Part shown: one piece after another, positions 1 to 64,000 of the stretch
Layout: each line of letters begins with the position of its first letter
How positions within the stretch are numbered: position 1 is the stretch's first letter
Assembly (NCBI GenBank): GCA_964607465.1
Contig: CAZSKS010000007.1
Coordinates: 15,507-79,506, forward strand
Direction: 5' to 3'
DNA from: an uncultured Gemmatimonadota bacterium
GTDB taxonomy: Bacteria > Gemmatimonadota > Gemmatimonadetes > Palauibacterales > Palauibacteraceae
DNA length: 64,000 nucleotides
The notes under the pieces: generated by a model
The model's input: only the letters and a program-made list of their open reading frames with translations
What the model was told of the DNA's origin: nothing
Databases searched by the model: none
Made by a program: the position numbers and the translations under genes

Positions 1-1800
1 GACGGCGATCCGCTGCCCGCGGCCGTCTTCGCCTCGCCCGTGACGGGCCCGTCGGACGAGACGCTGGGCACGGTGCTCGTGATCAAGGACCTCCGGGTGC
101 GCGAGGCGGCCCGCCGCGCCGTCGAGAAGGCGGAGGAGAAGTACGCCCGGCTCTTCGAGCTGAACCCCCTGGCCATCGGCGTGGCCACCCTGGAGGGGGC
201 GGAGTTCCTGGAGGTCAACGAGAGCTTCGAGCGCTTCTTCGGCGTGCCGCGGGAGGAGGCCATCGGACGCAGCTCGGTGGACCTGGGGCTCTGGGTGGAG
301 CCCGCCGACCGGGACCGGGTCGTCCGCGGCGTCCGGGCCGGGAGGGCGGTGGACGGCCTGGAGGTCCAGATGCGGGGCGCCGGAGGGGACGTCCGCGACG
401 TGCTCTTCTTCGCCGACGCCGTCGAGCTGGAGGGGTCCCGGGCCCTGCTTGCCATGGCCTACGACCTCACCGAGCGGAAGGCGTCCGAGCGGGAGCTGGA
501 GCGCCGCGCCCTCTACGACTCCCTCACCGATCTCCCGAACCGGAGCCTCCTGAACGACCGCCTGGCGCACGCCCTGGAGCGGGCGCGCCGCCGCGAGGAC
601 GGCGTCGCCGTCCTCTTCGTGGACCTGGACCGCTTCAAGATCGTCAACGACAGCATGGGGCACCCGGCCGGGGACGAGGTGCTTCGTCAGACGGCCGGCC
701 GGCTGCAGAGCGTCGTTCGCCAGGAGGACACGGTCGCACGGATGGGCGGCGACGAGTTCGCCATCGTCGTCGAGGACGTGGGGGGAGCCGCCGACACCGA
801 GGCGGCGGCAGCGAGGATCGCCGAGGCCATGGCCCCTCCCTTCCGCGTGGACGGCGAGGAGGTGCACCTGTCGGCCAGCACGGGGATCGCGTTCTCGTCG
901 TCCGGCGAGGAGACGGCCGAGGAGCTGCTCAGGCGCTCCGACGTGGCCATGTACCGGGCCAAGGAGCTGGGCGGCACCCGACACCATCTCTTCGACCCCG
1001 CCACCGACCGGAGGGCCAGCGAGCGGCTGCAGGAGGAGAACGAGCTCCGCCGGGCCATCGATGAGGGCGAGCTCGTCCTCCACTACCAGCCCGTCGTCGG
1101 CCTCGACGACGGCCGATGGATCGGGGCGGAGGCGCTGGTGCGATGGGCCCGCCCGGGGGTGGGGCTCGTCCCCCCGGGGGAGTTCATCCCCCTGGCGGAG
1201 GACACGGGCCTCATCGTTCCGATGGGCAAGTGGGTCCTGGAGCGGGCGATCCGGGACGCCACGCGCTGGGAGCAGCATCTTCTGGAGGAAGACGAGCACT
1301 TCACGATCAGCGTGAACCTGTCCGCCCGCCAGTACCACGGAGGCGACATCGAGGACACCGTCATGGACACCCTCGCGGCCGCCGGGCTCGATCCCCGTCG
1401 CCTGCAGCTGGAGATCACCGAGAGCGTCCTGCTCGACAACCCGGAGCGGCTGGTGACGCTGCGGCCGGCGGGGGTTCGGATCGCCATCGACGACTTCGGG
1501 ACCGGGTACTCGTCGCTGCGCTATCTCCGGGAGCTGGCCGCCGACGTCGTCAAGATCGACCGCTCCTTCGTCTCCGGCCTCCAGGCCGACGAGGACCTGA
1601 GCGTGCTGGTGCGGGCGATCCTGATGATCGCCGCCCAGCTGGGCATGGAAGTGGTGGCCGAGGGCGTCGAGACCGAGGGCGAGCGTCGGCGCCTCCTCGA
1701 CCTCGGCTGCCACCGGGGGCAGGGCTACCTCTTCGCCCGGCCGATGCCCGCCGCGGAGTTCGAGGAGCGGCTGCCCGGCCGGGCGCCCGTCACCGGCTGA
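1..1800 (+). CDS. PAS-GGDEF-EAL cyclic-di-GMP turnover protein (5' end runs off the window)
   Basis: ORF 40..1800; the frame stays open back to base 1. PAS-like N-terminal part, GGDEF motif 'RMGGDEFAIV', EAL-domain motifs 'LQLEITES' and 'DDFGTGYSSL'. Confidence 0.9.
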   Translation, partial: DGDPLPAAVFASPVTGPSDETLGTVLVIKDLRVREAARRAVEKAEEKYARLFELNPLAIGVATLEGAEFLEVNESFERFFGVPREEAIGRSSVDLGLWVEPADRDRVVRGVRAGRAVDGLEVQMRGAGGDVRDVLFFADAVELEGSRALLAMAYDLTERKASERELERRALYDSLTDLPNRSLLNDRLAHALERARRREDGVAVLFVDLDRFKIVNDSMGHPAGDEVLRQTAGRLQSVVRQEDTVARMGGDEFAIVVEDVGGAADTEAAAARIAEAMAPPFRVDGEEVHLSASTGIAFSSSGEETAEELLRRSDVAMYRAKELGGTRHHLFDPATDRRASERLQEENELRRAIDEGELVLHYQPVVGLDDGRWIGAEALVRWARPGVGLVPPGEFIPLAEDTGLIVPMGKWVLERAIRDATRWEQHLLEEDEHFTISVNLSARQYHGGDIEDTVMDTLAAAGLDPRRLQLEITESVLLDNPERLVTLRPAGVRIAIDDFGTGYSSLRYLRELAADVVKIDRSFVSGLQADEDLSVLVRAILMIAAQLGMEVVAEGVETEGERRRLLDLGCHRGQGYLFARPMPAAEFEERLPGRAPVTG

Positions 1801-1935
1801 GCCCGGGCCGGCGGGCGGGCGGTGGGGGGCCACCTCGGGCGCTCACGGCCCGGAGCCGGCCGGGAGCCGACCGCCAGCCGACCGTTCGGCCCCTCGTACT
1901 CACCCGAGAGACATCACCCCCACGAAGGAGGATCC

Positions 1936-2346
1936 GTGCCCGACGTAGGAGAGACGGCCAGCCGCTCGATCACCCTCACCGACGAGCACGTGGAGGCGTT
2001 CGCCGAGCTCACCGGCGACCGCAACCCGCTCCACTTCGACGAGGACTTCGCCGCCGGCACCCGGTTCGGACGGCGCGTCGTGCAGGGGGGGCTCACCACG
2101 GGGCTGCTCCACGCCCTGGTGGCCATGGACCTGCCCGGGCCCGGCTCGGTCTTCCTGAGCCAGGAATGGGAGTTCACGGCGCCGGTCTACATCGGGGACA
2201 CGATCACGGCCACCGCCACCGTCACGAGCGTCCACGACTCCAAGCCCGTCACGGGCCTCGAGGTCCGGGTGGAGCGGGACGACGGCGAGGTCGTGCTGGA
2301 GGGCGAGGCCTGGTGCTACACCCTCCGCCCCGGGGACGACGGCTGA
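1936..2346 (+). CDS. MaoC-like (R)-specific enoyl-CoA hydratase / hotdog-fold dehydratase
   Basis: ORF 1822..2346. 'LTGDRNPLHFDEDFAAGTRFGRRVVQGGL' resembles the MaoC dehydratase signature. Start placed at GTG 1936, behind GGAGGA at 1927-1932. Confidence 0.8.
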   Translation: MPDVGETASRSITLTDEHVEAFAELTGDRNPLHFDEDFAAGTRFGRRVVQGGLTTGLLHALVAMDLPGPGSVFLSQEWEFTAPVYIGDTITATATVTSVHDSKPVTGLEVRVERDDGEVVLEGEAWCYTLRPGDDG

Positions 2347-2368
2347 CGAGGGGGCCGCCCGGATCCCG

Positions 2369-3565
2369 TCAGCGGCTCGGCGCATGGGACGTCCGGAAGG
2401 TCGCCAGCACGCCGGCGTGGTCGGAGGGCCAGAGCCCGTCCGGCGTCCGGTCCTCCGGCTCCTCGCCCAGCCGCTCGGCGTGGACCGCGCCGCGGAAGGG
2501 ACCGCCGCCGGCCGTGACGCCGTCGCGGTACAGGACGAAGTCGATGCGGTGCCAGAGCTCCGAGGTCGGGTTCCGGAGGTCGGCCGCCTGGTTGGCCGTG
2601 AAGCCGTCGCCCCGGGACCGGCCCACGAGCCAGCCGTCGACGAACCCGTGGGCTTCCATCATGGCGTAGGTGTCGGTGGAGCCGCCGTCCGGCTCGGAGT
2701 TCAGGTCGCCGGCGAGGATCACCGGCCCGTCGTGGCCGTCGACCGCGGCCAGGACCTCGGCCGCCTGGGCCAGCTGCAGCTGGTGGAGGTCCGGATGGAT
2801 CCCGTGATCGGGCAGCACGTCGGCCGGCTCCAGGTGGGTGGTGACGAACCGGTAGGTGCGGCCCTTCACCGTGGCGTCCACGGAGGCCCAGCCCTTCACG
2901 ACCTCGAGGTCGAAGCCGGCCAGCGAGATCGGGAGGTTCACGTCGAAGACGTCTCCGTCGGGGTTCGACGTCTCCAGGCCCGCCCGCGCCAGGACCACCA
3001 CCGACTCGGTGAGCCGGAGGTCCACGAAGGGAGGCGTGGGAGCCTCCGGCGTGGCCATGGGCGCCTCCACGTCGAAGGTCTCGGTGCGCGAGGCCTCCAC
3101 GTAGTCCAGCCCCCGGGCCGCCAGGGCCTCCAGCAGCAGGCCGACGAAGTCGAACACCTCCCCGGTGGCGTTGGGCACGGGGTTCCGGATCTCCCCCTCC
3201 TCGTCCAGGAAGTCGCCGGGCGACTGCACCCGCCAGCGGACGACTTCCTGCAGCCCGATCAGGTCCGGCGGCGCCGCGGCGACCTGCTTCGCCATGGCCT
3301 CCGCCCGGGCCGGGGCGTCGGTGGCCTGCACCCGGCCGAACGCCTCGGCCACGCGCAGCGGGAGCGGCGCATCGCCCTCCTCCAGGAGGACGCCCAGGTC
3401 GGTCCCGTAGTAGACGTTCCAGGTGAGCACCGAGAGATCTCCCGGGCCGGCCCGCTCGAGGCCGAGGTCGGCCTCCGGCTCGAGGGGGGAGGTCCCGGGA
3501 CCGTCGGTGCAGGCGGCCAGGACCAGCAGCAGCGGAACGGCGAGCAGGACGCGACGATCGAACAT
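2369..3565 (-). CDS. Endonuclease/exonuclease/phosphatase (EEP) family lipoprotein
   Basis: ORF 2369..3745. Start placed at ATG 3565 ('MFDRRVLLAVPLLLVLAAC' lipobox) with GGAGGA upstream. EEP-like 'LSVLTWNVYYG', 'IGLQEV' and C-terminal 'PSDHAGVLATF'. Confidence 0.8.
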   Translation of the reverse strand: MFDRRVLLAVPLLLVLAACTDGPGTSPLEPEADLGLERAGPGDLSVLTWNVYYGTDLGVLLEEGDAPLPLRVAEAFGRVQATDAPARAEAMAKQVAAAPPDLIGLQEVVRWRVQSPGDFLDEEGEIRNPVPNATGEVFDFVGLLLEALAARGLDYVEASRTETFDVEAPMATPEAPTPPFVDLRLTESVVVLARAGLETSNPDGDVFDVNLPISLAGFDLEVVKGWASVDATVKGRTYRFVTTHLEPADVLPDHGIHPDLHQLQLAQAAEVLAAVDGHDGPVILAGDLNSEPDGGSTDTYAMMEAHGFVDGWLVGRSRGDGFTANQAADLRNPTSELWHRIDFVLYRDGVTAGGGPFRGAVHAERLGEEPEDRTPDGLWPSDHAGVLATFRTSHAPSR

Positions 3566-3758
3566 GGGAATCCTCCCGGACGGGGCGCCCGTCACGGGCG
3601 CCGATGACGTGGTCGGACCGCACCCGTGCGGCCCGCTCCCGATGGCCCCCGAACCCTGCCGCGGCGGGATCAAGGACGGGTAAAGCCGGCGGGTGGGAGA
3701 AGCGCACCGGGGATGGACGCGGTCCCCGACCGGCCCGCCGGGCACGGTCGGGAAGGCG

Positions 3759-5663
3759 TCAGTCGGCGCCCGCCCTCTCCCGGATGCGTCGCCGCCGACC
3801 GGGCGTGAGCATGTCCTCGGCGATCACCTGCCGGACGATGCGCGCCACGAACGTGTAGCCCCGGGGCTCGGAGGCCAGCCAGCGGCCCCATTCCAGCTCG
3901 TCGAGCGCGGCCTCCAGCTCCGGCGCCTCCCGCCCGGTGGCCCGCAGGAGCGACGCGACCGACGCCCGGTCCCCCAGCACCGACGCGGCGGCCAGCACGT
4001 CCCGCGCGGACGGCGTCAGCTCCCGGAACCCGACCCGCACGGCGGCCACGACGCTGTCGGGGAGCTCGCCGGGCAGGGTCTCGTCCAGCGTGCGGTCCCG
4101 GGGGGGCCAGACGCCCTCCGGCTCGCCGCCGAGCTCGAGGCCCAGCCGGACCGCCTGGACGATCTCGTGGGCGAGGAGGGGGATCCCGGCGGAGTCCGCC
4201 TGCAGGCGGCGCACCAGGCGCGCCCGCTGGTCGTCGCCGTAGGCCGGCAGCGCCTGTCCGGCCAGCTCGTCGAGGGCGTCCCGGCCCAGGGGGCCGAGGC
4301 GCACGCGGCAGCCGCGGAGCGTGTGCCCCAGGCCCGCCTGCAGGTCGGACAGGGGAAGAGCCGTGCCCCGCTCCTCCACCCCGAAGGCCGCCATCACCGG
4401 CCGGTCGCCGGCGTCCCGGAGGACCTGCTCGAGGCCCTCCGCGGACCGGGCGTCCAGCCAGTGGGCGTCGTCCAGGACCAGGAGGACCGGCTGCTCCTCG
4501 GCCACGGTGGCCACCACCGCCGCCACGGATCGGGCCAGGGGGAGGGGCTCGGCGCCCCCGATCTCCCGGTCGAACCGCTCCCCCCACCCCGCCGCCCGGC
4601 GCGCCAGCCCGGCCAGGGCCCCTGGGGGCGCCGCCACGAGGCCGGGGGCGTCCAGGAGCGTGCCGGACGCCAGGGCCTGGAGGGCCGACCCCTCGTCGTC
4701 GCGGTCCCCGGGAACCGACCGCGCCGCCAGGACCACCGCGCCCTCCAGCCTCGCCCGGCTCGCCAGCTCCTCCAGGTACCGGCTCTTCCCCATGCCCGGG
4801 GGAGCCTCCACGAAGAGGGCCGCCGCCCCTTCCCCGTCCCGCGTCCGGCGCCAGACCGCCAGGCCCCTCTCCAGCTCGTCCTCCCGCCCCACCAGGGGGG
4901 CGCGACGGGCCGCCACCGTCTCGGACGCGACCTCGTCGGGCAGCTTCCAGGAGCGCTCCAGCCGGATCCGCTCGGCCAGGCGGACGGTGTCGGCCTCCGG
5001 CCGGGTCCCGAGCTCCTCCCGGAGACGATCGTCGAACGCCCGGTACAGCTCCAGCGACGCGGCCCGCTCCCCGGTCAGGGCCGTCGCCCGGAGGGCGGCC
5101 CGGACGGCCGTGTCGGAGAACGGGTCCAGCTCCATGGCCCGCGTCGCGGTCCGCAGCCCGGCCTCGGGATCCCCGGCGTCGGTCCGCTCCTCCGACCACC
5201 CGGCCAGCGCCTCGACGGAGCGGCGGCGCCAGTACATGCGCTCCGCCGTCAGCCAGTCCTCGAACCGCGAGGCGTCGGGCACGTCGAAGCCCTCGAGGAA
5301 CTCGCCCCTCACCAGCCCGGCGGCGGCACCGGCTTCGCCCGCCTCCAGCCGCTCCTCCAGGAGCTCGACGTCCAGCTCCACGCCGGAAGCGTCCAGCCGC
5401 ACGTCCCGGCCGTCGGAGGCGACCAGCGCCTCGCCCCCCCGGCGGCGGAGGACCCGGAGCGCCTCGTTGAGCGAGTGACGGGCCGCCTCCTCGGGGCTCC
5501 CGCCCCACAGCAGCCCCGCCAGGTGCGTCCTCGTCCGGGAGCGCCCCGGGGAGCGGGCCAGGTAGACCAGCAGGGCGAGGTTCTTCCGCCACAGGAGCTC
5601 CCGCGGGGCGTCTCCGCCGTCCACGTCCACCGCGGGCGGTCCGAGGCACCGGATGCGGATCAC
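3759..5663 (-). CDS. SARP/AfsR-like regulator: winged-helix + BTAD + P-loop ATPase + C-terminal repeat region
   Basis: ORF 3759..6041. Start placed at GTG 5663, which overlaps the kinase stop (GTGA). N-terminus 'IRIRCLGPPAVDV...LLVYLA' is OmpR/BTAD-like. Walker A 'EAPPGMGKSRYL'. Confidence 0.75.
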   Translation of the reverse strand: MIRIRCLGPPAVDVDGGDAPRELLWRKNLALLVYLARSPGRSRTRTHLAGLLWGGSPEEAARHSLNEALRVLRRRGGEALVASDGRDVRLDASGVELDVELLEERLEAGEAGAAAGLVRGEFLEGFDVPDASRFEDWLTAERMYWRRRSVEALAGWSEERTDAGDPEAGLRTATRAMELDPFSDTAVRAALRATALTGERAASLELYRAFDDRLREELGTRPEADTVRLAERIRLERSWKLPDEVASETVAARRAPLVGREDELERGLAVWRRTRDGEGAAALFVEAPPGMGKSRYLEELASRARLEGAVVLAARSVPGDRDDEGSALQALASGTLLDAPGLVAAPPGALAGLARRAAGWGERFDREIGGAEPLPLARSVAAVVATVAEEQPVLLVLDDAHWLDARSAEGLEQVLRDAGDRPVMAAFGVEERGTALPLSDLQAGLGHTLRGCRVRLGPLGRDALDELAGQALPAYGDDQRARLVRRLQADSAGIPLLAHEIVQAVRLGLELGGEPEGVWPPRDRTLDETLPGELPDSVVAAVRVGFRELTPSARDVLAAASVLGDRASVASLLRATGREAPELEAALDELEWGRWLASEPRGYTFVARIVRQVIAEDMLTPGRRRRIRERAGAD

Positions 5664-8563
5664 GGGGAGCACGCCTTCCGCGCCACGGACCGGGCCTCCT
5701 CCCGCACGGCGTCGAGCGTGGCGTCCGCGGCTTCCAGGTGCCGCGCCGCCTCCCCGGCGAGACGGCACGCCGTGTCCGAACGCCCGCCGGCCAGGGCGGA
5801 GGCGGCGGCCTTCACCCGGGCCTCGGTCCCCAGCGCCCAGTCCACCTCCGCCGCCTGGACGAAGCGATCGCCGAAGGCCAGCTCGACGTCCGAGTTCTCG
5901 TGCCATCGCCACGAGGTCTCCGCTCCCCGCGAATCCCCGGTGGCGGCCTGCCACTCCCCTCGCAGGAGGAGCACGGAGGCTCGCTCGAACGGTCGGGCCA
6001 GGTGACCGGCCGAATCGTACGTCAGGAGCGGGGCGGACCACGCCAGGGCTTCCTCCGCGTCACCGGCGTGGGCCCGCGCGGCCGCCTCCAGCAGCCGTGC
6101 CTGCCGCTCCCTGCCCGGAACCGACGGCGGCAGCCGGTCCACGGCCCGACGCCAGCGGGCCGCCTCCTCCGTCCGCCCCTCCCGATAGGCCAGCAGGCCC
6201 AGGGCCGACGCCGCCCGGAGCCTGCCTACCGGTCGGCCGTCCCCTTCGGCGATCCGGGCGAGGGCGTCCCGTCCGTCCTCCCGTTCCTCCGCGGAGGGGC
6301 CCGTGAGACCGAGGGCCGGCGGCATCACCCGCCACTCGGCGGCCTGCAGGCGACCTTCGGGGACCCGGGAGGCGGCCGCCGCCGAGTCGAGGAGGGCCAG
6401 CGCCTCGCCGGTCCGGCCCATGGCGTGGAGGGCCAGGCCGGACATCACCTGCCCGTTCACGGGGTGGTCGCCCGACGTCGCGGCCAGCTCCGCCAGCCGA
6501 CGACCGAACGCGAGGGCCGCCTCCGGGAGGTCGAAGTAGGGGCCGGCCAGCCGACCGTACGTGGACAGGAACTGCTTCTCCCCGCCGGGAACCGCGGCCA
6601 GCAGGTCCCCCCGCCGGGCCGCGCCCTGGTGGGAGCGGAACCGTTCGAGCCAGGCGTGCCTCCAGAGGGTGGGAAAGTGCACGTCGACCTCGTCCACCGG
6701 GGCCGACACGGCATCCAGCCGGGACAGGTCCCGGAGAGCCTGCTCCTCGAGCCCCAGGCGGATCTCGGCCTGGACGATGTGGTCCACGATGGGGCTGAAG
6801 AAGGAATCCCGGGCGGCCGCGCGCCGGAGGACCGACAGCGCGCTGTCCGGCGTCACGCCGAAGAGGGGGCCGCGGTGCAGGAGCTCGTCGCCGTACAGCA
6901 GCGCCGCGTAGGCATCGTGCGGATAGTCCGCCAGGATCGCCTCGTACAGGACGTGCTGCTCCGGCCCGTGCGGGGCCAGGCGCGCCTCGAGCAGACGCCG
7001 GTCCAGGGGACCGAGCTGATCCCCGTCCTCCCCGCCGAGCCTCCGGAGATCAGCGCCCACCGGCCTCAGCTGCCAGCGGTGCACGTCCACGAGGCGCCAC
7101 CGGGCGAGGACGAAGGTGCTGTCCATGCCCAGGGCGTCCCGGTAGGCCTCCTCCGCCCGCCGCCAGGACGAGCGCTGGAACGCCTCTTCCCCCCGGAGGA
7201 AGGAGCGGATGGCCGGGAAGGGGCGGCCGGCCAGCGCGTCGGTGCCCGCGGCAGAGAGCACGCCCGACGGGAGGCCGGTGGCCTCCAGCCTCCGGATCAG
7301 CGCCACGGCCACCGAGTCGCCCAGCGTCACCGGCGGGTCGGTCGCCGGCCCCCGGACCACCGTGGCTCCGCGGGTCCGGCCGGAGGCGTCCTCCACCTCC
7401 AGCCTCGCCTCCAGGCTGTCGCCCCTGCGCAGGAGGGTGCAGCGAACCGTGTAGCGGCTGTCGAGGGCTCGCGCCGGCGCCTCGCCCTCCCCCGGGCCCG
7501 ACGGGCCGCGCGCCTCCCACCAGGCGAAGGCGGTCTGGGCCCGGGTCACGCGCAGGTCGGGCAGCCCCAGGAGGTCGAGCGTGACCAGGCGCGCCAGGTC
7601 GACCCCCAGGAGGCTGTCGGCGGTGGGGACGGTCTCACAGGGAAGGATCACGAGGTCCGACAGGGTCCCGGATCCTCCCGCGTTCCCGGCGTCGGAAGGT
7701 CCCGCGACGAGCCAGGCCATCACCGAGCCCGCGCCCAGCAGACCCAGGACCGCCGCCGCGACGAGCCTCCTGCGGAACCGGCGGGCTCCCACGAGAGCCT
7801 CCCGGAACGTTCCCGCGTCGGCCCAGCGGTCCTCCGGCCGCCGGGCCAGCGCCCTCTCCACCGCGTCCCGGAGCCCGGCCGGCACCTCCGACAACCGCCG
7901 GTCGGCCGGGTCGTCGGCGGTGGACCACCGACGTCCCGTGAGGGCCTCGTAGAGCACCAGGCCCGCGGCGTACACGTCCGACCGCGGGCTCGCGTCCCCG
8001 CCCGCCGCCACCTCCGGGGCCAGGTAGCCGGGCGTGCCGACCGTCTCCCCCGTCCGGGTGAGGGGCTCGCCGTCCGACGGGTCGGCGGCGGCGACCCCGA
8101 AGTCTCCCAGGACCGCCCGCTCCTCGGTGACGAAGACGTTCGACGGTTTCACGTCCCGGTGGACGACCCCCTCGGCGTGGACGGCGGCCAGGGCGGCCAG
8201 GAGGTCCCGACCCAGGCGCCGGGCCGCCTCCGTGTCCAGCGGACCCGCCTCCAGGCGCTCCCTCAGGGTGGGACCCTCGGCCAGGGCCAGCACCATGTAG
8301 TGGAGCCCCGACGCCTCCCCGACGTCGTGCACGGGCAGGAGGTTGGGGTGGGAGAGCCGGGCCAGGGTCCGGGCCTCGCGGAGGAACCGCTCGGCTCCGC
8401 GGGCGGTGGCGAGCTCCGGACGCAGGACCTTGATGGCGACGGGGCGGTCCAGCCGGCGGTCGCGGCCCAGGAAGACGTGGGCCATCCCGCCCGAGGCGAG
8501 CAGGCGCTCCACGTCGTAGTGGGAGGGAAGGCCCCCGCGGAGACGGCGGAGCAGGGCGGACAT
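5660..8563 (-). CDS. Ser/Thr protein kinase with one TM segment and a large C-terminal TPR-like domain
   Basis: ORF 5660..8854. Start placed at ATG 8563 ('MSALLRRL'). Hanks kinase motifs 'GGMAHVFLG...VAIKVL', 'HRDVKPSNVF', 'DFG'. TM segment 'LVAAAVLGLLGAGSVMAWLVAG'. Confidence 0.85.
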   Translation of the reverse strand: MSALLRRLRGGLPSHYDVERLLASGGMAHVFLGRDRRLDRPVAIKVLRPELATARGAERFLREARTLARLSHPNLLPVHDVGEASGLHYMVLALAEGPTLRERLEAGPLDTEAARRLGRDLLAALAAVHAEGVVHRDVKPSNVFVTEERAVLGDFGVAAADPSDGEPLTRTGETVGTPGYLAPEVAAGGDASPRSDVYAAGLVLYEALTGRRWSTADDPADRRLSEVPAGLRDAVERALARRPEDRWADAGTFREALVGARRFRRRLVAAAVLGLLGAGSVMAWLVAGPSDAGNAGGSGTLSDLVILPCETVPTADSLLGVDLARLVTLDLLGLPDLRVTRAQTAFAWWEARGPSGPGEGEAPARALDSRYTVRCTLLRRGDSLEARLEVEDASGRTRGATVVRGPATDPPVTLGDSVAVALIRRLEATGLPSGVLSAAGTDALAGRPFPAIRSFLRGEEAFQRSSWRRAEEAYRDALGMDSTFVLARWRLVDVHRWQLRPVGADLRRLGGEDGDQLGPLDRRLLEARLAPHGPEQHVLYEAILADYPHDAYAALLYGDELLHRGPLFGVTPDSALSVLRRAAARDSFFSPIVDHIVQAEIRLGLEEQALRDLSRLDAVSAPVDEVDVHFPTLWRHAWLERFRSHQGAARRGDLLAAVPGGEKQFLSTYGRLAGPYFDLPEAALAFGRRLAELAATSGDHPVNGQVMSGLALHAMGRTGEALALLDSAAAASRVPEGRLQAAEWRVMPPALGLTGPSAEEREDGRDALARIAEGDGRPVGRLRAASALGLLAYREGRTEEAARWRRAVDRLPPSVPGRERQARLLEAAARAHAGDAEEALAWSAPLLTYDSAGHLARPFERASVLLLRGEWQAATGDSRGAETSWRWHENSDVELAFGDRFVQAAEVDWALGTEARVKAAASALAGGRSDTACRLAGEAARHLEAADATLDAVREEARSVARKACSP

Positions 8564-8801
8564 GGCCCTCCTGGTTGCGCGGGCCACGCGGGAGAGTGCA
8601 ACGAGGACCCCAGTATCTCTCCGATCATACCCGGCGGACCCGGTCCGGTCAATGGCCGCCCGGTCCGGGGGCCCCGGGTTGCCCTGCGCCGGCCACCGCC
8701 GCCACGGGGTCCGCGTCGGCGGCCTGTCCGACCTCGCTCCTCCGATGTATCTTTGATTCGTAGCCTGTCTCCCGATCCAATCTCCTTCGGAGGAACGCCT
8801 C

Positions 8802-9395
8802 ATGAGCGCACGACGCACTTCCCTGATCGCGGCCGCCACGGCGGTCGTCTGCACCGTTCCCCTCGCGGCCCAGGAGGGGGACGCCTCCGCCGAGACGGCC
8901 GCGACGATGGAGGCCTACGAGCGGGCCGGCACCCCGGGCGAGTTCCACGAGACCCTCGGCCAGCAGGTCGGCGAGTGGGACGCCGAGGTCCGCTTCTGGT
9001 CGGAGCCCGGGGGCGAGCCCACGGTCATGCAGGCCACGGCCACCATCGAGTGGGTGATGGACGGCCGCTTCATCCGCGAGACCGTCGAGAGCGAGTTCAT
9101 GGGCCAGCCCTTCCAGGGGGTGGGCTACACCGGCTACAACAACCTCACCGGGGAGTACGAGGGCACGTGGATGGACAACCACTCCACGGCGCTCTACCGC
9201 TATGCCGGGGAGCGTGACGACCGGGGACGGCTCGTCTTCGTCAGCGAGTCGGTAGATCCGCTGTCCGGCGAGAAGGTGAAGGAGCGGAGCGTCTGGGAGC
9301 TCGTCTCGGACGACGAGATGGTGGCCCGCTCCTACCGACTGGAGGACGGGGAGGAGATCCTCTCGATGGAGCTGCGCTACACCCGGCGGATGTAG
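8802..9395 (+). CDS. Secreted DUF1579-like protein
   Basis: Signal peptide 'LIAAATAVVCTVPLAAQ'. Core 'WVMDGRFIRE...FQGVGYTGYNNLTGEYEGTWMDN' resembles DUF1579 as I recall it. Confidence 0.6.
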   Translation: MSARRTSLIAAATAVVCTVPLAAQEGDASAETAATMEAYERAGTPGEFHETLGQQVGEWDAEVRFWSEPGGEPTVMQATATIEWVMDGRFIRETVESEFMGQPFQGVGYTGYNNLTGEYEGTWMDNHSTALYRYAGERDDRGRLVFVSESVDPLSGEKVKERSVWELVSDDEMVARSYRLEDGEEILSMELRYTRRM

Positions 9396-9505
9396 GGCCG
9401 GACCGGCCGCCGCCCGCGGGGGCAGCGAAGCGACGGGTCGCGGGTCCGCGGGTCAGGTGCCTCCGGGGAGCCGTCCGCGGCCGCGGCGCCTCCCGGCTCT
9501 TCCGT

Positions 9506-11128
9506 TCAGTCACCCCGGACGGCCACGCGCTCCCGGACTTCCGCCACCTCGGGGCGTCCCGCGTCGGCGTCGGCGGTGAGCTCGGCGAACTCGCGGTAGT
9601 AGCCCTCGGCCAATTCCTCCCGCCCCGCGCGCTCGGCGGCCCGGGCGGCGCCCAGCAGGGAGTGATAGCGACGCGGCCAGGTCTCGAGGGAGGCCTCGTA
9701 GGCGTCCAGGGCCTCGGCCGGGCGGTCGACCTCCAGGAGGAGGTCGCCCAGCAGCTCGCCGGCCGGCTGCAGGGAGCCCGGCGTGATGGGGTGCTTCTCC
9801 ATCTCCGCCGCCTGCACGGCCGCCGCCCGCATCTCCTCCACGGCCTCCTGGCCCCGCCCGTCCGCCAGGGCGGCCCAGGCCGCCACGCTCCGGCGCTGGA
9901 CCTCCAGCTCCCGCGTCCAGTAGCCGTCGGCGGCCTCCCGCAGCTCGGCCAGACGCGCGGCGGCCGCCCGCGCCCCCTCGACGTCGCCCGAGCGCGCCGC
10001 GCCCAGTCCCCGGGCGAAGTGGGTCATGGCCTCGCCGGCGGGAAAGTCGTCCCAGGGGAAGGCGGCGGGCACGCGCGGCTCGAGGTCGGCCGCCCCGGCC
10101 CAGTCCCGCCGCTCCACGTGCCAGCGCGCGGGGATGGCCGCCAGGGCGTAGGCGCTGGCCAGGTGGGGCTGATAGTTCTCGCGAGAGCGCAGCTCTTCCA
10201 GCACCCCGGCCGCCTGCTCGTCCTCGCCCCGCTGGAGGTGGCCGTACATCAGGTAGTCCAGGGCGTGGGGGTAGTGGAGGGAGACGTCCTCGCCGGCCGG
10301 ATGCTCCAGGGCCGCGGCCGCCGAGCGTCGGTTCCACTCGATCACCCGCTCCCACGCGCCGGTCCGGACGTAGATGTGGCTCGGCATGTGGAGCGAGTGG
10401 GGGATGGAGGGGGCGATGTCCGAGTAGGCCTCCGCGAAGCGGACCCCGCCCTCGGCCCGCCCCTCCACGTCGTGGACGTGGATGGCGTAGTGGATGGCGC
10501 CGGGATGGCGGGGCATCCGCTCGTGGATCTCCTCGAGGATCCCGGCCGCCCGCTCCTGGTGGTCGGGCCGGTCGGGCCCCACCGAGAGATGGGCCAGCGC
10601 GTAGAGGGCGGCGGCCTCCGGGTCGTCGGGGTGGCGGCGATGGAGCTCCTCCATGGCCGTCTCCCAGCTCCGGACCCTCCCGGCGTATCCGGCGTCCGGG
10701 TCCTCGTAGAAGGCCAGGGCGGCCCGGGCGTAGAGCCGCTCGCGCTCGGTGGGGGGATCCAGCTCGACGGCCCGCTGGGCCGGCAGGCGGCCGGCCTCCA
10801 CGTCGGCGCTGCCCCAGAAGGGCTGGAAGCGCGCCATGGCGACGCCCCAGTGGGCCATGGCGCAGCCCTCCTCCGCGTCCGCCGCCTCCAGGAAGGTCTC
10901 CTCCGCCCGGGCGTACATCATGTGGTGCAGGAGCAGGAGGCCCCGCTCCAGGGACGACTGGACCGCGTCGGAGCAGGAGGTGGGGAACTGCACGGTCCCC
11001 AGGTCGGGCTCGGCGTCCGTCGTCTCCGTGTCGGGGGCGCCGCACGCCGCGGCGGCCAGGGCGAGGGCGGCCAGGAGCGGGACGGCGAGACGCACCGGCT
11101 GGCGGGGACGGGAATCGAGGGAGCGCAT
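9506..11128 (-). CDS. TPR-like lipoprotein of unknown function
   Basis: Full ORF with lipobox 'LAALALAAAAC' and a helical-repeat composition. Conserved-looking 'HSLHMPSHIYVRTG'. Confidence 0.65.
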   Translation of the reverse strand: MRSLDSRPRQPVRLAVPLLAALALAAAACGAPDTETTDAEPDLGTVQFPTSCSDAVQSSLERGLLLLHHMMYARAEETFLEAADAEEGCAMAHWGVAMARFQPFWGSADVEAGRLPAQRAVELDPPTERERLYARAALAFYEDPDAGYAGRVRSWETAMEELHRRHPDDPEAAALYALAHLSVGPDRPDHQERAAGILEEIHERMPRHPGAIHYAIHVHDVEGRAEGGVRFAEAYSDIAPSIPHSLHMPSHIYVRTGAWERVIEWNRRSAAAALEHPAGEDVSLHYPHALDYLMYGHLQRGEDEQAAGVLEELRSRENYQPHLASAYALAAIPARWHVERRDWAGAADLEPRVPAAFPWDDFPAGEAMTHFARGLGAARSGDVEGARAAAARLAELREAADGYWTRELEVQRRSVAAWAALADGRGQEAVEEMRAAAVQAAEMEKHPITPGSLQPAGELLGDLLLEVDRPAEALDAYEASLETWPRRYHSLLGAARAAERAGREELAEGYYREFAELTADADAGRPEVAEVRERVAVRGD

Positions 11129-11279
11129 GGCGGCATCCTCACTTGCAAGGGGAGATCAGGACGAGCCGGGGACAACGCGGTTCCGGTGTGGGCGAGCGGC
11201 CCGGGCACGGGACCGCGCCCCTGGCGCCCATCGTATCGGTAGCCCATCCTGTCGGGTGGCGCAACGGCGGGCCGGCGGG

Positions 11280-12455
11280 TCAGCCGCCCTCCAGCGCCTG
11301 CTCCAGGTCCCGGACGAGATCCTCCGATCGCTCCAGCCCGACGGACATCCGGAGCAGGCCGTCGCGGATCCCCGCCGTCCGGCGACGCTCGGGCGGGACG
11401 GAGGCGTGCGTCATGGAGGCGGAGTGCTGGATCAGCGTGGCGACGTCGCCCAGGGAGACGGCCAGGGTGCAGAGCTCCAGCCGGTCCACCATCCGCCGGG
11501 CGGCGTCGAGCCCGTCCAGCTCGAAGGCGACCATCCCGCCGAACCCCGACATCTGCCGGGCGGCCAGCTCGTGCTGCGGATGGGAGGGGAGCCCGGGGTG
11601 ATGGACCCGCTCCACGCGGGGATGCTCCTCCAGGAACCTCGCCACCTCGAGGGCGTTCCGGTTGTGCCGCTCCATCCGGACGGGCAGCGTCCGGAGCCCG
11701 CGCAGGACCAGCCACGCGCTGTCGGGAGCGATCACGCCTCCCAGGTGCTTCAGGGCTTCCCGCCGGACGCGGTCGAGGAGGTCCCGGGGACCGACCAGGG
11801 CGCCCGCCACCACGTCGCCGTGGCCGCCCAGGTACTTCGTGGCGCTGTGGACCACGACGTCGATGCCGCTCTCGAGGGGGCGCTGGTTGAACGGCGTGGC
11901 GAAGGTGTTGTCCGCCACGGTGAGGACCTCCCGCTCGCGACCCAGGCGGCCGACGGCCTCCAGGTCCACGAGGTCGAGCGTGGGGTTCGCCGGCGACTCG
12001 ACGTGGATCGCCCGGGTCTCGCTCCGGACCGCCGCCTCCAAGGCCCGCGGGTCGGTTCCGTCCACGTAGGTGACCCGGACGCCGTGGGTCGCCAGGAGCC
12101 CGTCCAGCAGCGAGGTGGTGGTGGCATAGAGCGCCCGGGGGGCGACGACGTGATCGCCGGGCTCCAGCAGGGTGAGGTACAGGCCCGAGATCGCGGCCAT
12201 CCCCGAGGCGAACGCCAGACCCGCCTCGCCCCCCTCCAACCGGGCGACGGCCTCCTCCAGGGCCCGCTGCGTCGGCGATCCCATCCGGCCGTAGAAGAAG
12301 CCGGGCTCGTCGCCCTCGTGGACGGCCGAGGCCCGGTCGACCGATCCGAAGCCGAAGGTGGAGGAGCGATGGAGGCCGGGCGACAGGCCGCCCAGGTCGC
12401 GCTCCGCGTCGCTGCCGGCCCGGACCGCCCGGGTGTGGATGGGGTCCTCAGCCAC
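11280..12455 (-). CDS. Cys/Met-metabolism PLP enzyme (cystathionine gamma-synthase/lyase or methionine gamma-lyase family)
   Basis: ORF 11280..12509. 'HSATKYLGGHGDVVAGALVG' contains the PLP-lysine motif. Start placed at GTG 12455, overlapping the upstream stop by 8 nt. Confidence 0.85.
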   Translation of the reverse strand: MAEDPIHTRAVRAGSDAERDLGGLSPGLHRSSTFGFGSVDRASAVHEGDEPGFFYGRMGSPTQRALEEAVARLEGGEAGLAFASGMAAISGLYLTLLEPGDHVVAPRALYATTTSLLDGLLATHGVRVTYVDGTDPRALEAAVRSETRAIHVESPANPTLDLVDLEAVGRLGREREVLTVADNTFATPFNQRPLESGIDVVVHSATKYLGGHGDVVAGALVGPRDLLDRVRREALKHLGGVIAPDSAWLVLRGLRTLPVRMERHNRNALEVARFLEEHPRVERVHHPGLPSHPQHELAARQMSGFGGMVAFELDGLDAARRMVDRLELCTLAVSLGDVATLIQHSASMTHASVPPERRRTAGIRDGLLRMSVGLERSEDLVRDLEQALEGG

Positions 12456-13887
12456 AGGCCGCCTCCAGGGCCGCGTCCGCCTCCGGGGCGGCGTCCGCCG
12501 AGCAGGCACCCGTCTCCGGGAGCGCCAGCTCCACGCTCCGGGCGGCCGCCTCGTCGCCGGCCAGGGCGGCCACCACGGAGCGGACCTGCTCGTAGCCGGT
12601 GGGGAGCAGGAACGTGGGGGCCCGGCCGTAGCTCTTCATCCCCACCAGGTAGAAGCCCGGCTCCGGATGGCGGAGCTCCGCCTCGCCGTGGGCCGGCACG
12701 GTGCCGCAGGAGTGGACGTTGGGATCGATCAGGGGGCCGAGCTGCCGGGGCGCCTCCGTCAGCGGATCCAGGTCCAGCCGCAGCTCGCGCAGCATCTCCA
12801 GGTCGGGCCGGAAGCCGGTCACGCCCACGATCCGGTCCGCCGCGAGCGTCCGGCCGTCGTCGTCCACCAGGAGGACCGCATCCTCCCGCTCCCGCACGGC
12901 CACGGTCCCGAAGCCCGTCACCATCCGCACCTTCCCGGACTCGACCAGCCGGCCGAGCCGCCGCTCCAGCGCCCCCCGGGCGGCGAGCTCGTCGTCCCGG
13001 TCGTCCCGGAAGATCCGCTCGGGCCGCTCGCCCCGCAGGATCCACAGGGGCTCCGTCTCCGGGGCGTCCTCCGACAGCCGAACGAGGTCCAGGAGCACGT
13101 TGGCCGCCGAGTGGCCGGCGCCCACCACGGCGGTCCTCCGGCCGGCGTAGCGCTCCCGGTCGTCTCCGAGGACGTCCGGGAGGCCGTACTCGATCCGATG
13201 GGCCGCGGCCTCCTCGCCGACGGCCGGCAGCCCGTGGGCCCCGAGGGGCCGGGGTCGGGTCCACGTCCCCGACGCGTCGATCACCGCCCGGGCCCGCAGG
13301 TGGCCCGGCGTCCCGCCCGTCTCGTAGCGCAGGAGGAAGGGAGCCTCCCGCCGGTCGTCCCGCCCCTTGAGGCGGTCCCGACCCACCCTCGTGACCCCGG
13401 TGACGCGGTGCCGGTAGTGGATCACCCGCCGGATCTCCGGCAGATCCGCCAGCGGCTCCAGGTACTCCTTCACGAGATCGTCACCCGTGGGAAGCTCGTC
13501 CGGCGGCGGGGGCGTCCAGCCGGCCGACTCCAGCATCTCCTTCGCCACCGGATCCAGGCACAGCTCCCACGGCGAGAACAGGCGGACATGACCCCACTCC
13601 CGGACCGAGGCCCCGGCCGCGGCGCCGGCCTCCAGCACGACGGCCGGCTGTCCCCGCCGGACCAGGCGGGCGGCGGCGGCGAGGCCCACGGGCCCGGCGC
13701 CGATGACCGCCACCGGAAGCTCCTCCCCCTCGGACGCGTCGGCCCCGGTGCCGCCGGACGACACGGCAGCCCGCTCCAGCAGGTGCGGCGGGGCGCAGCA
13801 GGCCGACGCCACCGTCTCTTCCTCCTCTCGGGACGAGAAGCGATCCCTCAGGGACATGATCAGGGAAGACACGTGATCGAGATTCAT
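12448..13887 (-). CDS. FAD/NAD(P)-binding oxidoreductase (flavin monooxygenase-like) with a Cys-Cys N-terminal extension
   Basis: ORF 12448..14055. Start placed at ATG 13887 ('MNLDHVSS'). Dinucleotide fold 'VAVIGAGPVGLAAAARL' and a second 'VVGAGHSAANV'. N-terminal 'SACCAPP'. Confidence 0.75.
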   Translation of the reverse strand: MNLDHVSSLIMSLRDRFSSREEEETVASACCAPPHLLERAAVSSGGTGADASEGEELPVAVIGAGPVGLAAAARLVRRGQPAVVLEAGAAAGASVREWGHVRLFSPWELCLDPVAKEMLESAGWTPPPPDELPTGDDLVKEYLEPLADLPEIRRVIHYRHRVTGVTRVGRDRLKGRDDRREAPFLLRYETGGTPGHLRARAVIDASGTWTRPRPLGAHGLPAVGEEAAAHRIEYGLPDVLGDDRERYAGRRTAVVGAGHSAANVLLDLVRLSEDAPETEPLWILRGERPERIFRDDRDDELAARGALERRLGRLVESGKVRMVTGFGTVAVREREDAVLLVDDDGRTLAADRIVGVTGFRPDLEMLRELRLDLDPLTEAPRQLGPLIDPNVHSCGTVPAHGEAELRHPEPGFYLVGMKSYGRAPTFLLPTGYEQVRSVVAALAGDEAAARSVELALPETGACSADAAPEADAALEAACG

Positions 13888-13952
13888 TGATCCAACTTTC
13901 TTTATGTGAAGGGCCAAAAAAACGTACGGGCCCGACCGGGAGCCACCTCGCG

Positions 13953-14297
13953 TCACGCCGTGGCGAGCGGCCGGGCCGCCACGGCATCGCCCAGGCCGTC
14001 CATGAAAGCCCGGAGCGTCTCCAACCCGTCCTTCGAGACCCGGTAGTGCACCCACCGGCCGCGCCTCTCGGCCGCCACGAGGCCGGCCTCGCGCAGGACC
14101 TTCATGTGGTAGCTCGTCGCCGGCTGGGAGAGGTCCAGGTGGTCCTGGACGTCACAGGCGCACACGGCGTCGTCCGCCCCCGGCCCGCCCGGCTGGCGCC
14201 ACGCGATGAAGCGCAGGGCCCGGAGCCGGCGGACGTCGCTCAGCGCGCCGAAGACATCGGCCAGCCGCTCGTCGTCGATCGTGCTTTCGTCGCTCAT
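13953..14297 (-). CDS. ArsR/SmtB family transcriptional regulator
   Basis: 114 aa. wHTH 'LSQPATSYHMKVLREAGLV'. 'VCACDV' sits at the position of the ArsR CxC metalloid site. Confidence 0.85.
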   Translation of the reverse strand: MSDESTIDDERLADVFGALSDVRRLRALRFIAWRQPGGPGADDAVCACDVQDHLDLSQPATSYHMKVLREAGLVAAERRGRWVHYRVSKDGLETLRAFMDGLGDAVAARPLATA

Positions 14298-14392
14298 GAT
14301 AGATCAAGCTTATTTTATGTGTGGGGCGCTGTCAAGCGACGGGGTCCCGTCGCCCGGGGGACGGACCCGGCGGCGCCCCGTTCGCCGCCCGC

Positions 14393-15307
14393 CTACTTGC
14401 CGCCGTTCGCCTGCAGGTCCACGATTCCCAGCGAATCGAGCGGGGGCACCTCGCCGCCCTGCAGGTTCTGGATGAAGTCGGTGGTCTCGACCTGGTGGTA
14501 CATGAGGGTGCCCTCCTCCGTGCAGTGGGCGCCGTTCGCCGCGTCGTGGTGGTCGTTCGGGCCGCCCTCCTCCCCCTGCATGGGCGTGCCGCTGTTCACC
14601 AGCCCGAGGATGTGGCCCATCTCGTGTCGGATGGAGGCCGCCTCGATGACCTCCCTCGGGGGGGCGCCGACCCCTCCGGTGTTGTCGCGGATCACCTCCT
14701 CGAAGATCGCCATCGACGTGTTGAAGTACGCGATCCCCAGCACGTTCTGCTCCTCGAACTCGCCGTCCAGGAAGAGATAGTAGGCGGCCAGCTCGCTCCC
14801 CTCGGTGAAGGTGTCCCGGTGGGTCCCCTCGAGGTCCCGCACCTCGTCGGCCGAGTAGGGGCTCTGTCCCGGCGAGGGGATCGCGTCGTCCAGGACGACG
14901 CTGACGCCGCCGGGCTTGTGCAGGCGGCGCTCGAGGAAGACCCGGAGGCTGTCGACGGCCTCCGGGCTCGGCTGGAGCCCCTCCACGTGGTCGATCTCGA
15001 CGGTGAGGCTCGTGAACGTCTCGTCCGACAGGAAGGCCCGGGCAGACGCCCCCGGCACCCGGGTGTGGGAGAAGCCCTGGCCCCCGTCGCCGCCGGTGTC
15101 GTCGTCCCCGGGCCCGGTGGCGCCGTCGCCGCAGCCAGCCGCGAGGGCGAGGAGCGCGGCGGACAGCAGGAGACGCCCCGACGTACGGGCGAGCGGGAAG
15201 GATCGGGAGGGCGGGAGGGATCGCGCGGGCGGTCGTTCGAGGGCGGACGGGGGCGCGGTCACGGAGGGGCACCCGACGGCGGTTCCGAGCTGACCGGGGC
15301 TTCGCAT
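14393..15307 (-). CDS. Putative zinc metalloprotease lipoprotein (HExxH)
   Basis: ORF 14393..15451. Start placed at ATG 15307 with GGAGGA upstream. Lipobox 'LLALAAGC'. Zincin motif 'IRHEMGHILGL'. Confidence 0.65.
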   Translation of the reverse strand: MRSPGQLGTAVGCPSVTAPPSALERPPARSLPPSRSFPLARTSGRLLLSAALLALAAGCGDGATGPGDDDTGGDGGQGFSHTRVPGASARAFLSDETFTSLTVEIDHVEGLQPSPEAVDSLRVFLERRLHKPGGVSVVLDDAIPSPGQSPYSADEVRDLEGTHRDTFTEGSELAAYYLFLDGEFEEQNVLGIAYFNTSMAIFEEVIRDNTGGVGAPPREVIEAASIRHEMGHILGLVNSGTPMQGEEGGPNDHHDAANGAHCTEEGTLMYHQVETTDFIQNLQGGEVPPLDSLGIVDLQANGGK

Positions 15308-15361
15308 GCGAGCTGATCCTCCCCTGTCGTAGGTCCTTGCCGTCACCCCGTGCGGCCTCCC

Positions 15362-15478
15362 CGCGGGGCGGGATTTTCTGACCGAAGGGAACGTCCCTTC
15401 ACAAGCGGCCTCAGGCTCATCAGAAATGCGACGGTCCCGGGATTCCTGCAACCTGCACCGACATCACCGCTCGACGTC
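15362..15478 (-). repeat. Decayed third copy of the tRNA-Ile 3' fragment plus island arm (att remnant)
   Basis: Hand alignment: 15404-15457 vs 22619-22672 gives 46/54 identities, with weaker similarity to about 15478/22694. T-arm-like 'GGGATTTTCTGACC' at 15369-15383. Inserted 7-bp hairpin GAAGGGA-acg-TCCCTTC at 15384-15400. Confidence 0.55.
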
Positions 15479-15568
15479 GGGCTCGTCGAGGAACGGGCCT
15501 CTCCCGGGGAACGAATCCTCTCCGTCAGAGCCGCGAATCCGGAAGCGGCAGTGAATCGTGGTAGGCTT

Positions 15569-16096
15569 TCAAGACGAGGAGTCGGACGAGGGCGGGCCGT
15601 TCTCGCTCCGCGCGAACACTTCCTCGGAGGTGAGTCCGTACAGCGCGGGCGTTTCCACGGAGACCATGCGGAGCATGAGATAGAGCTGTCCCCGGTGGTG
15701 GACCTCGTGCTCGATCATCGCTCGCAGCCATTTCCAGGTGCGGAGCTCGGCTCCGGCGGGCGTGGTGCAGGGACGCTCCAGGTCGGCGTCGGTCAGCTCC
15801 CCGTACAGCTCGAACGCCTCCCGCCGGCACCGTCTCCAGAAGGCCCGCACTTCTTCCGCGCCCTCGGCCAGCTCCGGACCGTGGCCGGGATACCGGCTGG
15901 GCCGCCCCCGCACGTTCTCGGCGAACATGTAGCGCTCCAGCGCCGCGACGTGCCGAACGAGGTCGGCGAAGGAGAACGCCTCCGGCTCCGGCCGCCAGTC
16001 GAAGCGACCGTCCGGGACGAGGTCCACGACCCGCTGCGTTCGTTCCCGGACCCGGGCCAGATAGTCCACGAAAACGTCGATCGACCGGATCTCCAT
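15569..16096 (-). CDS. DinB-family protein
   Basis: 175 aa. DinB-type His triad context 'LVRHVAALERYMF' ... 'MIEHEVHHRGQLYLMLR'. Confidence 0.8.
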   Translation of the reverse strand: MEIRSIDVFVDYLARVRERTQRVVDLVPDGRFDWRPEPEAFSFADLVRHVAALERYMFAENVRGRPSRYPGHGPELAEGAEEVRAFWRRCRREAFELYGELTDADLERPCTTPAGAELRTWKWLRAMIEHEVHHRGQLYLMLRMVSVETPALYGLTSEEVFARSENGPPSSDSSS

Positions 16097-16126
16097 GTCA
16101 CTCCCTCCAGATCTGCCGTGGGGACT

Positions 16127-16681
16127 TCACCTGTCGAGAATCGGCAGGTAGGTACGCCAGGGGCCGACCGCCTCCCGGTACTGCTTGGAGACGACTCTCG
16201 CGATCTGAGCCAGATGACTCAGGTCATGCGTGGTCCACGTGGCCAGCAGCTGCCGGAGGCTGACGCGCCCGAGGGCGGGATGCTCTCCCTCGAGGCCCAG
16301 CTGCTCCTCCGACAGATCCCAACTCCGCAGCGTCGAGAGGTTCTCCGCCCTGAGCTCGGTGAATTCATCGAGAACCGCCGTCATGCTCTTGCCCTCGCTC
16401 TCCTCGCAGTGAGCGAAGCGGTCGAGCGGAGGAAAGGTCACGTCCGAACCGTGCTCGAGGATGGTGCGAGCGCGCTGGATCCAGTTCGTACGCTCGGTAT
16501 GGACCAGGTGAGCCACGTTGTCGAAAGCGCTGAACGTGTCGGCGCCCTCGTTCGGTGTGGTCCACTCCCCGGAGAGACCTTCCAGGAGAGCCCGGAGCAC
16601 GCCGGGGGTGCGTTCGAGGATCTCGAGCGATCGGGTCAGATTGAACTCCATCGCCATGCCCCGTGAGTTCATCGCGTTCAT
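16127..16681 (-). CDS. DinB_2-like protein
   Basis: 184 aa. 'FSAFDNVAHLVHTE' ... 'LATWTTHDLSHLAQI'. The true start may be ATG 16657 or 16651. Confidence 0.75.
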   Translation of the reverse strand: MNAMNSRGMAMEFNLTRSLEILERTPGVLRALLEGLSGEWTTPNEGADTFSAFDNVAHLVHTERTNWIQRARTILEHGSDVTFPPLDRFAHCEESEGKSMTAVLDEFTELRAENLSTLRSWDLSEEQLGLEGEHPALGRVSLRQLLATWTTHDLSHLAQIARVVSKQYREAVGPWRTYLPILDR

Positions 16682-17162
16682 GGGTGAGGATCGGACGGCA
16701 CTGCGCTCCCGCGCGTGAACGGCTTCCGACCAGGCGGTCGGCCAGTCGGTCCACGGTGCGCCGCACGCTCTCGGGGACGCGGACCGTTTCCCAGCCTTCA
16801 GAGGCGGCGGATGCGCGTCTGGAGCGTGCGATGATCCTTACGCTGTCGTCGCCGCTGAGGACCGAGACGTCGCTGACGACGAACGTCGAGGACCCGTCGT
16901 CGGCCAGCTCGAACTTCTCCCCGGAGATGAGCCCGGCTCTCACGTCGATGATCTTCATGTCGAATCCGAACGTCTCGAGACAGCGGCGCGCCTCGCTCAA
17001 CGGACGCTCGAACGCCGGAGAGGGGGCCACGCTGGACGTGTACTCCGTAAGGGCGCCCGCGCAGGCGGCGAGAGCGACGGCCGTCACGCCGATCCACGGA
17101 GAAGCCGGGTGGGGGCGTCCGAGTCGGACACGGGAGGCCAGCTTCGACACCTCGGTATCCAT
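16365..17162 (-). CDS. Hypothetical exported protein. The formal ORF overlaps the DinB_2 gene by about 290 nt, so the 3' end is doubtful.
   Basis: The N-terminal ~160 codons look protein-like ('VTAVALAAC', 'KIIDVRAGLISGEKFELADDGSSTFVVSDVSVL'). The remainder reads like out-of-frame translation of the neighbouring gene. Confidence 0.3.
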   Translation of the reverse strand: MDTEVSKLASRVRLGRPHPASPWIGVTAVALAACAGALTEYTSSVAPSPAFERPLSEARRCLETFGFDMKIIDVRAGLISGEKFELADDGSSTFVVSDVSVLSGDDSVRIIARSRRASAASEGWETVRVPESVRRTVDRLADRLVGSRSRAGAQCRPILTHERDELTGHGDGVQSDPIARDPRTHPRRAPGSPGRSLRGVDHTERGRRHVQRFRQRGSPGPYRAYELDPARSHHPRARFGRDLSSARPLRSLRGERGQEHDGGSR

Positions 17163-17165
17163 CCC

Positions 17166-17666
17166 TCACCTCTGCGAGCTGGCCTCGGGCGGCGCCTCGA
17201 GCCGCTTCTCGAACCAGTGGTGGGCGTAGGGCTCGTCGTTGAACGGCTCGACTTCCTCGTAGCCCGCCGACCGATAGAGGCGGATCGCCTCCGTCAGCGT
17301 CCGGTTCGTCTCCAGCCTGACCTTCGTGACGCCACGGAGCCGCGCCTGCTTCTCGAGCTCGTCCAGGAGACGCCGTCCGAGGCCGAGGCCACGGGTCGCC
17401 GGGTCCACCCACATGCGCTTGATCTCCGCCGGATCGTCCCCGTGGAGCTTCAGGGCCCCACACCCGACCGGGTCCCCGTGAAGGCGGGCGAGCAGGAGGA
17501 GTCCTTCCGGCTCGGTGAGCTCATCGGCGTCCGCCGAGATGCTCCGATCGGGATCGAACCCGTCCTCGAAGCGACCGTCGAGCTCGTCGAAATAGGCGTC
17601 GAGGCAGTACCGGGCGTCGTCGCTCGTAGGGTCGGCGACTTCGAACTCCAGCCTGTCGTCGTCCAT
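17166..17666 (-). CDS. GNAT family N-acetyltransferase
   Basis: ORF 17166..18632. Start placed at ATG 17666 behind AAGGAGA. Acetyl-CoA motif 'RMWVDPATRGLGLGRRLLDELE'. Confidence 0.85.
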   Translation of the reverse strand: MDDDRLEFEVADPTSDDARYCLDAYFDELDGRFEDGFDPDRSISADADELTEPEGLLLLARLHGDPVGCGALKLHGDDPAEIKRMWVDPATRGLGLGRRLLDELEKQARLRGVTKVRLETNRTLTEAIRLYRSAGYEEVEPFNDEPYAHHWFEKRLEAPPEASSQR

Positions 17667-17692
17667 TTCTCGTCTCCTTCCGACAGCCGGGC

Positions 17693-19408
17693 TCACAGCC
17701 CGAGCGTGCCCTGGACCACCGTCACGGCGCCGCCCCCGACACGTACTCGCCGTACGTCGGAGGGAGGGCCCTGGACCTCGACGCAGGCCCGCCCGGGACG
17801 CCCCATCCCGTGCCCCTGCTCGGCGACGAAGCACGGCCCGTCGAGCAGGCCGTGCCGCCAGAGATGAGCGGCCATGGCCCCCGTGGCCGAGCCGGTGAAC
17901 GGGTCCTCGAGCGTATCGGGCGGGACCCCGAAGTGACGGGCGTAGGTCGCGGCCTCCTCGGAGATGCCCGGGAGGCAGTAGAGGTGCGGGCTGAAGAAAT
18001 CGCCCTGGCCCCTGAGCCTCCGGTAGGCGTCGATATCCATGCGGGCCCGGCGCAGCGCCTCCAGATCGACCACCCGGACCATGAGCATGGGGGTGCCGGT
18101 GCTCACCGTCTGAACCGGCGGTTCGTCGAGCACGTCGCGAGGGTCCAGACCCAGGGCGTCCGCCACGGGCGCCGGGTCGTAGATCCGACCCCATTCGGGC
18201 GGACGCTGCGTCATGGTGAACCGCAGCTCCTCCCCGTCCGCGGACACGTCGACGTCGACTCCCCCGGCCGGCAGGGCGAGGTGGACCTCCGCGCCGCCCC
18301 GATCCACCTCGACACGGTCCGTGTCGACCAGCGCCCTGACCGTCGCCACCGTGGGATGCCCGGCGAACGGAATCTCCTTCTCGGGCGTGAAGTACCGGGC
18401 CCGGAAGGCGTTTCGATCGGAGGAGTCCCGCCAGACGAACGCGGTCTCCGACAGGTTCGTCTCCCGGGCGAGCGCCTGCATCTCCGTGTCGTCGAGACCC
18501 TCCGCGTCCAGGACGACCGCGCACGGATTCCCTTCCAGCGGCCGACGTGTGAAGGCGTCGACGATCAGGAACGGGTGGGTATCGCCGGGGGAGGGGATCC
18601 GCTCCGACCACGGTTGTTCCGGAGACCTCCACTCGCCGACGGACGCGTCGAAGACGTCGGCGAGGCCGGAGATCCGTCCGTCGGGCCGCCGGAAGTCGAC
18701 GGTGGACGAAGGCTCCGGTTCCTCATCCGCGACGAGGATTCCGGTGAGCCCCGCCCGATGCGCCCCCAGGACGTCGGTGTCCGGCCGGTCGCCGATCACG
18801 ACGGCGCGCTCACCCTCGGGCACGCCCTCCAGCGCCATCTCGAACATCCTAGGCTCCGGCTTGCCCACGATGATCGGTTCGACCCCCGTCGCGGTCTCCA
18901 CGGCGCGAACGATCGCGCCGGCGCCGGGCGCGGGACCGTCGGCCGTCGGAAAGGATCCGTCGGGATTGGTCCCCACGAACGTCGCCCCCCGGTCGATGTG
19001 CCGCACGGCGCGCCGGATGTCCCGATAGGTGGTCCGTTCGTCCGCTCCGACCACGACGGCGTCCGGGTCGCCCTCCGTGAGCCGGAGGCCCTGGGCTCGC
19101 AGCTCGTCCCTCAGTCCATCGCTTCCCACCGCCGACACCGTTGCGATGTCCCTGCGGCTCAGGTAGCGGGCCGTCGCCCAGCCGGACGTGACGATCTCCT
19201 CGGTACCGACCCGGATCCCGAGGTCGCCGAGGTGGCGGGCGATCGTCTCTCGCCGGGGCCGCGGATCGTTGGTCAGGTAGCGGATCTTCTTTCCCATGCG
19301 GCCGAGCCGGTGCAGGGATTCCACGGCGCCCGGCAGGGGCTCTCCCCCGAGGTAGACCACCCCGTCGAGGTCGATCAGGAAGACGTCGAAGCGCTCGGCG
19401 ATCGTCAT
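17693..19408 (-). CDS. Fusion protein: HAD-IIA (NagD-like) phosphatase + PhzF-family isomerase
   Basis: N-terminal half 'FLIDLDGVVYLG...YLTND...GKPEP...IGDRPDTD' shows HAD motifs I-IV. C-terminal half 'FLIVDAFTRRPLEGNPCAVV...LSETAFV' is PhzF-like. Alternative GTG start at 19438. Confidence 0.8.
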   Translation of the reverse strand: MTIAERFDVFLIDLDGVVYLGGEPLPGAVESLHRLGRMGKKIRYLTNDPRPRRETIARHLGDLGIRVGTEEIVTSGWATARYLSRRDIATVSAVGSDGLRDELRAQGLRLTEGDPDAVVVGADERTTYRDIRRAVRHIDRGATFVGTNPDGSFPTADGPAPGAGAIVRAVETATGVEPIIVGKPEPRMFEMALEGVPEGERAVVIGDRPDTDVLGAHRAGLTGILVADEEPEPSSTVDFRRPDGRISGLADVFDASVGEWRSPEQPWSERIPSPGDTHPFLIVDAFTRRPLEGNPCAVVLDAEGLDDTEMQALARETNLSETAFVWRDSSDRNAFRARYFTPEKEIPFAGHPTVATVRALVDTDRVEVDRGGAEVHLALPAGGVDVDVSADGEELRFTMTQRPPEWGRIYDPAPVADALGLDPRDVLDEPPVQTVSTGTPMLMVRVVDLEALRRARMDIDAYRRLRGQGDFFSPHLYCLPGISEEAATYARHFGVPPDTLEDPFTGSATGAMAAHLWRHGLLDGPCFVAEQGHGMGRPGRACVEVQGPPSDVRRVRVGGGAVTVVQGTLGL

Positions 19409-19453
19409 CCGCGCTCCCCCGGTCGGCCCGATCGTCACGACCCGACGATGCCT

Positions 19454-20947
19454 TCAGGCATCGACCGCGGCCACCTTCCGGTCCCTTCGGACCTCCTCCC
19501 CCAGCCGCACGGTCTCCTCGACCAGACGATCGAAGTCCTCCCTCCGGGTCCGGTGATTGGTGTTCGCCACCCGCAGGACGAATCGGCCGTCGAGGACGGT
19601 GCTCGACGGGACGGCGATGCCCCGCTCCTGGAGCCGCATGAGGATCTCCCGGTTCAGGTCGTCCTCCTCCTCGGCGGAGAAGCCCGGCACGGTGTACCGG
19701 AAGCACACGATGCAGAGCGGCACGGGTGCCATGAGCTCGAGGTCGGGATGCTCCCGGACCCGTGAGGCCAGGTACCGGGCCTGCTCGACACATTTCTCGA
19801 CCACGTGTCCGAAGTGGCGGATGCCGTGCTCGCGGATCGACATCCAGACGCTGAGAGCACGGAATCCTCGCGACAGCTGCGGACTCAGGCGATCGGTGCT
19901 CTCGGGTCTCGCCGCCGTGCCCCGGGGCAGGGCGCTCAGGTAGGAGGCTTCCACGGTGAAGGTCGTCCGGTGGGCCTCGCGGTCCCGCACGAGAATGACC
20001 CCGACGTCGTAGGGTGCGGACATCCACTTGTGGGCGTCGAAGGCGAGCGAGTCGGCCCGCTCCATGCCTGCCACGAGGGGCCGGAGGTCCGGCGCCAGCG
20101 CCGCGAGCGCCCCGAACGCACCGTCGACGTGAAGCCACAGGTTCTCTCGCTCCGCCACGTCGGCCAGCGCCCCGAAATCGTCGAAGGCCCCGGTGTCAAC
20201 GGTACCGGCGGATCCTACGAGGATCGCCGGCGAGACGTCGCTCCCTTCCCTCAGGTCCTCCGTCAGCATGTCCTCGAGGACATCGACCCGGATCCGGTGG
20301 TCGTCGTCGACCGGAACCCGTCGGAGCGCGCTCCGCCCCATCCCGAGAATCTGGAGCGACTTCTTCACCGACGAGTGGACCGCTTCAGAAGCGTAGACGC
20401 CGAGCCTCCGCCCCTCGGCGACCAGTCCGTCTCTCGGCACGTCCGCCCTCGCGACCGCGTCCCGGCCCACGGCCAGTCCGATCAGGTTCGCCACGGATCC
20501 ACCGCTCGTGAGGACGCCCCCGGTCTCCTCCGGCATGCCCATGGCCTCACGAAGCCAATCGATGACCTGGGCTTCGACGCGAGCCGACGAGTCGTTGAAC
20601 GGCCCGGTCACGGCGTTGACCCCGGCGGCCAGCAGCTCGGCGATGATGCCGCCCGGCGTACCCTGGCCGGGGACCCATCCCCAGAAGCGAGGATGCGGAT
20701 TCCCCAGCACGTAGGGGTAGACGGTCTCCCGGAACGCGCGAAACGTCGCTTCGATCCCCTCGCCCTCGGCAGGAAGAGGGGCCTGCAGCCGTGCTTCTTC
20801 CTCCGGCGGCATGGGGCGCCATACCGGCTGATCCGCGATCTTCTCCTGGTAGTCGAGCATCAGGTCCAGGGCCTCGTGAGCCACCCGTCGATGGGTCGTC
20901 CAGTCGACGGGATCCAGTGAGACGAAGGTGCTCTCGTCGTCGCTCAT
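19454..20947 (-). CDS. Group II pyridoxal-dependent amino-acid decarboxylase
   Basis: ORF 19454..20992. Start placed at ATG 20947. 'SGGSVANLIGL' and the PLP-lysine context 'SLAFDAHKWMSAPYDVG'. Confidence 0.85.
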   Translation of the reverse strand: MSDDESTFVSLDPVDWTTHRRVAHEALDLMLDYQEKIADQPVWRPMPPEEEARLQAPLPAEGEGIEATFRAFRETVYPYVLGNPHPRFWGWVPGQGTPGGIIAELLAAGVNAVTGPFNDSSARVEAQVIDWLREAMGMPEETGGVLTSGGSVANLIGLAVGRDAVARADVPRDGLVAEGRRLGVYASEAVHSSVKKSLQILGMGRSALRRVPVDDDHRIRVDVLEDMLTEDLREGSDVSPAILVGSAGTVDTGAFDDFGALADVAERENLWLHVDGAFGALAALAPDLRPLVAGMERADSLAFDAHKWMSAPYDVGVILVRDREAHRTTFTVEASYLSALPRGTAARPESTDRLSPQLSRGFRALSVWMSIREHGIRHFGHVVEKCVEQARYLASRVREHPDLELMAPVPLCIVCFRYTVPGFSAEEEDDLNREILMRLQERGIAVPSSTVLDGRFVLRVANTNHRTRREDFDRLVEETVRLGEEVRRDRKVAAVDA

Positions 20948-20981
20948 GGCTATTCTCTTCCGTCCTGCGATGGCCTCCTGT

Positions 20982-21036
20982 GATTGATGCAATCGAGACT
21001 ATAGGGTTGACTCAATCATGTCAATAACATAGATTG
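20982..21036. promoter_or_regulatory. AT-rich divergent control region with GATTG/CAATC repeats (candidate MocR operator)
   Basis: GATTG-ATG-CAATC at 20982-20994. TTGAC-N8-GTCAA at 21007-21024, containing CAATC at 21013-21017. GATTG again at 21032-21036. Confidence 0.35.
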
Positions 21037-21041
21037 TACTT

Positions 21042-22430
21042 ATGACAATGTGGGTTCCTGACCTGACGTCGGCCGACACGAAATCCGAGGCCATCGCGGA
21101 AGCGATCGCCCGGGACGTCGAGCAGGGGACGCTCCGTCCCGGCGACCGGCTCCCGCCTCAGCGCCGGTTGGCCGAGCGGCTCGGGCTGGCCGTCGGTACG
21201 ATTAGCCGGGGGTACGGAGAAGCCGAGGAGCGCGGACTCGTGGTCGGAGAGGTCGGCCGCGGAACCTTCGTCCGCCGTCCGGAGTCGCTGGAACGCTGGA
21301 GCCGGGACACGGGCGGAGGGGACGAGGTCATCGACCTGGGTCTGAACCTCAATGACCTCCTGCCCCGCGAGGAAGAAGCGGGCCTCTTTTCGGAGACCCT
21401 GCGGGCGATCGCCGACGGCCACACGGAGCCGCTCCTGCGGTACCGCCCGGACACCGGGCTGCCGTCGCACCGGTCCGTGGCGGCCCGGTGGATCCGTCGT
21501 ACCGGGCTGGAGGCTTCCCCCGAGAACATCGTCATCACGGCCGGGGCCCAGCACGCCCTGTCGGTGATTCTCTCACACCTTCTGCCCTCCGCTGCCGTCC
21601 TCCTCACGGCCCAGCTCACCTATCCCGGGCTGAAGTCGCTGGCCCAGTCCTACGGGGTGAGGATCAGGGGCGTGGAGATGGACGAGGAGGGGATCACCCC
21701 GGACGCGCTCGAGGAGGCGTGCACCAGGGTGCCCGAGCCGGCAGCCCTGTACCTGGTCCCTACGATCCAGAACCCCCTGGGAGGCACGCTCTCTCCGGCG
21801 AGGCGGGACGCGATCGCCGAGATCGCCGAGCGCCATGACGTGCTCGTCGTCGAGGACGACATCCACGCCCACCTGACCGAGGATCCGCCCCTCCCCCTCG
21901 CGGCGCGCGCGCCCGAGAGGACGCTCTACCTGCAGGGGTTCAGCAAGGTGCTGAACATCGGCCTCCGCACCGGATTCGTCGCCACCCCGACGGCCCTGCT
22001 GGAGAAGCTGCGCGCCGGGGTCCGCTCGTCGCTCTGGATTCCCGCTCCGTTGATGGCGGAGATCACGTCCCGCTGGATCCAGGAGGGGACGGCGGACCGG
22101 ATCATCGAGGAGAAGCGTGCGCGCCTGTCCGAACGTCAGACGTCCGCCCGGGAGATTCTGGACGGATTCGACGTCCTCGGCGATCCGAGGGCGAGCCACC
22201 TCTGGCTGCGCCTGCCGGAGGGATGGCGGAGCGACCAGCTCGTCCAGCAGGCGGCGGATCGCCAGGTGAGGATCACCGGTGCCGGGGCGTTCACCGTCAC
22301 CCGTGACGTGCCGGCCGGCGTCAGGCTCTCCCTCGGTCGGCCGGGCTCGCTCGAGGAGATGGCCGCCGGAGTCGAGACGATTCGGGAGATCCTGGAGGAA
22401 GGTCCTGTTTCCTCGACGACCGTGATCTGA
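21042..22430 (+). CDS. MocR/PdxR-type regulator (GntR wHTH fused to an aminotransferase-fold domain)
   Basis: 462 aa. N-terminal 'LPPQRRLAERLGLAVGTISRGYGEAEERGLV'. Long class-I aminotransferase-like C-terminal domain. Divergent from the decarboxylase gene. Confidence 0.85.
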   Translation: MTMWVPDLTSADTKSEAIAEAIARDVEQGTLRPGDRLPPQRRLAERLGLAVGTISRGYGEAEERGLVVGEVGRGTFVRRPESLERWSRDTGGGDEVIDLGLNLNDLLPREEEAGLFSETLRAIADGHTEPLLRYRPDTGLPSHRSVAARWIRRTGLEASPENIVITAGAQHALSVILSHLLPSAAVLLTAQLTYPGLKSLAQSYGVRIRGVEMDEEGITPDALEEACTRVPEPAALYLVPTIQNPLGGTLSPARRDAIAEIAERHDVLVVEDDIHAHLTEDPPLPLAARAPERTLYLQGFSKVLNIGLRTGFVATPTALLEKLRAGVRSSLWIPAPLMAEITSRWIQEGTADRIIEEKRARLSERQTSAREILDGFDVLGDPRASHLWLRLPEGWRSDQLVQQAADRQVRITGAGAFTVTRDVPAGVRLSLGRPGSLEEMAAGVETIREILEEGPVSSTTVI

Positions 22431-22462
22431 AGCGGCAGGTGATCGAACAAGCCCGCTTTCTT

Positions 22463-22639
22463 GCCGTACGGCGATCCATGCGAAGGCGAGGAAGACGTCG
22501 CACCGACCGTGGACGATCGGCCGACTGGCACGTCTCACCGGATGGACAGGGGATGGACAGGGCGCCGAAGGGAGCAGGGAACGGCGCCGGGAAAAGTGGG
22601 CCGGGCTGGATTTGAACCAGCGGCCTCACGCTTATCAGG
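22463..22639 (-). repeat. Direct repeat copy A: 134-bp arm + 3' 43 nt of tRNA-Ile (distal att-like site)
   Basis: Base-for-base identical to 37031-37207 (offset 14568). The tRNA part is 22597-22639. It lacks the tRNA 5' half. Confidence 0.9.
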
Positions 22640-22932
22640 AACGTGACGGCCCCGGGAATCCTGCATCCTGCAGCACATCCACCGATCGAGCGTGCGATCT
22701 GCCGCGGATTCCCGCCCTGGGGCTGCAGCCTGCAGACGGGCGCTGACAGTACTTGACGGTATTCCCCGGCTCCGTCGTTCGGGCCCAGGTTCGCACTCCC
22801 AGGCGACCGGAACCTCGGTTCGATGTCGGAATCCGAATTTGTTGGGGGGCGCGCGAGCGATCAGGATTACGGTTGACGGGCAAGCGCCGGACCTCATTCC
22901 CATGGCCGCTCATTGCCGCCGGATACTGCACC

Positions 22933-24672
22933 CTACGGCTGACCTGCTTCCTGATGGACGCCTCCGCGCCTGAGGGCCCGGCCCGGAAAGGCGCCGGTAT
23001 GCTCTCCGTCGCGTAGCACCTGTTCCCCGTTCACGAACACATGCTTCACGCCACTGGCGTACTGGTGCGGCTCAGCGTACGTGGCGTGGTCCTGAATCGT
23101 GCCAGAATCGAACACGACGATGTCGGCGAAGCGACCGGGTTGGATGCGTCCGCGATCGGTCAGCTTGAACTGATCCGCAGGCAACGAAGTCATGCGACGG
23201 ATGGCCTCCGGCAGCGACAGAACGCCTTCAACGCGGACGAACTGACCGAGAACGCGAGCGAACGTCCCATAGCCGCGAGGATGGACTCGGGACTCCAGGA
23301 ACCGACCTTCGGCCGCCACCGACGGTTCGTCGGATCCGAAGAACACCCACGGTTGCTCCAGCTTCTTTCGGACGTTTTTCTCGGACATCAGGAAGAAGAC
23401 GGTCTGGACCGGGCTTCTGTCTTCACGGACCAGATCGAGGATCGTGGTTTGGGGGTCCGTGCCCCGCTCTCCCGCGACGTCAGCCAGCGTCCGCCCCTGG
23501 AGCCCCTTCAGCCGCTCCGTGCGGAAGTCGACGAGGAGCACGTCGTCGGGAGTGCCCGACAGCTGGCAGTAGTTCTCCCATTCGTCCTGCTGGCGGCGCA
23601 TATCCGCGATCATTCGACGGCGGGCCTCGGGATCATCGAGCCGTCGATACAGGGAGTCCGGCCCTCCCTCGTGGGCCCAGGGAGGGATACATGCCGACAG
23701 GCCGGTGGAACCCGCCCGGTAGGGATACATCGTGGCTGTCAGGTCCATGCCCCGAGACCTGTGGCTCTCTACCAATGACAGAACGGAGTCCAGCTTCGGC
23801 CAGTTCTGGATTCCAGCTGCCTTGAGATGGTAGATCGTGGCCCCGGCACCCGTTCTGTCCGCAATCTCGAGGAGCTCTCTCACGGCGGGAATCAGGTCGG
23901 CACCCTCGCTCCGAACATGAGAGATATACCGCCCTCCAAGTCTGGCGGCCGACCGCGCCAGGGCGGTTAGCTCACGAGTCGTAGCATAGCTGGCCGGGGC
24001 GTATGCGAGGCGACTTCCGACCCCCAGAGCTCCCGCCTCCATGGCATCTTGCACCAGCTCCCGCATCCGGTCGAGCTCGTCGTCCGTCGGGCGCCGGTCC
24101 TCGTCACCCAGCACATGCTGTCGGATCGTGGTGGCCCCGACGAAGGAGGCAACGTTGGGCGTCACCCCTCGTTCCTCCAGGTGCTCCAGATGCCCCCTCA
24201 GGGTCGTCCAGTCGATGTTGTAGCCCGGAGGCGGATAGTCCCGGTCGGCAGAGGTCTCCAATCGCCGCCGGAGCTCCTCGTTCAAGGGCCCCATCGTAAT
24301 GCCCTCGCCGAACACCTCGGTGGTCACGCCTTGCTTCAGGTCGCTCATCGAGCGACCGTCACGCAACAGGCTGCCTGTCGCCCAGCTGTGAGCGTTGATG
24401 AATCCGGGAGCGACGGCCAGGCCGGAGACGTCGAGGCTCAATGTCCCCCGCGATGGATCGATGTCGCCGACGGCCGCAATCCGATCGCCGTCGATCGCGA
24501 CGTCGACGATCCGCCCCTCGGCCCCCGTCCCGTCGAACACCGTACCTCCGTACAGCACCACATCGAAGACATGATCGCCCTGTGGCTCGCCCGCGCAGCC
24601 GGCGGCAAGCATCGTGGCGAGGAGAAGAGGGACCAAGGGCAACCGTCGGCTGGCGCCGGATCTCACGATCAT
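22933..24672 (-). CDS. N-acyl-D-amino-acid deacylase (D-aminoacylase) family amidohydrolase, lipoprotein
   Basis: 579 aa. Lipobox 'LLLATMLAAGC'. N-terminus 'DVVLYGGTVFDGTG...IAAVGD...APGFINAHSW' is typical of the family. Confidence 0.8.
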   Translation of the reverse strand: MIVRSGASRRLPLVPLLLATMLAAGCAGEPQGDHVFDVVLYGGTVFDGTGAEGRIVDVAIDGDRIAAVGDIDPSRGTLSLDVSGLAVAPGFINAHSWATGSLLRDGRSMSDLKQGVTTEVFGEGITMGPLNEELRRRLETSADRDYPPPGYNIDWTTLRGHLEHLEERGVTPNVASFVGATTIRQHVLGDEDRRPTDDELDRMRELVQDAMEAGALGVGSRLAYAPASYATTRELTALARSAARLGGRYISHVRSEGADLIPAVRELLEIADRTGAGATIYHLKAAGIQNWPKLDSVLSLVESHRSRGMDLTATMYPYRAGSTGLSACIPPWAHEGGPDSLYRRLDDPEARRRMIADMRRQQDEWENYCQLSGTPDDVLLVDFRTERLKGLQGRTLADVAGERGTDPQTTILDLVREDRSPVQTVFFLMSEKNVRKKLEQPWVFFGSDEPSVAAEGRFLESRVHPRGYGTFARVLGQFVRVEGVLSLPEAIRRMTSLPADQFKLTDRGRIQPGRFADIVVFDSGTIQDHATYAEPHQYASGVKHVFVNGEQVLRDGEHTGAFPGRALRRGGVHQEAGQP

Positions 24673-25031
24673 CAGGGAGAGCGGTCGTCGGGATCGTGAG
24701 GACGAAGCGGCATGTCATGGGCCTCGCTCAACGTCGACGTCTTCGTTTTCGGACCAGGGAGCGGGCCGAAGCGTCGACTCGATCGGGAAGCGCGATGACC
24801 AAAACCCCTTCTTCGGTGTCCCTGCGGACCAGTGTCACGGAGGATGGTGGCTTCGAATGGGTCGACTGCAGCCGCCACGAGGACCCGATGCGCTCTTCGA
24901 CCCGCAGGAGCGATCTGGCTGAAGCCAACGAATACCCCGACATGGTCATCGCCCTCGCGATCGGGGAAATTGCCCTGGCGACTCTTCTGGCGAGGAATGA
25001 AGTGCGTGGTCTCGCAGCGGAGAGCCGTCAC
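24672..25031 (-). CDS. Hypothetical 119-codon ORF bridging the operon gap (doubtful)
   Basis: The GTG start overlaps the upstream stop (GTGA). Its TGA overlaps the downstream ATG (TGATG). The product has no recognisable motif and is Arg/Pro-rich. Confidence 0.25.
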   Translation of the reverse strand: MTALRCETTHFIPRQKSRQGNFPDREGDDHVGVFVGFSQIAPAGRRAHRVLVAAAVDPFEATILRDTGPQGHRRRGFGHRASRSSRRFGPLPGPKTKTSTLSEAHDMPLRPHDPDDRSP

Positions 25032-26116
25032 GTTGCGGGCCGGGCTCCCCAGGCTGCGCCGAGAACTCTCTGAACGTTGCCCCCGAGAATCCCCCGCACT
25101 TCGGTGGCGCTGTACCCTCCTGCGTCAAGTAGCTGGGCCAGCCGTTCGAACGTGGGCCCTCGTCCCGTGAGCGGCTCCGGATAGTCGTAGGGCGCACGCG
25201 GCAGCGGATCCGTCTCGAACCGGATCAGGCGCCTGTCGTCGAAGTCGAGGCCGATCCCCACATGCTGAGGGCCAATGCGACCGGCGACATGGTCGACATG
25301 GCGAAGGAGGTCCTCCGACGACGGACGCTGATCGCTCAAGAAGGCTGGAAACGCCGTGACGCAGACGACCCCCCCGGTCTCGCCACAGGCATCGATCTGT
25401 TGATCCGTGAGGTTGCGCGGGTGGTCGTGAACCGCCGAAGCGTTGGAGTGAGTGAAAATGACGGGATGCCGCGACACCGCCATCGCCTCGAGGCTGCTAC
25501 GGCGTCCCACCCGCGACAGGTCGAGGAGGACACCAGCTTCGTTTAGAGACTCCACTGCCATCCGACCGAGCTCCGTCAGCGGCAGGTCACTGGCCTCGAA
25601 ACAACCGTCCCCGTTCCAGTTCTTCCAGGCGTGCGTCAAGGCGATGACGCCGACCCCGGCCGCCCCGAACGTTCGTACGAGATCAAGAGCCTCGACGATC
25701 ATCTCCATGCCCTGAAAGGTCGGGACAACTCCGACGCTTTCTCCGTCCCCGACAAGATCGAGGTCCCCTGGCTCCTTCAGCCAGAGCACGTCCTCGCGTC
25801 CCACCAGCAGCTCACGAAGCCGCAGCAGATTCCGCACGGTCGCCTCGAATCCGTCGATTTCCGCCACCGGCACGAACGCGACGTCCACCCCGCTCCCGAC
25901 GAGCGCGTCGAGGCTCCGGCCCGCCGTCTCCATTCCGCGCGCGGGCGAGGCAAGGGGCACCGCCGTGTTGATCCGAAGCGGTCCGGACACCCCTGAGTCG
26001 CCAACATCTGGATCACGCTGCTCGGCGGTCTCCCACATCGGGCCCAGCAGTCCGCCGGTCGCGAGACCCGTCAGCTGGAGGAACGTGCGGCGAGACAGTC
26101 CGGAAGGCAGGCTCAC
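25028..26116 (-). CDS. M19 (renal dipeptidase)-like protein with a Tat signal
   Basis: ORF 25028..26263. Start placed at GTG 26116 (GTGA overlap). Twin-arginine 'SRRTFLQLTGLATGG'. 'VIFTHSNASAVHDHPRNLTDQQI' and 'GIGLDFDD' are M19-like. Confidence 0.7.
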   Translation of the reverse strand: MSLPSGLSRRTFLQLTGLATGGLLGPMWETAEQRDPDVGDSGVSGPLRINTAVPLASPARGMETAGRSLDALVGSGVDVAFVPVAEIDGFEATVRNLLRLRELLVGREDVLWLKEPGDLDLVGDGESVGVVPTFQGMEMIVEALDLVRTFGAAGVGVIALTHAWKNWNGDGCFEASDLPLTELGRMAVESLNEAGVLLDLSRVGRRSSLEAMAVSRHPVIFTHSNASAVHDHPRNLTDQQIDACGETGGVVCVTAFPAFLSDQRPSSEDLLRHVDHVAGRIGPQHVGIGLDFDDRRLIRFETDPLPRAPYDYPEPLTGRGPTFERLAQLLDAGGYSATEVRGILGGNVQRVLGAAWGARPAT

Positions 26117-27117
26117 TGACTCCACACAGTTTCCCAGACTCGAAGCCAGTTCATGCCCATGATCTTCTCGATCGCCCCGCGGCCGTACCCCCGCTCCATC
26201 AGACCCGCGGTGACGTTGGGAACGTCGGAGAAGTCCGACAGCCCCTCGGGGTAGATCATCCAATCTTCATATCGCTGCGGGTATGCCTCGGGCGGGAACC
26301 GCCTCGGATCGGCCTGACCCGAGATCTCACGACCCAGAATGAAGTCCAGGCCGATACCGACGTGATCGACTCCGACGAGATCGACAGCGTAGTCGACGTG
26401 ATCGAGAAAATCCTCTACCGTGGCTCTGCCCTCGGGCACAAGAAAGAAGTTGAAGGCACAGATGCCCACGACACCGCCCGTGTCCGCGATTGCGCGGAAC
26501 AGGCGATCACTTATTGCTCTCGGGTTGTCGCGAAGGCTTCTCGGATTGGAATGCGTGCATACCACCGGGCCATCGTACGCTTCGATGGCATCCAGCGAGG
26601 TGGCTTCGCTCGCGTGCCCACCCACGTCGAGCACGATCCCGAGCTCGTCGAGGGCCTCGACGACGGTGTGTCCAAACCGGCTGAGCGGACCCTGATGAGG
26701 ATCGACAGACCCGGATCCTGCATAGTTGCCTACGTTATAGACGAGTCCGCAGCTTCGAAGCCCCATCCGATGGAAGCCAACCAGCCGTGAGACCTCCTGC
26801 TCGAGATAGTCCACCCGTTGCCAGTTGAAGACGAGGGAGGGAACGCCCTCCCGGCGACCCCGCTCGAGATCCGACGTCGTCCGGGCATGGACTACGCTTT
26901 CCGGGTGCTCCTCCACGAAGTGGAGGTGAGGAGAGCCCACCGAGCTAACCGGGCGCTCGCCGCCCCTCAGGCCCCCGGTCAAGTTGACGTCGACCCCCCC
27001 CGCTTCCAGCCCGCGCAGGAGTTGCTCGTTCACCTCCGATCCGTCCATGCCGTTCACGACGAACAGTTCGTCGTGTAGGGCCCGTGCCTCCCTCTGGAGA
27101 CCCGGATCGTCGATCAC
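26113..27117 (-). CDS. M19 (renal dipeptidase)-like protein, cytoplasmic
   Basis: 334 aa. 'VVCTHSNPRSLRDNPRAISDRLFRAIADTGGVVGI' and 'GIGLDF'. The GTG start overlaps the upstream stop (GTGA). Confidence 0.75.
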   Translation of the reverse strand: MIDDPGLQREARALHDELFVVNGMDGSEVNEQLLRGLEAGGVDVNLTGGLRGGERPVSSVGSPHLHFVEEHPESVVHARTTSDLERGRREGVPSLVFNWQRVDYLEQEVSRLVGFHRMGLRSCGLVYNVGNYAGSGSVDPHQGPLSRFGHTVVEALDELGIVLDVGGHASEATSLDAIEAYDGPVVCTHSNPRSLRDNPRAISDRLFRAIADTGGVVGICAFNFFLVPEGRATVEDFLDHVDYAVDLVGVDHVGIGLDFILGREISGQADPRRFPPEAYPQRYEDWMIYPEGLSDFSDVPNVTAGLMERGYGRGAIEKIMGMNWLRVWETVWSQ

Positions 27118-28166
27118 CGGCGTTCCTCCGCGAGCCTGCTGGCCTCCCTTTCGCTCGTCACCGACGGCTCCTCGAGAAGGAAGCCATCCGCCAGGGGATC
27201 GCCGTCAGCCGTTATCCACTCATGGACTCCGGTGATGTAGGCGGATCCGCTGAGAGCGACGTCGTATCCGTCCTCCCCCGTGCGGGCCTCCGCGGTCAGG
27301 GTAAACGCGAGACCGGCCGGACCTACCGCCCGAACCTCGTCGCCCGCCGCGAATTCGCCGCGGTCCAGCAAGCCCGCCAGCAGTGAAGAGCTCCCCGTCC
27401 CGCACGGCGAGCGGTCGATTTGTGTCTGGCTGAAGAAGATTGCTGTCTGGATCGTGTCCGTGGCATCGGGCCGCCACCAGAAGGCCACCTCGAGGTCTTC
27501 GGTCAATCCATCCCCCGCCGAGCTGAGGACCTCATCGCGGAGGCGAGCACCCGTCCTACGGATTCGTCCGGGGGCTACGTCGGCGAGGTCCGGCAAGCCG
27601 GCGCTTCCCGACTCCACGACGAGGTAGGTGTTGCCACAGGTCGCCAGGAACGCGTCCACCTCTGGATGGCTGTCGAAGCGGACGCTTGCGCGAAGGGTCC
27701 GGGCCGGCGGCATGGAGAGCGTCGCCGACACCTCGTCCTGTGAACTCCGGAGCCCGATCACCTTCGTCCGGGTACCGTCGGGGTTGTCGATGTCGAAGGG
27801 CACCGACGGATCGAGCCCCCGGCGGCATTGTACGGCCAAGCTGCACAACGTCGCGTGGCCACAACCGTCGAGATAGCCATTCGTATCAAAAAAGATCAGG
27901 CCGAACGCGCTCTCCGGCCTCGCCGGCGGCGTGAGCATCGCCCCGAACATGTCCCGATGACCCCGCGGTTCGCGACACAGGGAGCGTCGAACTCCGTCGA
28001 AGTGGCGGCGGAAATGGGCACGCCGCGCCTCCATGGTGTCGCCGCGCAGAACGATCTCCGAATCAACGATCACTCGGCACGGTTCCCCTGCTGCGTGGGC
28101 ATCGATCGTAGAGACCGCGGCTGTGCCGGCCGGGGCGGCTGAAGTCGGCTCGGGAGTACCCGCCAT
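27114..28166 (-). CDS. Proline racemase / 4-hydroxyproline 2-epimerase family enzyme (Cys/Cys type)
   Basis: 350 aa. 'TIDAHAAGEPCRVI'; first catalytic Cys in 'LDGCGHAT'; second in 'DRSPCGTGSS'. Confidence 0.85.
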   Translation of the reverse strand: MAGTPEPTSAAPAGTAAVSTIDAHAAGEPCRVIVDSEIVLRGDTMEARRAHFRRHFDGVRRSLCREPRGHRDMFGAMLTPPARPESAFGLIFFDTNGYLDGCGHATLCSLAVQCRRGLDPSVPFDIDNPDGTRTKVIGLRSSQDEVSATLSMPPARTLRASVRFDSHPEVDAFLATCGNTYLVVESGSAGLPDLADVAPGRIRRTGARLRDEVLSSAGDGLTEDLEVAFWWRPDATDTIQTAIFFSQTQIDRSPCGTGSSSLLAGLLDRGEFAAGDEVRAVGPAGLAFTLTAEARTGEDGYDVALSGSAYITGVHEWITADGDPLADGFLLEEPSVTSEREASRLAEERR

Positions 28167-28170
28167 GTCT

Positions 28171-29949
28171 CTAAGGAGCGTCCCAAGTAGGCGTCGCTCC
28201 GTCGGGGATCACAGGTAGGACGATGTGTGACGGGTGGTCGTCCGAGTGATGAACCCGCACGCGGGCCGGCTGCATCTCCGTGCCCACGTCCGACTCGAGC
28301 GTGTTCAGGTTGCGACCGAAATTCGGAAAGTTGCTGCTCGACACCTCCAGCCGCACCCGGTGCCCAGCCTGAAAATAGTTGGAGCCGGGGTACATCTGGA
28401 CCGTCAGCTCCACAACCTCGCCGGGCTCGAGCGGAGTCGGGCTACGGTAGGATTCGCGGTACTGTGCGCGCGCGATGCCGTGGCTGATATTGAGCGCCCT
28501 TCCGCTGGGTGCGACGTCGAGCAGCTTCACGGTCACGTCGGTGTCCGGAACGTCGGCGGACACGTAGATAGTCGCTTCCACGGGCCCCGTCATCTCGAAA
28601 CCGCGCTCCAGCGGCTCGCTCGTGTAAACCAGTACGTCCTGCCGGGTCTCGATAGACCGATTGTCGACCGAGCCCTGGGCGATGCCCCCCCTGGCTCCCG
28701 CCGTTCGGCTACTGAGGGTCGGCACGGGGTTCTCGGGATCATACAGGTAGCTGTCTGCCGGTCCGTCCCCCGGGCTGTCCACCTCCAGGGTTCCGTCGCC
28801 CAACAGCGTGTTCGCGCCACCCTGGCTGTCCAGGTAGTAGCGCTCGTACTGCGTCTCCGGAATCGGCCAAGCATCCGCCGTCCTCCACTCGTTCTTCACG
28901 GGAAGAAAATACAGGACCGGCGGTTGGCTCGGTGCAGGTGCGCCCCGGAGTCGGTGGTCGACCCAGGCATTCCGGATGCTGTCCAGCGCGATGATCGCGT
29001 CCGGTCCGTAGTCCCGTTCCCCGATGCTGCGGTCACGGTTCACACCATGTAGCCACGGCCCGATGATCAGACGGTGTCGGGAGGCGTCACCCGTCTCAAT
29101 CGAGTTTGAGTAGTGTTTGGTGACGCCGGCCACCTGGCCGTCAAACCATCCCGTGACGTTGAACGAGGGAATGTCGAATGACTGGTAATGTCCGGATACC
29201 TGAAGAGGTTGCCAGTATTCCCCCATGGTGTCGTGCTTCATCCACTCGCGCCACGTCTGCATGGAGCGCCCTGCGACTTCGTCGAGCGTGTGTAGCGGAA
29301 GCTCCCACATGACCTGGGACCAGTCCCAGCCGGATCGAGACTGGTTCACCTGTCCGTACATGCCCATGAGCCAGGTGTAGATCAGATCCAGTTTGGGGAC
29401 TCCGTTCCATCGGACCAGGTCGAAGAATCCGTCGGCGGGTGCCACGTACCCGAGGATCGCGGCGTGATGCGGGTTGTTCTGTTTTGCCATCTGCCACTGG
29501 TTCATCCCGCGGTACGAGGTGCCGATCGTAGCCACGTTTCCGTCCGACCACGATTGGTCAGCGATCCAGGAGATGACATCGCTGCCGTCCTCGGAATCAT
29601 ATCGCCACGCGTCCCACTCTCCCTCGGAATCATAGCGGCCCCGGACGTCAACGGTCACGTACGCGTAACCTCGTCGCACCCATTCCCACGCGGCCTCCAT
29701 TGTCCGGTCGCTGTTGTTGTTGTAGGGGGTCAACGTGAAGATCGTCGGGTGCTGCCCGTCGTCCAGCGGCCGATAAATGTCCGCGGAAAGTCGGGTGCCG
29801 TCCCTCATTTCGACTCCGACGTCGTACTGGGCACTCAGTGGATACTGCGTGAACTCGCCCTGTTGCTGGGCTGAGGCCGAGGACACGAACATCAGGGAAG
29901 AGAAGACCGTCGCAGCGACAACCGAGCGTACGGGACGGGATTCATCCAT
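28171..29949 (-). CDS. CocE/NonD (S15, X-Pro dipeptidyl-peptidase) family serine hydrolase, secreted
   Basis: ORF 28171..30003. Start placed at ATG 29949. Signal 'VFSSLMFVSSASAQ'. 'VEMRDGTRLSADIYRP' and nucleophile motif 'GTSYRG'. Confidence 0.85.
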   Translation of the reverse strand: MDESRPVRSVVAATVFSSLMFVSSASAQQQGEFTQYPLSAQYDVGVEMRDGTRLSADIYRPLDDGQHPTIFTLTPYNNNSDRTMEAAWEWVRRGYAYVTVDVRGRYDSEGEWDAWRYDSEDGSDVISWIADQSWSDGNVATIGTSYRGMNQWQMAKQNNPHHAAILGYVAPADGFFDLVRWNGVPKLDLIYTWLMGMYGQVNQSRSGWDWSQVMWELPLHTLDEVAGRSMQTWREWMKHDTMGEYWQPLQVSGHYQSFDIPSFNVTGWFDGQVAGVTKHYSNSIETGDASRHRLIIGPWLHGVNRDRSIGERDYGPDAIIALDSIRNAWVDHRLRGAPAPSQPPVLYFLPVKNEWRTADAWPIPETQYERYYLDSQGGANTLLGDGTLEVDSPGDGPADSYLYDPENPVPTLSSRTAGARGGIAQGSVDNRSIETRQDVLVYTSEPLERGFEMTGPVEATIYVSADVPDTDVTVKLLDVAPSGRALNISHGIARAQYRESYRSPTPLEPGEVVELTVQMYPGSNYFQAGHRVRLEVSSSNFPNFGRNLNTLESDVGTEMQPARVRVHHSDDHPSHIVLPVIPDGATPTWDAP

Positions 29950-30036
29950 GGGGAACCTCTGCAGATCCGAGGGAGCGCAGCCGGTCGATGATGACGATCG
30001 CAACGGCCGCCCGCTCAGGAAGTGTTGGGAGTGGTA

Positions 30037-31287
30037 TCAAGTGCTGGGATTGTTGTTCGTCTCCGCGTCCGGCAGCGGCAGGCACGTCGTATTGCCGTAG
30101 GGCTGACCCTTGTGGTTCTCCCCGGTGGCGAACGGGATCTCGAAACGAAGCATGTCGTTCAGCCGGTGTGACTGAAGGTAGAGTTCCCGCCGTCGCTCCT
30201 CTATGACTTGTTGCTGGATCTCCTCGGAATCGCTGCTCGAGAAGGTCGGGAGGTCCTCCTTGAGTCTTAGGCGATTGATAGCATCGACGGCGTCCTGCCC
30301 CCCCTCCGCCTCGGCAATGATGAGCTGAGCTTCGTCCCAGGTGGCGATCGGTATCGGGGTGTCTACCGTCGGATAGAGGCCCTGGAACCACAGGGGAGTA
30401 ATCCCGTCCTGGCCCAAGCGATCCTGGTCGATGGTGGGCACGCGAACGTCAGGTTCACCCTGCACCTCGAGGTTTCGGAAGCTTGGATCGACGGTCACTT
30501 GAATGTTCCGGACGTTGAGCACGAAGACAGTATTCTCTCGCCGGTCGGTGGTGGCTGAGTAGGTGGCGTTCTTGACGAAGTCTTCCGTCACTTCCCCGGC
30601 GTCCGCGGCCGCCCCGGAGTCATTGCCGAGGTTGAGCCTCACCCGAGCTCTCCCGACGCGAGCCATGTCCAGAATCTCCGAGTTGTTCGCCTGCGCGGCC
30701 AGGTCGATGGCCGCGGTGAACCGATCCTCGGCCATGCTCAGCACCTCGGTCGGCGCCAGGACAGGTCCGACGTCGACAGTAACGCTGCAGAAGCCCTCCC
30801 CGAGAAGCGTCAGAGAATAGCCCTCGTAGGCGGCCGCAGTCGCGAGAAGGGAGGTCTTGTCGGGGACCTCGGCGTCAGGAAATCCGTCGATCTTCCGAAA
30901 CGCCTCGCTGGCTTGCCATCGCGCCGTTTGGAGGGGCTGCCACACACCGAACCAGTCACCCCCGTTGCAGCCATTCGTGCCCAGGAGATCGTTGTCGGGG
31001 GTGATGCGTCGCAGGTCCCAGTTCGTGGGAGCCACGAAGGCCGTGGCGATGAGCAACTCGTCGGTGAAGAGTCCCGTCGCCAGCGTGTAGTTCGCGAACG
31101 CGCACTCGAAGTCCGCGATGGCGCTGTTGACGAGAATCTCTGCCTGTCCCGGGTCCGTTAGCGATTCGGCCTCGACCCTCGTCGGACGTTCGACGTCGAG
31201 GAGCGAGTCGCAGGCTGCGGCGCCCGTGAATACCAGGACTGCCAGGACGACGGCGGACTCGAATCGGTGGCTGCTGTGACCCGTCAT
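30037..31287 (-). CDS. SusD/RagB-family outer-membrane lipoprotein
   Basis: Lipobox 'VFTGAAAC'. C-terminal 'EERRRELYLQSHRLNDMLRF' is SusD-like. Lies directly downstream of the SusC-like gene. Confidence 0.8.
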   Translation of the reverse strand: MTGHSSHRFESAVVLAVLVFTGAAACDSLLDVERPTRVEAESLTDPGQAEILVNSAIADFECAFANYTLATGLFTDELLIATAFVAPTNWDLRRITPDNDLLGTNGCNGGDWFGVWQPLQTARWQASEAFRKIDGFPDAEVPDKTSLLATAAAYEGYSLTLLGEGFCSVTVDVGPVLAPTEVLSMAEDRFTAAIDLAAQANNSEILDMARVGRARVRLNLGNDSGAAADAGEVTEDFVKNATYSATTDRRENTVFVLNVRNIQVTVDPSFRNLEVQGEPDVRVPTIDQDRLGQDGITPLWFQGLYPTVDTPIPIATWDEAQLIIAEAEGGQDAVDAINRLRLKEDLPTFSSSDSEEIQQQVIEERRRELYLQSHRLNDMLRFEIPFATGENHKGQPYGNTTCLPLPDAETNNNPST

Positions 31288-31358
31288 CTTCCTACTCCCC
31301 TACCCTGTCAATGTCTGGTCTGAGCGACCGAAGCAGTGCCAACGAACAGCACGCGGCA

Positions 31359-34300
31359 TCAAAAGGTCACGCTCACTGTGGCGAAGAACTGTGTCATCTG
31401 CGGCAGAACGGTCTGCACGTATCCGCTGAGCTCGCTGCTGGTGAGACGCACCTCGGGGTCCATCACCGGACGACCGTAGATTTCGTCCGTTGCCTGCCAA
31501 AGCGTGGCGAGGTTACGGCCGGAAACCGTCAGCCTCGCGCGCTCCGCCCCTAACCGCGCGATCCAACTCTCGGGCAGCACGTAGCTCAGCGATATTTCAC
31601 GGAGCTTCGCAAATCCTGCGTCCATGAAGCCGGCTACGCGCCACATGTTCATCGCATCGTAGGCGGCCAGGAATGGGTCCTTGTCTCCGGTCTTCTGGAT
31701 CTCCCGCGAGTTCCGGAGGAGGACGTGGGCGGCACCCACGTCACCGTTGAGCAGGTGGTGGCCGTCCTCGTAGTCGACGAGCCCGTAGACCTGGAATCGG
31801 TCGAGGAAGTTCACCGTCGTGCTGATGGAGGAAGTCCACGTGGGGTATGGCACGCCGTTGAAGACATCCGGGGCGTCGACGCAGGCAACTGATCCTCCAC
31901 CTTCCGGCCCGCCGTCGCACTGCATCTCAGTGACGTTACCGTCGCCGTCCACCGCAGCGTCCACGACCCGTCGGAAGAAGAAGGCACCCACCGGAAAGCC
32001 CTCGCGGTGCGCCTGCCGAGCTCCGACCGAGACGGGCGGGAGACCCCCGAGATCCGTGACCTCGTTGTCGTTGTGCGACAGCGTGAAGCCAAGTTGCCAG
32101 TCCACCCGATCGGCCTGGATAACGGTTCCGTCCAGCCCGAGCTCGAATCCACTTCCCTCGACAGTGCCGAGGTTCACGAACTGCGAACCACTGAAGCCCG
32201 AGGAGGGCGCGACGCCACGCTGGACGATTGCGTCATCCGTCGTCCGGTCGAAGTACGTGAATTGAATCCCGAGCCTGTCCTCCAGAAGGCCGGCGTCGAA
32301 TCCTGCCTCGATCTCCTTGCCCACCTCCGGTTGCAGGTCGGGATTCCCGATGTTGGACGGCGTCACCGTCGAGGTCCCGCCAGGTCCGGACGTCGGCGTG
32401 AACAGCTGCACGGCCGCGAACACGTCGGGCTGCTGGCCTGACTCTCCGTAGGCGGCGCGGACCCGCAGAGCGTTGACCAGCGGTACCTCGAACCACGGCT
32501 CCTCATGCACCACCCACGTGCCGCTCAACTTCGGATAGGTGACGAAGTCGAAGTTCTCACCGAATGCGCTATTGTCGTCCCCGCGAAGCGCCCCCGTGAC
32601 GAAGATCCGGTTCTTCCATGACAGCCGTTCCTGGACGAAGATTCCGAGGGTCTTGTTCTCGAGGAAGTCCTCGCCCCCGAACGTTGTCGCCGCACCGCCG
32701 ACGCTCTCGACGCCCGGAATCGGGAAGACGCGGCCTTCGGCGGTCGTGATCTCCGTCTGCTTCGAGATCATCTGGCCTCCGACCGACGTCTCCGAGGCGA
32801 TGTCTTGCGTCACGTCGAAGGAGGCCGTGGCGGCGTAGTCCACGGTCGTGAAAGTCGCCTTCAGTCGCTCAAGCTCCTTGTTGCCGAGGCTGAGGTCTCC
32901 GAAGAAGAACGACGCGCCGTCCGGGTGGCGGGGGAACAGGATCGAATTCGTCTCGTCACCGACATCGACCCCGACGTTGAGCCGATGGCGCAACCACTCC
33001 GTCGGACGATGCTGCAAGTTCAGGCCGCCGATGAAGCGGTCGATCCTGGCCCGTGAATCGATGGTCGACACGGCCTCCGGGGTCGCGCGCAGGAAGCCCC
33101 GGGTGGCTGTCTCGGCCTGGTTCGGTGACCCCCAGACGATCTGACCAATAATGTCCCATCCGTCCGCAGCCTGTCCCAACCTCGTTTCGTTACGAAGCGC
33201 GCTGAAATTGGCATTGACGTTGAAGTCTTCGCTCATCTGGTAGGAAAGATTGAGCCGGCCGTTGATGCGCTTGCGCCAGTTGTAGTCGAGCATTCCGGTT
33301 TCGTCGTCGAGACCGGCCGAGAGATAGTAGCTCAGCCCGTCGGCAGATCCGCCGTGGAGGGACCCGTTAAAGGACTGCGCGTGGCCCGTCGTGAAGATGG
33401 GGTTGCCCTCCGCCTCCGCCCTGGCGACGAGATCCAGACTCAAGAGCTCGCCCGTGTCTGGATCCAAGGCGTAGTTGGTGGGCAGGCGCTCATCGGGGTT
33501 CGACAGCCAATTCGCCCCCTGCTTGACGCGGAGGTTGAATTGAGGGGTTCCCTCCGAGCCCTTCTTGGTGATGATTTGGATGACCCCGTTCGACGCCTCC
33601 GTCCCGTACAGCGTCGAAGCCGCCGGTCCCTTGATGACCTCAATGCTCTCGATGCTCTCCGGGGAAATGTCGTTGATACGAGAGACCTGCTGTCCCCCCC
33701 GGATCGAGGGCCCGGATCGCGGCTCATTATTGATCCGAACTCCATCGATGTAGATGAGCGGCTCGTTCGTCAGGGAGAGAGTGGAGAGACCTCGAACCCT
33801 CGTGACCCCCCCTGTCCCCAGATTCCCTGAGCCAGGTTGGATCGCCACACCCGCCACCTTGCCGGCCAGAAGCCCCTGGATGTCCTGCGGACTCCCCTTC
33901 TCCACGGCGTCGGACGCGTCGACATTGGCCACCGAGTTTCCGATCGCGCGGGACTGAGTCTCCCCTGGCGTGCCGGTGACGACCAGCTCCTCCAGCTGTA
34001 CCGCTCTCTGTGGCAGCGTGATCCTAAGGTCGGTCGTTCCGACGGCAACGGCTCGCTCGACCGGACGGTGACCGATCAGCTGAACCCTGACGGTAACCTG
34101 CGGTCCCGACACATTCTCAATCCGAAAACGACCACGGGAATCCGTAACTGCACCGAGGTCAGTCCCGAGAATTGTGACCTGGGCACCGTTGAGGGGCTGG
34201 GCCGACTGGGCCGACTGGACGGTTCCCGCAATCGGGCCAGCCTGCTGGGCTTCGAGGGGCGCGCCCTTCCCAAACCAGATCGTCAAGAAGAAAAGGGCCA

Positions 34301-34397
34301 CACCGCCAACAGCGGCGCGCACACCAGGAGACCGGCACGTGTCTTCGCTACTTCCAGCCTCGCCGACGCCGAAGGCAATCCTTTTAGCTGAGCCCAT
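31359..34397 (-). CDS. SusC/RagA-family TonB-dependent outer-membrane transporter
   Basis: 1012 aa. CarboxypepD_reg-like N-terminus 'GTVQSAQSAQPLNGAQVTILGTDLGAVTDSRGRFRI'. Plug 'IESIEVIKGPAASTLYGTEASNGVIQIITKKG'. Ends '...VSVTF'. Confidence 0.9.
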   Translation of the reverse strand: MGSAKRIAFGVGEAGSSEDTCRSPGVRAAVGGVALFFLTIWFGKGAPLEAQQAGPIAGTVQSAQSAQPLNGAQVTILGTDLGAVTDSRGRFRIENVSGPQVTVRVQLIGHRPVERAVAVGTTDLRITLPQRAVQLEELVVTGTPGETQSRAIGNSVANVDASDAVEKGSPQDIQGLLAGKVAGVAIQPGSGNLGTGGVTRVRGLSTLSLTNEPLIYIDGVRINNEPRSGPSIRGGQQVSRINDISPESIESIEVIKGPAASTLYGTEASNGVIQIITKKGSEGTPQFNLRVKQGANWLSNPDERLPTNYALDPDTGELLSLDLVARAEAEGNPIFTTGHAQSFNGSLHGGSADGLSYYLSAGLDDETGMLDYNWRKRINGRLNLSYQMSEDFNVNANFSALRNETRLGQAADGWDIIGQIVWGSPNQAETATRGFLRATPEAVSTIDSRARIDRFIGGLNLQHRPTEWLRHRLNVGVDVGDETNSILFPRHPDGASFFFGDLSLGNKELERLKATFTTVDYAATASFDVTQDIASETSVGGQMISKQTEITTAEGRVFPIPGVESVGGAATTFGGEDFLENKTLGIFVQERLSWKNRIFVTGALRGDDNSAFGENFDFVTYPKLSGTWVVHEEPWFEVPLVNALRVRAAYGESGQQPDVFAAVQLFTPTSGPGGTSTVTPSNIGNPDLQPEVGKEIEAGFDAGLLEDRLGIQFTYFDRTTDDAIVQRGVAPSSGFSGSQFVNLGTVEGSGFELGLDGTVIQADRVDWQLGFTLSHNDNEVTDLGGLPPVSVGARQAHREGFPVGAFFFRRVVDAAVDGDGNVTEMQCDGGPEGGGSVACVDAPDVFNGVPYPTWTSSISTTVNFLDRFQVYGLVDYEDGHHLLNGDVGAAHVLLRNSREIQKTGDKDPFLAAYDAMNMWRVAGFMDAGFAKLREISLSYVLPESWIARLGAERARLTVSGRNLATLWQATDEIYGRPVMDPEVRLTSSELSGYVQTVLPQMTQFFATVSVTF

Positions 34398-34685
34398 CCT
34401 GCTCCCCTGCGGTTCGAAATGAGCGTCCCCGTTGGCACACCCAAACGGAAGCGTGCGAACGACCGCGACGAGCCGCGGCTACCAAGACGACGCCGCTCGG
34501 ATCTACTTCCCTTCCTTCATAGTCCAGACAGCGTACATGGCGGAATCGGAGTCGAGGGATTGTGTCCACCCGCAAAGTGAGATCTTCTCCGAAGGCTTCC
34601 CGGCGAACCCTCGCCCCGTGCAGCTGCTGGTCCCTCGGAGAAGCTCGGAGGGAACCACGCGAGCAACTACGTGTATCGTAGGCGT

Positions 34686-34701
34686 ATTTCGTATCCGAAA
34701 T
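34686..34701 (+). promoter_or_regulatory. Candidate operator site 1 (ATTTCG-TATC-CGAAAT)
   Basis: Palindromic 16-mer in the susC/gntR divergent region. Shares an exact 13-mer with site 2. Confidence 0.4.
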
Positions 34702-34842
34702 CTCGCATGTTGGATCGAGAGTACGGTAGATCGCTGCCGATGTCAAGTTCGGCAATGCGTTGTCTGCTGAGCCGAACCTAGCCAAGTTCCCGTACCGTGG
34801 GAGCGACCAGCAGCTTCGGGGGAGAAGGTGCGGAGAGAGACA

Positions 34843-34855
34843 TCGGATACGAAAT
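34843..34855 (-). promoter_or_regulatory. Candidate operator site 2 (ATTTCGTATCCGA on the minus strand)
   Basis: Exact inverted copy of 34686-34698, 144 bp away from it and about 155 bp upstream of the GntR start. Confidence 0.4.
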
Positions 34856-35009
34856 CGGAGATCCTGGGCGAGGCTGAACTACGTACTGCGATGCCGTAGA
34901 TTGCTGGAGCAGGTAGACGCCACCGAGGCACGAGCGAGGGAACCGTCCTATCCGGACGTTGATCGGGGAATCCGCTGGACGTGGGGCAACCCCTTAAAGG
35001 AGTAGTTAC

Positions 35010-35693
35010 ATGCCGCAACTCAACCGGCCGGTGCCGTTCCGCGACCAGCTGCGCGACATCATCCTCGACCAGATTCACTCCGGTGAACTCGAGGCTGGCG
35101 CCAGCATCAATCTGAACGAGCTCGCGAACGACATCGGTGTGAGCAAGACACCCGTCCGGGAGGCCCTTCTCCACCTCGAGGCCGAGAAGTTGGTGACAAG
35201 CCGCCCAGGTAGAGGTTTCTTCGTGCCACCACTTCTGGCGAGCGAAGCGAAGGAGATCTACAGAGCGATAGGGGCTGTCGAGTCAGCCGCACTCCGCCTT
35301 TGTGGCGCTCCCCCCAACAAGGTGTTCGACGAACTGGACGACCTTACGAGAGAGCGCATGGAAGCCCGAGACGACGCATTGCGGAACGTGGAACTCGACG
35401 GACGCTGGCACGAGATCCTGCTGTCACACGTTGACAACCTGCCGCTTCTCGAAACGCTGAGTCACCTGAAGAACCGGATGTTGCGCTACGAGATCACGTA
35501 CATGTACAGCCCTGAGCGTATTGACGTGGCCGTGGAAGACCACTGGGAGATCATGGAAGCGCTCAAGGCTGAGCGTGTCAACGATGCAGCAACGATTCTG
35601 CAGACGCACTGGTCACGGGCGGCCACCCTCCTCGGCCCCGAGTTCGACGACGAAGAGGAAGCGTCAGAGCTCGCCACCGGCTTCAGAGACTGA
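35010..35693 (+). CDS. GntR family regulator, FadR (FCD) subfamily
   Basis: 227 aa. wHTH 'LNELANDIGVSKTPVREALLHLEAEKLVTSRPGRGFFV'. All-helical C-terminal FCD-like domain. Confidence 0.85.
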   Translation: MPQLNRPVPFRDQLRDIILDQIHSGELEAGASINLNELANDIGVSKTPVREALLHLEAEKLVTSRPGRGFFVPPLLASEAKEIYRAIGAVESAALRLCGAPPNKVFDELDDLTRERMEARDDALRNVELDGRWHEILLSHVDNLPLLETLSHLKNRMLRYEITYMYSPERIDVAVEDHWEIMEALKAERVNDAATILQTHWSRAATLLGPEFDDEEEASELATGFRD

Positions 35694-35704
35694 ATCCGTG
35701 AGGC

Positions 35705-36613
35705 TCACCGTCCCAGCATAGCCCGGAGAACGAAGCGCATGTTCGCTGGTCGCTCGGCGATCCGTCGCATCATGTACGGAAACCAGTCCGAGCCGAACGG
35801 CACGTATATTCGCACCGGATGTCCCTCCCCCAGGAGCTTGTCCTGAAGCTTCCGGTTGATTCCATATAGCATTTGAAACTCCAGCTCCTGTCCGGTTGCT
35901 CCGTTCGATGACGCGTAGTCGAGCGTGGCGGCGACCATTTCCTCGTCATGTGTGGCAATCGCCGTCGGAGCACCAGCGTCGAGAAGATTCCTCATCAGCA
36001 CGACGAAATTTTCGTCCACCTGCTCCTTGTCCTGGAATGCGAGCTCCTTCGGCTCGTCGTACGCGCCTTTCACCAGACGCACGGGAGCATTCGATCGGAT
36101 CAGATCAGCGACGTCTCGTCGGCTGCGACGCAGGTACGACTGAATCGCGACACCCACGTTCTTGAAGTCGGCGAACACAGAACGGAAGATGCGAAGCGTC
36201 GGCTCCGTATAAGCGCTCCCCTCCATATCGACTTCGACAAAGTTGTCTTTCTGATCAGCCTTGCCAACCACTCTCCGAAGGTTTGCTTCAGCCAGAGCCG
36301 CGTCGAAGCCAAGTCCCAGCTGTGTGAGCTTCACCGAAATCGTGGCATCCAGGCTCTCGTCATCCACGACTTCGATGCACCTGCGGTAGTCTCCGGCAGC
36401 ATCAAGCGCTCCCGCCACCCCTTCGACCTCTTCCCCGAGATGGTCGAGCGTCACAGAGAATCCCCTCGCGTTGAGCGACCGGGTCACTTCTACGGCATCC
36501 GCCAGCGTCTCGCCGGCTGCAAACCGGTGCGCGAATTTCTGAGCCGGGGTCCAACCGGTCGCCAGGTCCCGCATCCAGGCTCGCCGGGCCAGCCAGAGGA
36601 TCAACTTGCGCAT
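35705..36613 (-). CDS. Proline dehydrogenase (monofunctional PutA-like)
   Basis: ORF 35705..36712. Start placed at ATG 36613 ('MRKLILWLARRAW', typical PRODH N-terminus); alternative ATG at 36661. 'VRLVKGAYDEP' motif. Confidence 0.8.
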   Translation of the reverse strand: MRKLILWLARRAWMRDLATGWTPAQKFAHRFAAGETLADAVEVTRSLNARGFSVTLDHLGEEVEGVAGALDAAGDYRRCIEVVDDESLDATISVKLTQLGLGFDAALAEANLRRVVGKADQKDNFVEVDMEGSAYTEPTLRIFRSVFADFKNVGVAIQSYLRRSRRDVADLIRSNAPVRLVKGAYDEPKELAFQDKEQVDENFVVLMRNLLDAGAPTAIATHDEEMVAATLDYASSNGATGQELEFQMLYGINRKLQDKLLGEGHPVRIYVPFGSDWFPYMMRRIAERPANMRFVLRAMLGR

Positions 36614-36686
36614 ACTCGACGCACTCCCGCTGAAGAGTTGCTCGTGCTCGCGTGTCCTCATCGACCTTGAGGATATCGAACACTGA

Positions 36687-36702
36687 ATATCAGATACGAA
36701 GC
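36687..36702 (-). promoter_or_regulatory. Candidate operator site 3 (GCTTCGTATCTGATAT on the minus strand)
   Basis: Matches site 1 at 12/16 positions (TTCGTATC.GA.AT). Lies 26-74 nt upstream of the proline dehydrogenase start. Confidence 0.35.
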
Positions 36703-37030
36703 GCACGGGCAACTCTGTCGTGTGTCAGATCCCCCACGGGCGGACACGACGACCACGCCGGCGATATGTACGAGGAGCAGGGGGCAGTCCTGTCGGACCT
36801 TACGTGGCGGACACGCGATCGATCGGCCGGACGTCGCATTCGATGACGAGGTGCGGACCGTCCTGCGGGATCGGAGCGTACCCGCCCCGTCACCGGGAGC
36901 CGACACCCTCGAGGTCGATGGCGGCCACTTCAACACTGTGCGCCGGGAACGTCACAACGCCGAAGTGAAGAACAACAACTGCATAGCCCAAAGGCTGTCC
37001 CGTCCGTCTTGCCTGACGCACGCCGGTCTG

Positions 37031-37239
<209 letters not shown>

Positions 37240-37542
37240 GTGGAGGAAGGGGGCCGCAAGTTACGCCCGCGGCCGCCCCAGTCAACCCGGACGCGGCGCC
37301 AGGGTTCCGGGCCGGAGCGTACGCGTCGCGCCGGCCCGGTCAAAAGGGCCCGGGGGCGACCCGCTACCTGTTGTAGTTTTAGCACACCGGCGCTACGTTG
37401 GTTCCCGCGAACCTGCCGGCCCCGGACCGGTAGGAACCGGAGGCCGCGCCGACCGACCCGTCCCCCCGGCGGGACCGGGCCGAGCGTCGCTGAAACGAAA
37501 CGTCGCTGACAGACAGATCACTTCGAAACAGACGGCTCAACC

Positions 37543-38292
37543 ATGAAGAGATTCCCGTGGAAAGGCGCTCCCGCCCTGCTGCTGGCGGTCGCCGTGGTCG
37601 CATGCTCCTCGCTGGAGACCCGGATCACCCGGCCCGAGGACCAGCCCACGTCGATGCAGCTCCGGATCGAGGTGCCCCAGTCCGAATCCAGCAGCACCTC
37701 CAGCGCCCCGAGCCCCAGCGCCAACGTGATCGTCGAGGACGGGGACGTCACGCTGACCATCACCGCGGTCGAGATCGTCCTGGACCAGGTCGAGTTCCGC
37801 CGCGCCTCCGGGGAGGGCTGCGTCGATTCGGACGATCCCGAGCAGGACGACGGGGACTCCTGCGCCGAGCTGGCGGTCCAGCCGACCGTCGTGGAACTGC
37901 CGGTGGCCTCGGACCCGCTCAACTCCCAGGCCATCACCGTCGAGCCCGGCACCTACGAGGCGCTTGAGTTCGACGTGGTGGTCGCCACGGCCGACGTGAA
38001 TCAGACGCTGGCCGCGGCCGGCGCCAGCGTCCGGGTCCGCGGGAGCTTCGACGGAGAGGCCCTCAACGGCGCCACGTTCGCCCCGGCGGGCGAAGTCCAG
38101 CTGGAGCTGGAGGACCCCATCGAGCTGGGGGAGGGCTCCTCCTCGGGCATGACCCTGACGGTGGACGTGGCGTCCTGGTTCCAGGACGGCGACACCCTGA
38201 TCGATCCCAACGCGGCCGCCCAGGACAGTGCCCTCAGCGCGCAGGTCGGCCAGCGGATCCAGGAGTCCTTCTCGATCCGGGCCGGCGCCTGA
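37543..38292 (+). CDS. Lipoprotein, DUF4382-like
   Basis: Lipobox 'LLAVAVVAC'. 'VTLTITAVEIVLDQVEF...ITVEPGTYEALEFDV' resembles DUF4382 as I recall it. Confidence 0.55.
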   Translation: MKRFPWKGAPALLLAVAVVACSSLETRITRPEDQPTSMQLRIEVPQSESSSTSSAPSPSANVIVEDGDVTLTITAVEIVLDQVEFRRASGEGCVDSDDPEQDDGDSCAELAVQPTVVELPVASDPLNSQAITVEPGTYEALEFDVVVATADVNQTLAAAGASVRVRGSFDGEALNGATFAPAGEVQLELEDPIELGEGSSSGMTLTVDVASWFQDGDTLIDPNAAAQDSALSAQVGQRIQESFSIRAGA

Positions 38293-38293
38293 T

Positions 38294-38323
38294 CGCCCGG
38301 GCCTCGCGCGCGAGGCCCGGGCG
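38294..38323. terminator. Perfect 30-bp GC palindrome between convergent genes (bidirectional terminator-like hairpin, no U-tract)
   Basis: CGCCCGGGCCTCGCG / CGCGAGGCCCGGGCG. It begins 2 nt after the stop at 38292. Confidence 0.45.
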
Positions 38324-38403
38324 GGCGACCCGCTCCGCCGGAGCCTGAGGCCCGGCGCCGACTGAGCCCGACGTGGTCTCGGCGGCCCCCGCCGCCCGGG
38401 GCG

Positions 38404-38643
38404 CTACCAGTCCTCGGGCGGGCGACCCGGCCGGTCGTCCTCGTCGCGATCCAGCTCCTCCTCCAGCTCCTCCCACTCCTCGTCGAGGTCCTCGTCCGGG
38501 TCTTCCTCCCAGCCGTCGTCCTCGTCCCACTCGTCGTCGTCCCAGTCCTCGTCCTCGTCCCAGTCGTCCTCTTCGTCGGCGCGGGCCAGGAGCGGGTCGG
38601 GGCCCGGATCGGCCCGGAAGGGGAAATCGTCGTGCAGCGACAT
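38404..38643 (-). CDS. Small, extremely acidic Trp-periodic protein (79 aa)
   Basis: ATG 38643 is preceded by GAGGAGG. G/C-ending codons predominate. Sequence 'DEEDDWDEDEDWDDDEWDEDDGWEEDPDEDLDEEWEELEEE...PEDW'. Confidence 0.55.
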   Translation of the reverse strand: MSLHDDFPFRADPGPDPLLARADEEDDWDEDEDWDDDEWDEDDGWEEDPDEDLDEEWEELEEELDRDEDDRPGRPPEDW

Positions 38644-38838
38644 GGGGGCGTCCTCCTCGGTGGTTGGGGACAGGTCCGGCCGGCCGCGTCCCGGCGATCC
38701 CGGAGCGGCCGGGAGGCCCGGAGACCACCGGCAGCAAGCTAAATCCGGGACCGGCCCTGTCAAGACGGTTCGGCGGGGCGGCCGGAGCGCGCGACGGGGG
38801 CGGCGCGATCCGGGGCCGGGGGGGGCTCGGTCGGCCGC

Positions 38839-40794
38839 TCAGCCGGCCGGGCCCGCCCCGCTCTCCTTCCGGTCCCGCTTCCGCCCGTGGGGCGTCAGCG
38901 AGCGCTTGCGCAGGCGGATGGCGCCGGGGGTGACTTCCACCAGCTCGTCATCCTCGATGAACTCCAGGCCGAACTCCAGCGTCACCTCCCGGGCGGGCTC
39001 CAGCTCGATGGCCTCGTCGGCCCCCGCGGCCCGGACGTTCGTCAGCTTCTTCCCCTTGGTGACGTTGATCTCCAGGTCGTTCTCCCGGTTGTGCTCCCCG
39101 ACGATCATGCCGTCGTACACCTCGTCGCCGGGGCGCACGAACATCTGCCCCCGGTCCTGCAGGTTCCACAGCGAGTAGGCCGTGGCGGTGCCCCGGACCA
39201 TGGAGACCAGGGCCCCCGTCCGGCGGGTCTCCAGCGGGCCGGCCCACGCGTCGTAGCGGGCGAACTGCCGGTGGAGGGTGCCCTCGCCCCGGGTGTCGGT
39301 GAGGAACTCCGACCGGTAGCCGGCCAGGCCCCGGGAGGGGACCTCGAAGCGCAGTCGGACGGCCCCGCCCACGTCCCGTGACATGTCCACCATCTCGCCC
39401 TTCCGCTCGCCCAGGCCCTCGATGACCCGGCCCATCACCGTGTCCGGAACGTCGGTCACCACCTCCTCGTAGGGCTCCAGCAGCCGGCCGTCCGCGTCCT
39501 CCCGGGTGATGACCTCGGGACGCGAGACGCTGAACTCGTAGCCCTCCCGCCGCATCTGCTCCATCACCACCGCCAGGTGCAGCTCCCCCCGGCCCGCCAC
39601 CCGGAAGCGGTCGGGGTCGTCGGTGGGCTCCACCCGCAGCGCCACGTTGCCCAGCATCTCCCGCTCCAGCCGCTCCCGGATCTGCCGCGAAGTGACCTTG
39701 TCCCCCGAGCGGCCCGAGAAGGGCGAGTCGTTGGGGCGGATCTCGACGGCGATGGTGGGCGGCTCCACGGCGATGCCCTCCAGCCGGCCGGGGCGCTCGG
39801 GGTCGCACAGGGTGGCGCCGATCTCGGCGTCCTCCATCCCCGCCACGGCCAGGATCTCGCCGGCACGCCCCCCCTCCACCTCGCCCTTCTCCAGCCCCTC
39901 GAAGGCATACAGCTTGGGCACCTGCACCTCGAGGGTCGGCTCGTCGGCGTCCAGGGGCCAGACCGCCACCTGGTCGCCCACCGAGACGCGGCCGGACTCG
40001 ATGCGGCCGATGGCCAGCCGGCCCAGGTAGGGCGAGTAGTCGAGGGTCGAGACCAGGAGCCGGAAGGGCCCGTCGGGGTCGCCGTCCGGCGCCGGCACGG
40101 TCTCCACGATGGCCCGGAACAGCTCCTCCAGCCCGCCCGGGCCCGGACCGGGGGCCGCCCCTCCCGGCGCGCCGCCCCCTCCTCCCGCGGGCGCCGCGTC
40201 CCGGGCCCCCTCGGCCGCCCCGACGCCGGCGCGCCGCAGCTCCCCCGCCCGCTCCTCGTCCAGGGTCGCCCAGCCGTCCCGGGCCGAGGCGTACAGGAAG
40301 GGAGCGTCGAGCTGGTCGTCGTCCGCCTCCAGCTCGATGAGCAGGTCCAGCACCTCGTCGTGCACCCGCAGGGGCTCGGCGTCGGGGCGGTCCACCTTGT
40401 TGACCACCACCACGGGCTGGAGGCCCAGCTCCAGGGCCTTGCGGGTGACGAACCGCGTCTGGGGCATGGGCCCCTCGAAGGCGTCCACCAGCAGGAGCAC
40501 GCCGTCCACCATCCGGAGGATGCGCTCCACCTCGCCCCCGAAGTCGGCGTGGCCGGGGGTGTCCACCAGGTTGATCTTCACGTCCTCTCCCCCGGGCGAG
40601 GTCCACCGGATGGCGGCGTTCTTCGAGAAGATCGTGATCCCCCGCTCTCGCTCCTGCGGATCGCGGTCCATGACGCGCTCCTCGACCTTCTGGCCCTGCC
40701 GGAAGGTGCCGGTGGCCTGGAGCATCCGGTCCACGAGGGTGGTCTTCCCGTGGTCCACGTGCGCGATGATCGCGATGTTGCGGAGCGCCGTCAC
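38839..40794 (-). CDS. typA: Translational GTPase TypA/BipA
   Basis: ORF 38839..41334. Start placed at GTG 40794 ('VTALRNIAIIAHVDHGKTTLVD'). G motifs 'DTPGHADF' and 'NKVD'. BipA-like C-terminal domains. Confidence 0.9.
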   Translation of the reverse strand: MTALRNIAIIAHVDHGKTTLVDRMLQATGTFRQGQKVEERVMDRDPQERERGITIFSKNAAIRWTSPGGEDVKINLVDTPGHADFGGEVERILRMVDGVLLLVDAFEGPMPQTRFVTRKALELGLQPVVVVNKVDRPDAEPLRVHDEVLDLLIELEADDDQLDAPFLYASARDGWATLDEERAGELRRAGVGAAEGARDAAPAGGGGGAPGGAAPGPGPGGLEELFRAIVETVPAPDGDPDGPFRLLVSTLDYSPYLGRLAIGRIESGRVSVGDQVAVWPLDADEPTLEVQVPKLYAFEGLEKGEVEGGRAGEILAVAGMEDAEIGATLCDPERPGRLEGIAVEPPTIAVEIRPNDSPFSGRSGDKVTSRQIRERLEREMLGNVALRVEPTDDPDRFRVAGRGELHLAVVMEQMRREGYEFSVSRPEVITREDADGRLLEPYEEVVTDVPDTVMGRVIEGLGERKGEMVDMSRDVGGAVRLRFEVPSRGLAGYRSEFLTDTRGEGTLHRQFARYDAWAGPLETRRTGALVSMVRGTATAYSLWNLQDRGQMFVRPGDEVYDGMIVGEHNRENDLEINVTKGKKLTNVRAAGADEAIELEPAREVTLEFGLEFIEDDELVEVTPGAIRLRKRSLTPHGRKRDRKESGAGPAG

Positions 40795-41372
40795 GTCGGT
40801 CGGGTCCGTCGATGTCGGGTGGCAGAGGGTGGCCAGAGGCGGCGGGACGTACCTACCCGAACCCCCGCCGCGAGTGCCGACGGCAGCTCCGCTTCTCCGA
40901 CGGCGGGGGCGGTCCTCCGGGTCGGGTGGCACGAGATTCCTCCGGTACGCCGCCGGGCGGGGCGGGGCCCCCGGACGACGCCGACCGCCCCCCAGGGCGC
41001 CGTCCGCCCCCGGGGCGCCGTCCGCTCCGGGAGCCGCCTCCCCCCTCCAGGGCGGGGTGGCGGGCGGTACGTCCGCTCCGGCTCCGCTCCGGGGGATGGG
41101 GTGGGGACGGCCCCCGACACTCCCGGTGCGAAGGGTGGGAGGGCGGCGGGCGTCCCGCGACATTCTGCGCCACGGTGTGTCCGGGACCCGGTCCCCTCCG
41201 GCGCAGCAGCGCCGAGCGGGAGGCCCGTCGCCCTCCCACCCGCCGAGTACCGAGATCCCGAGCGCCGACGCCGTCCCCGCCCACCACCCACCAGGAGAGC
41301 CGGAGCGCGACCACCCGCCCCCCCGTCCGTCCACGTTGCTGGTGACCGACGGCTCCCCTACCTTGCGGCCCT

Positions 41373-42443
41373 ATGAGCGCCCCGACCCCCAGCGCCCGCT
41401 CCGCCCCCGGCGCGGCCCCCGGAGATCCGCCCCGTTCCCGACCCGGGATCCTCGTGTGCGCCCTCGTCGCGCTGCTCGCCGCCGGGTGCGGCCAGCAGGG
41501 GGCCATCGGCCAGGCCAACACCGTGGTGGTGGTGACCGCCGCCGACTCCGTCTGGCAGCAGCTCCGCGACACCACGAAGACGGTCCTGGAGCCCACCTTC
41601 TTCTCCACGCGGGAGGAGAAGAGATTCTACGTGGAGGGGGTGGACACCGCTTCCACGCTGGACTTCCAGCGCCTGCGGCAGTTCCGGCAGGTGGCGATCT
41701 TCGGCACGCCGGACGACCGGTTCGTGCGTGCGGCCATGGAGTCCGCCGACCTGGACCCGGCCGACCTCGAGCCGCCGACGGTCTTCGAGACGTCCGATCT
41801 GTGGGCCGACGGCCAGCACGTCATCGTCGTGGTGCTGGACCCCGATCGTCCGGCCGAGAGCTGGCGGGCGCAGCTTCCCGAGGTCGCCGACCGGGCGGAC
41901 GACTGGTACCGGAACTTCGTCGAGGGACGGATGTTCGTGAGCGGCGTGGACTCGGCGGCCATGGACTCCCTGGGCCGGAGGTTCGGCTTCCACCTGCGAT
42001 TCCCCCGGGTGTACGACGTCACCGTCCGGGACGCCGAGGCGGGGCCGGTCATCGTCCGGAACGACAACCCCGACCCCTCCGACCTCATCCGCTCGGTCCT
42101 GGTGGCCTGGCGCTCCCCGCCCCTGGACAGCCTCACCGCCGGGGCCGCCGAGGCATGGCGGGCCGCGGTGGACAGCGTCCACTACAACGTGGCCCAGGCC
42201 ATGGACCGCTCCCGGGGCGAGGTCCGGCGGCTGGAGGTCGACGGCCGGGCCGCGCTGGAGATCACCGGCGCGTGGAGCGACGAGGGGACCGAGTACCCGG
42301 CGGCGGGGCCCTTCGTGGCGCGCCTGGTGGACTGCCCCGACCGGACGTACTTCCTGGACGCCTGGGTCTACGCGCCGGGCAAGGACAAGTACCAGTACGT
42401 GCTGCAGGTCCGTAACGTCCTCGACTCCTTCCGCTGCGGTTGA
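41373..42443 (+). CDS. Hypothetical lipoprotein (possibly DUF4837-like)
   Basis: 356 aa with lipobox 'LVALLAAGC'. No catalytic motif recognised. The stop overlaps the dnaE ATG (TGATG). Confidence 0.5.
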   Translation: MSAPTPSARSAPGAAPGDPPRSRPGILVCALVALLAAGCGQQGAIGQANTVVVVTAADSVWQQLRDTTKTVLEPTFFSTREEKRFYVEGVDTASTLDFQRLRQFRQVAIFGTPDDRFVRAAMESADLDPADLEPPTVFETSDLWADGQHVIVVVLDPDRPAESWRAQLPEVADRADDWYRNFVEGRMFVSGVDSAAMDSLGRRFGFHLRFPRVYDVTVRDAEAGPVIVRNDNPDPSDLIRSVLVAWRSPPLDSLTAGAAEAWRAAVDSVHYNVAQAMDRSRGEVRRLEVDGRAALEITGAWSDEGTEYPAAGPFVARLVDCPDRTYFLDAWVYAPGKDKYQYVLQVRNVLDSFRCG

Positions 42444-45400
42444 TGTCCTTCGTCCACCTGCACACCCACAGCGAGTACTCGCTCCTGGACGGGGCGAACC
42501 GCATCGACGAGCTGGTGCGCCGGACCGACCGCCTGGGCATGCCCGCCGTCGCCCTCACCGACCACGGCAACCTCCACGGGGCCTGGGAGTTCCAGGAGAA
42601 GGCCCGCCAGCGGGGCATTCATCCGATCATCGGCTGCGAGGCCTACGTGGCCTACGGCGACCGGCGCTCGAAGGAGAAGCCGCCGGAGGCGCCCGCCGAG
42701 AGCGCCCACCTGGTGCTGCTGGCCGAGAACCGGACGGGCTACGACAACCTCATCGAGCTCTCCTCCATCGGCTACCTGGAGGGCTTCTACCGCAAGCCCC
42801 GCATCGACCACGAGGTGCTGGAGGAGCACGCCGAGGGCCTCATCGTCCTCAGCGCCTGCCTGTCGGGCGAGGTGGCGAAGTACCTGTCGCTGGACCGGTA
42901 CGAGGACGCGAAGCGGACGGCGGAATGGTACGCCTCGGTGTTCGGCGAGGAGAACTACTGGCTGGAGGTCCAGGACCACGGCATCGAGGGCCAGGACAGG
43001 GTCAACGAGGGGGTCTTCCGCCTGGCCGACGAGGTGGGGCTGGGCGTGGTGGTCACCAACGACGCCCACTACCTCCGCCGGGAGGACGCCGACGCCCACG
43101 ACACCCTGCTCTGCATCGGCACGGGCAAGGACAAGAGCGACGAGGACCGGCTCCGCTTCGAGACCGAGGAGAGCTACTTCAAGTCGCCGGAGGAGATGGC
43201 GGAGCTCTTCCCGGACCGGCCGGAGCTGCTGGAGAACACGCTGCGGATCGCCGAGCGGTGCGAGGTCTCCTTCGAGGAGAGCTACCACCTCCCGAACTTC
43301 CCCCTGCCGGAGCGCTTCGGGGACGACGACGCCTACCTGCGGCACCTGGCCGAGGAGGGGGCGAGGGAGCGGTACGAGGCGCCGCTCCCGGACGGGGTGC
43401 GCGAGCGGCTGGACTACGAGCTGGGCGTCATCCGGGAGACCGGCTACGCCGGCTATTTCCTCATCGTGTGGGACTTCATCCGGGCGGCCCGGGAGCGCGA
43501 CATCCCCGTGGGCCCCGGCCGGGGCTCGGCCGCGGGCTCGCTGGTGGCCTACTGCCTCCGGGTCACCGACGTGGACCCCCTCCGCTTCGACCTGCTCTTC
43601 GAGCGGTTCCTGAACCCCGAGCGGCTGTCGATGCCGGACATCGACATCGACTTCTGCTACGAGCGGCGCGGCGAGGTCATCGACTACGTGCGCCAGAAGT
43701 ACGGCGAGGCGTCGGTGGGCCAGATCATCACCTTCGGGACGATGAAGGCCCGGGCCGTGGTCCGGGACGTGGGCCGGGTGCTGGGCTTCACCCCCGGCGA
43801 GACGGACCGGCTGGCCAAGCTGATCCCCTCCGGGCCCGGCTACTCCCTCACCGTCGAGGAGGCGGTGGAGGAGGTGCCCGAGCTGGAGGAGCTGTACCGG
43901 GACAGCGACCGGCACCGCGAGCTGCTGGACTACGCGATGAAGATCGAGGGGCTCTCCCGGCACAGCTCGGTGCACGCCGCCGGCGTGGTCATCGCCCCCG
44001 GGCCCCTGACGGACTACGTGCCGGTCTGCACCGACGCGAAGGACGGCGAGCAGACCGTCGTCACCCAGTACGACATGACCGCCCTGGAGAAGGCGGGCAT
44101 GCTGAAGATGGACTTCCTGGGGCTGCGGACGCTCACCGTCATCGACGACGCCCTGCAGGCGGTGGAGGACCGCCACGGCGTGGAGGTGGACTGGGAGGAG
44201 GTCGGCCTCGACGACCCTGGCGTCTACGAGATGCTGGCCTCGGGCGGCACCAGCGGCGTCTTCCAGTTCGAGTCGGCGCTGGCCACCGAGAAGCTGCGGG
44301 CCATGCGGTGCGACCGCTTCGACGACCTCATCGCCGTGAACGCCCTCATCCGCCCCGGGCCGCTCGATTCCGGGATGACCGACGTCTACATCAAGCGGAA
44401 GCGGGGGATGGAGGAGGTCCGCTACCCGCACCCCGCCCTGGAGGAGGTACTGGAGCCCACCTTCGGGATCATCGTCTACCAGGAGCAGGTGATGCGGGCG
44501 GCCCAGCTCCTGGCGGGCTATTCCCTGGCCGAGGCCGACGTGCTGCGGAAGGCGGTGGGGAAGAAGGACGCCGACCTCATCGCCCGCGAGCTGGAGCGCT
44601 TCAAGGAACGGTGTGTCGAGAACGGCGTGGACCCACGGCGGGCGGACGAGATCGCCGGCCTCATCGAGACCTTCGGCCGGTACGGATTCAACAAGGCCCA
44701 CAGCGCGGCCTACGCCCTCCTCTCCTACCGCACCGCCTGGCTCAAGGCCCACTACCCGGCGGAGTTCATGGCCGCCCTCCTCTCGTCGGAGATCGGCGAC
44801 ACCGACAAGGTGGTGGCCTACATCGCCGAGGCCCGGGAGCTGGGCATCGAGGTGCTGCCGCCCGACGTGAACGAGTCGGGCTACAAGTTCACCGTGGTGG
44901 ACGACGACCGGATCCGCTTCGGGCTGGGCGCCATCAAGGGGGTGGGGGAGTCGGCCATCCGCTCCATCATGGAGGCCCGGGAGGAGGAGGGCGCGTTCGC
45001 GTCGCTCTTCGACTTCTGCTGCCGCGTGGATCTCCGGCTGAACAACCGCCGCGCCCAGGAGGCGATGATCCAGGCGGGGGCCATGGACGACCTGGGCGAC
45101 CGCGCGGCCATGGTCGAGGGGCTGGAGGCCGTCATGTCCGAGGCCCAGCTCCGCAAGCGAGAGGAGGAGACCGGCCAGGGGTCGCTCTTCGGCGGCGACG
45201 CCGGGCCCGAGCGGCCCCGTCCGGAGCTGCCGGACGTCGCCTCGTGGGGGGAGAAGGAGCGGCTGGCCCGGGAGAAGGAGGTGCTGGGCTTCTACACCTC
45301 CGGCCACCCCCTGGACCGCTTCGAGGAGCTGGTGCGTCTCTACGCCGCCGACGTGAACACGGCCAACCTCGTCGAGCACCGCGACCGTCCCGTCCAGCTG

Positions 45401-45916
45401 GCCTGCGTCGTGACCGAGGCCGACGTGCGGACGTCCCGCCGCAGCGGCCAGGAGTTCGGCCGCCTCACGCTGGAGGACTACCACGGCACCGCCACCGGCC
45501 TCGTCTTCGGCGACACCTGGCAGGACCACCGGCGGCTGCTGGTCCAGGACGCGCCGGTGCTCGTGGAGGGGCGCGTGTCGGGGCGGTCGCGCGACGAGGA
45601 CGATCCCCCCATCTTTGTGGATTCGGCCCGGCGCCTCTCGGAGATCCGCACCAGCGGCCGGGTGGCCGTCTGCATCGAGCTCGGCCGGGCCGACGACCTG
45701 GATCCGGAGGTGTTCGGCGAGGTCCGACGCCGGCTGGAGGCCTCCCCCGGCCAGGGCCCGGTGTACGTGGACTGGCGCAACGGGGACGAGGGGGGCAACG
45801 GCGCCGGTCCCACGCGTCTGGCCTCCCGCACGCTGCAGGTGGAGCCGAGCCGGGACCTCCTGGAGGACCTGCGGGCCCTGCTGGGCCGGGAGCGGGTCCG
45901 ATTCGAGCAGGAGTGA
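42443..45916 (+). CDS. dnaE: DNA polymerase III alpha subunit
   Basis: PHP domain 'SFVHLHTHSEYSLLDG'. 1157 aa. Collinear DnaE-type polymerase, HhH and OB-fold regions. Confidence 0.95.
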   Translation: MSFVHLHTHSEYSLLDGANRIDELVRRTDRLGMPAVALTDHGNLHGAWEFQEKARQRGIHPIIGCEAYVAYGDRRSKEKPPEAPAESAHLVLLAENRTGYDNLIELSSIGYLEGFYRKPRIDHEVLEEHAEGLIVLSACLSGEVAKYLSLDRYEDAKRTAEWYASVFGEENYWLEVQDHGIEGQDRVNEGVFRLADEVGLGVVVTNDAHYLRREDADAHDTLLCIGTGKDKSDEDRLRFETEESYFKSPEEMAELFPDRPELLENTLRIAERCEVSFEESYHLPNFPLPERFGDDDAYLRHLAEEGARERYEAPLPDGVRERLDYELGVIRETGYAGYFLIVWDFIRAARERDIPVGPGRGSAAGSLVAYCLRVTDVDPLRFDLLFERFLNPERLSMPDIDIDFCYERRGEVIDYVRQKYGEASVGQIITFGTMKARAVVRDVGRVLGFTPGETDRLAKLIPSGPGYSLTVEEAVEEVPELEELYRDSDRHRELLDYAMKIEGLSRHSSVHAAGVVIAPGPLTDYVPVCTDAKDGEQTVVTQYDMTALEKAGMLKMDFLGLRTLTVIDDALQAVEDRHGVEVDWEEVGLDDPGVYEMLASGGTSGVFQFESALATEKLRAMRCDRFDDLIAVNALIRPGPLDSGMTDVYIKRKRGMEEVRYPHPALEEVLEPTFGIIVYQEQVMRAAQLLAGYSLAEADVLRKAVGKKDADLIARELERFKERCVENGVDPRRADEIAGLIETFGRYGFNKAHSAAYALLSYRTAWLKAHYPAEFMAALLSSEIGDTDKVVAYIAEARELGIEVLPPDVNESGYKFTVVDDDRIRFGLGAIKGVGESAIRSIMEAREEEGAFASLFDFCCRVDLRLNNRRAQEAMIQAGAMDDLGDRAAMVEGLEAVMSEAQLRKREEETGQGSLFGGDAGPERPRPELPDVASWGEKERLAREKEVLGFYTSGHPLDRFEELVRLYAADVNTANLVEHRDRPVQLACVVTEADVRTSRRSGQEFGRLTLEDYHGTATGLVFGDTWQDHRRLLVQDAPVLVEGRVSGRSRDEDDPPIFVDSARRLSEIRTSGRVAVCIELGRADDLDPEVFGEVRRRLEASPGQGPVYVDWRNGDEGGNGAGPTRLASRTLQVEPSRDLLEDLRALLGRERVRFEQE

Positions 45917-45941
45917 CGCACCGAGCGACCCGGACGGCCCG

Positions 45942-46894
<953 letters not shown>

Positions 46895-46898
<4 letters not shown>

Positions 46899-47911
46899 CG
46901 CCCGGGCCGCCCACCCCGCCCGGCCCCCCGGAGCCGGTGGACGGCGGCGGGGCGCCCGAGCCCGTCGACGGGGGGTCCGGCCCCGAGCCCGTGGACGATG
47001 GGGCCGGCCCCGACGAGCCGCGCCCGGCCGGGCCCCGTCCCGCCGCCCCGGAGGAGGGCCTCCAGATCGCCGAGGTGGAGTTCAAGGGGCTGCGCACGGA
47101 CCATTTCAGCTTCCGCCATCCGGTCCTCCTCAGGGAGGGCGAGTACGTGGTCGTGGAGGCGGACCGCGGTCGGGATGTGGGCCGGACGAAGCGGGCCGTG
47201 GACGCCGCCGAGCACACCTGCGACGGGGGCTGCGAGCACGCGGGCGAGCGGCCCGTGGTGCCGCCCTCCCGGCGGGTGCTCCGGCGGGCGGCGCCGGTGG
47301 ACGTCGAGCGCCTGCTGGAGCTGAGGGAGCAGGAGCCGGAGGTGCGGAAGAAGACCCGGGAGATGGTCCGGGAGCACGGCCTCAAGATGAAGGTCAGCGA
47401 GGCCGAGTGGCAGTGGGACCGGAACAAGCTCACCGTCTACTTCACGGCCGAGAAGCGGGTGGACTTCCGTGAGCTGGTGCGGGACATGGCCCGGACCTTC
47501 CACACCCGGATCGAGCTCCGGCAGATCGGCGTGCGCGACGAGGCGCGACGCGTCGGCGGCATCGGGCGCTGCGGCCGCGAGCTGTGCTGCCGGACCTGGC
47601 TCCAGGACGTGGAGCCGGTCACGCTGCAGCTGGCCAAGGACCAGGGCCTCTCCCTGAACCCGGCACAGATCTCCGGGGCGTGCGGCCGGCTCATGTCCTG
47701 CCTCCGCTACGAGCACGCCTCCTACCAGCAGGCCCGCAAGCGCTACCCCCGGGAGGGCCAGATCCTCTCCACCGCCCGGGGCCGGGAGAAGGTCACCGGA
47801 TGGAATCACCTGAAGGGCACCGTCTCCCTGCGGGGACCCGAGGGCGAGGAGCGCGAGGTCGACCTGGAGGCGCTCAAGGAGGAGACGTCCGCCGCCCGGG
47901 CGGAGGGCTGA
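46895..47911 (+). CDS. PSP1 C-terminal domain protein (YaaT/RicT-like)
   Basis: ORF 46238..47911. Start placed at GTG 46895 (GTGA overlap with accA); a later start is possible. 'KLTVYFTAEKRVDFRELVRDMARTFHTRIELRQIG' and the Cys cluster 'CGRELCCRTW...GACGRLMSCL'. Confidence 0.8.
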
Positions 47912-47912
47912 G

Positions 47913-49472
47913 ATGGCCCGGACGTACTATCTGACCACCGCCATCGACTACGCCAACGGCGAGCCCCACGCGGGCCACGCCTTCGAGAAGGTCGGGGCGG
48001 ACGCGGTGGCCCGGTACCGCCGCCGCCTCGGAGACGACGTCAGGTTCGTCATCGGCATGGACGAGCACGGACAGAGCATCGTCCAGGAGGCCGAGCGGCG
48101 GGGGGTGTCGCCCCAGGAGCTGGTGGACCAGATGGCCGTGCTGTTCCGCGACAGCTGGGACCGGCTCCGGATCTCCTACGACGACTTCATCCGCACCACC
48201 GAGGAGCGGCACCGGCGGGCCGTCGAGGCCGTCGTGGAGCGCGTGCGGGAGGCGGGCGACCTCTACCGCGACAGCTACGAGGGCTACTACTGCGTACGCT
48301 GCGAGGCCTTCAAGAAGGAGGAGGAGCTGGTGGACGGGCGGTGCCCGAACCACCCGAACCGGGAGATCCAGTGGACGGAGGAGGAGAACTTCTTCTTCCG
48401 GCTGTCGGCCTACCGGGACCGGCTGCTGGAGCACGTCCGGGAGCATCCCGAGTTCATCCGACCCGACAGCCGGCGCAACGAGATCCTCCGGCTGCTGGAA
48501 GGCGGCCTGGACGACGTCTCGGCCTCCCGCCCCCGGATCCGCTGGGGGACCCCCTTCCCCGGGGAGGAGGAGCACACCGTCTACGTGTGGGTGGACGCCC
48601 TCACCAACTACCTCTCGGCCACCGGATTCCCCGGCGAGGGCTACGAGCGGTGGTGGCCCGCCCAGCTCCACGTCATCGGGAAGGACATCACCCGCTTCCA
48701 CTGCGTCATCTGGCCGGCGCTCCTGATGTCGGCCGGCCTGGAGCTGCCGGAGTCGGTGTGGGGCCACGGCTTCGTGAGCGTGGACGGCGGCAAGATCTCG
48801 AAGTCGGCGGGCGCCCGGCTGGAGCTGGACGCCCTGGTGGAGCGCCACGGGGCCGACGCCTTCCGCTACTTCCTGCTCCGGGAGGCGCCCTGGGACGGCG
48901 ACCGGGACTTCCCCAGCCCCGAGGGGCTGCTGGAGCGCTTCGACCGCCGCTACGACACCGAGCTGGCCAACGACCTGGGCAACCTCCTGAACCGGGTGGT
49001 CTCGATGGTGGGGAAGTACCGGGACGGGAAGGTGCCGACGGGCGGTGAGACGGCGCTGGACGAGGCCCGGCGGGCCGGGCTGGAGGACTACCACGCCTCG
49101 ATGGCGGACCTGATGCTCCACCGCGGGCTGGACGCGGCGCTGGAGCTGGTGCGTCGGGCCAACCGCTACGTGGACGAGGCGCGGCCCTGGGAGCTGGCGA
49201 AGCGGGAGCGGGAGATCGCCGGGGAGGACCGGAGCCCCGACGACGAGGTGGAGGCCGAGCTGGACGCGGTCCTCGGCTCCCTGCTGCGGACGCTGGCCGC
49301 CACGGCCGCCATGCTCGAGCCCTTCGTACCGGCCAAGGCGGCCGAGATGTGGGAGCAGCTGGGAGGATCCGGTCCCTTCCCCACCTTCGGGGAGCTGGAG
49401 GAGCGGGTGGCGGCCCTGGACCGGGCGCCGGGCGGCGAGGTGCTCTTCCCGCGGCGGGATCTCGAGGGCTGA
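47913..49472 (+). CDS. metG: Methionyl-tRNA synthetase
   Basis: 519 aa. HIGH-type 'EPHAGHAFE', KMSKS-type 'KISKS', Zn knuckle 'CVRCEAF...CPNHP'. Confidence 0.9.
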   Translation: MARTYYLTTAIDYANGEPHAGHAFEKVGADAVARYRRRLGDDVRFVIGMDEHGQSIVQEAERRGVSPQELVDQMAVLFRDSWDRLRISYDDFIRTTEERHRRAVEAVVERVREAGDLYRDSYEGYYCVRCEAFKKEEELVDGRCPNHPNREIQWTEEENFFFRLSAYRDRLLEHVREHPEFIRPDSRRNEILRLLEGGLDDVSASRPRIRWGTPFPGEEEHTVYVWVDALTNYLSATGFPGEGYERWWPAQLHVIGKDITRFHCVIWPALLMSAGLELPESVWGHGFVSVDGGKISKSAGARLELDALVERHGADAFRYFLLREAPWDGDRDFPSPEGLLERFDRRYDTELANDLGNLLNRVVSMVGKYRDGKVPTGGETALDEARRAGLEDYHASMADLMLHRGLDAALELVRRANRYVDEARPWELAKREREIAGEDRSPDDEVEAELDAVLGSLLRTLAATAAMLEPFVPAKAAEMWEQLGGSGPFPTFGELEERVAALDRAPGGEVLFPRRDLEG

Positions 49473-49744
49473 GCGGGCCGGCGCGAGGGGCGGAGAGGCC
49501 GTCTGGAGGGCCGGAGAGGCGGCGCTGGAGAGGCAACAACGTGTCGTCGGGCTGAAAAAGCTTCAGACCGGGTCGTCGTCGGACGACCCCGTCGAGGGGA
49601 GGATATCCGGGTCGAAGTCTTTGACTGACAGTAGGATGCGGCCAAGTTTGGCGGGTCGTGGTGTGCCGCTTGCGGCTCTGTTGTCCCTCGCGACGCGCAC
49701 GCCGTACGGCCCGAGACCTCAGACCTGAGCCAGGCTCCAGCCCC

Positions 49745-50647
49745 ATGAGCGATCGCTGGACAGTCCAGATCGTACCCCCGGGAGGGGGTCGCACGAAGAG
49801 CGTCCGCCTGGGAGGGCGGACCCTCGTGACGGTGCTGGCCTCGCTGGTGGCGCTGGCGGGGAGCGTGGCCGTGTGGGCTCTCGTCTTCGCCGACACCGCC
49901 GTGGACGCGGCCCGCCTGGCCAGCCTGCAGGAGGAGAACCGGCAGCTCAGCTCCCGGGTCCAGACCATGGAGCGTCGCAGCGACCGGCTGGCCGGCGCCC
50001 TGGACGAGCTGGCCGTCAAGGAGGAGCGCTTCCGCCTGGTGGCCGGGCTCCCGCTGATCGATCCCGAGGTCCGCGAGGTCGGCATCGGCGGACCGTCGGC
50101 CGTCCTCGAGGAGGGCGACGCGGGCCGGGTCGGCCAGGAGCTGGACCGGCTGATGCGGCGGGCCGATCTGCTCTCCACCAGCCTCTCCGAGGCCACCGAC
50201 TCCATGCGGGTGAGCCGCGAGGTCTTCCTCTCCCGGCCCTCCATCCGACCGGTGGCCAGCCGGGACGCCTGGATCAGCTCGGGCTTCAGCCGGAGCCGCC
50301 TCCATCCCATCCTCCACGACAGCCGCCCGCACACGGGCATCGACATCACGGCCCGGGGCGGAGCCCCGATCCTGGCGTCCGGCCGGGGGACGGTGACCCA
50401 CGTGGGCGAGACGTCGGGCTACGGCAAGATGGTCGAGATCGATCACGGCTACGGCTACAAGACCCGCTACGCCCACGCCTCCGACATCCTGGTCCGCCGG
50501 GGCGACAGGGTCCAGCGGGGGGACGTCATCGGGAAGGTGGGCGAGACGGGGCTGACCACCGGCCCGAACCTCCACTACGAGGTGCTGGTGAACGGCCGCG
50601 CCGTGGATCCCCGCCCGTTCCTCCTCGACGAGCGCCTCTTTCAGTAG
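49745..50647 (+). CDS. M23 (LytM-type) peptidase with N-terminal TM segment and coiled coil
   Basis: ORF 49658..50647. Start placed at ATG 49745. 'HTGIDI', 'GYGKMVEIDHGYGYKTRYAH', 'GPNLHYEV'. Confidence 0.85.
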   Translation: MSDRWTVQIVPPGGGRTKSVRLGGRTLVTVLASLVALAGSVAVWALVFADTAVDAARLASLQEENRQLSSRVQTMERRSDRLAGALDELAVKEERFRLVAGLPLIDPEVREVGIGGPSAVLEEGDAGRVGQELDRLMRRADLLSTSLSEATDSMRVSREVFLSRPSIRPVASRDAWISSGFSRSRLHPILHDSRPHTGIDITARGGAPILASGRGTVTHVGETSGYGKMVEIDHGYGYKTRYAHASDILVRRGDRVQRGDVIGKVGETGLTTGPNLHYEVLVNGRAVDPRPFLLDERLFQ

Positions 50648-50880
50648 CCTCTTCCATGGCGCCGGGCGTCGACCCGGCCAGCGCCCTCCCGGCTCGCGGG
50701 CACCCCGTGCCGGCGCCGGCGGGCGGCCCTACCCGTTGATTCCCCGCAATCGGCCGCCTACCTTCTGATCTCGATTCCGGGGGCGCGATGCTTGCCCGCC
50801 CGAGGCCTCGCCGGTCGGCGTGCGCGGCGCCGGCGGGCCTCCCGTCGATCGACAGCGATCACCCCAGACCGGAGCGATCC

Positions 50881-51645
50881 ATGCGGTCACGACCCTGGCT
50901 CTTCACCCTTCTCGCCCCCGCCTTCCTGCTCCTCACCGCCTGCGACGGTGGGCCGGTCACCGTACAGGTGTCGGCCGGGCCGGCGACGGGCGAGGCCCAG
51001 CCGGTGGAGGACGTGGTGGTCCAGTTCCTCCCCTACGACCGGGACTCGATCTTCGAGGCCATGGCGTCGCAGGCCGAGGAGCCCGAGCCCGAGATCCCGC
51101 AGGACCTGCGCGAGCAGTTCGACCAGGTGATCGAGGCGCAGCAGGTGTGGCGGGACGCCGAGAGCCAGTGGAACCGGGTGCGGGACAGCCTCAAGCAGCT
51201 CTCGGGGCAGATGGAGGGCCTGGACCGGCAGAGCCGGGAGTATCTGGAGCTCTTCGACACGTTCAACGAGCTGGAGAAGCGGGTGAACGCGCTGGACCAG
51301 CGGCGGGCGCAGCTCTTCGCCCGCTTCGACAGCCTCCAGAAGGCCACCGTGGCCCGCGCAGATTCGGTGCAGTCGGTGATCCTGGCCTGGGAGAGCGACG
51401 CCTTCGAGGGCTACAACGCCCTCGTCGACAGCCTGCTCGAGGCCCGGGGGATCGAGGTCCGCTCGGACACGACCGACGCCGAGGGCTACGCCAGGGTCAA
51501 CCTGCCCGGCGGTGACTGGTGGGTGTACGCCCGTCACACGCCGGGTCCCTTCGAGGAGCTCTACTGGAACCTCCACGTGGTGCCTTCGGAGGCCGACACC
51601 CTGATCCTCGATCGTGAGAACGCCGAGGTACGTCCGCGGCTGTGA
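50881..51645 (+). CDS. Hypothetical lipoprotein with coiled-coil region
   Basis: ORF 50788..51645. Start placed at ATG 50881. Lipobox 'FLLLTAC'. No recognisable catalytic motif. Confidence 0.55.
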   Translation: MRSRPWLFTLLAPAFLLLTACDGGPVTVQVSAGPATGEAQPVEDVVVQFLPYDRDSIFEAMASQAEEPEPEIPQDLREQFDQVIEAQQVWRDAESQWNRVRDSLKQLSGQMEGLDRQSREYLELFDTFNELEKRVNALDQRRAQLFARFDSLQKATVARADSVQSVILAWESDAFEGYNALVDSLLEARGIEVRSDTTDAEGYARVNLPGGDWWVYARHTPGPFEELYWNLHVVPSEADTLILDRENAEVRPRL

Positions 51646-51699
51646 GGCCGCGCAAGGCGGGCGCGGGCGACCGCACGTGAGCGCGGAGGCCGCGTCCTG

Positions 51700-53856
51700 A
51701 TGGACCGAGAGCGGGGGAGCTTCTCGCTGGAGGTGGACGGGGACGGCGTCGCCTGGGTCACCTTCGACCAGCCCGACTCCGAGGTCAACCTGCTCGGCAC
51801 CTCCACCATGGAGGAGTTCGACGAGCTCCTGGGCGACCTGGAGTCGCGCATCGCCACCGGCAAGGTGGTGGCGGTCGTCCTCCGGAGCGGGAAGCCGTCG
51901 AGCTTCGTGGCCGGGGCCGACGTCCACGAGATCGCCGAGCTCCGGGACGCCGAGGAGGCGGCCGCCAAGGCCCGCGAGGGCCAGCGCATCTTCCGCCGCC
52001 TGGACCGGCTGGCCGTTCCCACCGTGGCCGCCGTGCACGGGACCTGCCTGGGCGGCGGCACCGAGATGATCCTCGCCTGCGACTACCGTCTGGCGTCCGA
52101 CGACCAGGACACGACGATCGGGCTGCCGGAGGTGAAGCTCGGCATCCTGCCGGGCTTCGGTGGCACCACCCGTCTGCCCCGGGTGTGCGGCATCCAGAAC
52201 GCCCTGGACGTCATCCTGGCCGGCAAGTCCGTCGGCCCGTCGCGGGCCCGTCGGATGGGCCTGGTCCACCGGGTGGCCGGCGCCGACCGCTACGGCGACG
52301 CCGTGGACGAGTTCGTGGCGGACGTCCTGGCCGGGCGCGTGGACCGGGACGCCCACGACAAGTCGCTCCTGGAGCGCCTCCTGGAGGACACCGCGCCCGG
52401 ACGGGAGCTCCTCTTCTGGATCGCGCGACGCAGGACCCTGGAGCGCACGGAGGGGAACTACCCGGCGCCGGTCCGGGCGCTGGAGGTGATCCGGGAGACG
52501 TACACCCTGTCCCTGGACGACGCGCTGGAGGTCGAGGCCCGGGCCCTGGGGGAGCTGGCCCTCACGCCGGAGTCCCGCAACCTGACGCGGGTGTTCCTCC
52601 TGACCCGGGAGGCGAAGCGCGCGCTCCCCGAGGAGGTCCTGGACGCGCGGCGGCCCGTGGAGAAGCTGGGCGTGGTGGGCGCCGGTGTCATGGGCGGCGC
52701 CATCGCCGAGCTGGCGGCCGCCAACGACGTACCGGTCGTCCTCAAGGACGTCGACCAGGAGCCGCTGGACGACGGCCTCCGCCACGCGAAGGAGCTGCTG
52801 GAGAAGGCCGCCCGCAAGGGCGTCTTCAGCGAGGAGGAGGCCGGGCTGAAGTTCTCCCTCGTGGAGGGGACCCTCTCCTACGAGCCCTTCCGGGACGTGG
52901 ACCTGGTGGTGGAGGCGGTCGTCGAGAAGATGGCCGTCAAGAAGCAGGTGCTGCGGGAAGTGGAGGAGGTCATCCCCGAGGAGGCGATCTTCACCACGAA
53001 CACCTCGTCGCTCTCGGTCACCGAGATGGCCTCGGCCTCCGAGCGGCCCGAGCGGATCGCCGGGCTGCACTTCTTCAACCCGGTCCACAAGATGCCCCTG
53101 GTGGAGGTCGTCCGGACCGAGGACACCAGCCAGGCGACGCTGGCCGCCGCCCTCGGCTTCGCGCTGGACATGGGCAAGAACCCCGTCCTGGTGAAGGACG
53201 GCCCGGGCTTCCTGGTCAACCGTGTGCTGGCCCCCTACCTGAACGAGGCCGGCTACCTGCTGGAAGAGGGGGCCGGCGTCCGGGCGGTGGACCAGGCGCT
53301 CTCCGACTACGGGATGCCGATGGGTCCCTGTCGGCTGCTGGACGAGGTCGGGCTGGACGTGGCCCACCACGTCAGCGGCGTGATGGCCGAGGCGTTCGGT
53401 GACCGGATGAAGCCGGCCGGCGTCGTGGACCAGCTCCTGGAGGACGGGCGCGTCGGCAAGAAGGGGGGGCTGGGCTTCTACGTCTACAGGGACGGCGAGC
53501 AGAAGAAGGTCGACCCGGAGCTGAAGCGGATCCTCCCCCGGCCCGAGACCGCTTCGCCCGGGGCGGACGAGGTCCGGCGGCGCAGCCTCTACCTCATGGT
53601 CAACGAGGCCGCCCACGCCCTGGAGGACGGCGTCGTGGAGGACGCGGGCATGGTGGACCTGGCCATGGTGATGGGAACGGGCTTCCCGCCCTTCCGCGGC
53701 GGCCCGCTCCGGTGGGCCGACATGGAGGGCCTCGACGTGATCCTGGAGGGGCTCCGGGGCTTCCAGGACCGGCTGGGTCCCCGCTTCCGGCCAGCGGACC
53801 TCCTCGTGCGAAAGGCGGAGCGGGGACGAACGTTCACGAACCCTGACTTCCTCTAG
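51700..53856 (+). CDS. Fatty-acid oxidation multifunctional protein (enoyl-CoA hydratase + 3-hydroxyacyl-CoA dehydrogenase)
   Basis: 718 aa. Crotonase-fold N-terminus 'FVAGADV...GGGTEMILACDYR'. NAD site 'GVVGAGVMGGAIA'. Two 3HCDH C-terminal regions. Confidence 0.9.
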   Translation: MDRERGSFSLEVDGDGVAWVTFDQPDSEVNLLGTSTMEEFDELLGDLESRIATGKVVAVVLRSGKPSSFVAGADVHEIAELRDAEEAAAKAREGQRIFRRLDRLAVPTVAAVHGTCLGGGTEMILACDYRLASDDQDTTIGLPEVKLGILPGFGGTTRLPRVCGIQNALDVILAGKSVGPSRARRMGLVHRVAGADRYGDAVDEFVADVLAGRVDRDAHDKSLLERLLEDTAPGRELLFWIARRRTLERTEGNYPAPVRALEVIRETYTLSLDDALEVEARALGELALTPESRNLTRVFLLTREAKRALPEEVLDARRPVEKLGVVGAGVMGGAIAELAAANDVPVVLKDVDQEPLDDGLRHAKELLEKAARKGVFSEEEAGLKFSLVEGTLSYEPFRDVDLVVEAVVEKMAVKKQVLREVEEVIPEEAIFTTNTSSLSVTEMASASERPERIAGLHFFNPVHKMPLVEVVRTEDTSQATLAAALGFALDMGKNPVLVKDGPGFLVNRVLAPYLNEAGYLLEEGAGVRAVDQALSDYGMPMGPCRLLDEVGLDVAHHVSGVMAEAFGDRMKPAGVVDQLLEDGRVGKKGGLGFYVYRDGEQKKVDPELKRILPRPETASPGADEVRRRSLYLMVNEAAHALEDGVVEDAGMVDLAMVMGTGFPPFRGGPLRWADMEGLDVILEGLRGFQDRLGPRFRPADLLVRKAERGRTFTNPDFL

Positions 53857-53908
53857 TCGCCCTCCCGCCGCGGGCGGCCTCCGGGCCACGCGGCCCCGCC
53901 GCTCCCGC

Positions 53909-54892
53909 GTGGAGATCGTCTACGTCCGTCCCCCGGACGACGTCCGTCGGCATCGACAGGAGCTGCTGCTGGACGAGCCCCACCTCAAGATCACGCTGCT
54001 CCGCCGACCCGCCGGAGCGGAGGAGCGGGAGCTGGCCGACGGCGTCGTGCTGGAGCCCGGGGCCCGCCTGCTGTGGTTCACCTTCCCCGGCCGGCGCTAC
54101 GAAGTCGCCGCCGTTCACGACCGCCAGGGGCGGCTCCTGGGCCACTACACGAACCTCATCCTCCCGCCGGACACCGAGGGCGACAGCTGGCGCATCACCG
54201 ACCTGTTCCTGGACGTGTGGCAGCCGGCGGAGGGACCGGTCCGCGTGCTGGACGCGGACGAGTTCGAGGCCGCCCGGGAGGAGGACCTGATCTCCGAGGC
54301 GACGGCCCGGGCGGCCGCCGCCACCTGTCGCGAGATCGAGGACCGGGCCCGGCGGGGCGACTGGCCCCCGGAGCCGGTGCGGGACTGGCCGCTGGAGAGC
54401 GTCCCCTCCCTCCGGCTGCGACGGGACGAGCCGGGCACCTACTACGCCAACAAGGTCGCGGGCCGCGTCATCGCCTTCGGCATCTACTTCCTGGGGGCCG
54501 CTTCCCTCACCTCGCTGGCCTTCGCCGCCTTCACCGACGCCCTTGTGTCGGCCGGGACGGCACGGTCCGCCTGGACGGCGCTGCTGGTGGCCGAGGCGGC
54601 GGGTCTGCTGGCCGTAACCCTGGCCGGGCGCCTCCCCGCGACCCGGTGGGTGCGGCCCCGGGAGGCGATGACCGAGAGCACGCTCTTCCTGGGAGCCGTG
54701 GTGACGGCGCTGGCGGTCCTCCTGGTGCAGAGCAGCGAGCTGTGGAACGTGCTGGTGGCGTCGATCTACGCGGCCCTGGGATTCTTCCTCGCCGTCTTCG
54801 CCGCCTGCCGGCTGGTCTTCGACCGCCGGACGCCGGGACTGGCCCTGGTCGGCCTGGCGGTGTGCGCCGCCGCGCTGGTGGTGCTCTTCTGA
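53909..54892 (+). CDS. DUF402-domain protein fused to a predicted 4-TM C-terminal region
   Basis: GTG start. 'GHYTNLILPP...ITDLFLDVWQPAEGPVRVLDADEFEAA' is DUF402-like. The C-terminal ~150 aa contain four hydrophobic helices. Confidence 0.65.
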   Translation: MEIVYVRPPDDVRRHRQELLLDEPHLKITLLRRPAGAEERELADGVVLEPGARLLWFTFPGRRYEVAAVHDRQGRLLGHYTNLILPPDTEGDSWRITDLFLDVWQPAEGPVRVLDADEFEAAREEDLISEATARAAAATCREIEDRARRGDWPPEPVRDWPLESVPSLRLRRDEPGTYYANKVAGRVIAFGIYFLGAASLTSLAFAAFTDALVSAGTARSAWTALLVAEAAGLLAVTLAGRLPATRWVRPREAMTESTLFLGAVVTALAVLLVQSSELWNVLVASIYAALGFFLAVFAACRLVFDRRTPGLALVGLAVCAAALVVLF

Positions 54893-55584
54893 CCCTCCCG
54901 CCCTCCGCGCGGAGCTCCACCCGACATCGGCGTCGCACGCTGGCGGCCGTCGGCTTCGCCGTCTACTTCGCGCTGGTCTGGCTGCTGTGGGGGACGCCCT
55001 GGGTGGCCCCCCTCCGGCTGCTGATGGTCCTGCTCCACGAGGTGAGCCACGGGCTGGCGGCGCTGGCCACCGGCGGCCGCATCGAGGAAATCGTGGTCAC
55101 CCTGGACGAGGGGGGATGGTGCGCCTGCCCGGGGGGCAACGCCTTCGTGACTCTGTCGGCGGGCTATCTGGGCAGCCTGGCCTGGGGGGCGGGCCTGCTG
55201 GCCGCCGCCTCCGCGGGCCGGCGGACCTCGCGCCTGGTGCTGGGCGGAACGGGGACGCTCCTGCTGGCCTTCGCCGTCCTCCACGTCGGCGGCGCGACGG
55301 CGCTGGTGGTGGCGGGCGCCGCCGGGGGCGTGCTGCTGGCGGCGTCCCTGAAGCTGACACGGACCGGCCGGGCCCTGGTGCTGGCCTTCCTGGGGCTGAC
55401 GAGCTGCCTCTACGCCGTCCTGGACGTGAAGAGCGACGTCCTGGAGCGTCCCGGCGCCCCCTCCGACGCCGCGGCCCTGGCGGACATCACGGGGATCCCG
55501 GGGGTCGTCTGGGGCGTCCTCTGGATCGCCGTCTCCCTGGCCGTCTCCGCCCGGGTGCTCCGGCGGGCGTGGCGGCGGCTCTAG
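54862..55584 (+). CDS. M50B-like integral-membrane metallopeptidase
   Basis: Tail of ORF 54073..55584. 'LLMVLLHEVSHGLAAL' (HExxH inside a TM helix) and multiple TM helices. The start is uncertain: GTG 54862 chosen, GTG 55003 or ATG 55024 possible. Confidence 0.55.
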   Translation: MRRRAGGALLTLPPSARSSTRHRRRTLAAVGFAVYFALVWLLWGTPWVAPLRLLMVLLHEVSHGLAALATGGRIEEIVVTLDEGGWCACPGGNAFVTLSAGYLGSLAWGAGLLAAASAGRRTSRLVLGGTGTLLLAFAVLHVGGATALVVAGAAGGVLLAASLKLTRTGRALVLAFLGLTSCLYAVLDVKSDVLERPGAPSDAAALADITGIPGVVWGVLWIAVSLAVSARVLRRAWRRL

Positions 55585-55678
55585 CGGACAGGCCTTGCGG
55601 GCCGGCGGGCGCATGTCGCGGGGTACGCCCCGGGCGGCGGGCAGCCCGCTCGCCGCCGGGCGAGGACGCGCCCGCCCG

Positions 55679-57265
55679 TCAGCCTCCGTCCCGCTCCTGC
55701 CAGTCGACGGGCAGGAAGGAGCCCAGCGGACCCGGGAAGACGACCGGGCTCTCGAAGCCCCGCTCCGACACCGACGCCACGCCGAAGACGAAGTTGTCGA
55801 TCACCACGTTCTCCAGCGTATGCTCGGTGACGTCGCCCACGTACACGCTCTTCTGCCACTGGGGCGCGTCCGTCCGGCGCCAGTAGATCCGGTAGCCGGC
55901 CAGGTTCGGGGCCCGCTCCGGATCCGCCGCGTACCAGCTCAGGGTGGTGCTGGGCTCCACGGCCCCCTCGATCCGCACGCCCGTCGGGGGCGGCGGCGCC
56001 CAGGCGAGCGACGCCATGGTGGCCACGTTGAGCCCCGTCATCTTCGCGGCGAAGTCCACCTCCACCTCCTCCAGCACGTCGCCGTACTCCACGCCGTCCT
56101 CCACCCGGATGTCCTGGTGCTGGCGCCGGTAGTCCTCGTGGGCCTCCATGATCCGCACCGCCGGGTATCCCACGTCGTTGAAGGGCGTGTGGTGGCCGCC
56201 CCGGCCGAAGCGGTCCAGCCGGTAGATGAGCAGCACGTCCAGGTTCCGGATGTACTCGTCGGCGATGCGGTCCACGTAGCGCGCCAGGTTGCGCGAGGGC
56301 GAGTCGTTCTCCCCGCCCAGGTACCGCAGCGCCCCCCGCATGCGGTCGGTGGCGTCCTGGCGGATCGCCTGGGAGAAGACCCGCGCCACCGTGTTGTCGG
56401 CCACCCCGTCCTGCCCCTGGATGTTGCCGATCATGTCGTTGTTGAGGACCGCCTGGATCCGCCAGCCCTCCTCCTTCGCCTTCTCGGCCGTGATCCCGCC
56501 GCCGAAGAGGCCCTGCTCCTCGCCCGATAGCGCCGCATACACGATGGAGGCGTCGAACTCGTGCCGGCTCAGCACCCGAGCCGCCTCCAGGGTGCCCGCC
56601 ACCCCCGTGGCGTTGTCGTTGGCGCCGGGGGCTCGGGCCGTGTCGTTCATGACGTCGGAGACCCGGGAGTCGATGTCCCCCGCCATGACGACGTAGCGGT
56701 TCGGATCGGAGGTGCCCCGCTGGATGGCCAGGACGTTCACCACCTCCGTGCTGTCGGGGATCCGGCGCTCGCCGGCGATGACCCGGCGGTGGTAGACGAC
56801 CTCAAGGCAGCCGCCGCAGGCCTCGGAGATGCGCTCGAACTCCCCCTTGATCCAGCGGCGCGCGGCGCCGATCCCGCGGCTGTCGGAGACGGTGTCCGAC
56901 AGGGTGTGCCGGGTGCCGAAGCCCACCAGCGCCTCCAGGTCGGCCCGGATCCTGTCGGCCGACGGCGCCGCTCCCAGCGTCCGGAGGATGGGCTGGGAGC
57001 CCGGCGGCGCGACCTCGGGCAGACCCTCGGCCCCCGAGGTCTCGGGCAGGCTCTCGGCCGCCGTGGCGGCCTCGTCGGCCGTGCCGTCCTGCGCGGCAGC
57101 GGGCCCGGGCACGGAGGCGAGGAGCGCCGCGAGGGCGACGGCCAGGAGAGCGGTGAGCGCGGAACGGGGCGCGCCGCCTCCCGTCCGGGAGAGGGCAGCC
57201 GAGCGACGCCGGGTCGCGCCTCGCCTGCGCGCGACCTCGGACGCTGCGGGGGGGAGGACCGACAT
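55679..57265 (-). CDS. M28 family aminopeptidase with C-terminal FN3-like domain, secreted
   Basis: ORF 55679..57328. Start placed at ATG 57265. 'PGANDNATGVAG', 'ALSGEEQGLFGG', 'GGHHTPFND'. Confidence 0.8.
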   Translation of the reverse strand: MSVLPPAASEVARRRGATRRRSAALSRTGGGAPRSALTALLAVALAALLASVPGPAAAQDGTADEAATAAESLPETSGAEGLPEVAPPGSQPILRTLGAAPSADRIRADLEALVGFGTRHTLSDTVSDSRGIGAARRWIKGEFERISEACGGCLEVVYHRRVIAGERRIPDSTEVVNVLAIQRGTSDPNRYVVMAGDIDSRVSDVMNDTARAPGANDNATGVAGTLEAARVLSRHEFDASIVYAALSGEEQGLFGGGITAEKAKEEGWRIQAVLNNDMIGNIQGQDGVADNTVARVFSQAIRQDATDRMRGALRYLGGENDSPSRNLARYVDRIADEYIRNLDVLLIYRLDRFGRGGHHTPFNDVGYPAVRIMEAHEDYRRQHQDIRVEDGVEYGDVLEEVEVDFAAKMTGLNVATMASLAWAPPPPTGVRIEGAVEPSTTLSWYAADPERAPNLAGYRIYWRRTDAPQWQKSVYVGDVTEHTLENVVIDNFVFGVASVSERGFESPVVFPGPLGSFLPVDWQERDGG

Positions 57266-57396
57266 GATCACCTCTGGCTCGGGTGGGGGATGCGTGCCCG
57301 CCGACGTCTTCGGCGGCGACGGCGGCAACCTACGCGGAAAGGGGCCGGAACCCGAAGGCCCGGCCCCGCTCCGCCGTCCCGGACCGTGCCGGGGGG

Positions 57397-58734
57397 TCAG
57401 ATGTCCGGGTTGTTGTCCCGCTCGGCGTCGGGAAGCGGGAAGCAGGTCTGCGGATCCTGCACCGGGCTGGACGGGAAGAGGTCGAGATCGAACCGATCCA
57501 GGTACCGGCGCAGGTCACCCAGCCGCTTGCCCTCCATGAAGAGAGTCCGGGCGCGCTCGTCGAACAGCTTGAGGCGGATCTCCTGCTCGTCGCTCGAATC
57601 GAAATCCTGGGCGGCGAGGTCACCCTGGCCCCGGCCGTCGCCGTCGTCCCCACCGCTGCCGATGGCATCGCGGACGTCGTTGATGATGTCCACCGCCTGC
57701 TGTCCGCCCTGGATCTCGGCGACGTAGTACTGGGCCTCGAACCCGCTGGCGAGACGGATCGGAGCGGTGGGCACGCGATATTTGTCCAGCTGATACAGCT
57801 CGGCCGATCCGTCGGTCGTGAGGGGAATGGACGGATCCTGGAAGGCCTCGATCCGGGGATCGTCCTCGGAGGTGTCGTCGATGTCGAGGAACCGGTAGGC
57901 CGGATCCGTCGTGAACCGACGGGAGTCGCTCAGCATGTTCCAGATGTCGTTCTCCTCCTTCGCGCTGTTCGTGCTGTATACGGCGGCCACGAAGTCCCAG
58001 TCCAGCGGCACCTGCTCGGCGTCGGCCAGGGCCCCCTGAGTGTCGCCCATGTGCAGCCGGGCGCGGGCGCGCCCCACCAGCGAGGCACGCCGAACGTCCT
58101 GCGTCGCGTCGGAGGCGTCGATGGCCAGGCTGAACTCCTCCTCCGCCAGCGCGAACGTCTCCTGGGATGTGTGCTCCGGCCCGTCACCGTCGAAGGCCGT
58201 CGTGCAGAAGATCTCGCCGAGGGTCAGCTTCGCGTAGCCCGCGAGCATCGAGACCCTCGCCAGCTCCGCCGAGTTCTCGGGATCCGGAATCCGATCCGGG
58301 AAGTTGTCCGCCAGGATGTCCTCCTGGAGGAGGTTCGTCGTGAAAGCCGCCTTCTGCAGCGGCGTCCACAGCCCGTCGAACCCTTCCTCGACCTCGTCGG
58401 CGGCGCCGATGGTGCCGTTGTCCGTGGTGACCCGGCGCTCGTCCACCTCCTCGAACGCGCCGGCCGCCAGCTCGTCGGCGAACAGCCCGCTCCAGACGGA
58501 TGCCATGTCGTAGGAGAAGAAGAAGTCCGCCTCGGCTCCGACGAGCCGGGCCTCCAGGGACGTCGGGTTGTTCAGTTCCTCCCCCGGCACCGTGTTGGGG
58601 TTCTCGTCCACGTCCAGCAGGGCGTCACAGCCCGTCGTGAGGGCCAGGAGCGTGGTGAGGCCTACGGCGACGGCAAGAGGGAAGTCCGCGATCCGCGGAC
58701 TCGTCGGAGAGTCGCTCGATCGATGGTGGTCCAT
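57397..58734 (-). CDS. SusD/RagB-like outer-membrane lipoprotein
   Basis: ORF 57397..58776. Start placed at ATG 58734. Lipobox 'LLALTTGC'. C-terminal 'ERARTLFMEGKRLGDLRRY'. Downstream of a SusC-like gene. Confidence 0.7.
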   Translation of the reverse strand: MDHHRSSDSPTSPRIADFPLAVAVGLTTLLALTTGCDALLDVDENPNTVPGEELNNPTSLEARLVGAEADFFFSYDMASVWSGLFADELAAGAFEEVDERRVTTDNGTIGAADEVEEGFDGLWTPLQKAAFTTNLLQEDILADNFPDRIPDPENSAELARVSMLAGYAKLTLGEIFCTTAFDGDGPEHTSQETFALAEEEFSLAIDASDATQDVRRASLVGRARARLHMGDTQGALADAEQVPLDWDFVAAVYSTNSAKEENDIWNMLSDSRRFTTDPAYRFLDIDDTSEDDPRIEAFQDPSIPLTTDGSAELYQLDKYRVPTAPIRLASGFEAQYYVAEIQGGQQAVDIINDVRDAIGSGGDDGDGRGQGDLAAQDFDSSDEQEIRLKLFDERARTLFMEGKRLGDLRRYLDRFDLDLFPSSPVQDPQTCFPLPDAERDNNPDI

Positions 58735-58786
58735 GGCTTTCTCCCTGTCGTCGTCTGTCTCGCGTGAGCGTGGCATCGCCGCAGCC

Positions 58787-61700
58787 TCAGAAGCTGACCT
58801 GCAGGCCGCCGAAGACCGTCGGCGGCTGAGGGAGCGCGTTGTCCACCACGAACCGCAGGTTGTCCCTTGCCCCTTCCTGCTGGGACTCCGGATCCCAGGG
58901 CTCGGGAAAATCGTCGGCGGTGATGGTGAAGAGGTTACGGGCGCCCGCGTAGATCCGCGCGTTCCCCGAGCGGAAGGCGCGGCTCACCGACGTGGGAAGA
59001 CGGTAGCTGACCGACATCTCGCGGAACTTGATGAAGGTGCCGTCGTGGATCCACACCGCGTCGTGGTTACCGACGAGGCGATCCTGCTCCATCATGGCCT
59101 GGTCTTCCGGAGTCTCCTGGGTGTGGCGGAACGCCCAGCGCTCACCGAAGCGGGAGTTCGTCCCGGCCAGCGATCCAGGATTCCGGCCGTCCTCGGCCGC
59201 CGCGTAGAGCTCGTTCCCGCCCTTGCGGTCGAACAGGGCGAAGATCCGCAGATTGCCGAACAGGTTCAGGGTCGAGGACAGGCTCTGCGTGTTCGTCGGG
59301 AACGGCTGGCCGACGACCCTGCGCCCGCTGCCGTCGCCGAGCGTGCCCTCGGCGTACTGGATGGATCCCGGAACGATCTCGCCGTTCTCGTCCCGCTCGG
59401 CGTCGGTGATGACGCGGCTCACGTAGGCGCCGGGCGTCTCCCCTTCCGCGACGACCTGGGAGAAGCCGAGGAGGATCGGCCCCTCGCCCCCGAGATCGGT
59501 AACGACCGGATCGGTGGCGGACCACTGGAAGCGGAGGTTCCACCCCACGTCCTCGCGGTCCACCACCTGCCCGTCGAGGGCGAGCTCGAACCCGTCGTTG
59601 CTGAGCTCGGCGATGTTCTCGAACCGGTCGTTGGGAAAGCCGGCGGAGGGCGCGATGGGGCGACCGATGATCGCGTCCCTGGTCTTGCGGCTGAAGTAGG
59701 TGAAGTCGACGCCGATCCGGTCCTCCAGGACGCCGGCGTTGAAGCCCAGCTCGAACTCCTCGCTGCGCTCGGCGCCGAGATCCGGGTTGCCCGGATCCTG
59801 GGGGCTGAGCCCGGCCACCACGCCGCCGTCCCGGCCCAGCCGGGAGATGACGAACGTGCGGTCGGCGGCGAACTGGTCGGGGGACTGGTTGGCCTTCCCC
59901 CAGGCGGCGCGGACGCGGAGGCTGCTGACGAAGTCCACGTCCCAGCCCGGCAGGTCGCTGACGACAAGCGAAGCGTTCGCGCTGGGGGAGTAGATCTCCT
60001 CCTGGCGGTCGCCGAACGCGCTGTTGTCGTCCACCCGCAGGGCCCCGGTGACGAACAGGTAGTCGCGGAAGCTGAACCTCTGCTGGACGAAAGCCCCCAC
60101 CTCGACGTTCTCGAGCCGGTCCGAGAAGCCCCGCAGGTTCACCGCGGCGTCGCACGCCGTCGCCTGGTCATTGGGGAAGACCCGACCCTCGCAGGCGACC
60201 GTCTCCCGCAGGTTCTGGAAGTACTGGGCCCCGGCGGTGGTCGTGCCGGTGAGGTCCTCGTTGATGGGGAACTCCGCCGTGGCGGCGAAGTCTCCCGTCA
60301 GGGTCCGTCGGGTGTCGGCGGTGAGGAAGTTCTCCCCTCCGGCAGCGAAGCTGAACGGGATGTCCGGGTCGAAGGGGATCGCGTCCTGGAACTCGGTGCT
60401 CGCCACGTCCGTGCCCACCGTGCCCCGGAAGGTGAGCCAGTCGGACGGGGTCACGACCGCGACGGCCGAGGCGGTGAAGCGCTCCAGGTCCTGCTTGCTG
60501 ATGACGGCCTCGATCTTGTCGAAGGCGGCTCGCGTGTTCCCGTTGCGGTCGCAGAACGAGGGATCCTCACCCGCCAGGACGGTCGCCAGACAGTCCCCGC
60601 CGGTGCCGATCGACGCCATGGGGACCCCGTCGATGGCGTTGGCGAAGTACCCGCTGGTGTTGTTGCCGCTCTTGGGGAGGTTGATGGTGGAGTTGACGTA
60701 TCCCGCGCTGGTCTGGATGCTCACGACCTCGGACGGGTTCGTGCTGAAGTTGGCCCGGAAGTTGAGCCGCTCCACGTCGTTGCTCGGCAACACGCCTTCG
60801 TCGTTCTGATAGCGGATGGAGGAATAGTAGCTCAGGGCCTCGACCCCTCCGGCCGCCGACACGCTTCCGTTGGAGTTCCGCGCCGTGCGGAACGGTCGCG
60901 AGTCGGTGTCCATGAACGGGTTGTCGGCCACGTAGACCTGCCCGGTCAGCTCGTTCGTGCGCACGGGCCACTGGCTCAGGCGTGGATCATCGGCTCCCGT
61001 CACGAAGGGCGTGACGTCGGCGAGGTTGTCCGGATATTCGGCCCGATCCCATTGCGCGCCATGCTCCGTGCTCACGGTGATGCGAGGCGCGCCTCCCCCC
61101 TGCTCGCCCCGCTTGGTGGTGACGATGAGGACCCCCGGCGACGCCTCGCTTCCGTACAGGGCCGTGGCCGCGGGTCCCTTCACGACCTCGATGGACTCGA
61201 TGTCGGAGGGGGCCAGGTCGTTGAAGCGGGAGAAGGTCTGGCCCCGGTTGATCCCGACGTCGGTGTTCTGATCGGCCCGCACACCGTCGATGATGAGGAG
61301 GGGATTGTTGTCCTGCGTCAGGCTGTTGAGTCCCCGGACCCTGATGCGCGACCCGGAGCCCACGTTCCCGGAGGTCTGGCGAACCGTCACGTTCCCGGCC
61401 CGAGCGTTCAGGAGGCCGGAGAGATCCGACACGGCCGCCTTCTCCACCTCCTCGGCGGCGTTGATGGACGCGATGTCGGTACCCATCTGCCGCCGCGTCA
61501 CGGCTCCCGCCTCCACGGACGCGACCAGCTCCCTCAGCTGGACGGCGCTCACGGGAAGGACGAAGTCGATGGTTCGGCTCTCACCGGCCCGGACGGTCAC
61601 CTCGCGGGTGCTGGCCCGGCGACCGAGGGCGCTCGCCTGGACGCGGTGGGTTCCCGGCGGCACGGTGAGGCGGAACGAGCCTTCACTGTCGACGAACGTC

Positions 61701-61876
61701 CCCAGGTCCGTGTCCAGGACGCGGACGCTGGCGCCGGAGATGCTGGCACCCTGATCCGTTCGGACGGTACCCTGGATGACGGCGTCCTGGGCCTCGACCC
61801 CGGAAGCGGCCAGGCAGAGAAGCGACGCTGCAGCGATCGGGAGACTCGAGCGACGAACGGCGGAGGCGGAATCCAT
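58787..61876 (-). CDS. SusC/RagA-family TonB-dependent outer-membrane transporter
   Basis: ORF 58787..61954. Start placed at ATG 61876. CarboxypepD_reg-like 'GTVRTDQGASISGASVRVLDTDLGTFVDSEGSFRL'. Plug 'IESIEVVKGPAATALYGSEASPGVLIVTTKRG'. Ends 'GLQVSF'. Confidence 0.9.
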   Translation of the reverse strand: MDSASAVRRSSLPIAAASLLCLAASGVEAQDAVIQGTVRTDQGASISGASVRVLDTDLGTFVDSEGSFRLTVPPGTHRVQASALGRRASTREVTVRAGESRTIDFVLPVSAVQLRELVASVEAGAVTRRQMGTDIASINAAEEVEKAAVSDLSGLLNARAGNVTVRQTSGNVGSGSRIRVRGLNSLTQDNNPLLIIDGVRADQNTDVGINRGQTFSRFNDLAPSDIESIEVVKGPAATALYGSEASPGVLIVTTKRGEQGGGAPRITVSTEHGAQWDRAEYPDNLADVTPFVTGADDPRLSQWPVRTNELTGQVYVADNPFMDTDSRPFRTARNSNGSVSAAGGVEALSYYSSIRYQNDEGVLPSNDVERLNFRANFSTNPSEVVSIQTSAGYVNSTINLPKSGNNTSGYFANAIDGVPMASIGTGGDCLATVLAGEDPSFCDRNGNTRAAFDKIEAVISKQDLERFTASAVAVVTPSDWLTFRGTVGTDVASTEFQDAIPFDPDIPFSFAAGGENFLTADTRRTLTGDFAATAEFPINEDLTGTTTAGAQYFQNLRETVACEGRVFPNDQATACDAAVNLRGFSDRLENVEVGAFVQQRFSFRDYLFVTGALRVDDNSAFGDRQEEIYSPSANASLVVSDLPGWDVDFVSSLRVRAAWGKANQSPDQFAADRTFVISRLGRDGGVVAGLSPQDPGNPDLGAERSEEFELGFNAGVLEDRIGVDFTYFSRKTRDAIIGRPIAPSAGFPNDRFENIAELSNDGFELALDGQVVDREDVGWNLRFQWSATDPVVTDLGGEGPILLGFSQVVAEGETPGAYVSRVITDAERDENGEIVPGSIQYAEGTLGDGSGRRVVGQPFPTNTQSLSSTLNLFGNLRIFALFDRKGGNELYAAAEDGRNPGSLAGTNSRFGERWAFRHTQETPEDQAMMEQDRLVGNHDAVWIHDGTFIKFREMSVSYRLPTSVSRAFRSGNARIYAGARNLFTITADDFPEPWDPESQQEGARDNLRFVVDNALPQPPTVFGGLQVSF

Positions 61877-62271
61877 GACACGTCTCCGGCTAGTAGGGTC
61901 GGGAGTTCGACGGCACGTGGGAGAGACACGGTTCGCGGGAGACAGCACGGCCATGCGGCGCCGAATACTGCGAAAGCGGGGGTCGGGAGGATGGTAGTAG
62001 GGACGGACGACCCGGTCGGTGATCCGGGCCGACCCGCAGGCGGCTCGGTTCGAGAGCGCTTACCCCACCGGTACTGTCACCAGGTTATAGGTGACGATTC
62101 TGACAATCGATGCGGCACCTATACTCACACGTCGAGATCGTGTCAAGAATCTCGCCGCCGAGCGGGTCCGGGACCGGGCGTGCCTCCGCCGTCGACGCGG
62201 GCCACCGGATCCGACCCCGCCTCATCATGCAATTCCCTGGCACGAACGCCCATCGGGGAGGAGACCTGACC

Positions 62272-62724
62272 ATGGAGCCGACCCTGCGAACCGCCGAGTC
62301 CGACGACGTCGACCGCATCGTCCTCTTCAACCAGGCCCTGGCCCGGGAGTCCGAAGGGCGGGAGCTGGACCGGGCCACGCTCCGGACGGGGGTGGAGGCG
62401 CTGCTGGGCGATCCGGCGCGCGGCACCTACTGGCTGGCCGAGAAGGACGACGAGGTCGTGGCCCAGCTGCTGATCACCACCGAGTGGAGCGACTGGCGGA
62501 ACGCCGAGATCTGGTGGATCCAGAGCGTCTACGTCTCGAAGCGACACCGGCGGGAGGGCATCTACCGCGCCCTCCACGACAGGGTCCGGACGGAGGCGGT
62601 GCGGTCGGGGGCGGGCGGCCTGCGGCTCTACGTCGACCGGGACAACCGGCCGGCCCGGGACACCTACGAGGAGCTCGGCATGCGCCGCTCCCACTACGTC
62701 ATGTTCCAGGAGATGTGGCGGTGA
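62272..62724 (+). CDS. GNAT family N-acetyltransferase
   Basis: ORF 62110..62724. Start placed at ATG 62272 behind GGGGAGGAG. 'IQSVYVSKRHRREGIYRALHDRV'. Confidence 0.8.
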   Translation: MEPTLRTAESDDVDRIVLFNQALARESEGRELDRATLRTGVEALLGDPARGTYWLAEKDDEVVAQLLITTEWSDWRNAEIWWIQSVYVSKRHRREGIYRALHDRVRTEAVRSGAGGLRLYVDRDNRPARDTYEELGMRRSHYVMFQEMWR

Positions 62725-62824
62725 GGGACGCCGGATCGCGCGGTGCGCCCGACCGGCCGGGAGGGACGGTCGACGCGCCGATGCCAGGGGGTCGTCAGCT
62801 CAGACGCCAGCGGGGGGCGTCAGC

Positions 62825-63145
62825 TCACCGCCACTTGAAGGCCTCGAAGACCGTCCGGCAGCTGCGGCAGTAGTACTGGCTCACCGACACGGCGCTCCCG
62901 AAGGCGGAGAACTGCTCGCTGTCGGTCTCCCCGCAGTGGGGACAGCGCACCGAGTCGGGGAGGGCGTCGCTGTGCAGCGACGCGTCGGCGGCGTGGGTCG
63001 GGGGAGGGTCCGCGCGGCGGTCGGACCGGGGGCGGTCGCCCTCGCCGCGGTCCTCCACCTCCCGACCGGCGGCCGCGCGCTGTTCCTCGCCGTCGGCGGC
63101 GGCGTCCCGCTCGTCGCGGGGGCCGTCCTCCCGGTCGGTGCTCAT
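62825..63145 (-). CDS. PaaD-like zinc-ribbon protein with a disordered acidic/basic N-terminus
   Basis: C-terminal 'VRCPHCGETDSEQFSAFGSAVSVSQYYCRSCRTVFEAFKW' matches my recollection of the PaaD C-terminus. Lies directly downstream of a paaC-like gene. Confidence 0.6.
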   Translation of the reverse strand: MSTDREDGPRDERDAAADGEEQRAAAGREVEDRGEGDRPRSDRRADPPPTHAADASLHSDALPDSVRCPHCGETDSEQFSAFGSAVSVSQYYCRSCRTVFEAFKWR

Positions 63146-63159
63146 GGCCGCGGGCCGGC

Positions 63160-63963
63160 TCAGTCCATGAGGAGCGGGCGGTTCCGGTCGCCGCGCACCC
63201 GCTCGATGGTCCGGGCGTCCGGCCCCGGGGCGGCGGCCGGGCGCCGGGCCTCCGGCCGCCAGCCGTCCCAGTCGGGGGCGACGGAGCTGGTCCAGCGGCC
63301 GTCGCCGTCGGAGCCCGCCAGCTCGAGCCCCGCCTCACGGACGACCGGGCCCACCCGGGACATCCATCGGGACCGGAGCTCGTCCGGGCCGGCGTCCACG
63401 ATCCCCGTCTCCACCAGGGTGCCCATCCCGGCGTCCTCCTCCCGGCCGAACCAGCGGAGACACGCCTCCCAGGCCGGGGGAAAGGCCGCCTCCAGGGAGG
63501 CCCGTCCCTTCCCGGTGGAGGCGAGCCGCGCCGTCCAGCCCCGGCCGTGCTCAAAGTGGAATCGCTCCTCGTCCAGCAGCTTGCTCACCTTGTGGTGGAC
63601 GGGCTGGAACCGGCTCTCCTTCATGGCCTCGAACTGCACGGTCAGGGCGGTGTCCAGGAGGACGTTCAGGGCCAGAAGCTCCGGCCAGCCGTCGGGCTCC
63701 TCGTCCAGCAGCTCGCTGCACCGGTACGCCTCCGGATCGCGGCCGTGCTCCAGCTCGTCGGGGTCGCGGTCGAAGTCCCGGAGCATGGCGTACAGGATGC
63801 GGCCGTGCCCCCACTCGTCCTGCGCCATGGCCGAGCAGGCGATGCCGGCCTCCAGGGCGGGCGCCCCCAGGATCCAGTCCGCGTAGCGCATCCCCAGCAG
63901 CCGCTTGTTGTCGGCCAGGACCAGAAGCAGGTCCGCCAGGGGCTCCCTGGCTGCCTCCGGCAC
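63160..63963 (-). CDS. paaC: Phenylacetate-CoA oxygenase subunit PaaC-like (start uncertain, frame open to the window edge)
   Basis: 'LLLVLADNKRLLGMRYADWILGAPALEAGIACSAMAQDEWGHGRILY' is PaaC-like. GTG 63963 is a plausible start, but no in-frame stop occurs before base 64000. Confidence 0.7.
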   Translation of the reverse strand: MPEAAREPLADLLLVLADNKRLLGMRYADWILGAPALEAGIACSAMAQDEWGHGRILYAMLRDFDRDPDELEHGRDPEAYRCSELLDEEPDGWPELLALNVLLDTALTVQFEAMKESRFQPVHHKVSKLLDEERFHFEHGRGWTARLASTGKGRASLEAAFPPAWEACLRWFGREEDAGMGTLVETGIVDAGPDELRSRWMSRVGPVVREAGLELAGSDGDGRWTSSVAPDWDGWRPEARRPAAAPGPDARTIERVRGDRNRPLLMD

Positions 63964-64000
63964 CTCCCCGGCGGAGGCGTACGCCTCCCGGGCCGCCGAC

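Follow-up and report, generated by a model that had tools for sequence, protein, structure and literature searches.

Introduction

Islander defines tDNA islands as lying between an intact tRNA gene and a displaced 3' fragment of that gene in direct orientation. The collection holds 125 tandems of two or more islands, and the crossover is centred on the anticodon in 2083 of 3919 islands (PMC4383910). In Dehalococcoides, arrays of tandem islands are found downstream of one small-RNA gene, ssrA, and each island is bounded by a direct repeat of the 3' end of that gene. Fifteen of these islands have no integration module, and it was proposed that they can be mobilised in cis; the island content is strain-specific (PMC3146451). 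In streptococci, accretion of CIMEs and ICEs related to ICESt1 and ICESt3 has been described (Pavlovic 2004, Bellanger 2011), with tandem elements at one attachment site, as reviewed in PMC5704250. Tandem accretion at a tRNA or tmRNA gene, with integrase-less members included, is already established in other phyla. In integrons, cassettes without an integrase, whose recombination sites are rich in inverted repeats, are added at one fixed site.

Here we analysed a 64-kb stretch of DNA (the window, to which positions refer unless a relative is named) from a metagenome-type contig of 81,740 nt; the relatives compared with it were all MAGs. Judged by its sequence, the locus is a tRNA-Ile island array in Gemmatimonadota that is made only of integrase-less modules, and tandem accretion of such islands at tRNA-Ile is well supported. 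No paper on tRNA island arrays in Gemmatimonadota came up in a full-text literature search.

Results

Host genome and composition of the locus

BipA/TypA, DnaE and other core genes of the window had their best matches in MAGs of uncultured Gemmatimonadota/Longimicrobiales, with at most 82% protein identity, and the host is probably a Longimicrobiales-like member of Gemmatimonadota. The window has a single tRNA gene, tRNA-Ile(GAT), which we take as the putative anchor (attB) of the array. It is located downstream of BipA/TypA (38839-41334), and this linkage is kept in five relatives (L001, L004, L006, L090 and L092); the locus searches based on BipA returned few close relatives. The main features of the locus are as follows.

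14393-15313, minus strand: lipoprotein gene with an HExxH metalloprotease motif, the conserved left flank (translation; probable start 15310)
15479-22430, no strand assigned: island 1, about 7 kb, 65-71% GC (Pfam; GC3 0.83-0.89)
22640-37030, minus strand: island 2, 14.4 kb, 60-66% GC (Pfam; GC; absence in L001 and L086)
37164-37239, minus strand: intact tRNA-Ile(GAU) (ARAGORN; Rfam tRNA 74.4 bits)

A further lipoprotein gene (37543-38292) adjoins the tRNA gene. None of the four genes flanking the array (this lipoprotein, an acidic ORF, BipA and the HExxH lipoprotein) encodes a recombinase. The small ORF beside BipA (38404-38763) has a very high content of Asp, Glu and Trp. The BipA frame has no stop for about 180 codons ahead of the conserved GTPase domain; in DNA of such high GC content, this is probably no more than a long open frame. 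A native high-GC SusC gene is also present in the window (58787-61954).

The GC content was 73-77% in the flanks, 65-71% between 15 and 22.6 kb and 60-66% between 22.6 and 37 kb. GC3 was 0.90-0.98 in the flanks and core; island 1 had values of 0.83-0.89 and island 2 of 0.75-0.80. This stepwise drop in GC and GC3 from the core to island 1 and further to island 2 favours accretion.

Three copies of a tRNA-derived repeat

The longest direct repeat of the window pairs 22459-22639 with 37027-37207 (181 nt, one mismatch). Its perfect core of 177 nt (22463-22639 and 37031-37207) consists of tRNA positions 33-76 (44 nt) and an arm of 133 nt past the 3' end of the tRNA. An earlier note on this DNA had described an identical arm of 134 bp and was right about it; the perfect part is the 133-nt arm together with the 44 nt of tRNA. 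The tRNA fragment of the displaced copy (22596-22639) is in direct orientation and identical to tRNA-Ile at 44 of 44 positions. The three copies were designated A to C from left to right.

15363-15484, minus strand: repeat unit A, a shortened arm (15425-15484) joined to a 3' part resembling that of tRNA-Ile (15363-15424)
22463-22639, minus strand: perfect 177-nt repeat, copy B, a displaced tRNA-Ile 3' part (22596-22639) and its arm (22463-22595)
37031-37207, minus strand: perfect 177-nt repeat, copy C, the 3' part of the resident tRNA (37164-37207) and its arm (37031-37163)

Att-like repeats are thus found at both ends of each island, with copy A diverged and interrupted. The tRNA-like part of copy A agrees with tRNA positions 33-53 at 18 of 21 bases and continues with a T-arm and an acceptor strand; an insertion of 22 nt after T54, with a palindrome at 15384-15400, splits the T-arm/acceptor region. 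The count of 46 matches in 54 positions given earlier for 15404-15457 against 22619-22672 was exact. We performed the formal local alignment that had been proposed as a check, 15300-15600 against 22440-22760, and it selected 15401-15477 and 22616-22693 with a score of 82, far above chance (shuffled sequences gave a mean of 19.4 with a standard deviation of 2.5 and a maximum of 31). The similarity was also said to continue past the tRNA, and it does so for about 55 nt beyond the tRNA-derived part. This non-tRNA stretch was significant on its own (22645-22689 against 15430-15474, 84.8% identity, E = 1e-6). An nhmmer profile made from all five copies known from the window and its relatives found 15363-15484 at E = 1.6e-32, a score that is partly circular. 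Chance similarity of the copy at 15.4 kb was ruled out by the alignment against shuffles, the non-tRNA match and the profile.

Related loci at the same site

The same site was compared in relatives, as the earlier note had suggested. In L001, whose core genes are 80-81% identical to those of the window at the DNA level, the tRNA-Ile gene is followed after 93 nt by the MocR gene of island 1, so that the right end of island 1 adjoins the tRNA and island 2 is absent. The MocR gene of L001 was 83% identical to that of the window. As it is about as diverged as the core genes, island 1 probably predates the split from L001, which fits with its description as the older island.

Both islands are absent in L086, a JGI contig (3300040785) that carries both flanks. 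L086 1-359 corresponds to window 37537-37162 (85%), including tRNA-Ile, and L086 10038-10888 corresponds to window 15230-14383 (91%), which is the HExxH lipoprotein gene, followed by a weaker match (83%) over 15272-15313. The tRNA-Ile flank and the lipoprotein gene are 9.6 kb apart in this relative. Starting from tRNA-Ile, the order is YafQ/RelB, a Zn-peptidase and, further on, GerE, then a copy of the arm and tRNA unit, a HigB-HTH_3 pair and a second unit, after which come a hypothetical gene, a Gly-zipper gene, an AraC gene and the lipoprotein gene. The L086 array is accordingly composed of three modules with two displaced copies, next to the two islands with three tRNA-derived copies of the window. 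In L083 the arm is followed by an HTH_3-HigB pair that is 89% identical to the module of L086, with different neighbours. The toxin-antitoxin modules are very small (YafQ/RelB at L086 472-1014; HigB/HTH_3 at L086 6376-7048 and L083 3710-4334).

L085 was 96.6% identical to the window over 12626-15313 and then continued into the Gly-zipper gene, as in L086. Homology to the relatives stops at 15313, the outer edge of the variable region. The boundary at 15362 that had been given earlier was therefore moved: by comparison with L085 and L086, the variable region begins at 15314. The array content differs between the window, L001, L083, L085 and L086. From these alignments everything between 15314 and 37163 is variable, with modules that are present or absent independently of each other and whose ends coincide with the units.

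Gene content of island 1

Pfam identified in island 1 two DinB-family genes, a hypothetical gene, a GNAT gene, a HAD-PhzF fusion, a PLP-dependent decarboxylase and a MocR-type (GntR-aminotransferase) regulator. L083 was 90.6% identical to window 18909-22463. In L081, L082 and L084 the homology to the MocR cluster ends at the MocR stop codon or at most 14 nt from it, the right-hand neighbours differ, and there is no tRNA in the contigs; in all four contigs, L081 to L084, the right-hand neighbours of the cluster are other than those of the window. The MocR-regulated cluster itself is a mosaic (L081 572-7024, L082 4741-11389, L084 2-5388) that combines, in varying ways, the HAD-PhzF fusion, the PLP decarboxylase, a Cys/Met-metabolism PLP enzyme, a cupin, a MarR-GNAT fusion and DinB genes.

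Conserved core synteny of this segment in genomes with no tRNA-Ile nearby, the outcome that had been set against the island proposal, was not what we found: the MocR cluster is absent in L086 and its neighbours differ. In L085 the cluster does not adjoin the lipoprotein gene.

Gene content and origin of island 2

Island 2 begins with the region 22640-22761 (arm55 in the following), and its gene locus spans 22933-36712. The genes recognised with Pfam were an amidohydrolase, two M19 dipeptidases, a proline-racemase family enzyme, an S15 X-Pro dipeptidyl peptidase, SusD, SusC, a GntR/FCD regulator and a proline dehydrogenase. By these families the island is predicted to be a complete SusC/SusD-type locus for the utilisation of proline- or hydroxyproline-rich peptides.

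The cluster was found with 85% identity in L171 and L172 and with 82% identity in L170. L170 has a uniform GC content of 66%, and its cluster lies beside OmdA, RibD_C and CrcB genes with no tRNA. This chromosomal position in a 66%-GC contig fits with import from a lower-GC relative, and the cargo of island 2 is an ordinary chromosomal locus of such relatives that was captured into a 74%-GC genome.

In an independent sample, the cluster was present with 99.99% identity on L169, a Logan contig of 14,101 nt (aligned span window 37060-25705). The first base of L169 corresponds to window 37060, some 30 nt into the repeat, where a k-mer branch would be expected. By arithmetic, its other end should be near window 22960, just past the amidohydrolase stop codon and not at the repeat, which points to variation between strains of that sample in the left end of island 2.

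These data also bear on the quality of the assembly. Island 2, with 62% GC, could have been misjoined through the 177-nt repeat into the 74%-GC chromosome, while its true place would be in a different strain, at a different site or on an extrachromosomal molecule. The GC content drops sharply at both repeat copies, the contig is of the metagenome type with only MAGs as relatives, and contigs from other samples break at or near the repeat, as L169 does at 37060. However, L169 continues from island 2 into the 133-nt arm, and arm55 is contiguous with island 2 and with the tRNA 3' part, as in the independent assemblies L086 and L083. Even a misjoined island 2 would carry the arm, the tRNA part and the 133-nt arm, that is an attP-like junction, and the join has no bearing on the third copy at 15.4 kb. 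An assembly artefact is improbable on this evidence.

Anatomy of the arm and tRNA unit

Five copies of the unit from three genomes were aligned (window A, window B, one in L083 and two in L086). Read in the tRNA sense, the unit starts with an arm of up to about 130 nt with several inverted repeats, which in window A is cut to about 60 nt. It is followed by five bases, CNCRT, which mimic the 5' strand of the anticodon stem, and then by the tRNA part. In all five copies, the match to tRNA sets in precisely with the first base of the anticodon loop, the boundary also seen in anticodon-centred tRNA attachment sites such as those counted by Islander (PMC4383910). The arms were 79-87% identical in sequence across genomes. 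Both the common start at the anticodon loop and the CNCRT mimicry of the stem would favour site-specific integration, with the crossover presumably at this position.

The T-arm-like stretch and hairpin of copy A (15363-15403) had been read earlier as signs of decay. Both structures are real, but decay is not the explanation, since they belong to a conserved repeat variant common to two L086 copies. The copy A stretch that includes them is 79% identical over 112-113 nt to L086 5965-6077 and 7160-7271, and a homologous 22-nt hairpin insertion after T54 is found in three of the five copies (window A and both in L086, 6011-6081 and 7211-7276). If functional tRNA ends had simply been displaced, such a conserved insertion in the T-loop would not be expected, and it counts against repeated integration.

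In the L086 unit at 7211-7276, the T-stem is GGAGG/CCTCC instead of the GCTGG/CCAGC of the resident tRNA, a difference of two compensatory pairs. The unit may accordingly stem from a different tRNA-Ile allele, or the stem may be under selection. If it is another allele, segments of the array would have been imported from another host.

In L004, a more distant Gemmatimonadota MAG, a low-GC island of 7.5 kb lies between two tRNA-Ile copies (7500-7640 and 15068-15250). It encodes a glycosyltransferase, an LPG-synthase-like protein and methyltransferases, and is without an integrase. Each of the two tRNA-Ile copies has about 65 nt of upstream sequence, and in the distal copy about 47 nt of unrelated sequence have been inserted at this T-loop position too (after T54).

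The conservation of the unit might also mean that it is functional or mobile in its own right, as a tRNA-derived small RNA gene or a MITE-like repeat, and that 15.4-22.4 kb is ordinary core DNA. The sequence conservation of 79-87% across genomes, the inverted repeats and the copy with compensatory T-stem changes agree with this, as do the homologs of the MocR cluster in the L081 and L082 contigs with no tRNA-Ile nearby. The searches went against it. No Rfam family matched the arm or the unit, and none of the 23 pairs predicted by RNAalifold on the arms showed covariation, which ruled out a structured RNA in the arm. All five copies are inside tRNA-Ile arrays and in the orientation of the tRNA, and a profile search of 170 other loci (172 in all) and the rest of the window detected no further copy. 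The MocR cluster, moreover, is missing at the L086 site, is not beside the lipoprotein gene in L085 and has different neighbours every time. We therefore regard an independent unit as highly improbable.

The 133-nt arm and the number of events

In L086, L001 and L090, nothing homologous to the 133-nt arm follows tRNA-Ile, and the explanation of the arm as a native tRNA trailer was ruled out on this ground. In L083, the MocR stop codon is followed by a degenerate core and then directly by the arm55 sequence, without the 133-nt arm. The 177-nt copy B is exactly the block that is absent in L083. This junction contradicts the earlier pairing of the arm at 22463-22595 with the end of island 1, and it implies at least three events or, alternatively, a homologous (Campbell-type) insertion. 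A perfect repeat of 133 nt past the tRNA is not produced by a site-specific event alone. The duplication could have come about by three routes: deletion may have left no more than the arm of an earlier element whose tRNA-proximal arm was the same, island 2 may have been inserted twice in tandem with later deletion of the distal copy, or a circle sharing the 177 nt may have been inserted by RecA-type Campbell recombination.

Two short stretches beside the 177-nt repeat were also inspected.

22431-22462, minus strand: spacer between the MocR stop codon and copy B, positional homolog of the degenerate core of L083
37019-37031, minus strand: candidate pseudo-core where the 133-nt arm ends on its outer side (9/13 match)

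A fourth tRNA remnant at 22431-22463, as suggested by the L083 junction, was rejected; local alignment to the tRNA was no better than with shuffles. The sequence CACGCCGGTCTGG at 37019-37031 matches the core of the anticodon stem-loop, CACGCTTATCAGG, at 9 of 13 positions, a level reached or exceeded by about 7e-4 of the 13-mers of the window. We tentatively consider it a candidate pseudo-core or secondary recombination site.

The arm leads to the question of how much homologous recombination has contributed. The present arrangement could have been built by it, with the units as relics of one or a few ancient integrations. Modules would then have been swapped, duplicated and deleted by RecA-type recombination between the units and the conserved flanks, and island 2 would have entered as a circle or linear fragment that shared the 177 nt, by Campbell-type insertion or by allelic replacement from a sister strain. 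The extent of the perfect 177-nt repeat, 133 nt past the tRNA, speaks for this, and so does the lack of an integrase in the islands and the rest of the window. In addition, the L086 array can be derived from an L083-like array by one crossover between two arm and core repeats, and the cargo of island 2 is a normal chromosomal cluster in L170. However, tRNA parts that start precisely at the anticodon loop beside a conserved arm at every module end are left unexplained, and so is the unit with a foreign tRNA-Ile T-stem. Some site-specific events would still be required at the origin, so that homologous recombination complements repeated integration more than it replaces it; that it built the arrangement by itself is unlikely.

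Search for a recombinase

The islands lack integration and transfer genes. With Pfam, no recombinase domain was found in any ORF of the islands (15.3-37.2 kb) or in the other 42 kb of the window, in agreement with the earlier claim that both islands are devoid of recombination genes. Long intergenic frames searched with Pfam at E <= 1, and searches with PHROGs and against PDB sequences, gave no recombinase either, and one hidden in an unannotated ORF or intergenic frame was thereby ruled out. There was also no recombinase in about seven modules of related loci, including those of L086, L083 and L004, and no integrase in the tRNA-Ile neighbourhoods of L006, L090 and L092.

The earlier note had further proposed to look for the same arms beside an integrase in another element. 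This search came back empty: the arm patterns had no match among viral contigs and none in a metagenome collection, the latter being a weak negative as the collection evidently lacks the source contig of L086. With no recombinase in the modules or their neighbourhoods, the catalytic step is inferred from the anatomy alone.

Discussion

Our main reading, to which we assign a probability of about 0.68, is accretion by site-specific integration, with an integrase that acted in trans or has since been lost. According to this reading, modules acquired horizontally would have built up at 15314-37163 into an array that varies between strains and lies downstream of a stand-alone tRNA-Ile(GAU) gene. 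At its end distal to the tRNA, each module would carry an att-type scar consisting of an arm (55-130 nt) and a tRNA copy from the first anticodon-loop base to the 3' end. Such a pattern would be characteristic of site-specific integration that occurs again and again in the 3' half of one tRNA gene, and in which the incoming element restores the tRNA and displaces the previous 3' part with everything behind it. The MocR/DinB island (15.5-22.4 kb) would have arrived first, followed by an element with the 133-nt arm, whose sole remnant would be the arm at 22463-22595, and island 2 (22.6-37.0 kb) would have come last. The modules would resemble cis-mobilisable elements, inserted by an integrase that is encoded elsewhere or has been lost, and they may be mobile still; recombination between the repeated units would later have reshuffled or deleted some of them.

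The earlier proposal was of two islands that used one tRNA-Ile in succession, an older one at 15.4-22.6 kb and a newer one at 22.6-37.2 kb. Its core stands, but its scheme of two events would have to be extended by a third event or by a homologous insertion. That the two islands belong to one family holds for the arm of about 55-130 nt; the cargoes are unrelated, and the island 2 cluster occupies a non-tRNA site in L170.

There is a small chance that the locus is a tRNA-anchored cassette system, in which integrase-less modules of 0.7-14 kb, each with a unit of about 190 nt, are shuffled by a remote recombinase. The unit of such a system would join an arm with inverted repeats to the 3' half of a pseudo-tRNA-Ile that has a T-loop hairpin and has kept its T-stem. 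We keep this option because the conserved T-loop insertion is unexplained and recombinases are wholly absent.

The array shows an uncultured high-GC soil or sediment lineage gaining whole metabolic loci by stacking them at one tRNA gene, in this case a SusC/SusD-type locus for proline/hydroxyproline peptides. The unit of arm and tRNA offers a sequence tag with which the missing recombinase and further modules can be sought in complete genomes.

The likeness to streptococcal CIME accretion that had been drawn earlier is borne out, as the array works alike, and the ssrA arrays of Dehalococcoides are even closer. The inner elements of the streptococcal structures are described as having lost integration and transfer genes while keeping att-type repeats, and the composite structures as being lost or moved as blocks (PMC5704250). 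The target there is the 3' end of a protein gene, fda, whereas here it is a tRNA; a known integrase is present there on the neighbouring ICE and excision experiments are reported, whereas here no ICE, IME or integrase was seen. The array here also differs in its host, a member of Gemmatimonadota, and in its cargo of whole metabolic loci.

With Dehalococcoides, the array has in common the extra conserved bases beside the repeat and the tandem, strain-specific islands (PMC3146451). The repeat there is of 20 bp, with insertion inferred in the T-loop of the tmRNA, whereas here 44 nt of tRNA are joined to an arm of 55-130 nt. In addition, 16 of the islands there have a module with a serine recombinase (DsiB) (PMC3146451), and here none was seen in any member.

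The features of an Islander island, namely an intact tRNA, a displaced fragment and absence in relatives, were all found here. Unlike those of Islander, the fragments here have a conserved T-loop insertion or an extension of 133 nt past the tRNA. Islander requires an integrase for each island, and the array would be filtered out (PMC4383910). As standard island finders have this requirement, arrays such as the present one would escape them.

Like an integron, the array consists of integrase-less modules that end in a conserved, site-like sequence rich in inverted repeats. Unlike an integron, it has no adjoining intI, and its modules are multi-gene, up to 14 kb long, with their own regulators and with genes in both orientations. 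When we looked for intI/attI beside the array and for structural conservation of the attC type, neither was found; the site here is conserved in sequence, not in structure, and contains a tRNA fragment. If the cassette reading were true, the locus would be a functional analogue of the integron in Gemmatimonadota, built on a tRNA gene with operon-sized cassettes whose cargo ranges from toxin-antitoxin pairs to whole catabolic loci.

What the first reader, a model, noticed from the sequence alone, without database searches (positions are those of the whole stretch)
22933..36613. Island cargo: a SusC/SusD-led operon that looks built for proline or D-amino-acid peptide catabolism
Seven or eight minus-strand genes are tightly packed, with GTGA and 4-nt junctions. 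In order they are SusC, SusD, a secreted S15 X-Pro-type peptidase and a Cys/Cys proline racemase or hydroxyproline epimerase. These are followed by a cytoplasmic M19-like dipeptidase, a Tat-exported M19-like dipeptidase and a lipoprotein D-aminoacylase-family enzyme. A proline dehydrogenase and a divergent GntR/FadR regulator complete the island. There is no glycoside hydrolase, so this is a peptide locus rather than a glycan locus. The predicted locations suggest a pathway. SusCD would take up the peptide, and Pro-specific and D-residue-tolerant hydrolases would cleave it in the periplasm. Racemisation of D-Pro or epimerisation of Hyp would then happen in the cytoplasm, followed by oxidation by PRODH. 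M19 enzymes and D-aminoacylases are both known to accept D-configured residues. I am not aware of a described SusCD locus with this enzyme set, and here it sits on a putative mobile island.
Basis: inference. Interest (0 to 1): 0.7.

Follow-up and report, generated by a model that had tools for sequence, protein, structure and literature searches.

The report
Mobile SusCD proline-peptide catabolic island
A 14.4-kb foreign DNA island in a marine Gemmatimonadota genome carries one self-contained outer-membrane uptake and breakdown module, probably for small proline-containing peptides that may include D-amino acids, built around an uncharacterised racemase and an unusual pair of dipeptidase-like proteins.

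Summary
All the family assignments survive HMM search, the genes are tightly packed on the minus strand, and no glycoside hydrolase is present.

Several labels needed correction:
- The "S15 X-Pro peptidase" is a CocE/NonD-type serine hydrolase. Its closest solved relative is cocaine esterase, not PepX.
- Neither "M19 dipeptidase" has the binuclear zinc site. M19A keeps a conserved Gln-His-His-Asp set. M19B is a degenerate paralogue that always carries a twin-arginine signal.
- The D-aminoacylase homologue lacks two of that enzyme's metal ligands.
- The 119-aa "eighth gene" is probably not a gene.

New findings:
- The locus is exactly the cargo of a 14.4-kb island. It has 63% GC against 69-75% in the flanks, lies between perfect 177-nt direct repeats containing the 3' half of tRNA-Ile, and has no integrase.
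- SusC-SusD-(S15)-racemase-M19A-M19B recurs in nine other loci with 43-71% GC.
- The racemase belongs to a small Cys/Cys clade with a proline-racemase-type Phe at the discriminating position.

My best reading is that this is a mobile, GntR-controlled SusCD module that imports and degrades small proline-containing, possibly D-residue-containing, peptides. The substrate is inferred, not shown.

The parts
22463..22639 (.). Left direct repeat (attR-like): a copy of the 3' 44 nt of tRNA-Ile, from the anticodon loop onward, plus about 133 nt of tRNA-downstream sequence
   Evidence: Exact 177-nt identity with 37031-37207. A 34-nt tRNA fragment occurs exactly twice in the window, where 0 are expected by chance.
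22933..24672 (-). D-aminoacylase-family amidohydrolase, predicted lipoprotein (…MLAAGC). Ligands His67, His220, His250 and Asp366 are kept. His69 is replaced by Trp. Cys96 is absent and a Glu (FGE-GI) sits beside the gap. There is a roughly 65-aa insert.
   Evidence: PF07969. E=5e-80 to A. faecalis D-aminoacylase 1m7j/1rjp. NF006560 scores 240 bits against a cut-off of 340. The motifs are conserved in the L002 and L003 orthologues.
24673..25027 (-). 355-nt spacer. The 119-aa ORF in it is probably not a gene.
   Evidence: GC3 0.63 against 0.75-0.80 in neighbouring genes, and no Pfam or NCBIfam hit. It is found only in L001, the near-identical contig.
25028..26125 (-). M19B: a Tat-signal-bearing, degenerate M19-fold paralogue (pseudo-dipeptidase)
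   Evidence: PF01244, E=3.5e-64. Best PDB match is 2i5g. An RR motif is present in all 10 orthologues, while the positions of Glu125, His198, His219 and Arg230 are variable or lost.
26113..27117 (-). M19A: an M19-fold protein without a signal peptide. The HxD motif is absent. Gln replaces the bridging Glu125. His198, His219, Arg230 and Asp288 are invariant.
   Evidence: PF01244, E=1e-69. Best PDB match is 2i5g over the full length, E=7e-41. Residue table over 10 orthologues.
27114..28166 (-). Proline-racemase-superfamily enzyme with a Cys102/Cys255 pair and no signal peptide. It belongs to a small distinct clade with the motifs DGCGH and IDNPDG.
   Evidence: PF05544. All NCBIfam equivalog models score far below their cut-offs. 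The clade comprises about 17 clusters at 90% identity at 39% identity or more, then drops to 37% or less. The R1 position is Phe74 in the alignment to TcPRAC, read with PMC1964878.
28171..29949 (-). Secreted CocE/NonD-family (S15) serine hydrolase. The Ser-Asp-His triad and the oxyanion Tyr are conserved.
   Evidence: TIGR00976 414 bits. PepX models score 55 bits or less against cut-offs above 640. E=1e-93 to cocaine esterase, with GxSYxG, GWxDG and PWxH aligned. Sec signal …SASA|QQQ.
30037..31287 (-). Short, divergent SusD/RagB-family lipoprotein (416 aa)
   Evidence: PF07980 32.9 bits against 23.1. Lipobox GAAAC. It is 44-92% identical across nine loci. Only weak similarity to solved SusD structures.
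31359..34397 (-). SusC/RagA-type TonB-dependent transporter (carboxypeptidase-regulatory-like domain, plug and barrel)
   Evidence: TIGR04056 408 bits against 368; Pfam domains. Best PDB hits are BT_2264, a SusC homologue and RagA.
34398..35009 (.). Divergent control region. It holds a promoter-like TTGACA-N17-TACTCT site, followed by the palindrome TTTCGGATACGAAA (34687-34700) and a weaker copy at 34841-34854. These are candidate GntR operators.
   Evidence: Two matches where 0.15 are expected, both in this region. Related palindromes lie at the same place in L002 and L003.
35010..35693 (+). GntR-family regulator with an FCD (FadR-type) ligand domain
   Evidence: PF00392 and PF07729. A GntR/FCD gene flanks SusC in L002, L003, L089, L091 and L095.
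35705..36661 (-). Monofunctional proline dehydrogenase
   Evidence: PF01619, E=1.6e-37. NF045947 (Thermus-type) 271 bits, below its cut-off of 500. It is present only in the three most closely related loci.
37031..37207 (.). Right direct repeat (attL-like), overlapping the 3' part of the intact tRNA-Ile gene
37164..37239 (-). tRNA-Ile(GAT). Its 3' end faces the island.
   Evidence: ARAGORN; Rfam RF00005, 74 bits

Best explanation
The finding is a self-contained, horizontally acquired nutrient-utilisation module. It is the sole cargo of a 14.4-kb island inserted at tRNA-Ile in a marine Gemmatimonadota genome.

Proposed mechanism:
1. A GntR/FCD repressor controls two divergent promoters. This step is inferred from the gene layout and the candidate operator palindromes.
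2. SusC and SusD import a small peptide or peptide-like compound across the outer membrane. Family membership is shown; the substrate is inferred.
3. In the periplasm, a CocE/NonD-type serine hydrolase trims the compound, together with a D-aminoacylase-family lipoprotein. In other versions of the module a beta-lactamase-fold serine hydrolase takes the lipoprotein's place. The signals and catalytic residues are shown; the activities are inferred.
4. An invariant trio then finishes the job.
   - M19A has a reduced Gln-His-His-Asp site. It probably works as a heteromer with M19B, a catalytically dead paralogue that carries the Tat signal.
   - M19B may carry the signal-less M19A into the periplasm. 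It may also act as a PvdM-like peptide-holding subunit.
   - The pair releases proline.
   - A Cys/Cys proline-racemase-type enzyme converts D-Pro, or a close proline analogue, to the L form.
   - PRODH oxidises L-Pro.

The substrate class I think most likely is small proline-containing peptides with D-configured residues. Examples are fragments of non-ribosomal peptides or epimerised cyclic or linear Xaa-Pro dipeptides from marine dissolved organic matter.
For: Family assignments and catalytic residues:
-.

Predicted locations, consistent across up to ten orthologous loci:
- Sec signal on S15.
- Lipoboxes on SusD and the amidohydrolase.
- RR motif on every M19B.
- No signal on any M19A or ProR-like protein.

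Synteny:
- ProR-like, M19A and M19B are adjacent in all 10 SusCD-type loci (the window plus nine others) and in the Longimicrobiales locus.
- SusC-SusD lies directly upstream wherever sequence is available.
- Cross-locus identities are high for a SusD: 44-92% for SusD and 48-90% for M19A, across loci of 43-71% GC.

M19A/M19B partnership:
- The genes overlap (13 nt here, 4 nt elsewhere).
- A is invariant at Q125, H198, H219, R230 and D288, while B varies at all of these positions.
- In the Longimicrobiales locus, which lacks a B-type gene, every A-like copy carries its own RR signal.
- There is a precedent for non-hydrolytic periplasmic M19 relatives linked to TonB-dependent receptors, proposed to handle D- and L-amino-acid peptides (PvdM, PMC9305348).

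Proline as the end product:
- The racemase has Phe at discriminator R1, the proline-racemase state rather than the Val/Ser of hydroxyproline epimerases (and PMC1964878).
- A profile of the clade scores highest against true proline racemases.
- PRODH is linked in the three closest loci.

D-residue theme:
- The accessory genes in other loci belong to families known for D-stereospecific amide hydrolysis or epimerisation. These are PF00144(+DUF3471), class-A beta-lactamase fold, D-aminoacylase family, MR_MLE, M20 and M14.

Regulation:
- Operator-like palindromes are confined to the divergent intergenic region.

Precedent:
- SusCD-type peptide import is established for RagAB (bioRxiv 10.1101/755678, listed).
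Against: - No substrate is shown, and every enzymatic step is inferred from family membership.
- D-proline is rare in nature.
- The locus has no inner-membrane transporter and no P5C dehydrogenase.
- PRODH is linked only in the three closest loci. S15 is missing in three loci. One genome has S15-M19A-M19B without the racemase or SusCD. The pathway as drawn is therefore not obligatory.
- M19A lacks three of the five canonical zinc ligands, so hydrolytic activity is uncertain. Its closest solved relative, 2i5g, has no known function and is probably PA5396 of the dimethylglycine operon.
- The racemase deviates from proline racemases at Met129 (Gly here) and at discriminator R2 (about Glu). It also carries three extra invariant Cys residues, so its substrate may not be proline itself.
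- The A/B heteromer and Tat hitchhiking are purely comparative inferences.
Confidence: 0.45

Rival explanations
1. The module targets hydroxyproline-rich peptides, such as collagen or algal and diatom hydroxyproline-rich glycoprotein fragments. The racemase-family enzyme would be a hydroxyproline 2-epimerase, and the PRODH would act as a hydroxyproline or proline dehydrogenase.
For: - The best-scoring NCBIfam model is a 4-hydroxyproline epimerase (NF010578, 146 bits).
- Position R2 appears to hold a polar Glu where epimerases have a His that binds the 4-OH group (PMC1964878).
- Met129 is replaced by Gly, which would enlarge the pocket.
- The source environments are marine (TARA mesopelagic members).
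Against: - The NF010578 score is far below its cut-off of 376.
- R1 is an invariant Phe. According to PMC1964878 this restricts access of hydroxyproline, and epimerases have Val or Ser there.
- The clade profile matches proline racemases better than 4-hydroxyproline epimerases (210-183 bits against 168-139 bits).
- None of the ten loci contains the canonical downstream genes: D-hydroxyproline dehydrogenase, Pyr4H2C deaminase or KGSA dehydrogenase.
Confidence: 0.15
2. The M19 pair is entirely non-hydrolytic, like PvdM. The module would then take up, hold and process a specific non-ribosomal peptide or siderophore-like compound delivered by the TonB-dependent transporter, rather than carry out general peptide catabolism.
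For: - M19B has lost the zinc ligands and is periplasmic (Tat signal).
- The genes sit next to a TonB-dependent receptor, which is exactly the association described for PvdM homologues (PMC9305348).
- The accessory hydrolases have D-peptide affinities.
Against: - M19A keeps an invariant Q/H/H/R/D constellation, which argues for catalysis. hrDP E125Q is reported as the only tolerated exchange at that position.
- Both proteins are closer to 2i5g than to PvdM 3b40.
- A SusD lid, PRODH and a GntR/FCD regulator point to nutrient catabolism.
- No iron-related genes are present in the loci examined.
Confidence: 0.15
3. The module scavenges or detoxifies D-Ala-D-Ala-like compounds. These could be peptidoglycan stem-peptide fragments or beta-lactams, whose hydrolysis products are proline analogues (thiazolidine or pyrroline carboxylates).
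For: Every hydrolase family present has members that act on such compounds:
- S15 alpha-amino-acid ester hydrolases.
- M19 renal dipeptidase, which hydrolyses carbapenems (family knowledge, not tested here).
- PF00144 and class-A beta-lactamase folds in L087-L091 and L095.
- The D-aminoacylase family.

An M14 carboxypeptidase occurs in L092 and L006, and an MR_MLE enzyme in L006.
Against: - Peptidoglycan peptides contain no proline.
- The beta-lactam link is a recalled family-level resemblance only.
- The racemase pocket keeps the hydrophobic residues of proline racemases (Phe74, Leu99, Phe245).
- There are no muropeptide-specific genes such as amidases or an AmpG-like permease.
Confidence: 0.1
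4. The genes are unrelated neighbours, or the island is an assembly artefact. In that case there is no functional module.
For: - The repeat-bounded segment matches an independently assembled 14.1-kb contig (L001), which ends inside or near the repeats. Repeats of this kind can cause misjoins.
Against: - The same gene order occurs in nine other loci from different samples and with different base composition.
- Start and stop codons overlap.
- L001 is 99.986% identical over the whole island.
- The tRNA half-copy at the left repeat is the classical footprint of integration, not of a chimera.
Confidence: 0.03

Closest known systems
RagAB of Porphyromonas gingivalis, and SusCD complexes generally
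   Same: - A SusC/RagA-type TonB-dependent barrel (TIGR04056 above its cut-off) is paired with a SusD/RagB-family lipoprotein encoded directly downstream.
- No CAZymes are present.
- Peptide import by such a pair is established for RagAB (bioRxiv 10.1101/755678).
   Different: - The host is Gemmatimonadota, not Bacteroidota.
- The SusD is short (416 aa) and only weakly similar to any solved SusD or RagB.
- The transporter is embedded in an operon with a fixed, unusual enzyme set.
- The whole unit lies on a tRNA-bounded island.
PvdM-type non-hydrolytic M19-related proteins (PMC9305348)
   Same: - M19 fold with an inactivated zinc site.
- Exported to the periplasm.
- Genetically linked to a TonB-dependent receptor.
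- Proposed to bind or hand over D- and L-amino-acid peptides. M19B fits all of these points.
   Different: - Here there is a fixed pair: M19A with a conserved reduced site and M19B, which is degenerate.
- Export is by a Tat signal rather than a membrane anchor.
- The partner enzymes are a racemase and hydrolases rather than oxidases.
- Both proteins are closer in sequence to 2i5g than to PvdM 3b40.
Proline racemases (TcPRAC, clostridial ProR, AsProR 7pb3)
   Same: - PF05544 fold.
- Cys/Cys catalytic pair in the CGH and DRSPCGTG motifs.
- Phe at discriminator R1.
- Leu127 and Phe290 equivalents conserved.
- These are the best profile matches in the PDB.
   Different: - Only about 35% identical.
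- MCGH is GCGH here.
- ETPAG is replaced by the invariant IDNPDG.
- R2 is approximately Glu.
- Three extra invariant Cys residues.
- All NCBIfam equivalog models score far below their cut-offs.
- The genomic context (SusCD plus M19 pair) does not appear in the 2014 genome-neighbourhood survey of the superfamily: a term search of PMC4113996 for 'M19' and 'dipeptidase' found nothing.
PDB 2i5g, a P. aeruginosa 'amidohydrolase' (probably PA5396 of the dgc operon)
   Same: - Closest solved relative of both M19A (E=7e-41, full length) and M19B.
- It shares the loss of the HxD motif and the replacement of the bridging Glu by Gln.
   Different: - About 35% identity.
- Its function is unknown.
- Its context is dimethylglycine catabolism (PMC13492115) rather than SusCD.
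- The identification of 2i5g with PA5396 rests on my memory plus matching length (978 bp, 325 aa).
tRNA-integrated genomic islands, including integrase-less cis-mobilisable elements (CIMEs)
   Same: - Located at the 3' end of a tRNA gene.
- Flanked by direct repeats that include the tRNA 3' part.
- Deviating GC and GC3.
- A single coherent cargo module.
   Different: - There is no integrase, excisionase or transfer gene between the repeats.
- The repeat is unusually long (177 nt) and extends about 133 nt beyond the tRNA.
- This fits RecA-mediated gain or loss, or mobilisation in trans, as well as it fits site-specific recombination.

Membership tests
SusC/RagA TonB-dependent transporters | Match to TIGR04056 above the curated cut-off; carboxypeptidase-regulatory-like N-domain, plug and 22-strand barrel | tested here: met
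   408.4 bits against 368.25; PF13715, PF07715 and PF00593 all hit
SusD/RagB lipoproteins | PF07980 above the gathering score, a lipoprotein signal, and a position directly downstream of susC | tested here: met
   32.9 bits against 23.1; lipobox GAAAC; 71-nt gap after SusC
SusD/RagB lipoproteins | TPR-rich all-helical SusD fold | not tested
Sequence similarity to solved SusD structures is only E=0.0017.
Polysaccharide utilisation locus (PUL) | SusCD pair co-localised with carbohydrate-active enzymes | tested here: not met
   None of the genes between the repeats gives a GH, PL or CE Pfam hit
Proline racemase superfamily (PF05544) | Pfam match over the full length, and two catalytic residues in the CGH and DRSPxGTG motifs | tested here: met
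   169 bits; Cys102 and Cys255 are invariant in 13 clade members
Proline racemase proper (equivalog NF010576; PRAC signature of PMC1964878) | Equivalog score above the cut-off; MCGH motif; R1 Phe; R2 Cys or Leu | tested here: inconclusive
   139.8 bits against a cut-off of 556. The motif is GCGH, not MCGH. R1 is Phe74 (met). R2 is approximately Glu, though the alignment is uncertain there.
4-hydroxyproline 2-epimerase | Equivalog score above the cut-off; R1 Val or Ser; R2 His | tested here: not met
   146 bits against a cut-off of 376; R1 is Phe; R2 is not His (PMC1964878)
trans-3-hydroxy-L-proline dehydratase | Thr in place of the second catalytic Cys | tested here: not met
   DRSPCGTG with an invariant Cys
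Peptidase M19 (membrane/renal dipeptidase) | PF01244 fold match | tested here: met
   235 and 217 bits
Peptidase M19 (membrane/renal dipeptidase) | Binuclear zinc ligands His20, Asp22, Glu125, His198 and His219 | tested here: not met
   M19A keeps only His198 and His219, and Glu125 is Gln. M19B keeps none of them consistently across 10 orthologues.
PvdM-type non-hydrolytic M19 relatives | Inactivated zinc site, periplasmic location, linkage to a TonB-dependent receptor | tested here: met
   M19B: ligands lost, RR signal in 10 of 10 orthologues, three to four genes from SusC. By sequence, however, it is closer to 2i5g (E=6e-30) than to PvdM 3b40 (E=3e-17).
N-acyl-D-amino-acid deacylase (D-aminoacylase) | Sequence relationship to characterised members | tested here: met
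   E=5e-80 to 1m7j/1rjp
N-acyl-D-amino-acid deacylase (D-aminoacylase) | Metal ligands His67, His69, Cys96, His220, His250 and Asp366 | tested here: not met
   His69 is Trp. Cys96 falls in a gap next to a Glu. The other four are conserved. NF006560 scores 240 bits against a cut-off of 340.
Xaa-Pro dipeptidyl-peptidase (PepX, S15) | PepX subfamily models above the cut-off | tested here: not met
   NF003780 scores 55 bits against 642, matching the C-terminal domain only
CocE/NonD hydrolases (S15) | TIGR00976 above the cut-off; Ser-Asp-His triad | tested here: met
   414 bits against 66; the triad and the oxyanion Tyr align with CocE
tRNA-integrated genomic island | tRNA 3'-end insertion with flanking direct repeats and deviating composition | tested here: met
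   177-nt exact repeats; island GC 63.4% against 69-75% in the flanks; GC3 0.75-0.80 against more than 0.9
tRNA-integrated genomic island | Own integrase or recombinase | tested here: not met
   All ORFs between the repeats are accounted for, and none is a recombinase

The most novel reading that the evidence does not exclude
The invariant trio could be a new enzymatic system. M19A and M19B would form an active/pseudo-enzyme heterodimer that reaches the periplasm by Tat hitchhiking and opens or hydrolyses a proline-containing substrate that ordinary peptidases cannot handle. Candidate substrates are D-Pro dipeptides or Pro-diketopiperazines. The racemase clade (GCGH, IDNPDG, three extra invariant Cys) would have a specificity not yet described in the proline racemase superfamily. 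The whole SusCD-fed pathway would then spread as a plug-in island among marine Gemmatimonadota and other phyla.
Probability: 0.2. Interest if true: 0.75.

Novelty: new variant of a known kind. Interest (0 to 1): 0.6.

Why it matters
SusCD systems are studied almost entirely as glycan importers of Bacteroidota, and peptide import is documented essentially only for RagAB.

This locus is a compact non-glycan SusCD module outside Bacteroidota. It is conserved across genomes of 43-71% GC and is caught here as a discrete island. It therefore offers a tractable system in which transporter specificity, regulation and a complete downstream pathway could be reconstituted from about 14 kb of DNA.

It also supplies three testable enzymology questions:
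- What does a new Cys/Cys clade of the proline racemase superfamily act on?
- What is the chemistry of M19-fold proteins that keep only a Gln-His-His-Asp site? This is the 2i5g/PA5396 type, whose function is still unknown.
- Does a dead paralogue with a Tat signal ferry its active partner into the periplasm?

If the substrate does include D-residue or proline-rich peptides, the module would bear on how marine bacteria turn over the D-amino-acid-rich fraction of dissolved organic nitrogen.

Tried and rejected
- **Genome-collection scan.** Only one clade member came back, from a Longimicrobiales MAG, so no taxonomic census was possible.
- **Metagenome-collection scan.** A clade-specific GCGH-N63-IDNPD pattern found one true member and three chance hits. 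The clade is rare in that collection.
- **BipA contig coincidence.** I suspected that the L002 contig also carried BipA, because both contigs are 17,924 bp long. It is a different contig, so there is no evidence of conserved chromosomal position.
- **Plasmid search.** Searches with the racemase and M19A found nothing above 34% identity. One annotated 2i5g-like neighbourhood (an ABC amino-acid transporter) was uninformative.
- **The 119-aa and 122-aa ORFs.** I rejected both (24672-25031 and 22535-22903) as genes, on composition, lack of homologues and overlap with the repeat.
- **Longimicrobiales locus.** I first took it for a planctomycete locus because of the neighbouring PSD2/HXXSHH genes. 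The record title corrected this.
- **Rfam.** The only match in the window is the tRNA.
- **Literature.** No paper links SusD with proline racemase, and none cites 2i5g.

Full report
**Observation**

On the minus strand:
- SusC/RagA-type transporter, 31359-34397. TIGR04056 scores 408 bits against a cut-off of 368.
- SusD/RagB-family lipoprotein, 30037-31287. PF07980 scores 32.9 bits against 23.1.
- S15 hydrolase, 28171-29949.
- Pro_racemase-family protein, 27114-28166.
- Two Peptidase_M19-fold proteins, 26113-27117 and 25028-26125.
- Amidohydro_3 protein, 22933-24672.

Beyond a 612-nt divergent region lie a GntR/FCD regulator (35010-35693, +) and a proline dehydrogenase (35705-36661, -).

The junctions are tight. 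There is a 4-nt gap between S15 and the racemase, a GTGA overlap between the racemase and M19A, and a 13-nt overlap between M19A and M19B.

The ORF that would make an eighth gene (24672-25031) is probably not a gene. Its GC3 is 0.63, against 0.75-0.80 in its neighbours. It has no family hit and is absent from all non-identical loci.

No carbohydrate-active enzyme is present.

**Corrections to the labels**

1. *The S15 protein is a CocE/NonD hydrolase.*
   - TIGR00976 scores 414 bits.
   - Its closest solved relative is cocaine esterase (E=1e-93), with the Ser-Asp-His triad and the oxyanion Tyr aligned.
   - The Xaa-Pro dipeptidyl-peptidase (PepX) models score 55 bits or less against cut-offs above 640.
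   - X-Pro specificity is therefore not supported.

2. *Neither M19 protein is a canonical dipeptidase.*
   - The closest solved structure for both is 2i5g, a P. aeruginosa "amidohydrolase" of unknown function.
   - I believe 2i5g is PA5396 of the dimethylglycine operon. The length matches the 978 bp given in PMC13492115, but the identification is otherwise from memory.
   - The zinc ligands of human renal dipeptidase are His20, Asp22, Glu125, His198 and His219, as listed in PMC9305348.
   - Across ten orthologous loci, M19A always lacks the HxD motif and has Gln for the bridging Glu125. It keeps His198, His219, Arg230 and Asp288 invariant.
   - M19B varies or has lost the residues at all of these positions.

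3. *The amidohydrolase is a clear relative of A. faecalis D-aminoacylase, but its metal site differs.*
   - The match is E=5e-80.
   - It has Trp for His69, and a gap next to a conserved Glu where Cys96 should be.
   - His67, His220, His250 and Asp366 are conserved.
   - From general knowledge of the amidohydrolase superfamily, a Glu/His/His single-metal site, as in E. coli NagA, is compatible with catalysis.

**The racemase**

- It has the Cys/Cys pair, so it is a racemase or epimerase rather than a dehydratase.
- It belongs to a small, isolated clade. About 17 clusters at 90% identity, among 5.8 billion in the database, reach 39% identity or more. The rest of the superfamily is at 37% or less.
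- Clade-invariant features are GCGH instead of MCGH, IDNPDG instead of ETPAG, and three extra Cys residues.
- All NCBIfam equivalog models score far below their cut-offs.
- In the profile alignment to TcPRAC, discriminator R1 (Phe102) corresponds to the invariant Phe74. Proline racemases have Phe here and hydroxyproline epimerases have Val or Ser.
- Discriminator R2 aligns, less securely, with a Glu. That is neither the racemase state (Cys or Leu) nor the epimerase state (His) (PMC1964878).
- The clade profile scores best against true proline racemases (210-183 bits) and lower against 4-hydroxyproline epimerases (168-139 bits).
- I read it as a proline-racemase-like enzyme of unproven specificity.

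**Conservation elsewhere**

Neighbourhoods of clade members and of M19A orthologues gave nine further SusCD-type loci besides the window (L001 is the window's own island): L002, L003, L006, L087/L088, L089, L091, L092 and L095.

- All of them share the order SusC, SusD, optional S15, ProR-like, M19A, M19B. Usually a GntR/FCD gene lies upstream and one more exported hydrolase lies downstream.
- The extra hydrolase varies:
  - D-aminoacylase-like in the window, L002, L003 and L006.
  - PF00144 beta-lactamase fold, with or without DUF3471, in L087/88, L089 and L091.
  - Class-A beta-lactamase fold in L095.
- M14, M20 and MR_MLE genes are also present in L006 and L092.
- PRODH is linked only in the three closest loci.
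- A Longimicrobiales MAG has the racemase next to five or six tandem A-like M19 genes and no SusCD.
- One genome has S15-M19A-M19B without the racemase or SusCD.
- The loci span 43-71% GC. Even so, SusD stays 44-92% identical and M19A 48-90% identical. That is unusually high for a SusD and suggests one specific ligand and horizontal spread.

**Protein locations**

The predicted locations are consistent across all loci:
- Sec signals on S15 and the PF00144 proteins.
- Lipoboxes on SusD and the amidohydrolase.
- A twin-arginine motif on every M19B.
- No signal on any M19A or racemase.

In the Longimicrobiales locus, which has no B-type gene, every A-like copy has its own RR signal. Together with the overlapping A/B genes and the conserved-versus-degenerate residue pattern, this leads me to propose an A/B heteromer. 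The dead subunit would supply the Tat signal, and perhaps a peptide-holding surface. This is inference only.

The concept has a precedent. PvdM is a non-hydrolytic M19 relative with an inactivated zinc site. It is periplasmic and genetically tied to TonB-dependent receptors. It is proposed to hand over D- and L-amino-acid peptides (PMC9305348).

**The island**

- Perfect 177-nt direct repeats lie at 22463-22639 and 37031-37207. They bracket exactly the stretch from the amidohydrolase to PRODH.
- The right copy overlaps the 3' 44 nt of an intact tRNA-Ile(GAT) gene (37164-37239, -). The left copy is a tRNA half-copy.
- The 14.4 kb between the repeats has 63.4% GC and GC3 of 0.75-0.80. The flanks have 69-75% GC and GC3 above 0.9.
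- There is no integrase or transfer gene inside.
- An independent 14.1-kb contig (L001) matches window 22960-37060 with two mismatches.
- L002 carries the same module at about 84% nucleotide identity, in a different context and with the amidohydrolase inverted.
- Two other versions of the module are flanked by transposases.
The mechanism is open: an integrase acting in trans, or homologous recombination across the long repeats.

**Host and context**

- TypA/BipA next to the island is 75% identical to a Candidatus Palauibacterales protein. Its other named relatives are Gemmatimonadota or "marine benthic group".
- Members of the racemase clade occur in TARA mesopelagic samples.
- The same window has a second SusC/SusD pair, of host-like composition, followed by an M28 peptidase. 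SusCD-plus-peptidase loci are therefore native to this genome.

**Regulation**

- The divergent region has a TTGACA-N17-TACTCT promoter-like site. It is followed by the palindrome TTTCGGATACGAAA (34687-34700), and a weaker copy lies at 34841-34854.
- These are the only two matches in the window, where 0.15 are expected by chance.
- Related palindromes lie at the same place in L002 and L003.
- This fits a GntR/FadR-type repressor that controls the operon and its own gene.

**Interpretation**

What is shown:
- Family membership and residue patterns.
- Export signals.
- Synteny across ten loci.
- The island boundaries.

What is inferred:
- The imported compound is a small peptide or peptide-like molecule.
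- The periplasmic hydrolases and the M19A/B pair release proline.
- The racemase converts D-Pro to L-Pro for PRODH.

The D-residue idea is strengthened only circumstantially, by the accessory families that replace one another in different loci.

Weak points:
- D-Pro is rare in nature.
- No inner-membrane transporter is linked to the locus.
- The activity of M19A is uncertain.
- The racemase deviates from proline racemases at several pocket positions.

The rivals are listed with their tests: hydroxyproline-rich peptides, a PvdM-like non-catabolic role, and D-Ala-D-Ala, muropeptide or beta-lactam-type substrates.

**Novelty**

SusCD-type peptide import is known from RagAB (bioRxiv 10.1101/755678). 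From memory, the BT2263/2264 complex was crystallised with a bound peptide.

I found no description of this enzyme set with SusCD. No paper in the library holds both "SusD" and "proline racemase". A term search of the 2014 genome-neighbourhood study of the superfamily found no mention of M19 or dipeptidase.

I rate it a new variant of a known kind of system, with two uncharacterised protein clades at its core.

Noticed in passing
window 55679-61954 (-): A second SusC-like gene (58787-61954) and SusD-like gene (57397-58776) are followed by an M28 peptidase (55679-57328). All three have host-like GC3. SusCD-plus-peptidase loci therefore seem native to this Gemmatimonadota genome.
   Followed up: partly
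window 28171-29949 and 31359-34397; orthologues in L003, L006 and L091: Predicted signal-peptide cleavage leaves an N-terminal Gln (S15 …ASA|QQQ, SusC …EA|QQ, orthologues …A|QQ). This resembles the Bacteroidota 'Q-rule' described in PMC10653852, but here in Gemmatimonadota proteins.
   Followed up: no
window 27114-28166 (protein positions C30, C108, C177): Besides the catalytic pair, three further cysteines are invariant across the 13 aligned members of the racemase clade. Canonical proline racemases have Thr or Ala, or other residues, at these positions. This may be a metal or disulfide site.
   Followed up: no
window 14001-22459: A stretch of intermediate composition (69% GC) lies left of the island. 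It holds two DinB-family genes, a HAD-hydrolase/PhzF fusion (17693-19453), a PLP-dependent decarboxylase (19454-20992) and a MocR-type GntR-aminotransferase regulator (21042-22430). It may be an older acquisition.
   Followed up: no
L004/L005 (= L007, Longimicrobiales MAG) about 7.6-17.2 kb: A tandem array of five or six M19 genes alternates between two paralogue types (379 aa and 395 aa). Each carries an RR signal. The array lies next to the racemase-clade gene and is interrupted or flanked by IS (rve) transposases. The two assemblies differ by an IS insertion in one M19 copy.
   Followed up: partly
L094 8217-12941: S15-M19A-M19B, with the S15 stop overlapping the M19A start, plus an alpha/beta hydrolase. 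There is no racemase or SusCD, in a 4.6-Mb contig. This suggests that S15 plus the M19 pair is itself a functional sub-unit.
   Followed up: no
L095 (NCBI MAG labelled Dehalococcoidia): A complete SusC-SusD-racemase-M19A-M19B module, with a third RR-signal M19 gene, a FecR_C fragment and flanking transposases, sits in a MAG labelled as a phylum not expected to have an outer membrane. This may be a binning error or a sign of mobility.
   Followed up: no
window 34687-34700 and 34841-34854: The palindrome TTTCGGATACGAAA and a weaker copy are the only two matches in 64 kb. Both lie in the GntR/SusC intergenic region, and related palindromes occupy the same place in L002 and L003. These are candidate operators.
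   Followed up: partly
window 22960 / L001 end / L002 13216: The independent contig L001 and the nucleotide similarity to L002 both stop at window position 22960, which is 27 nt inside the 3' end of the amidohydrolase gene. I have no explanation.
   Followed up: no
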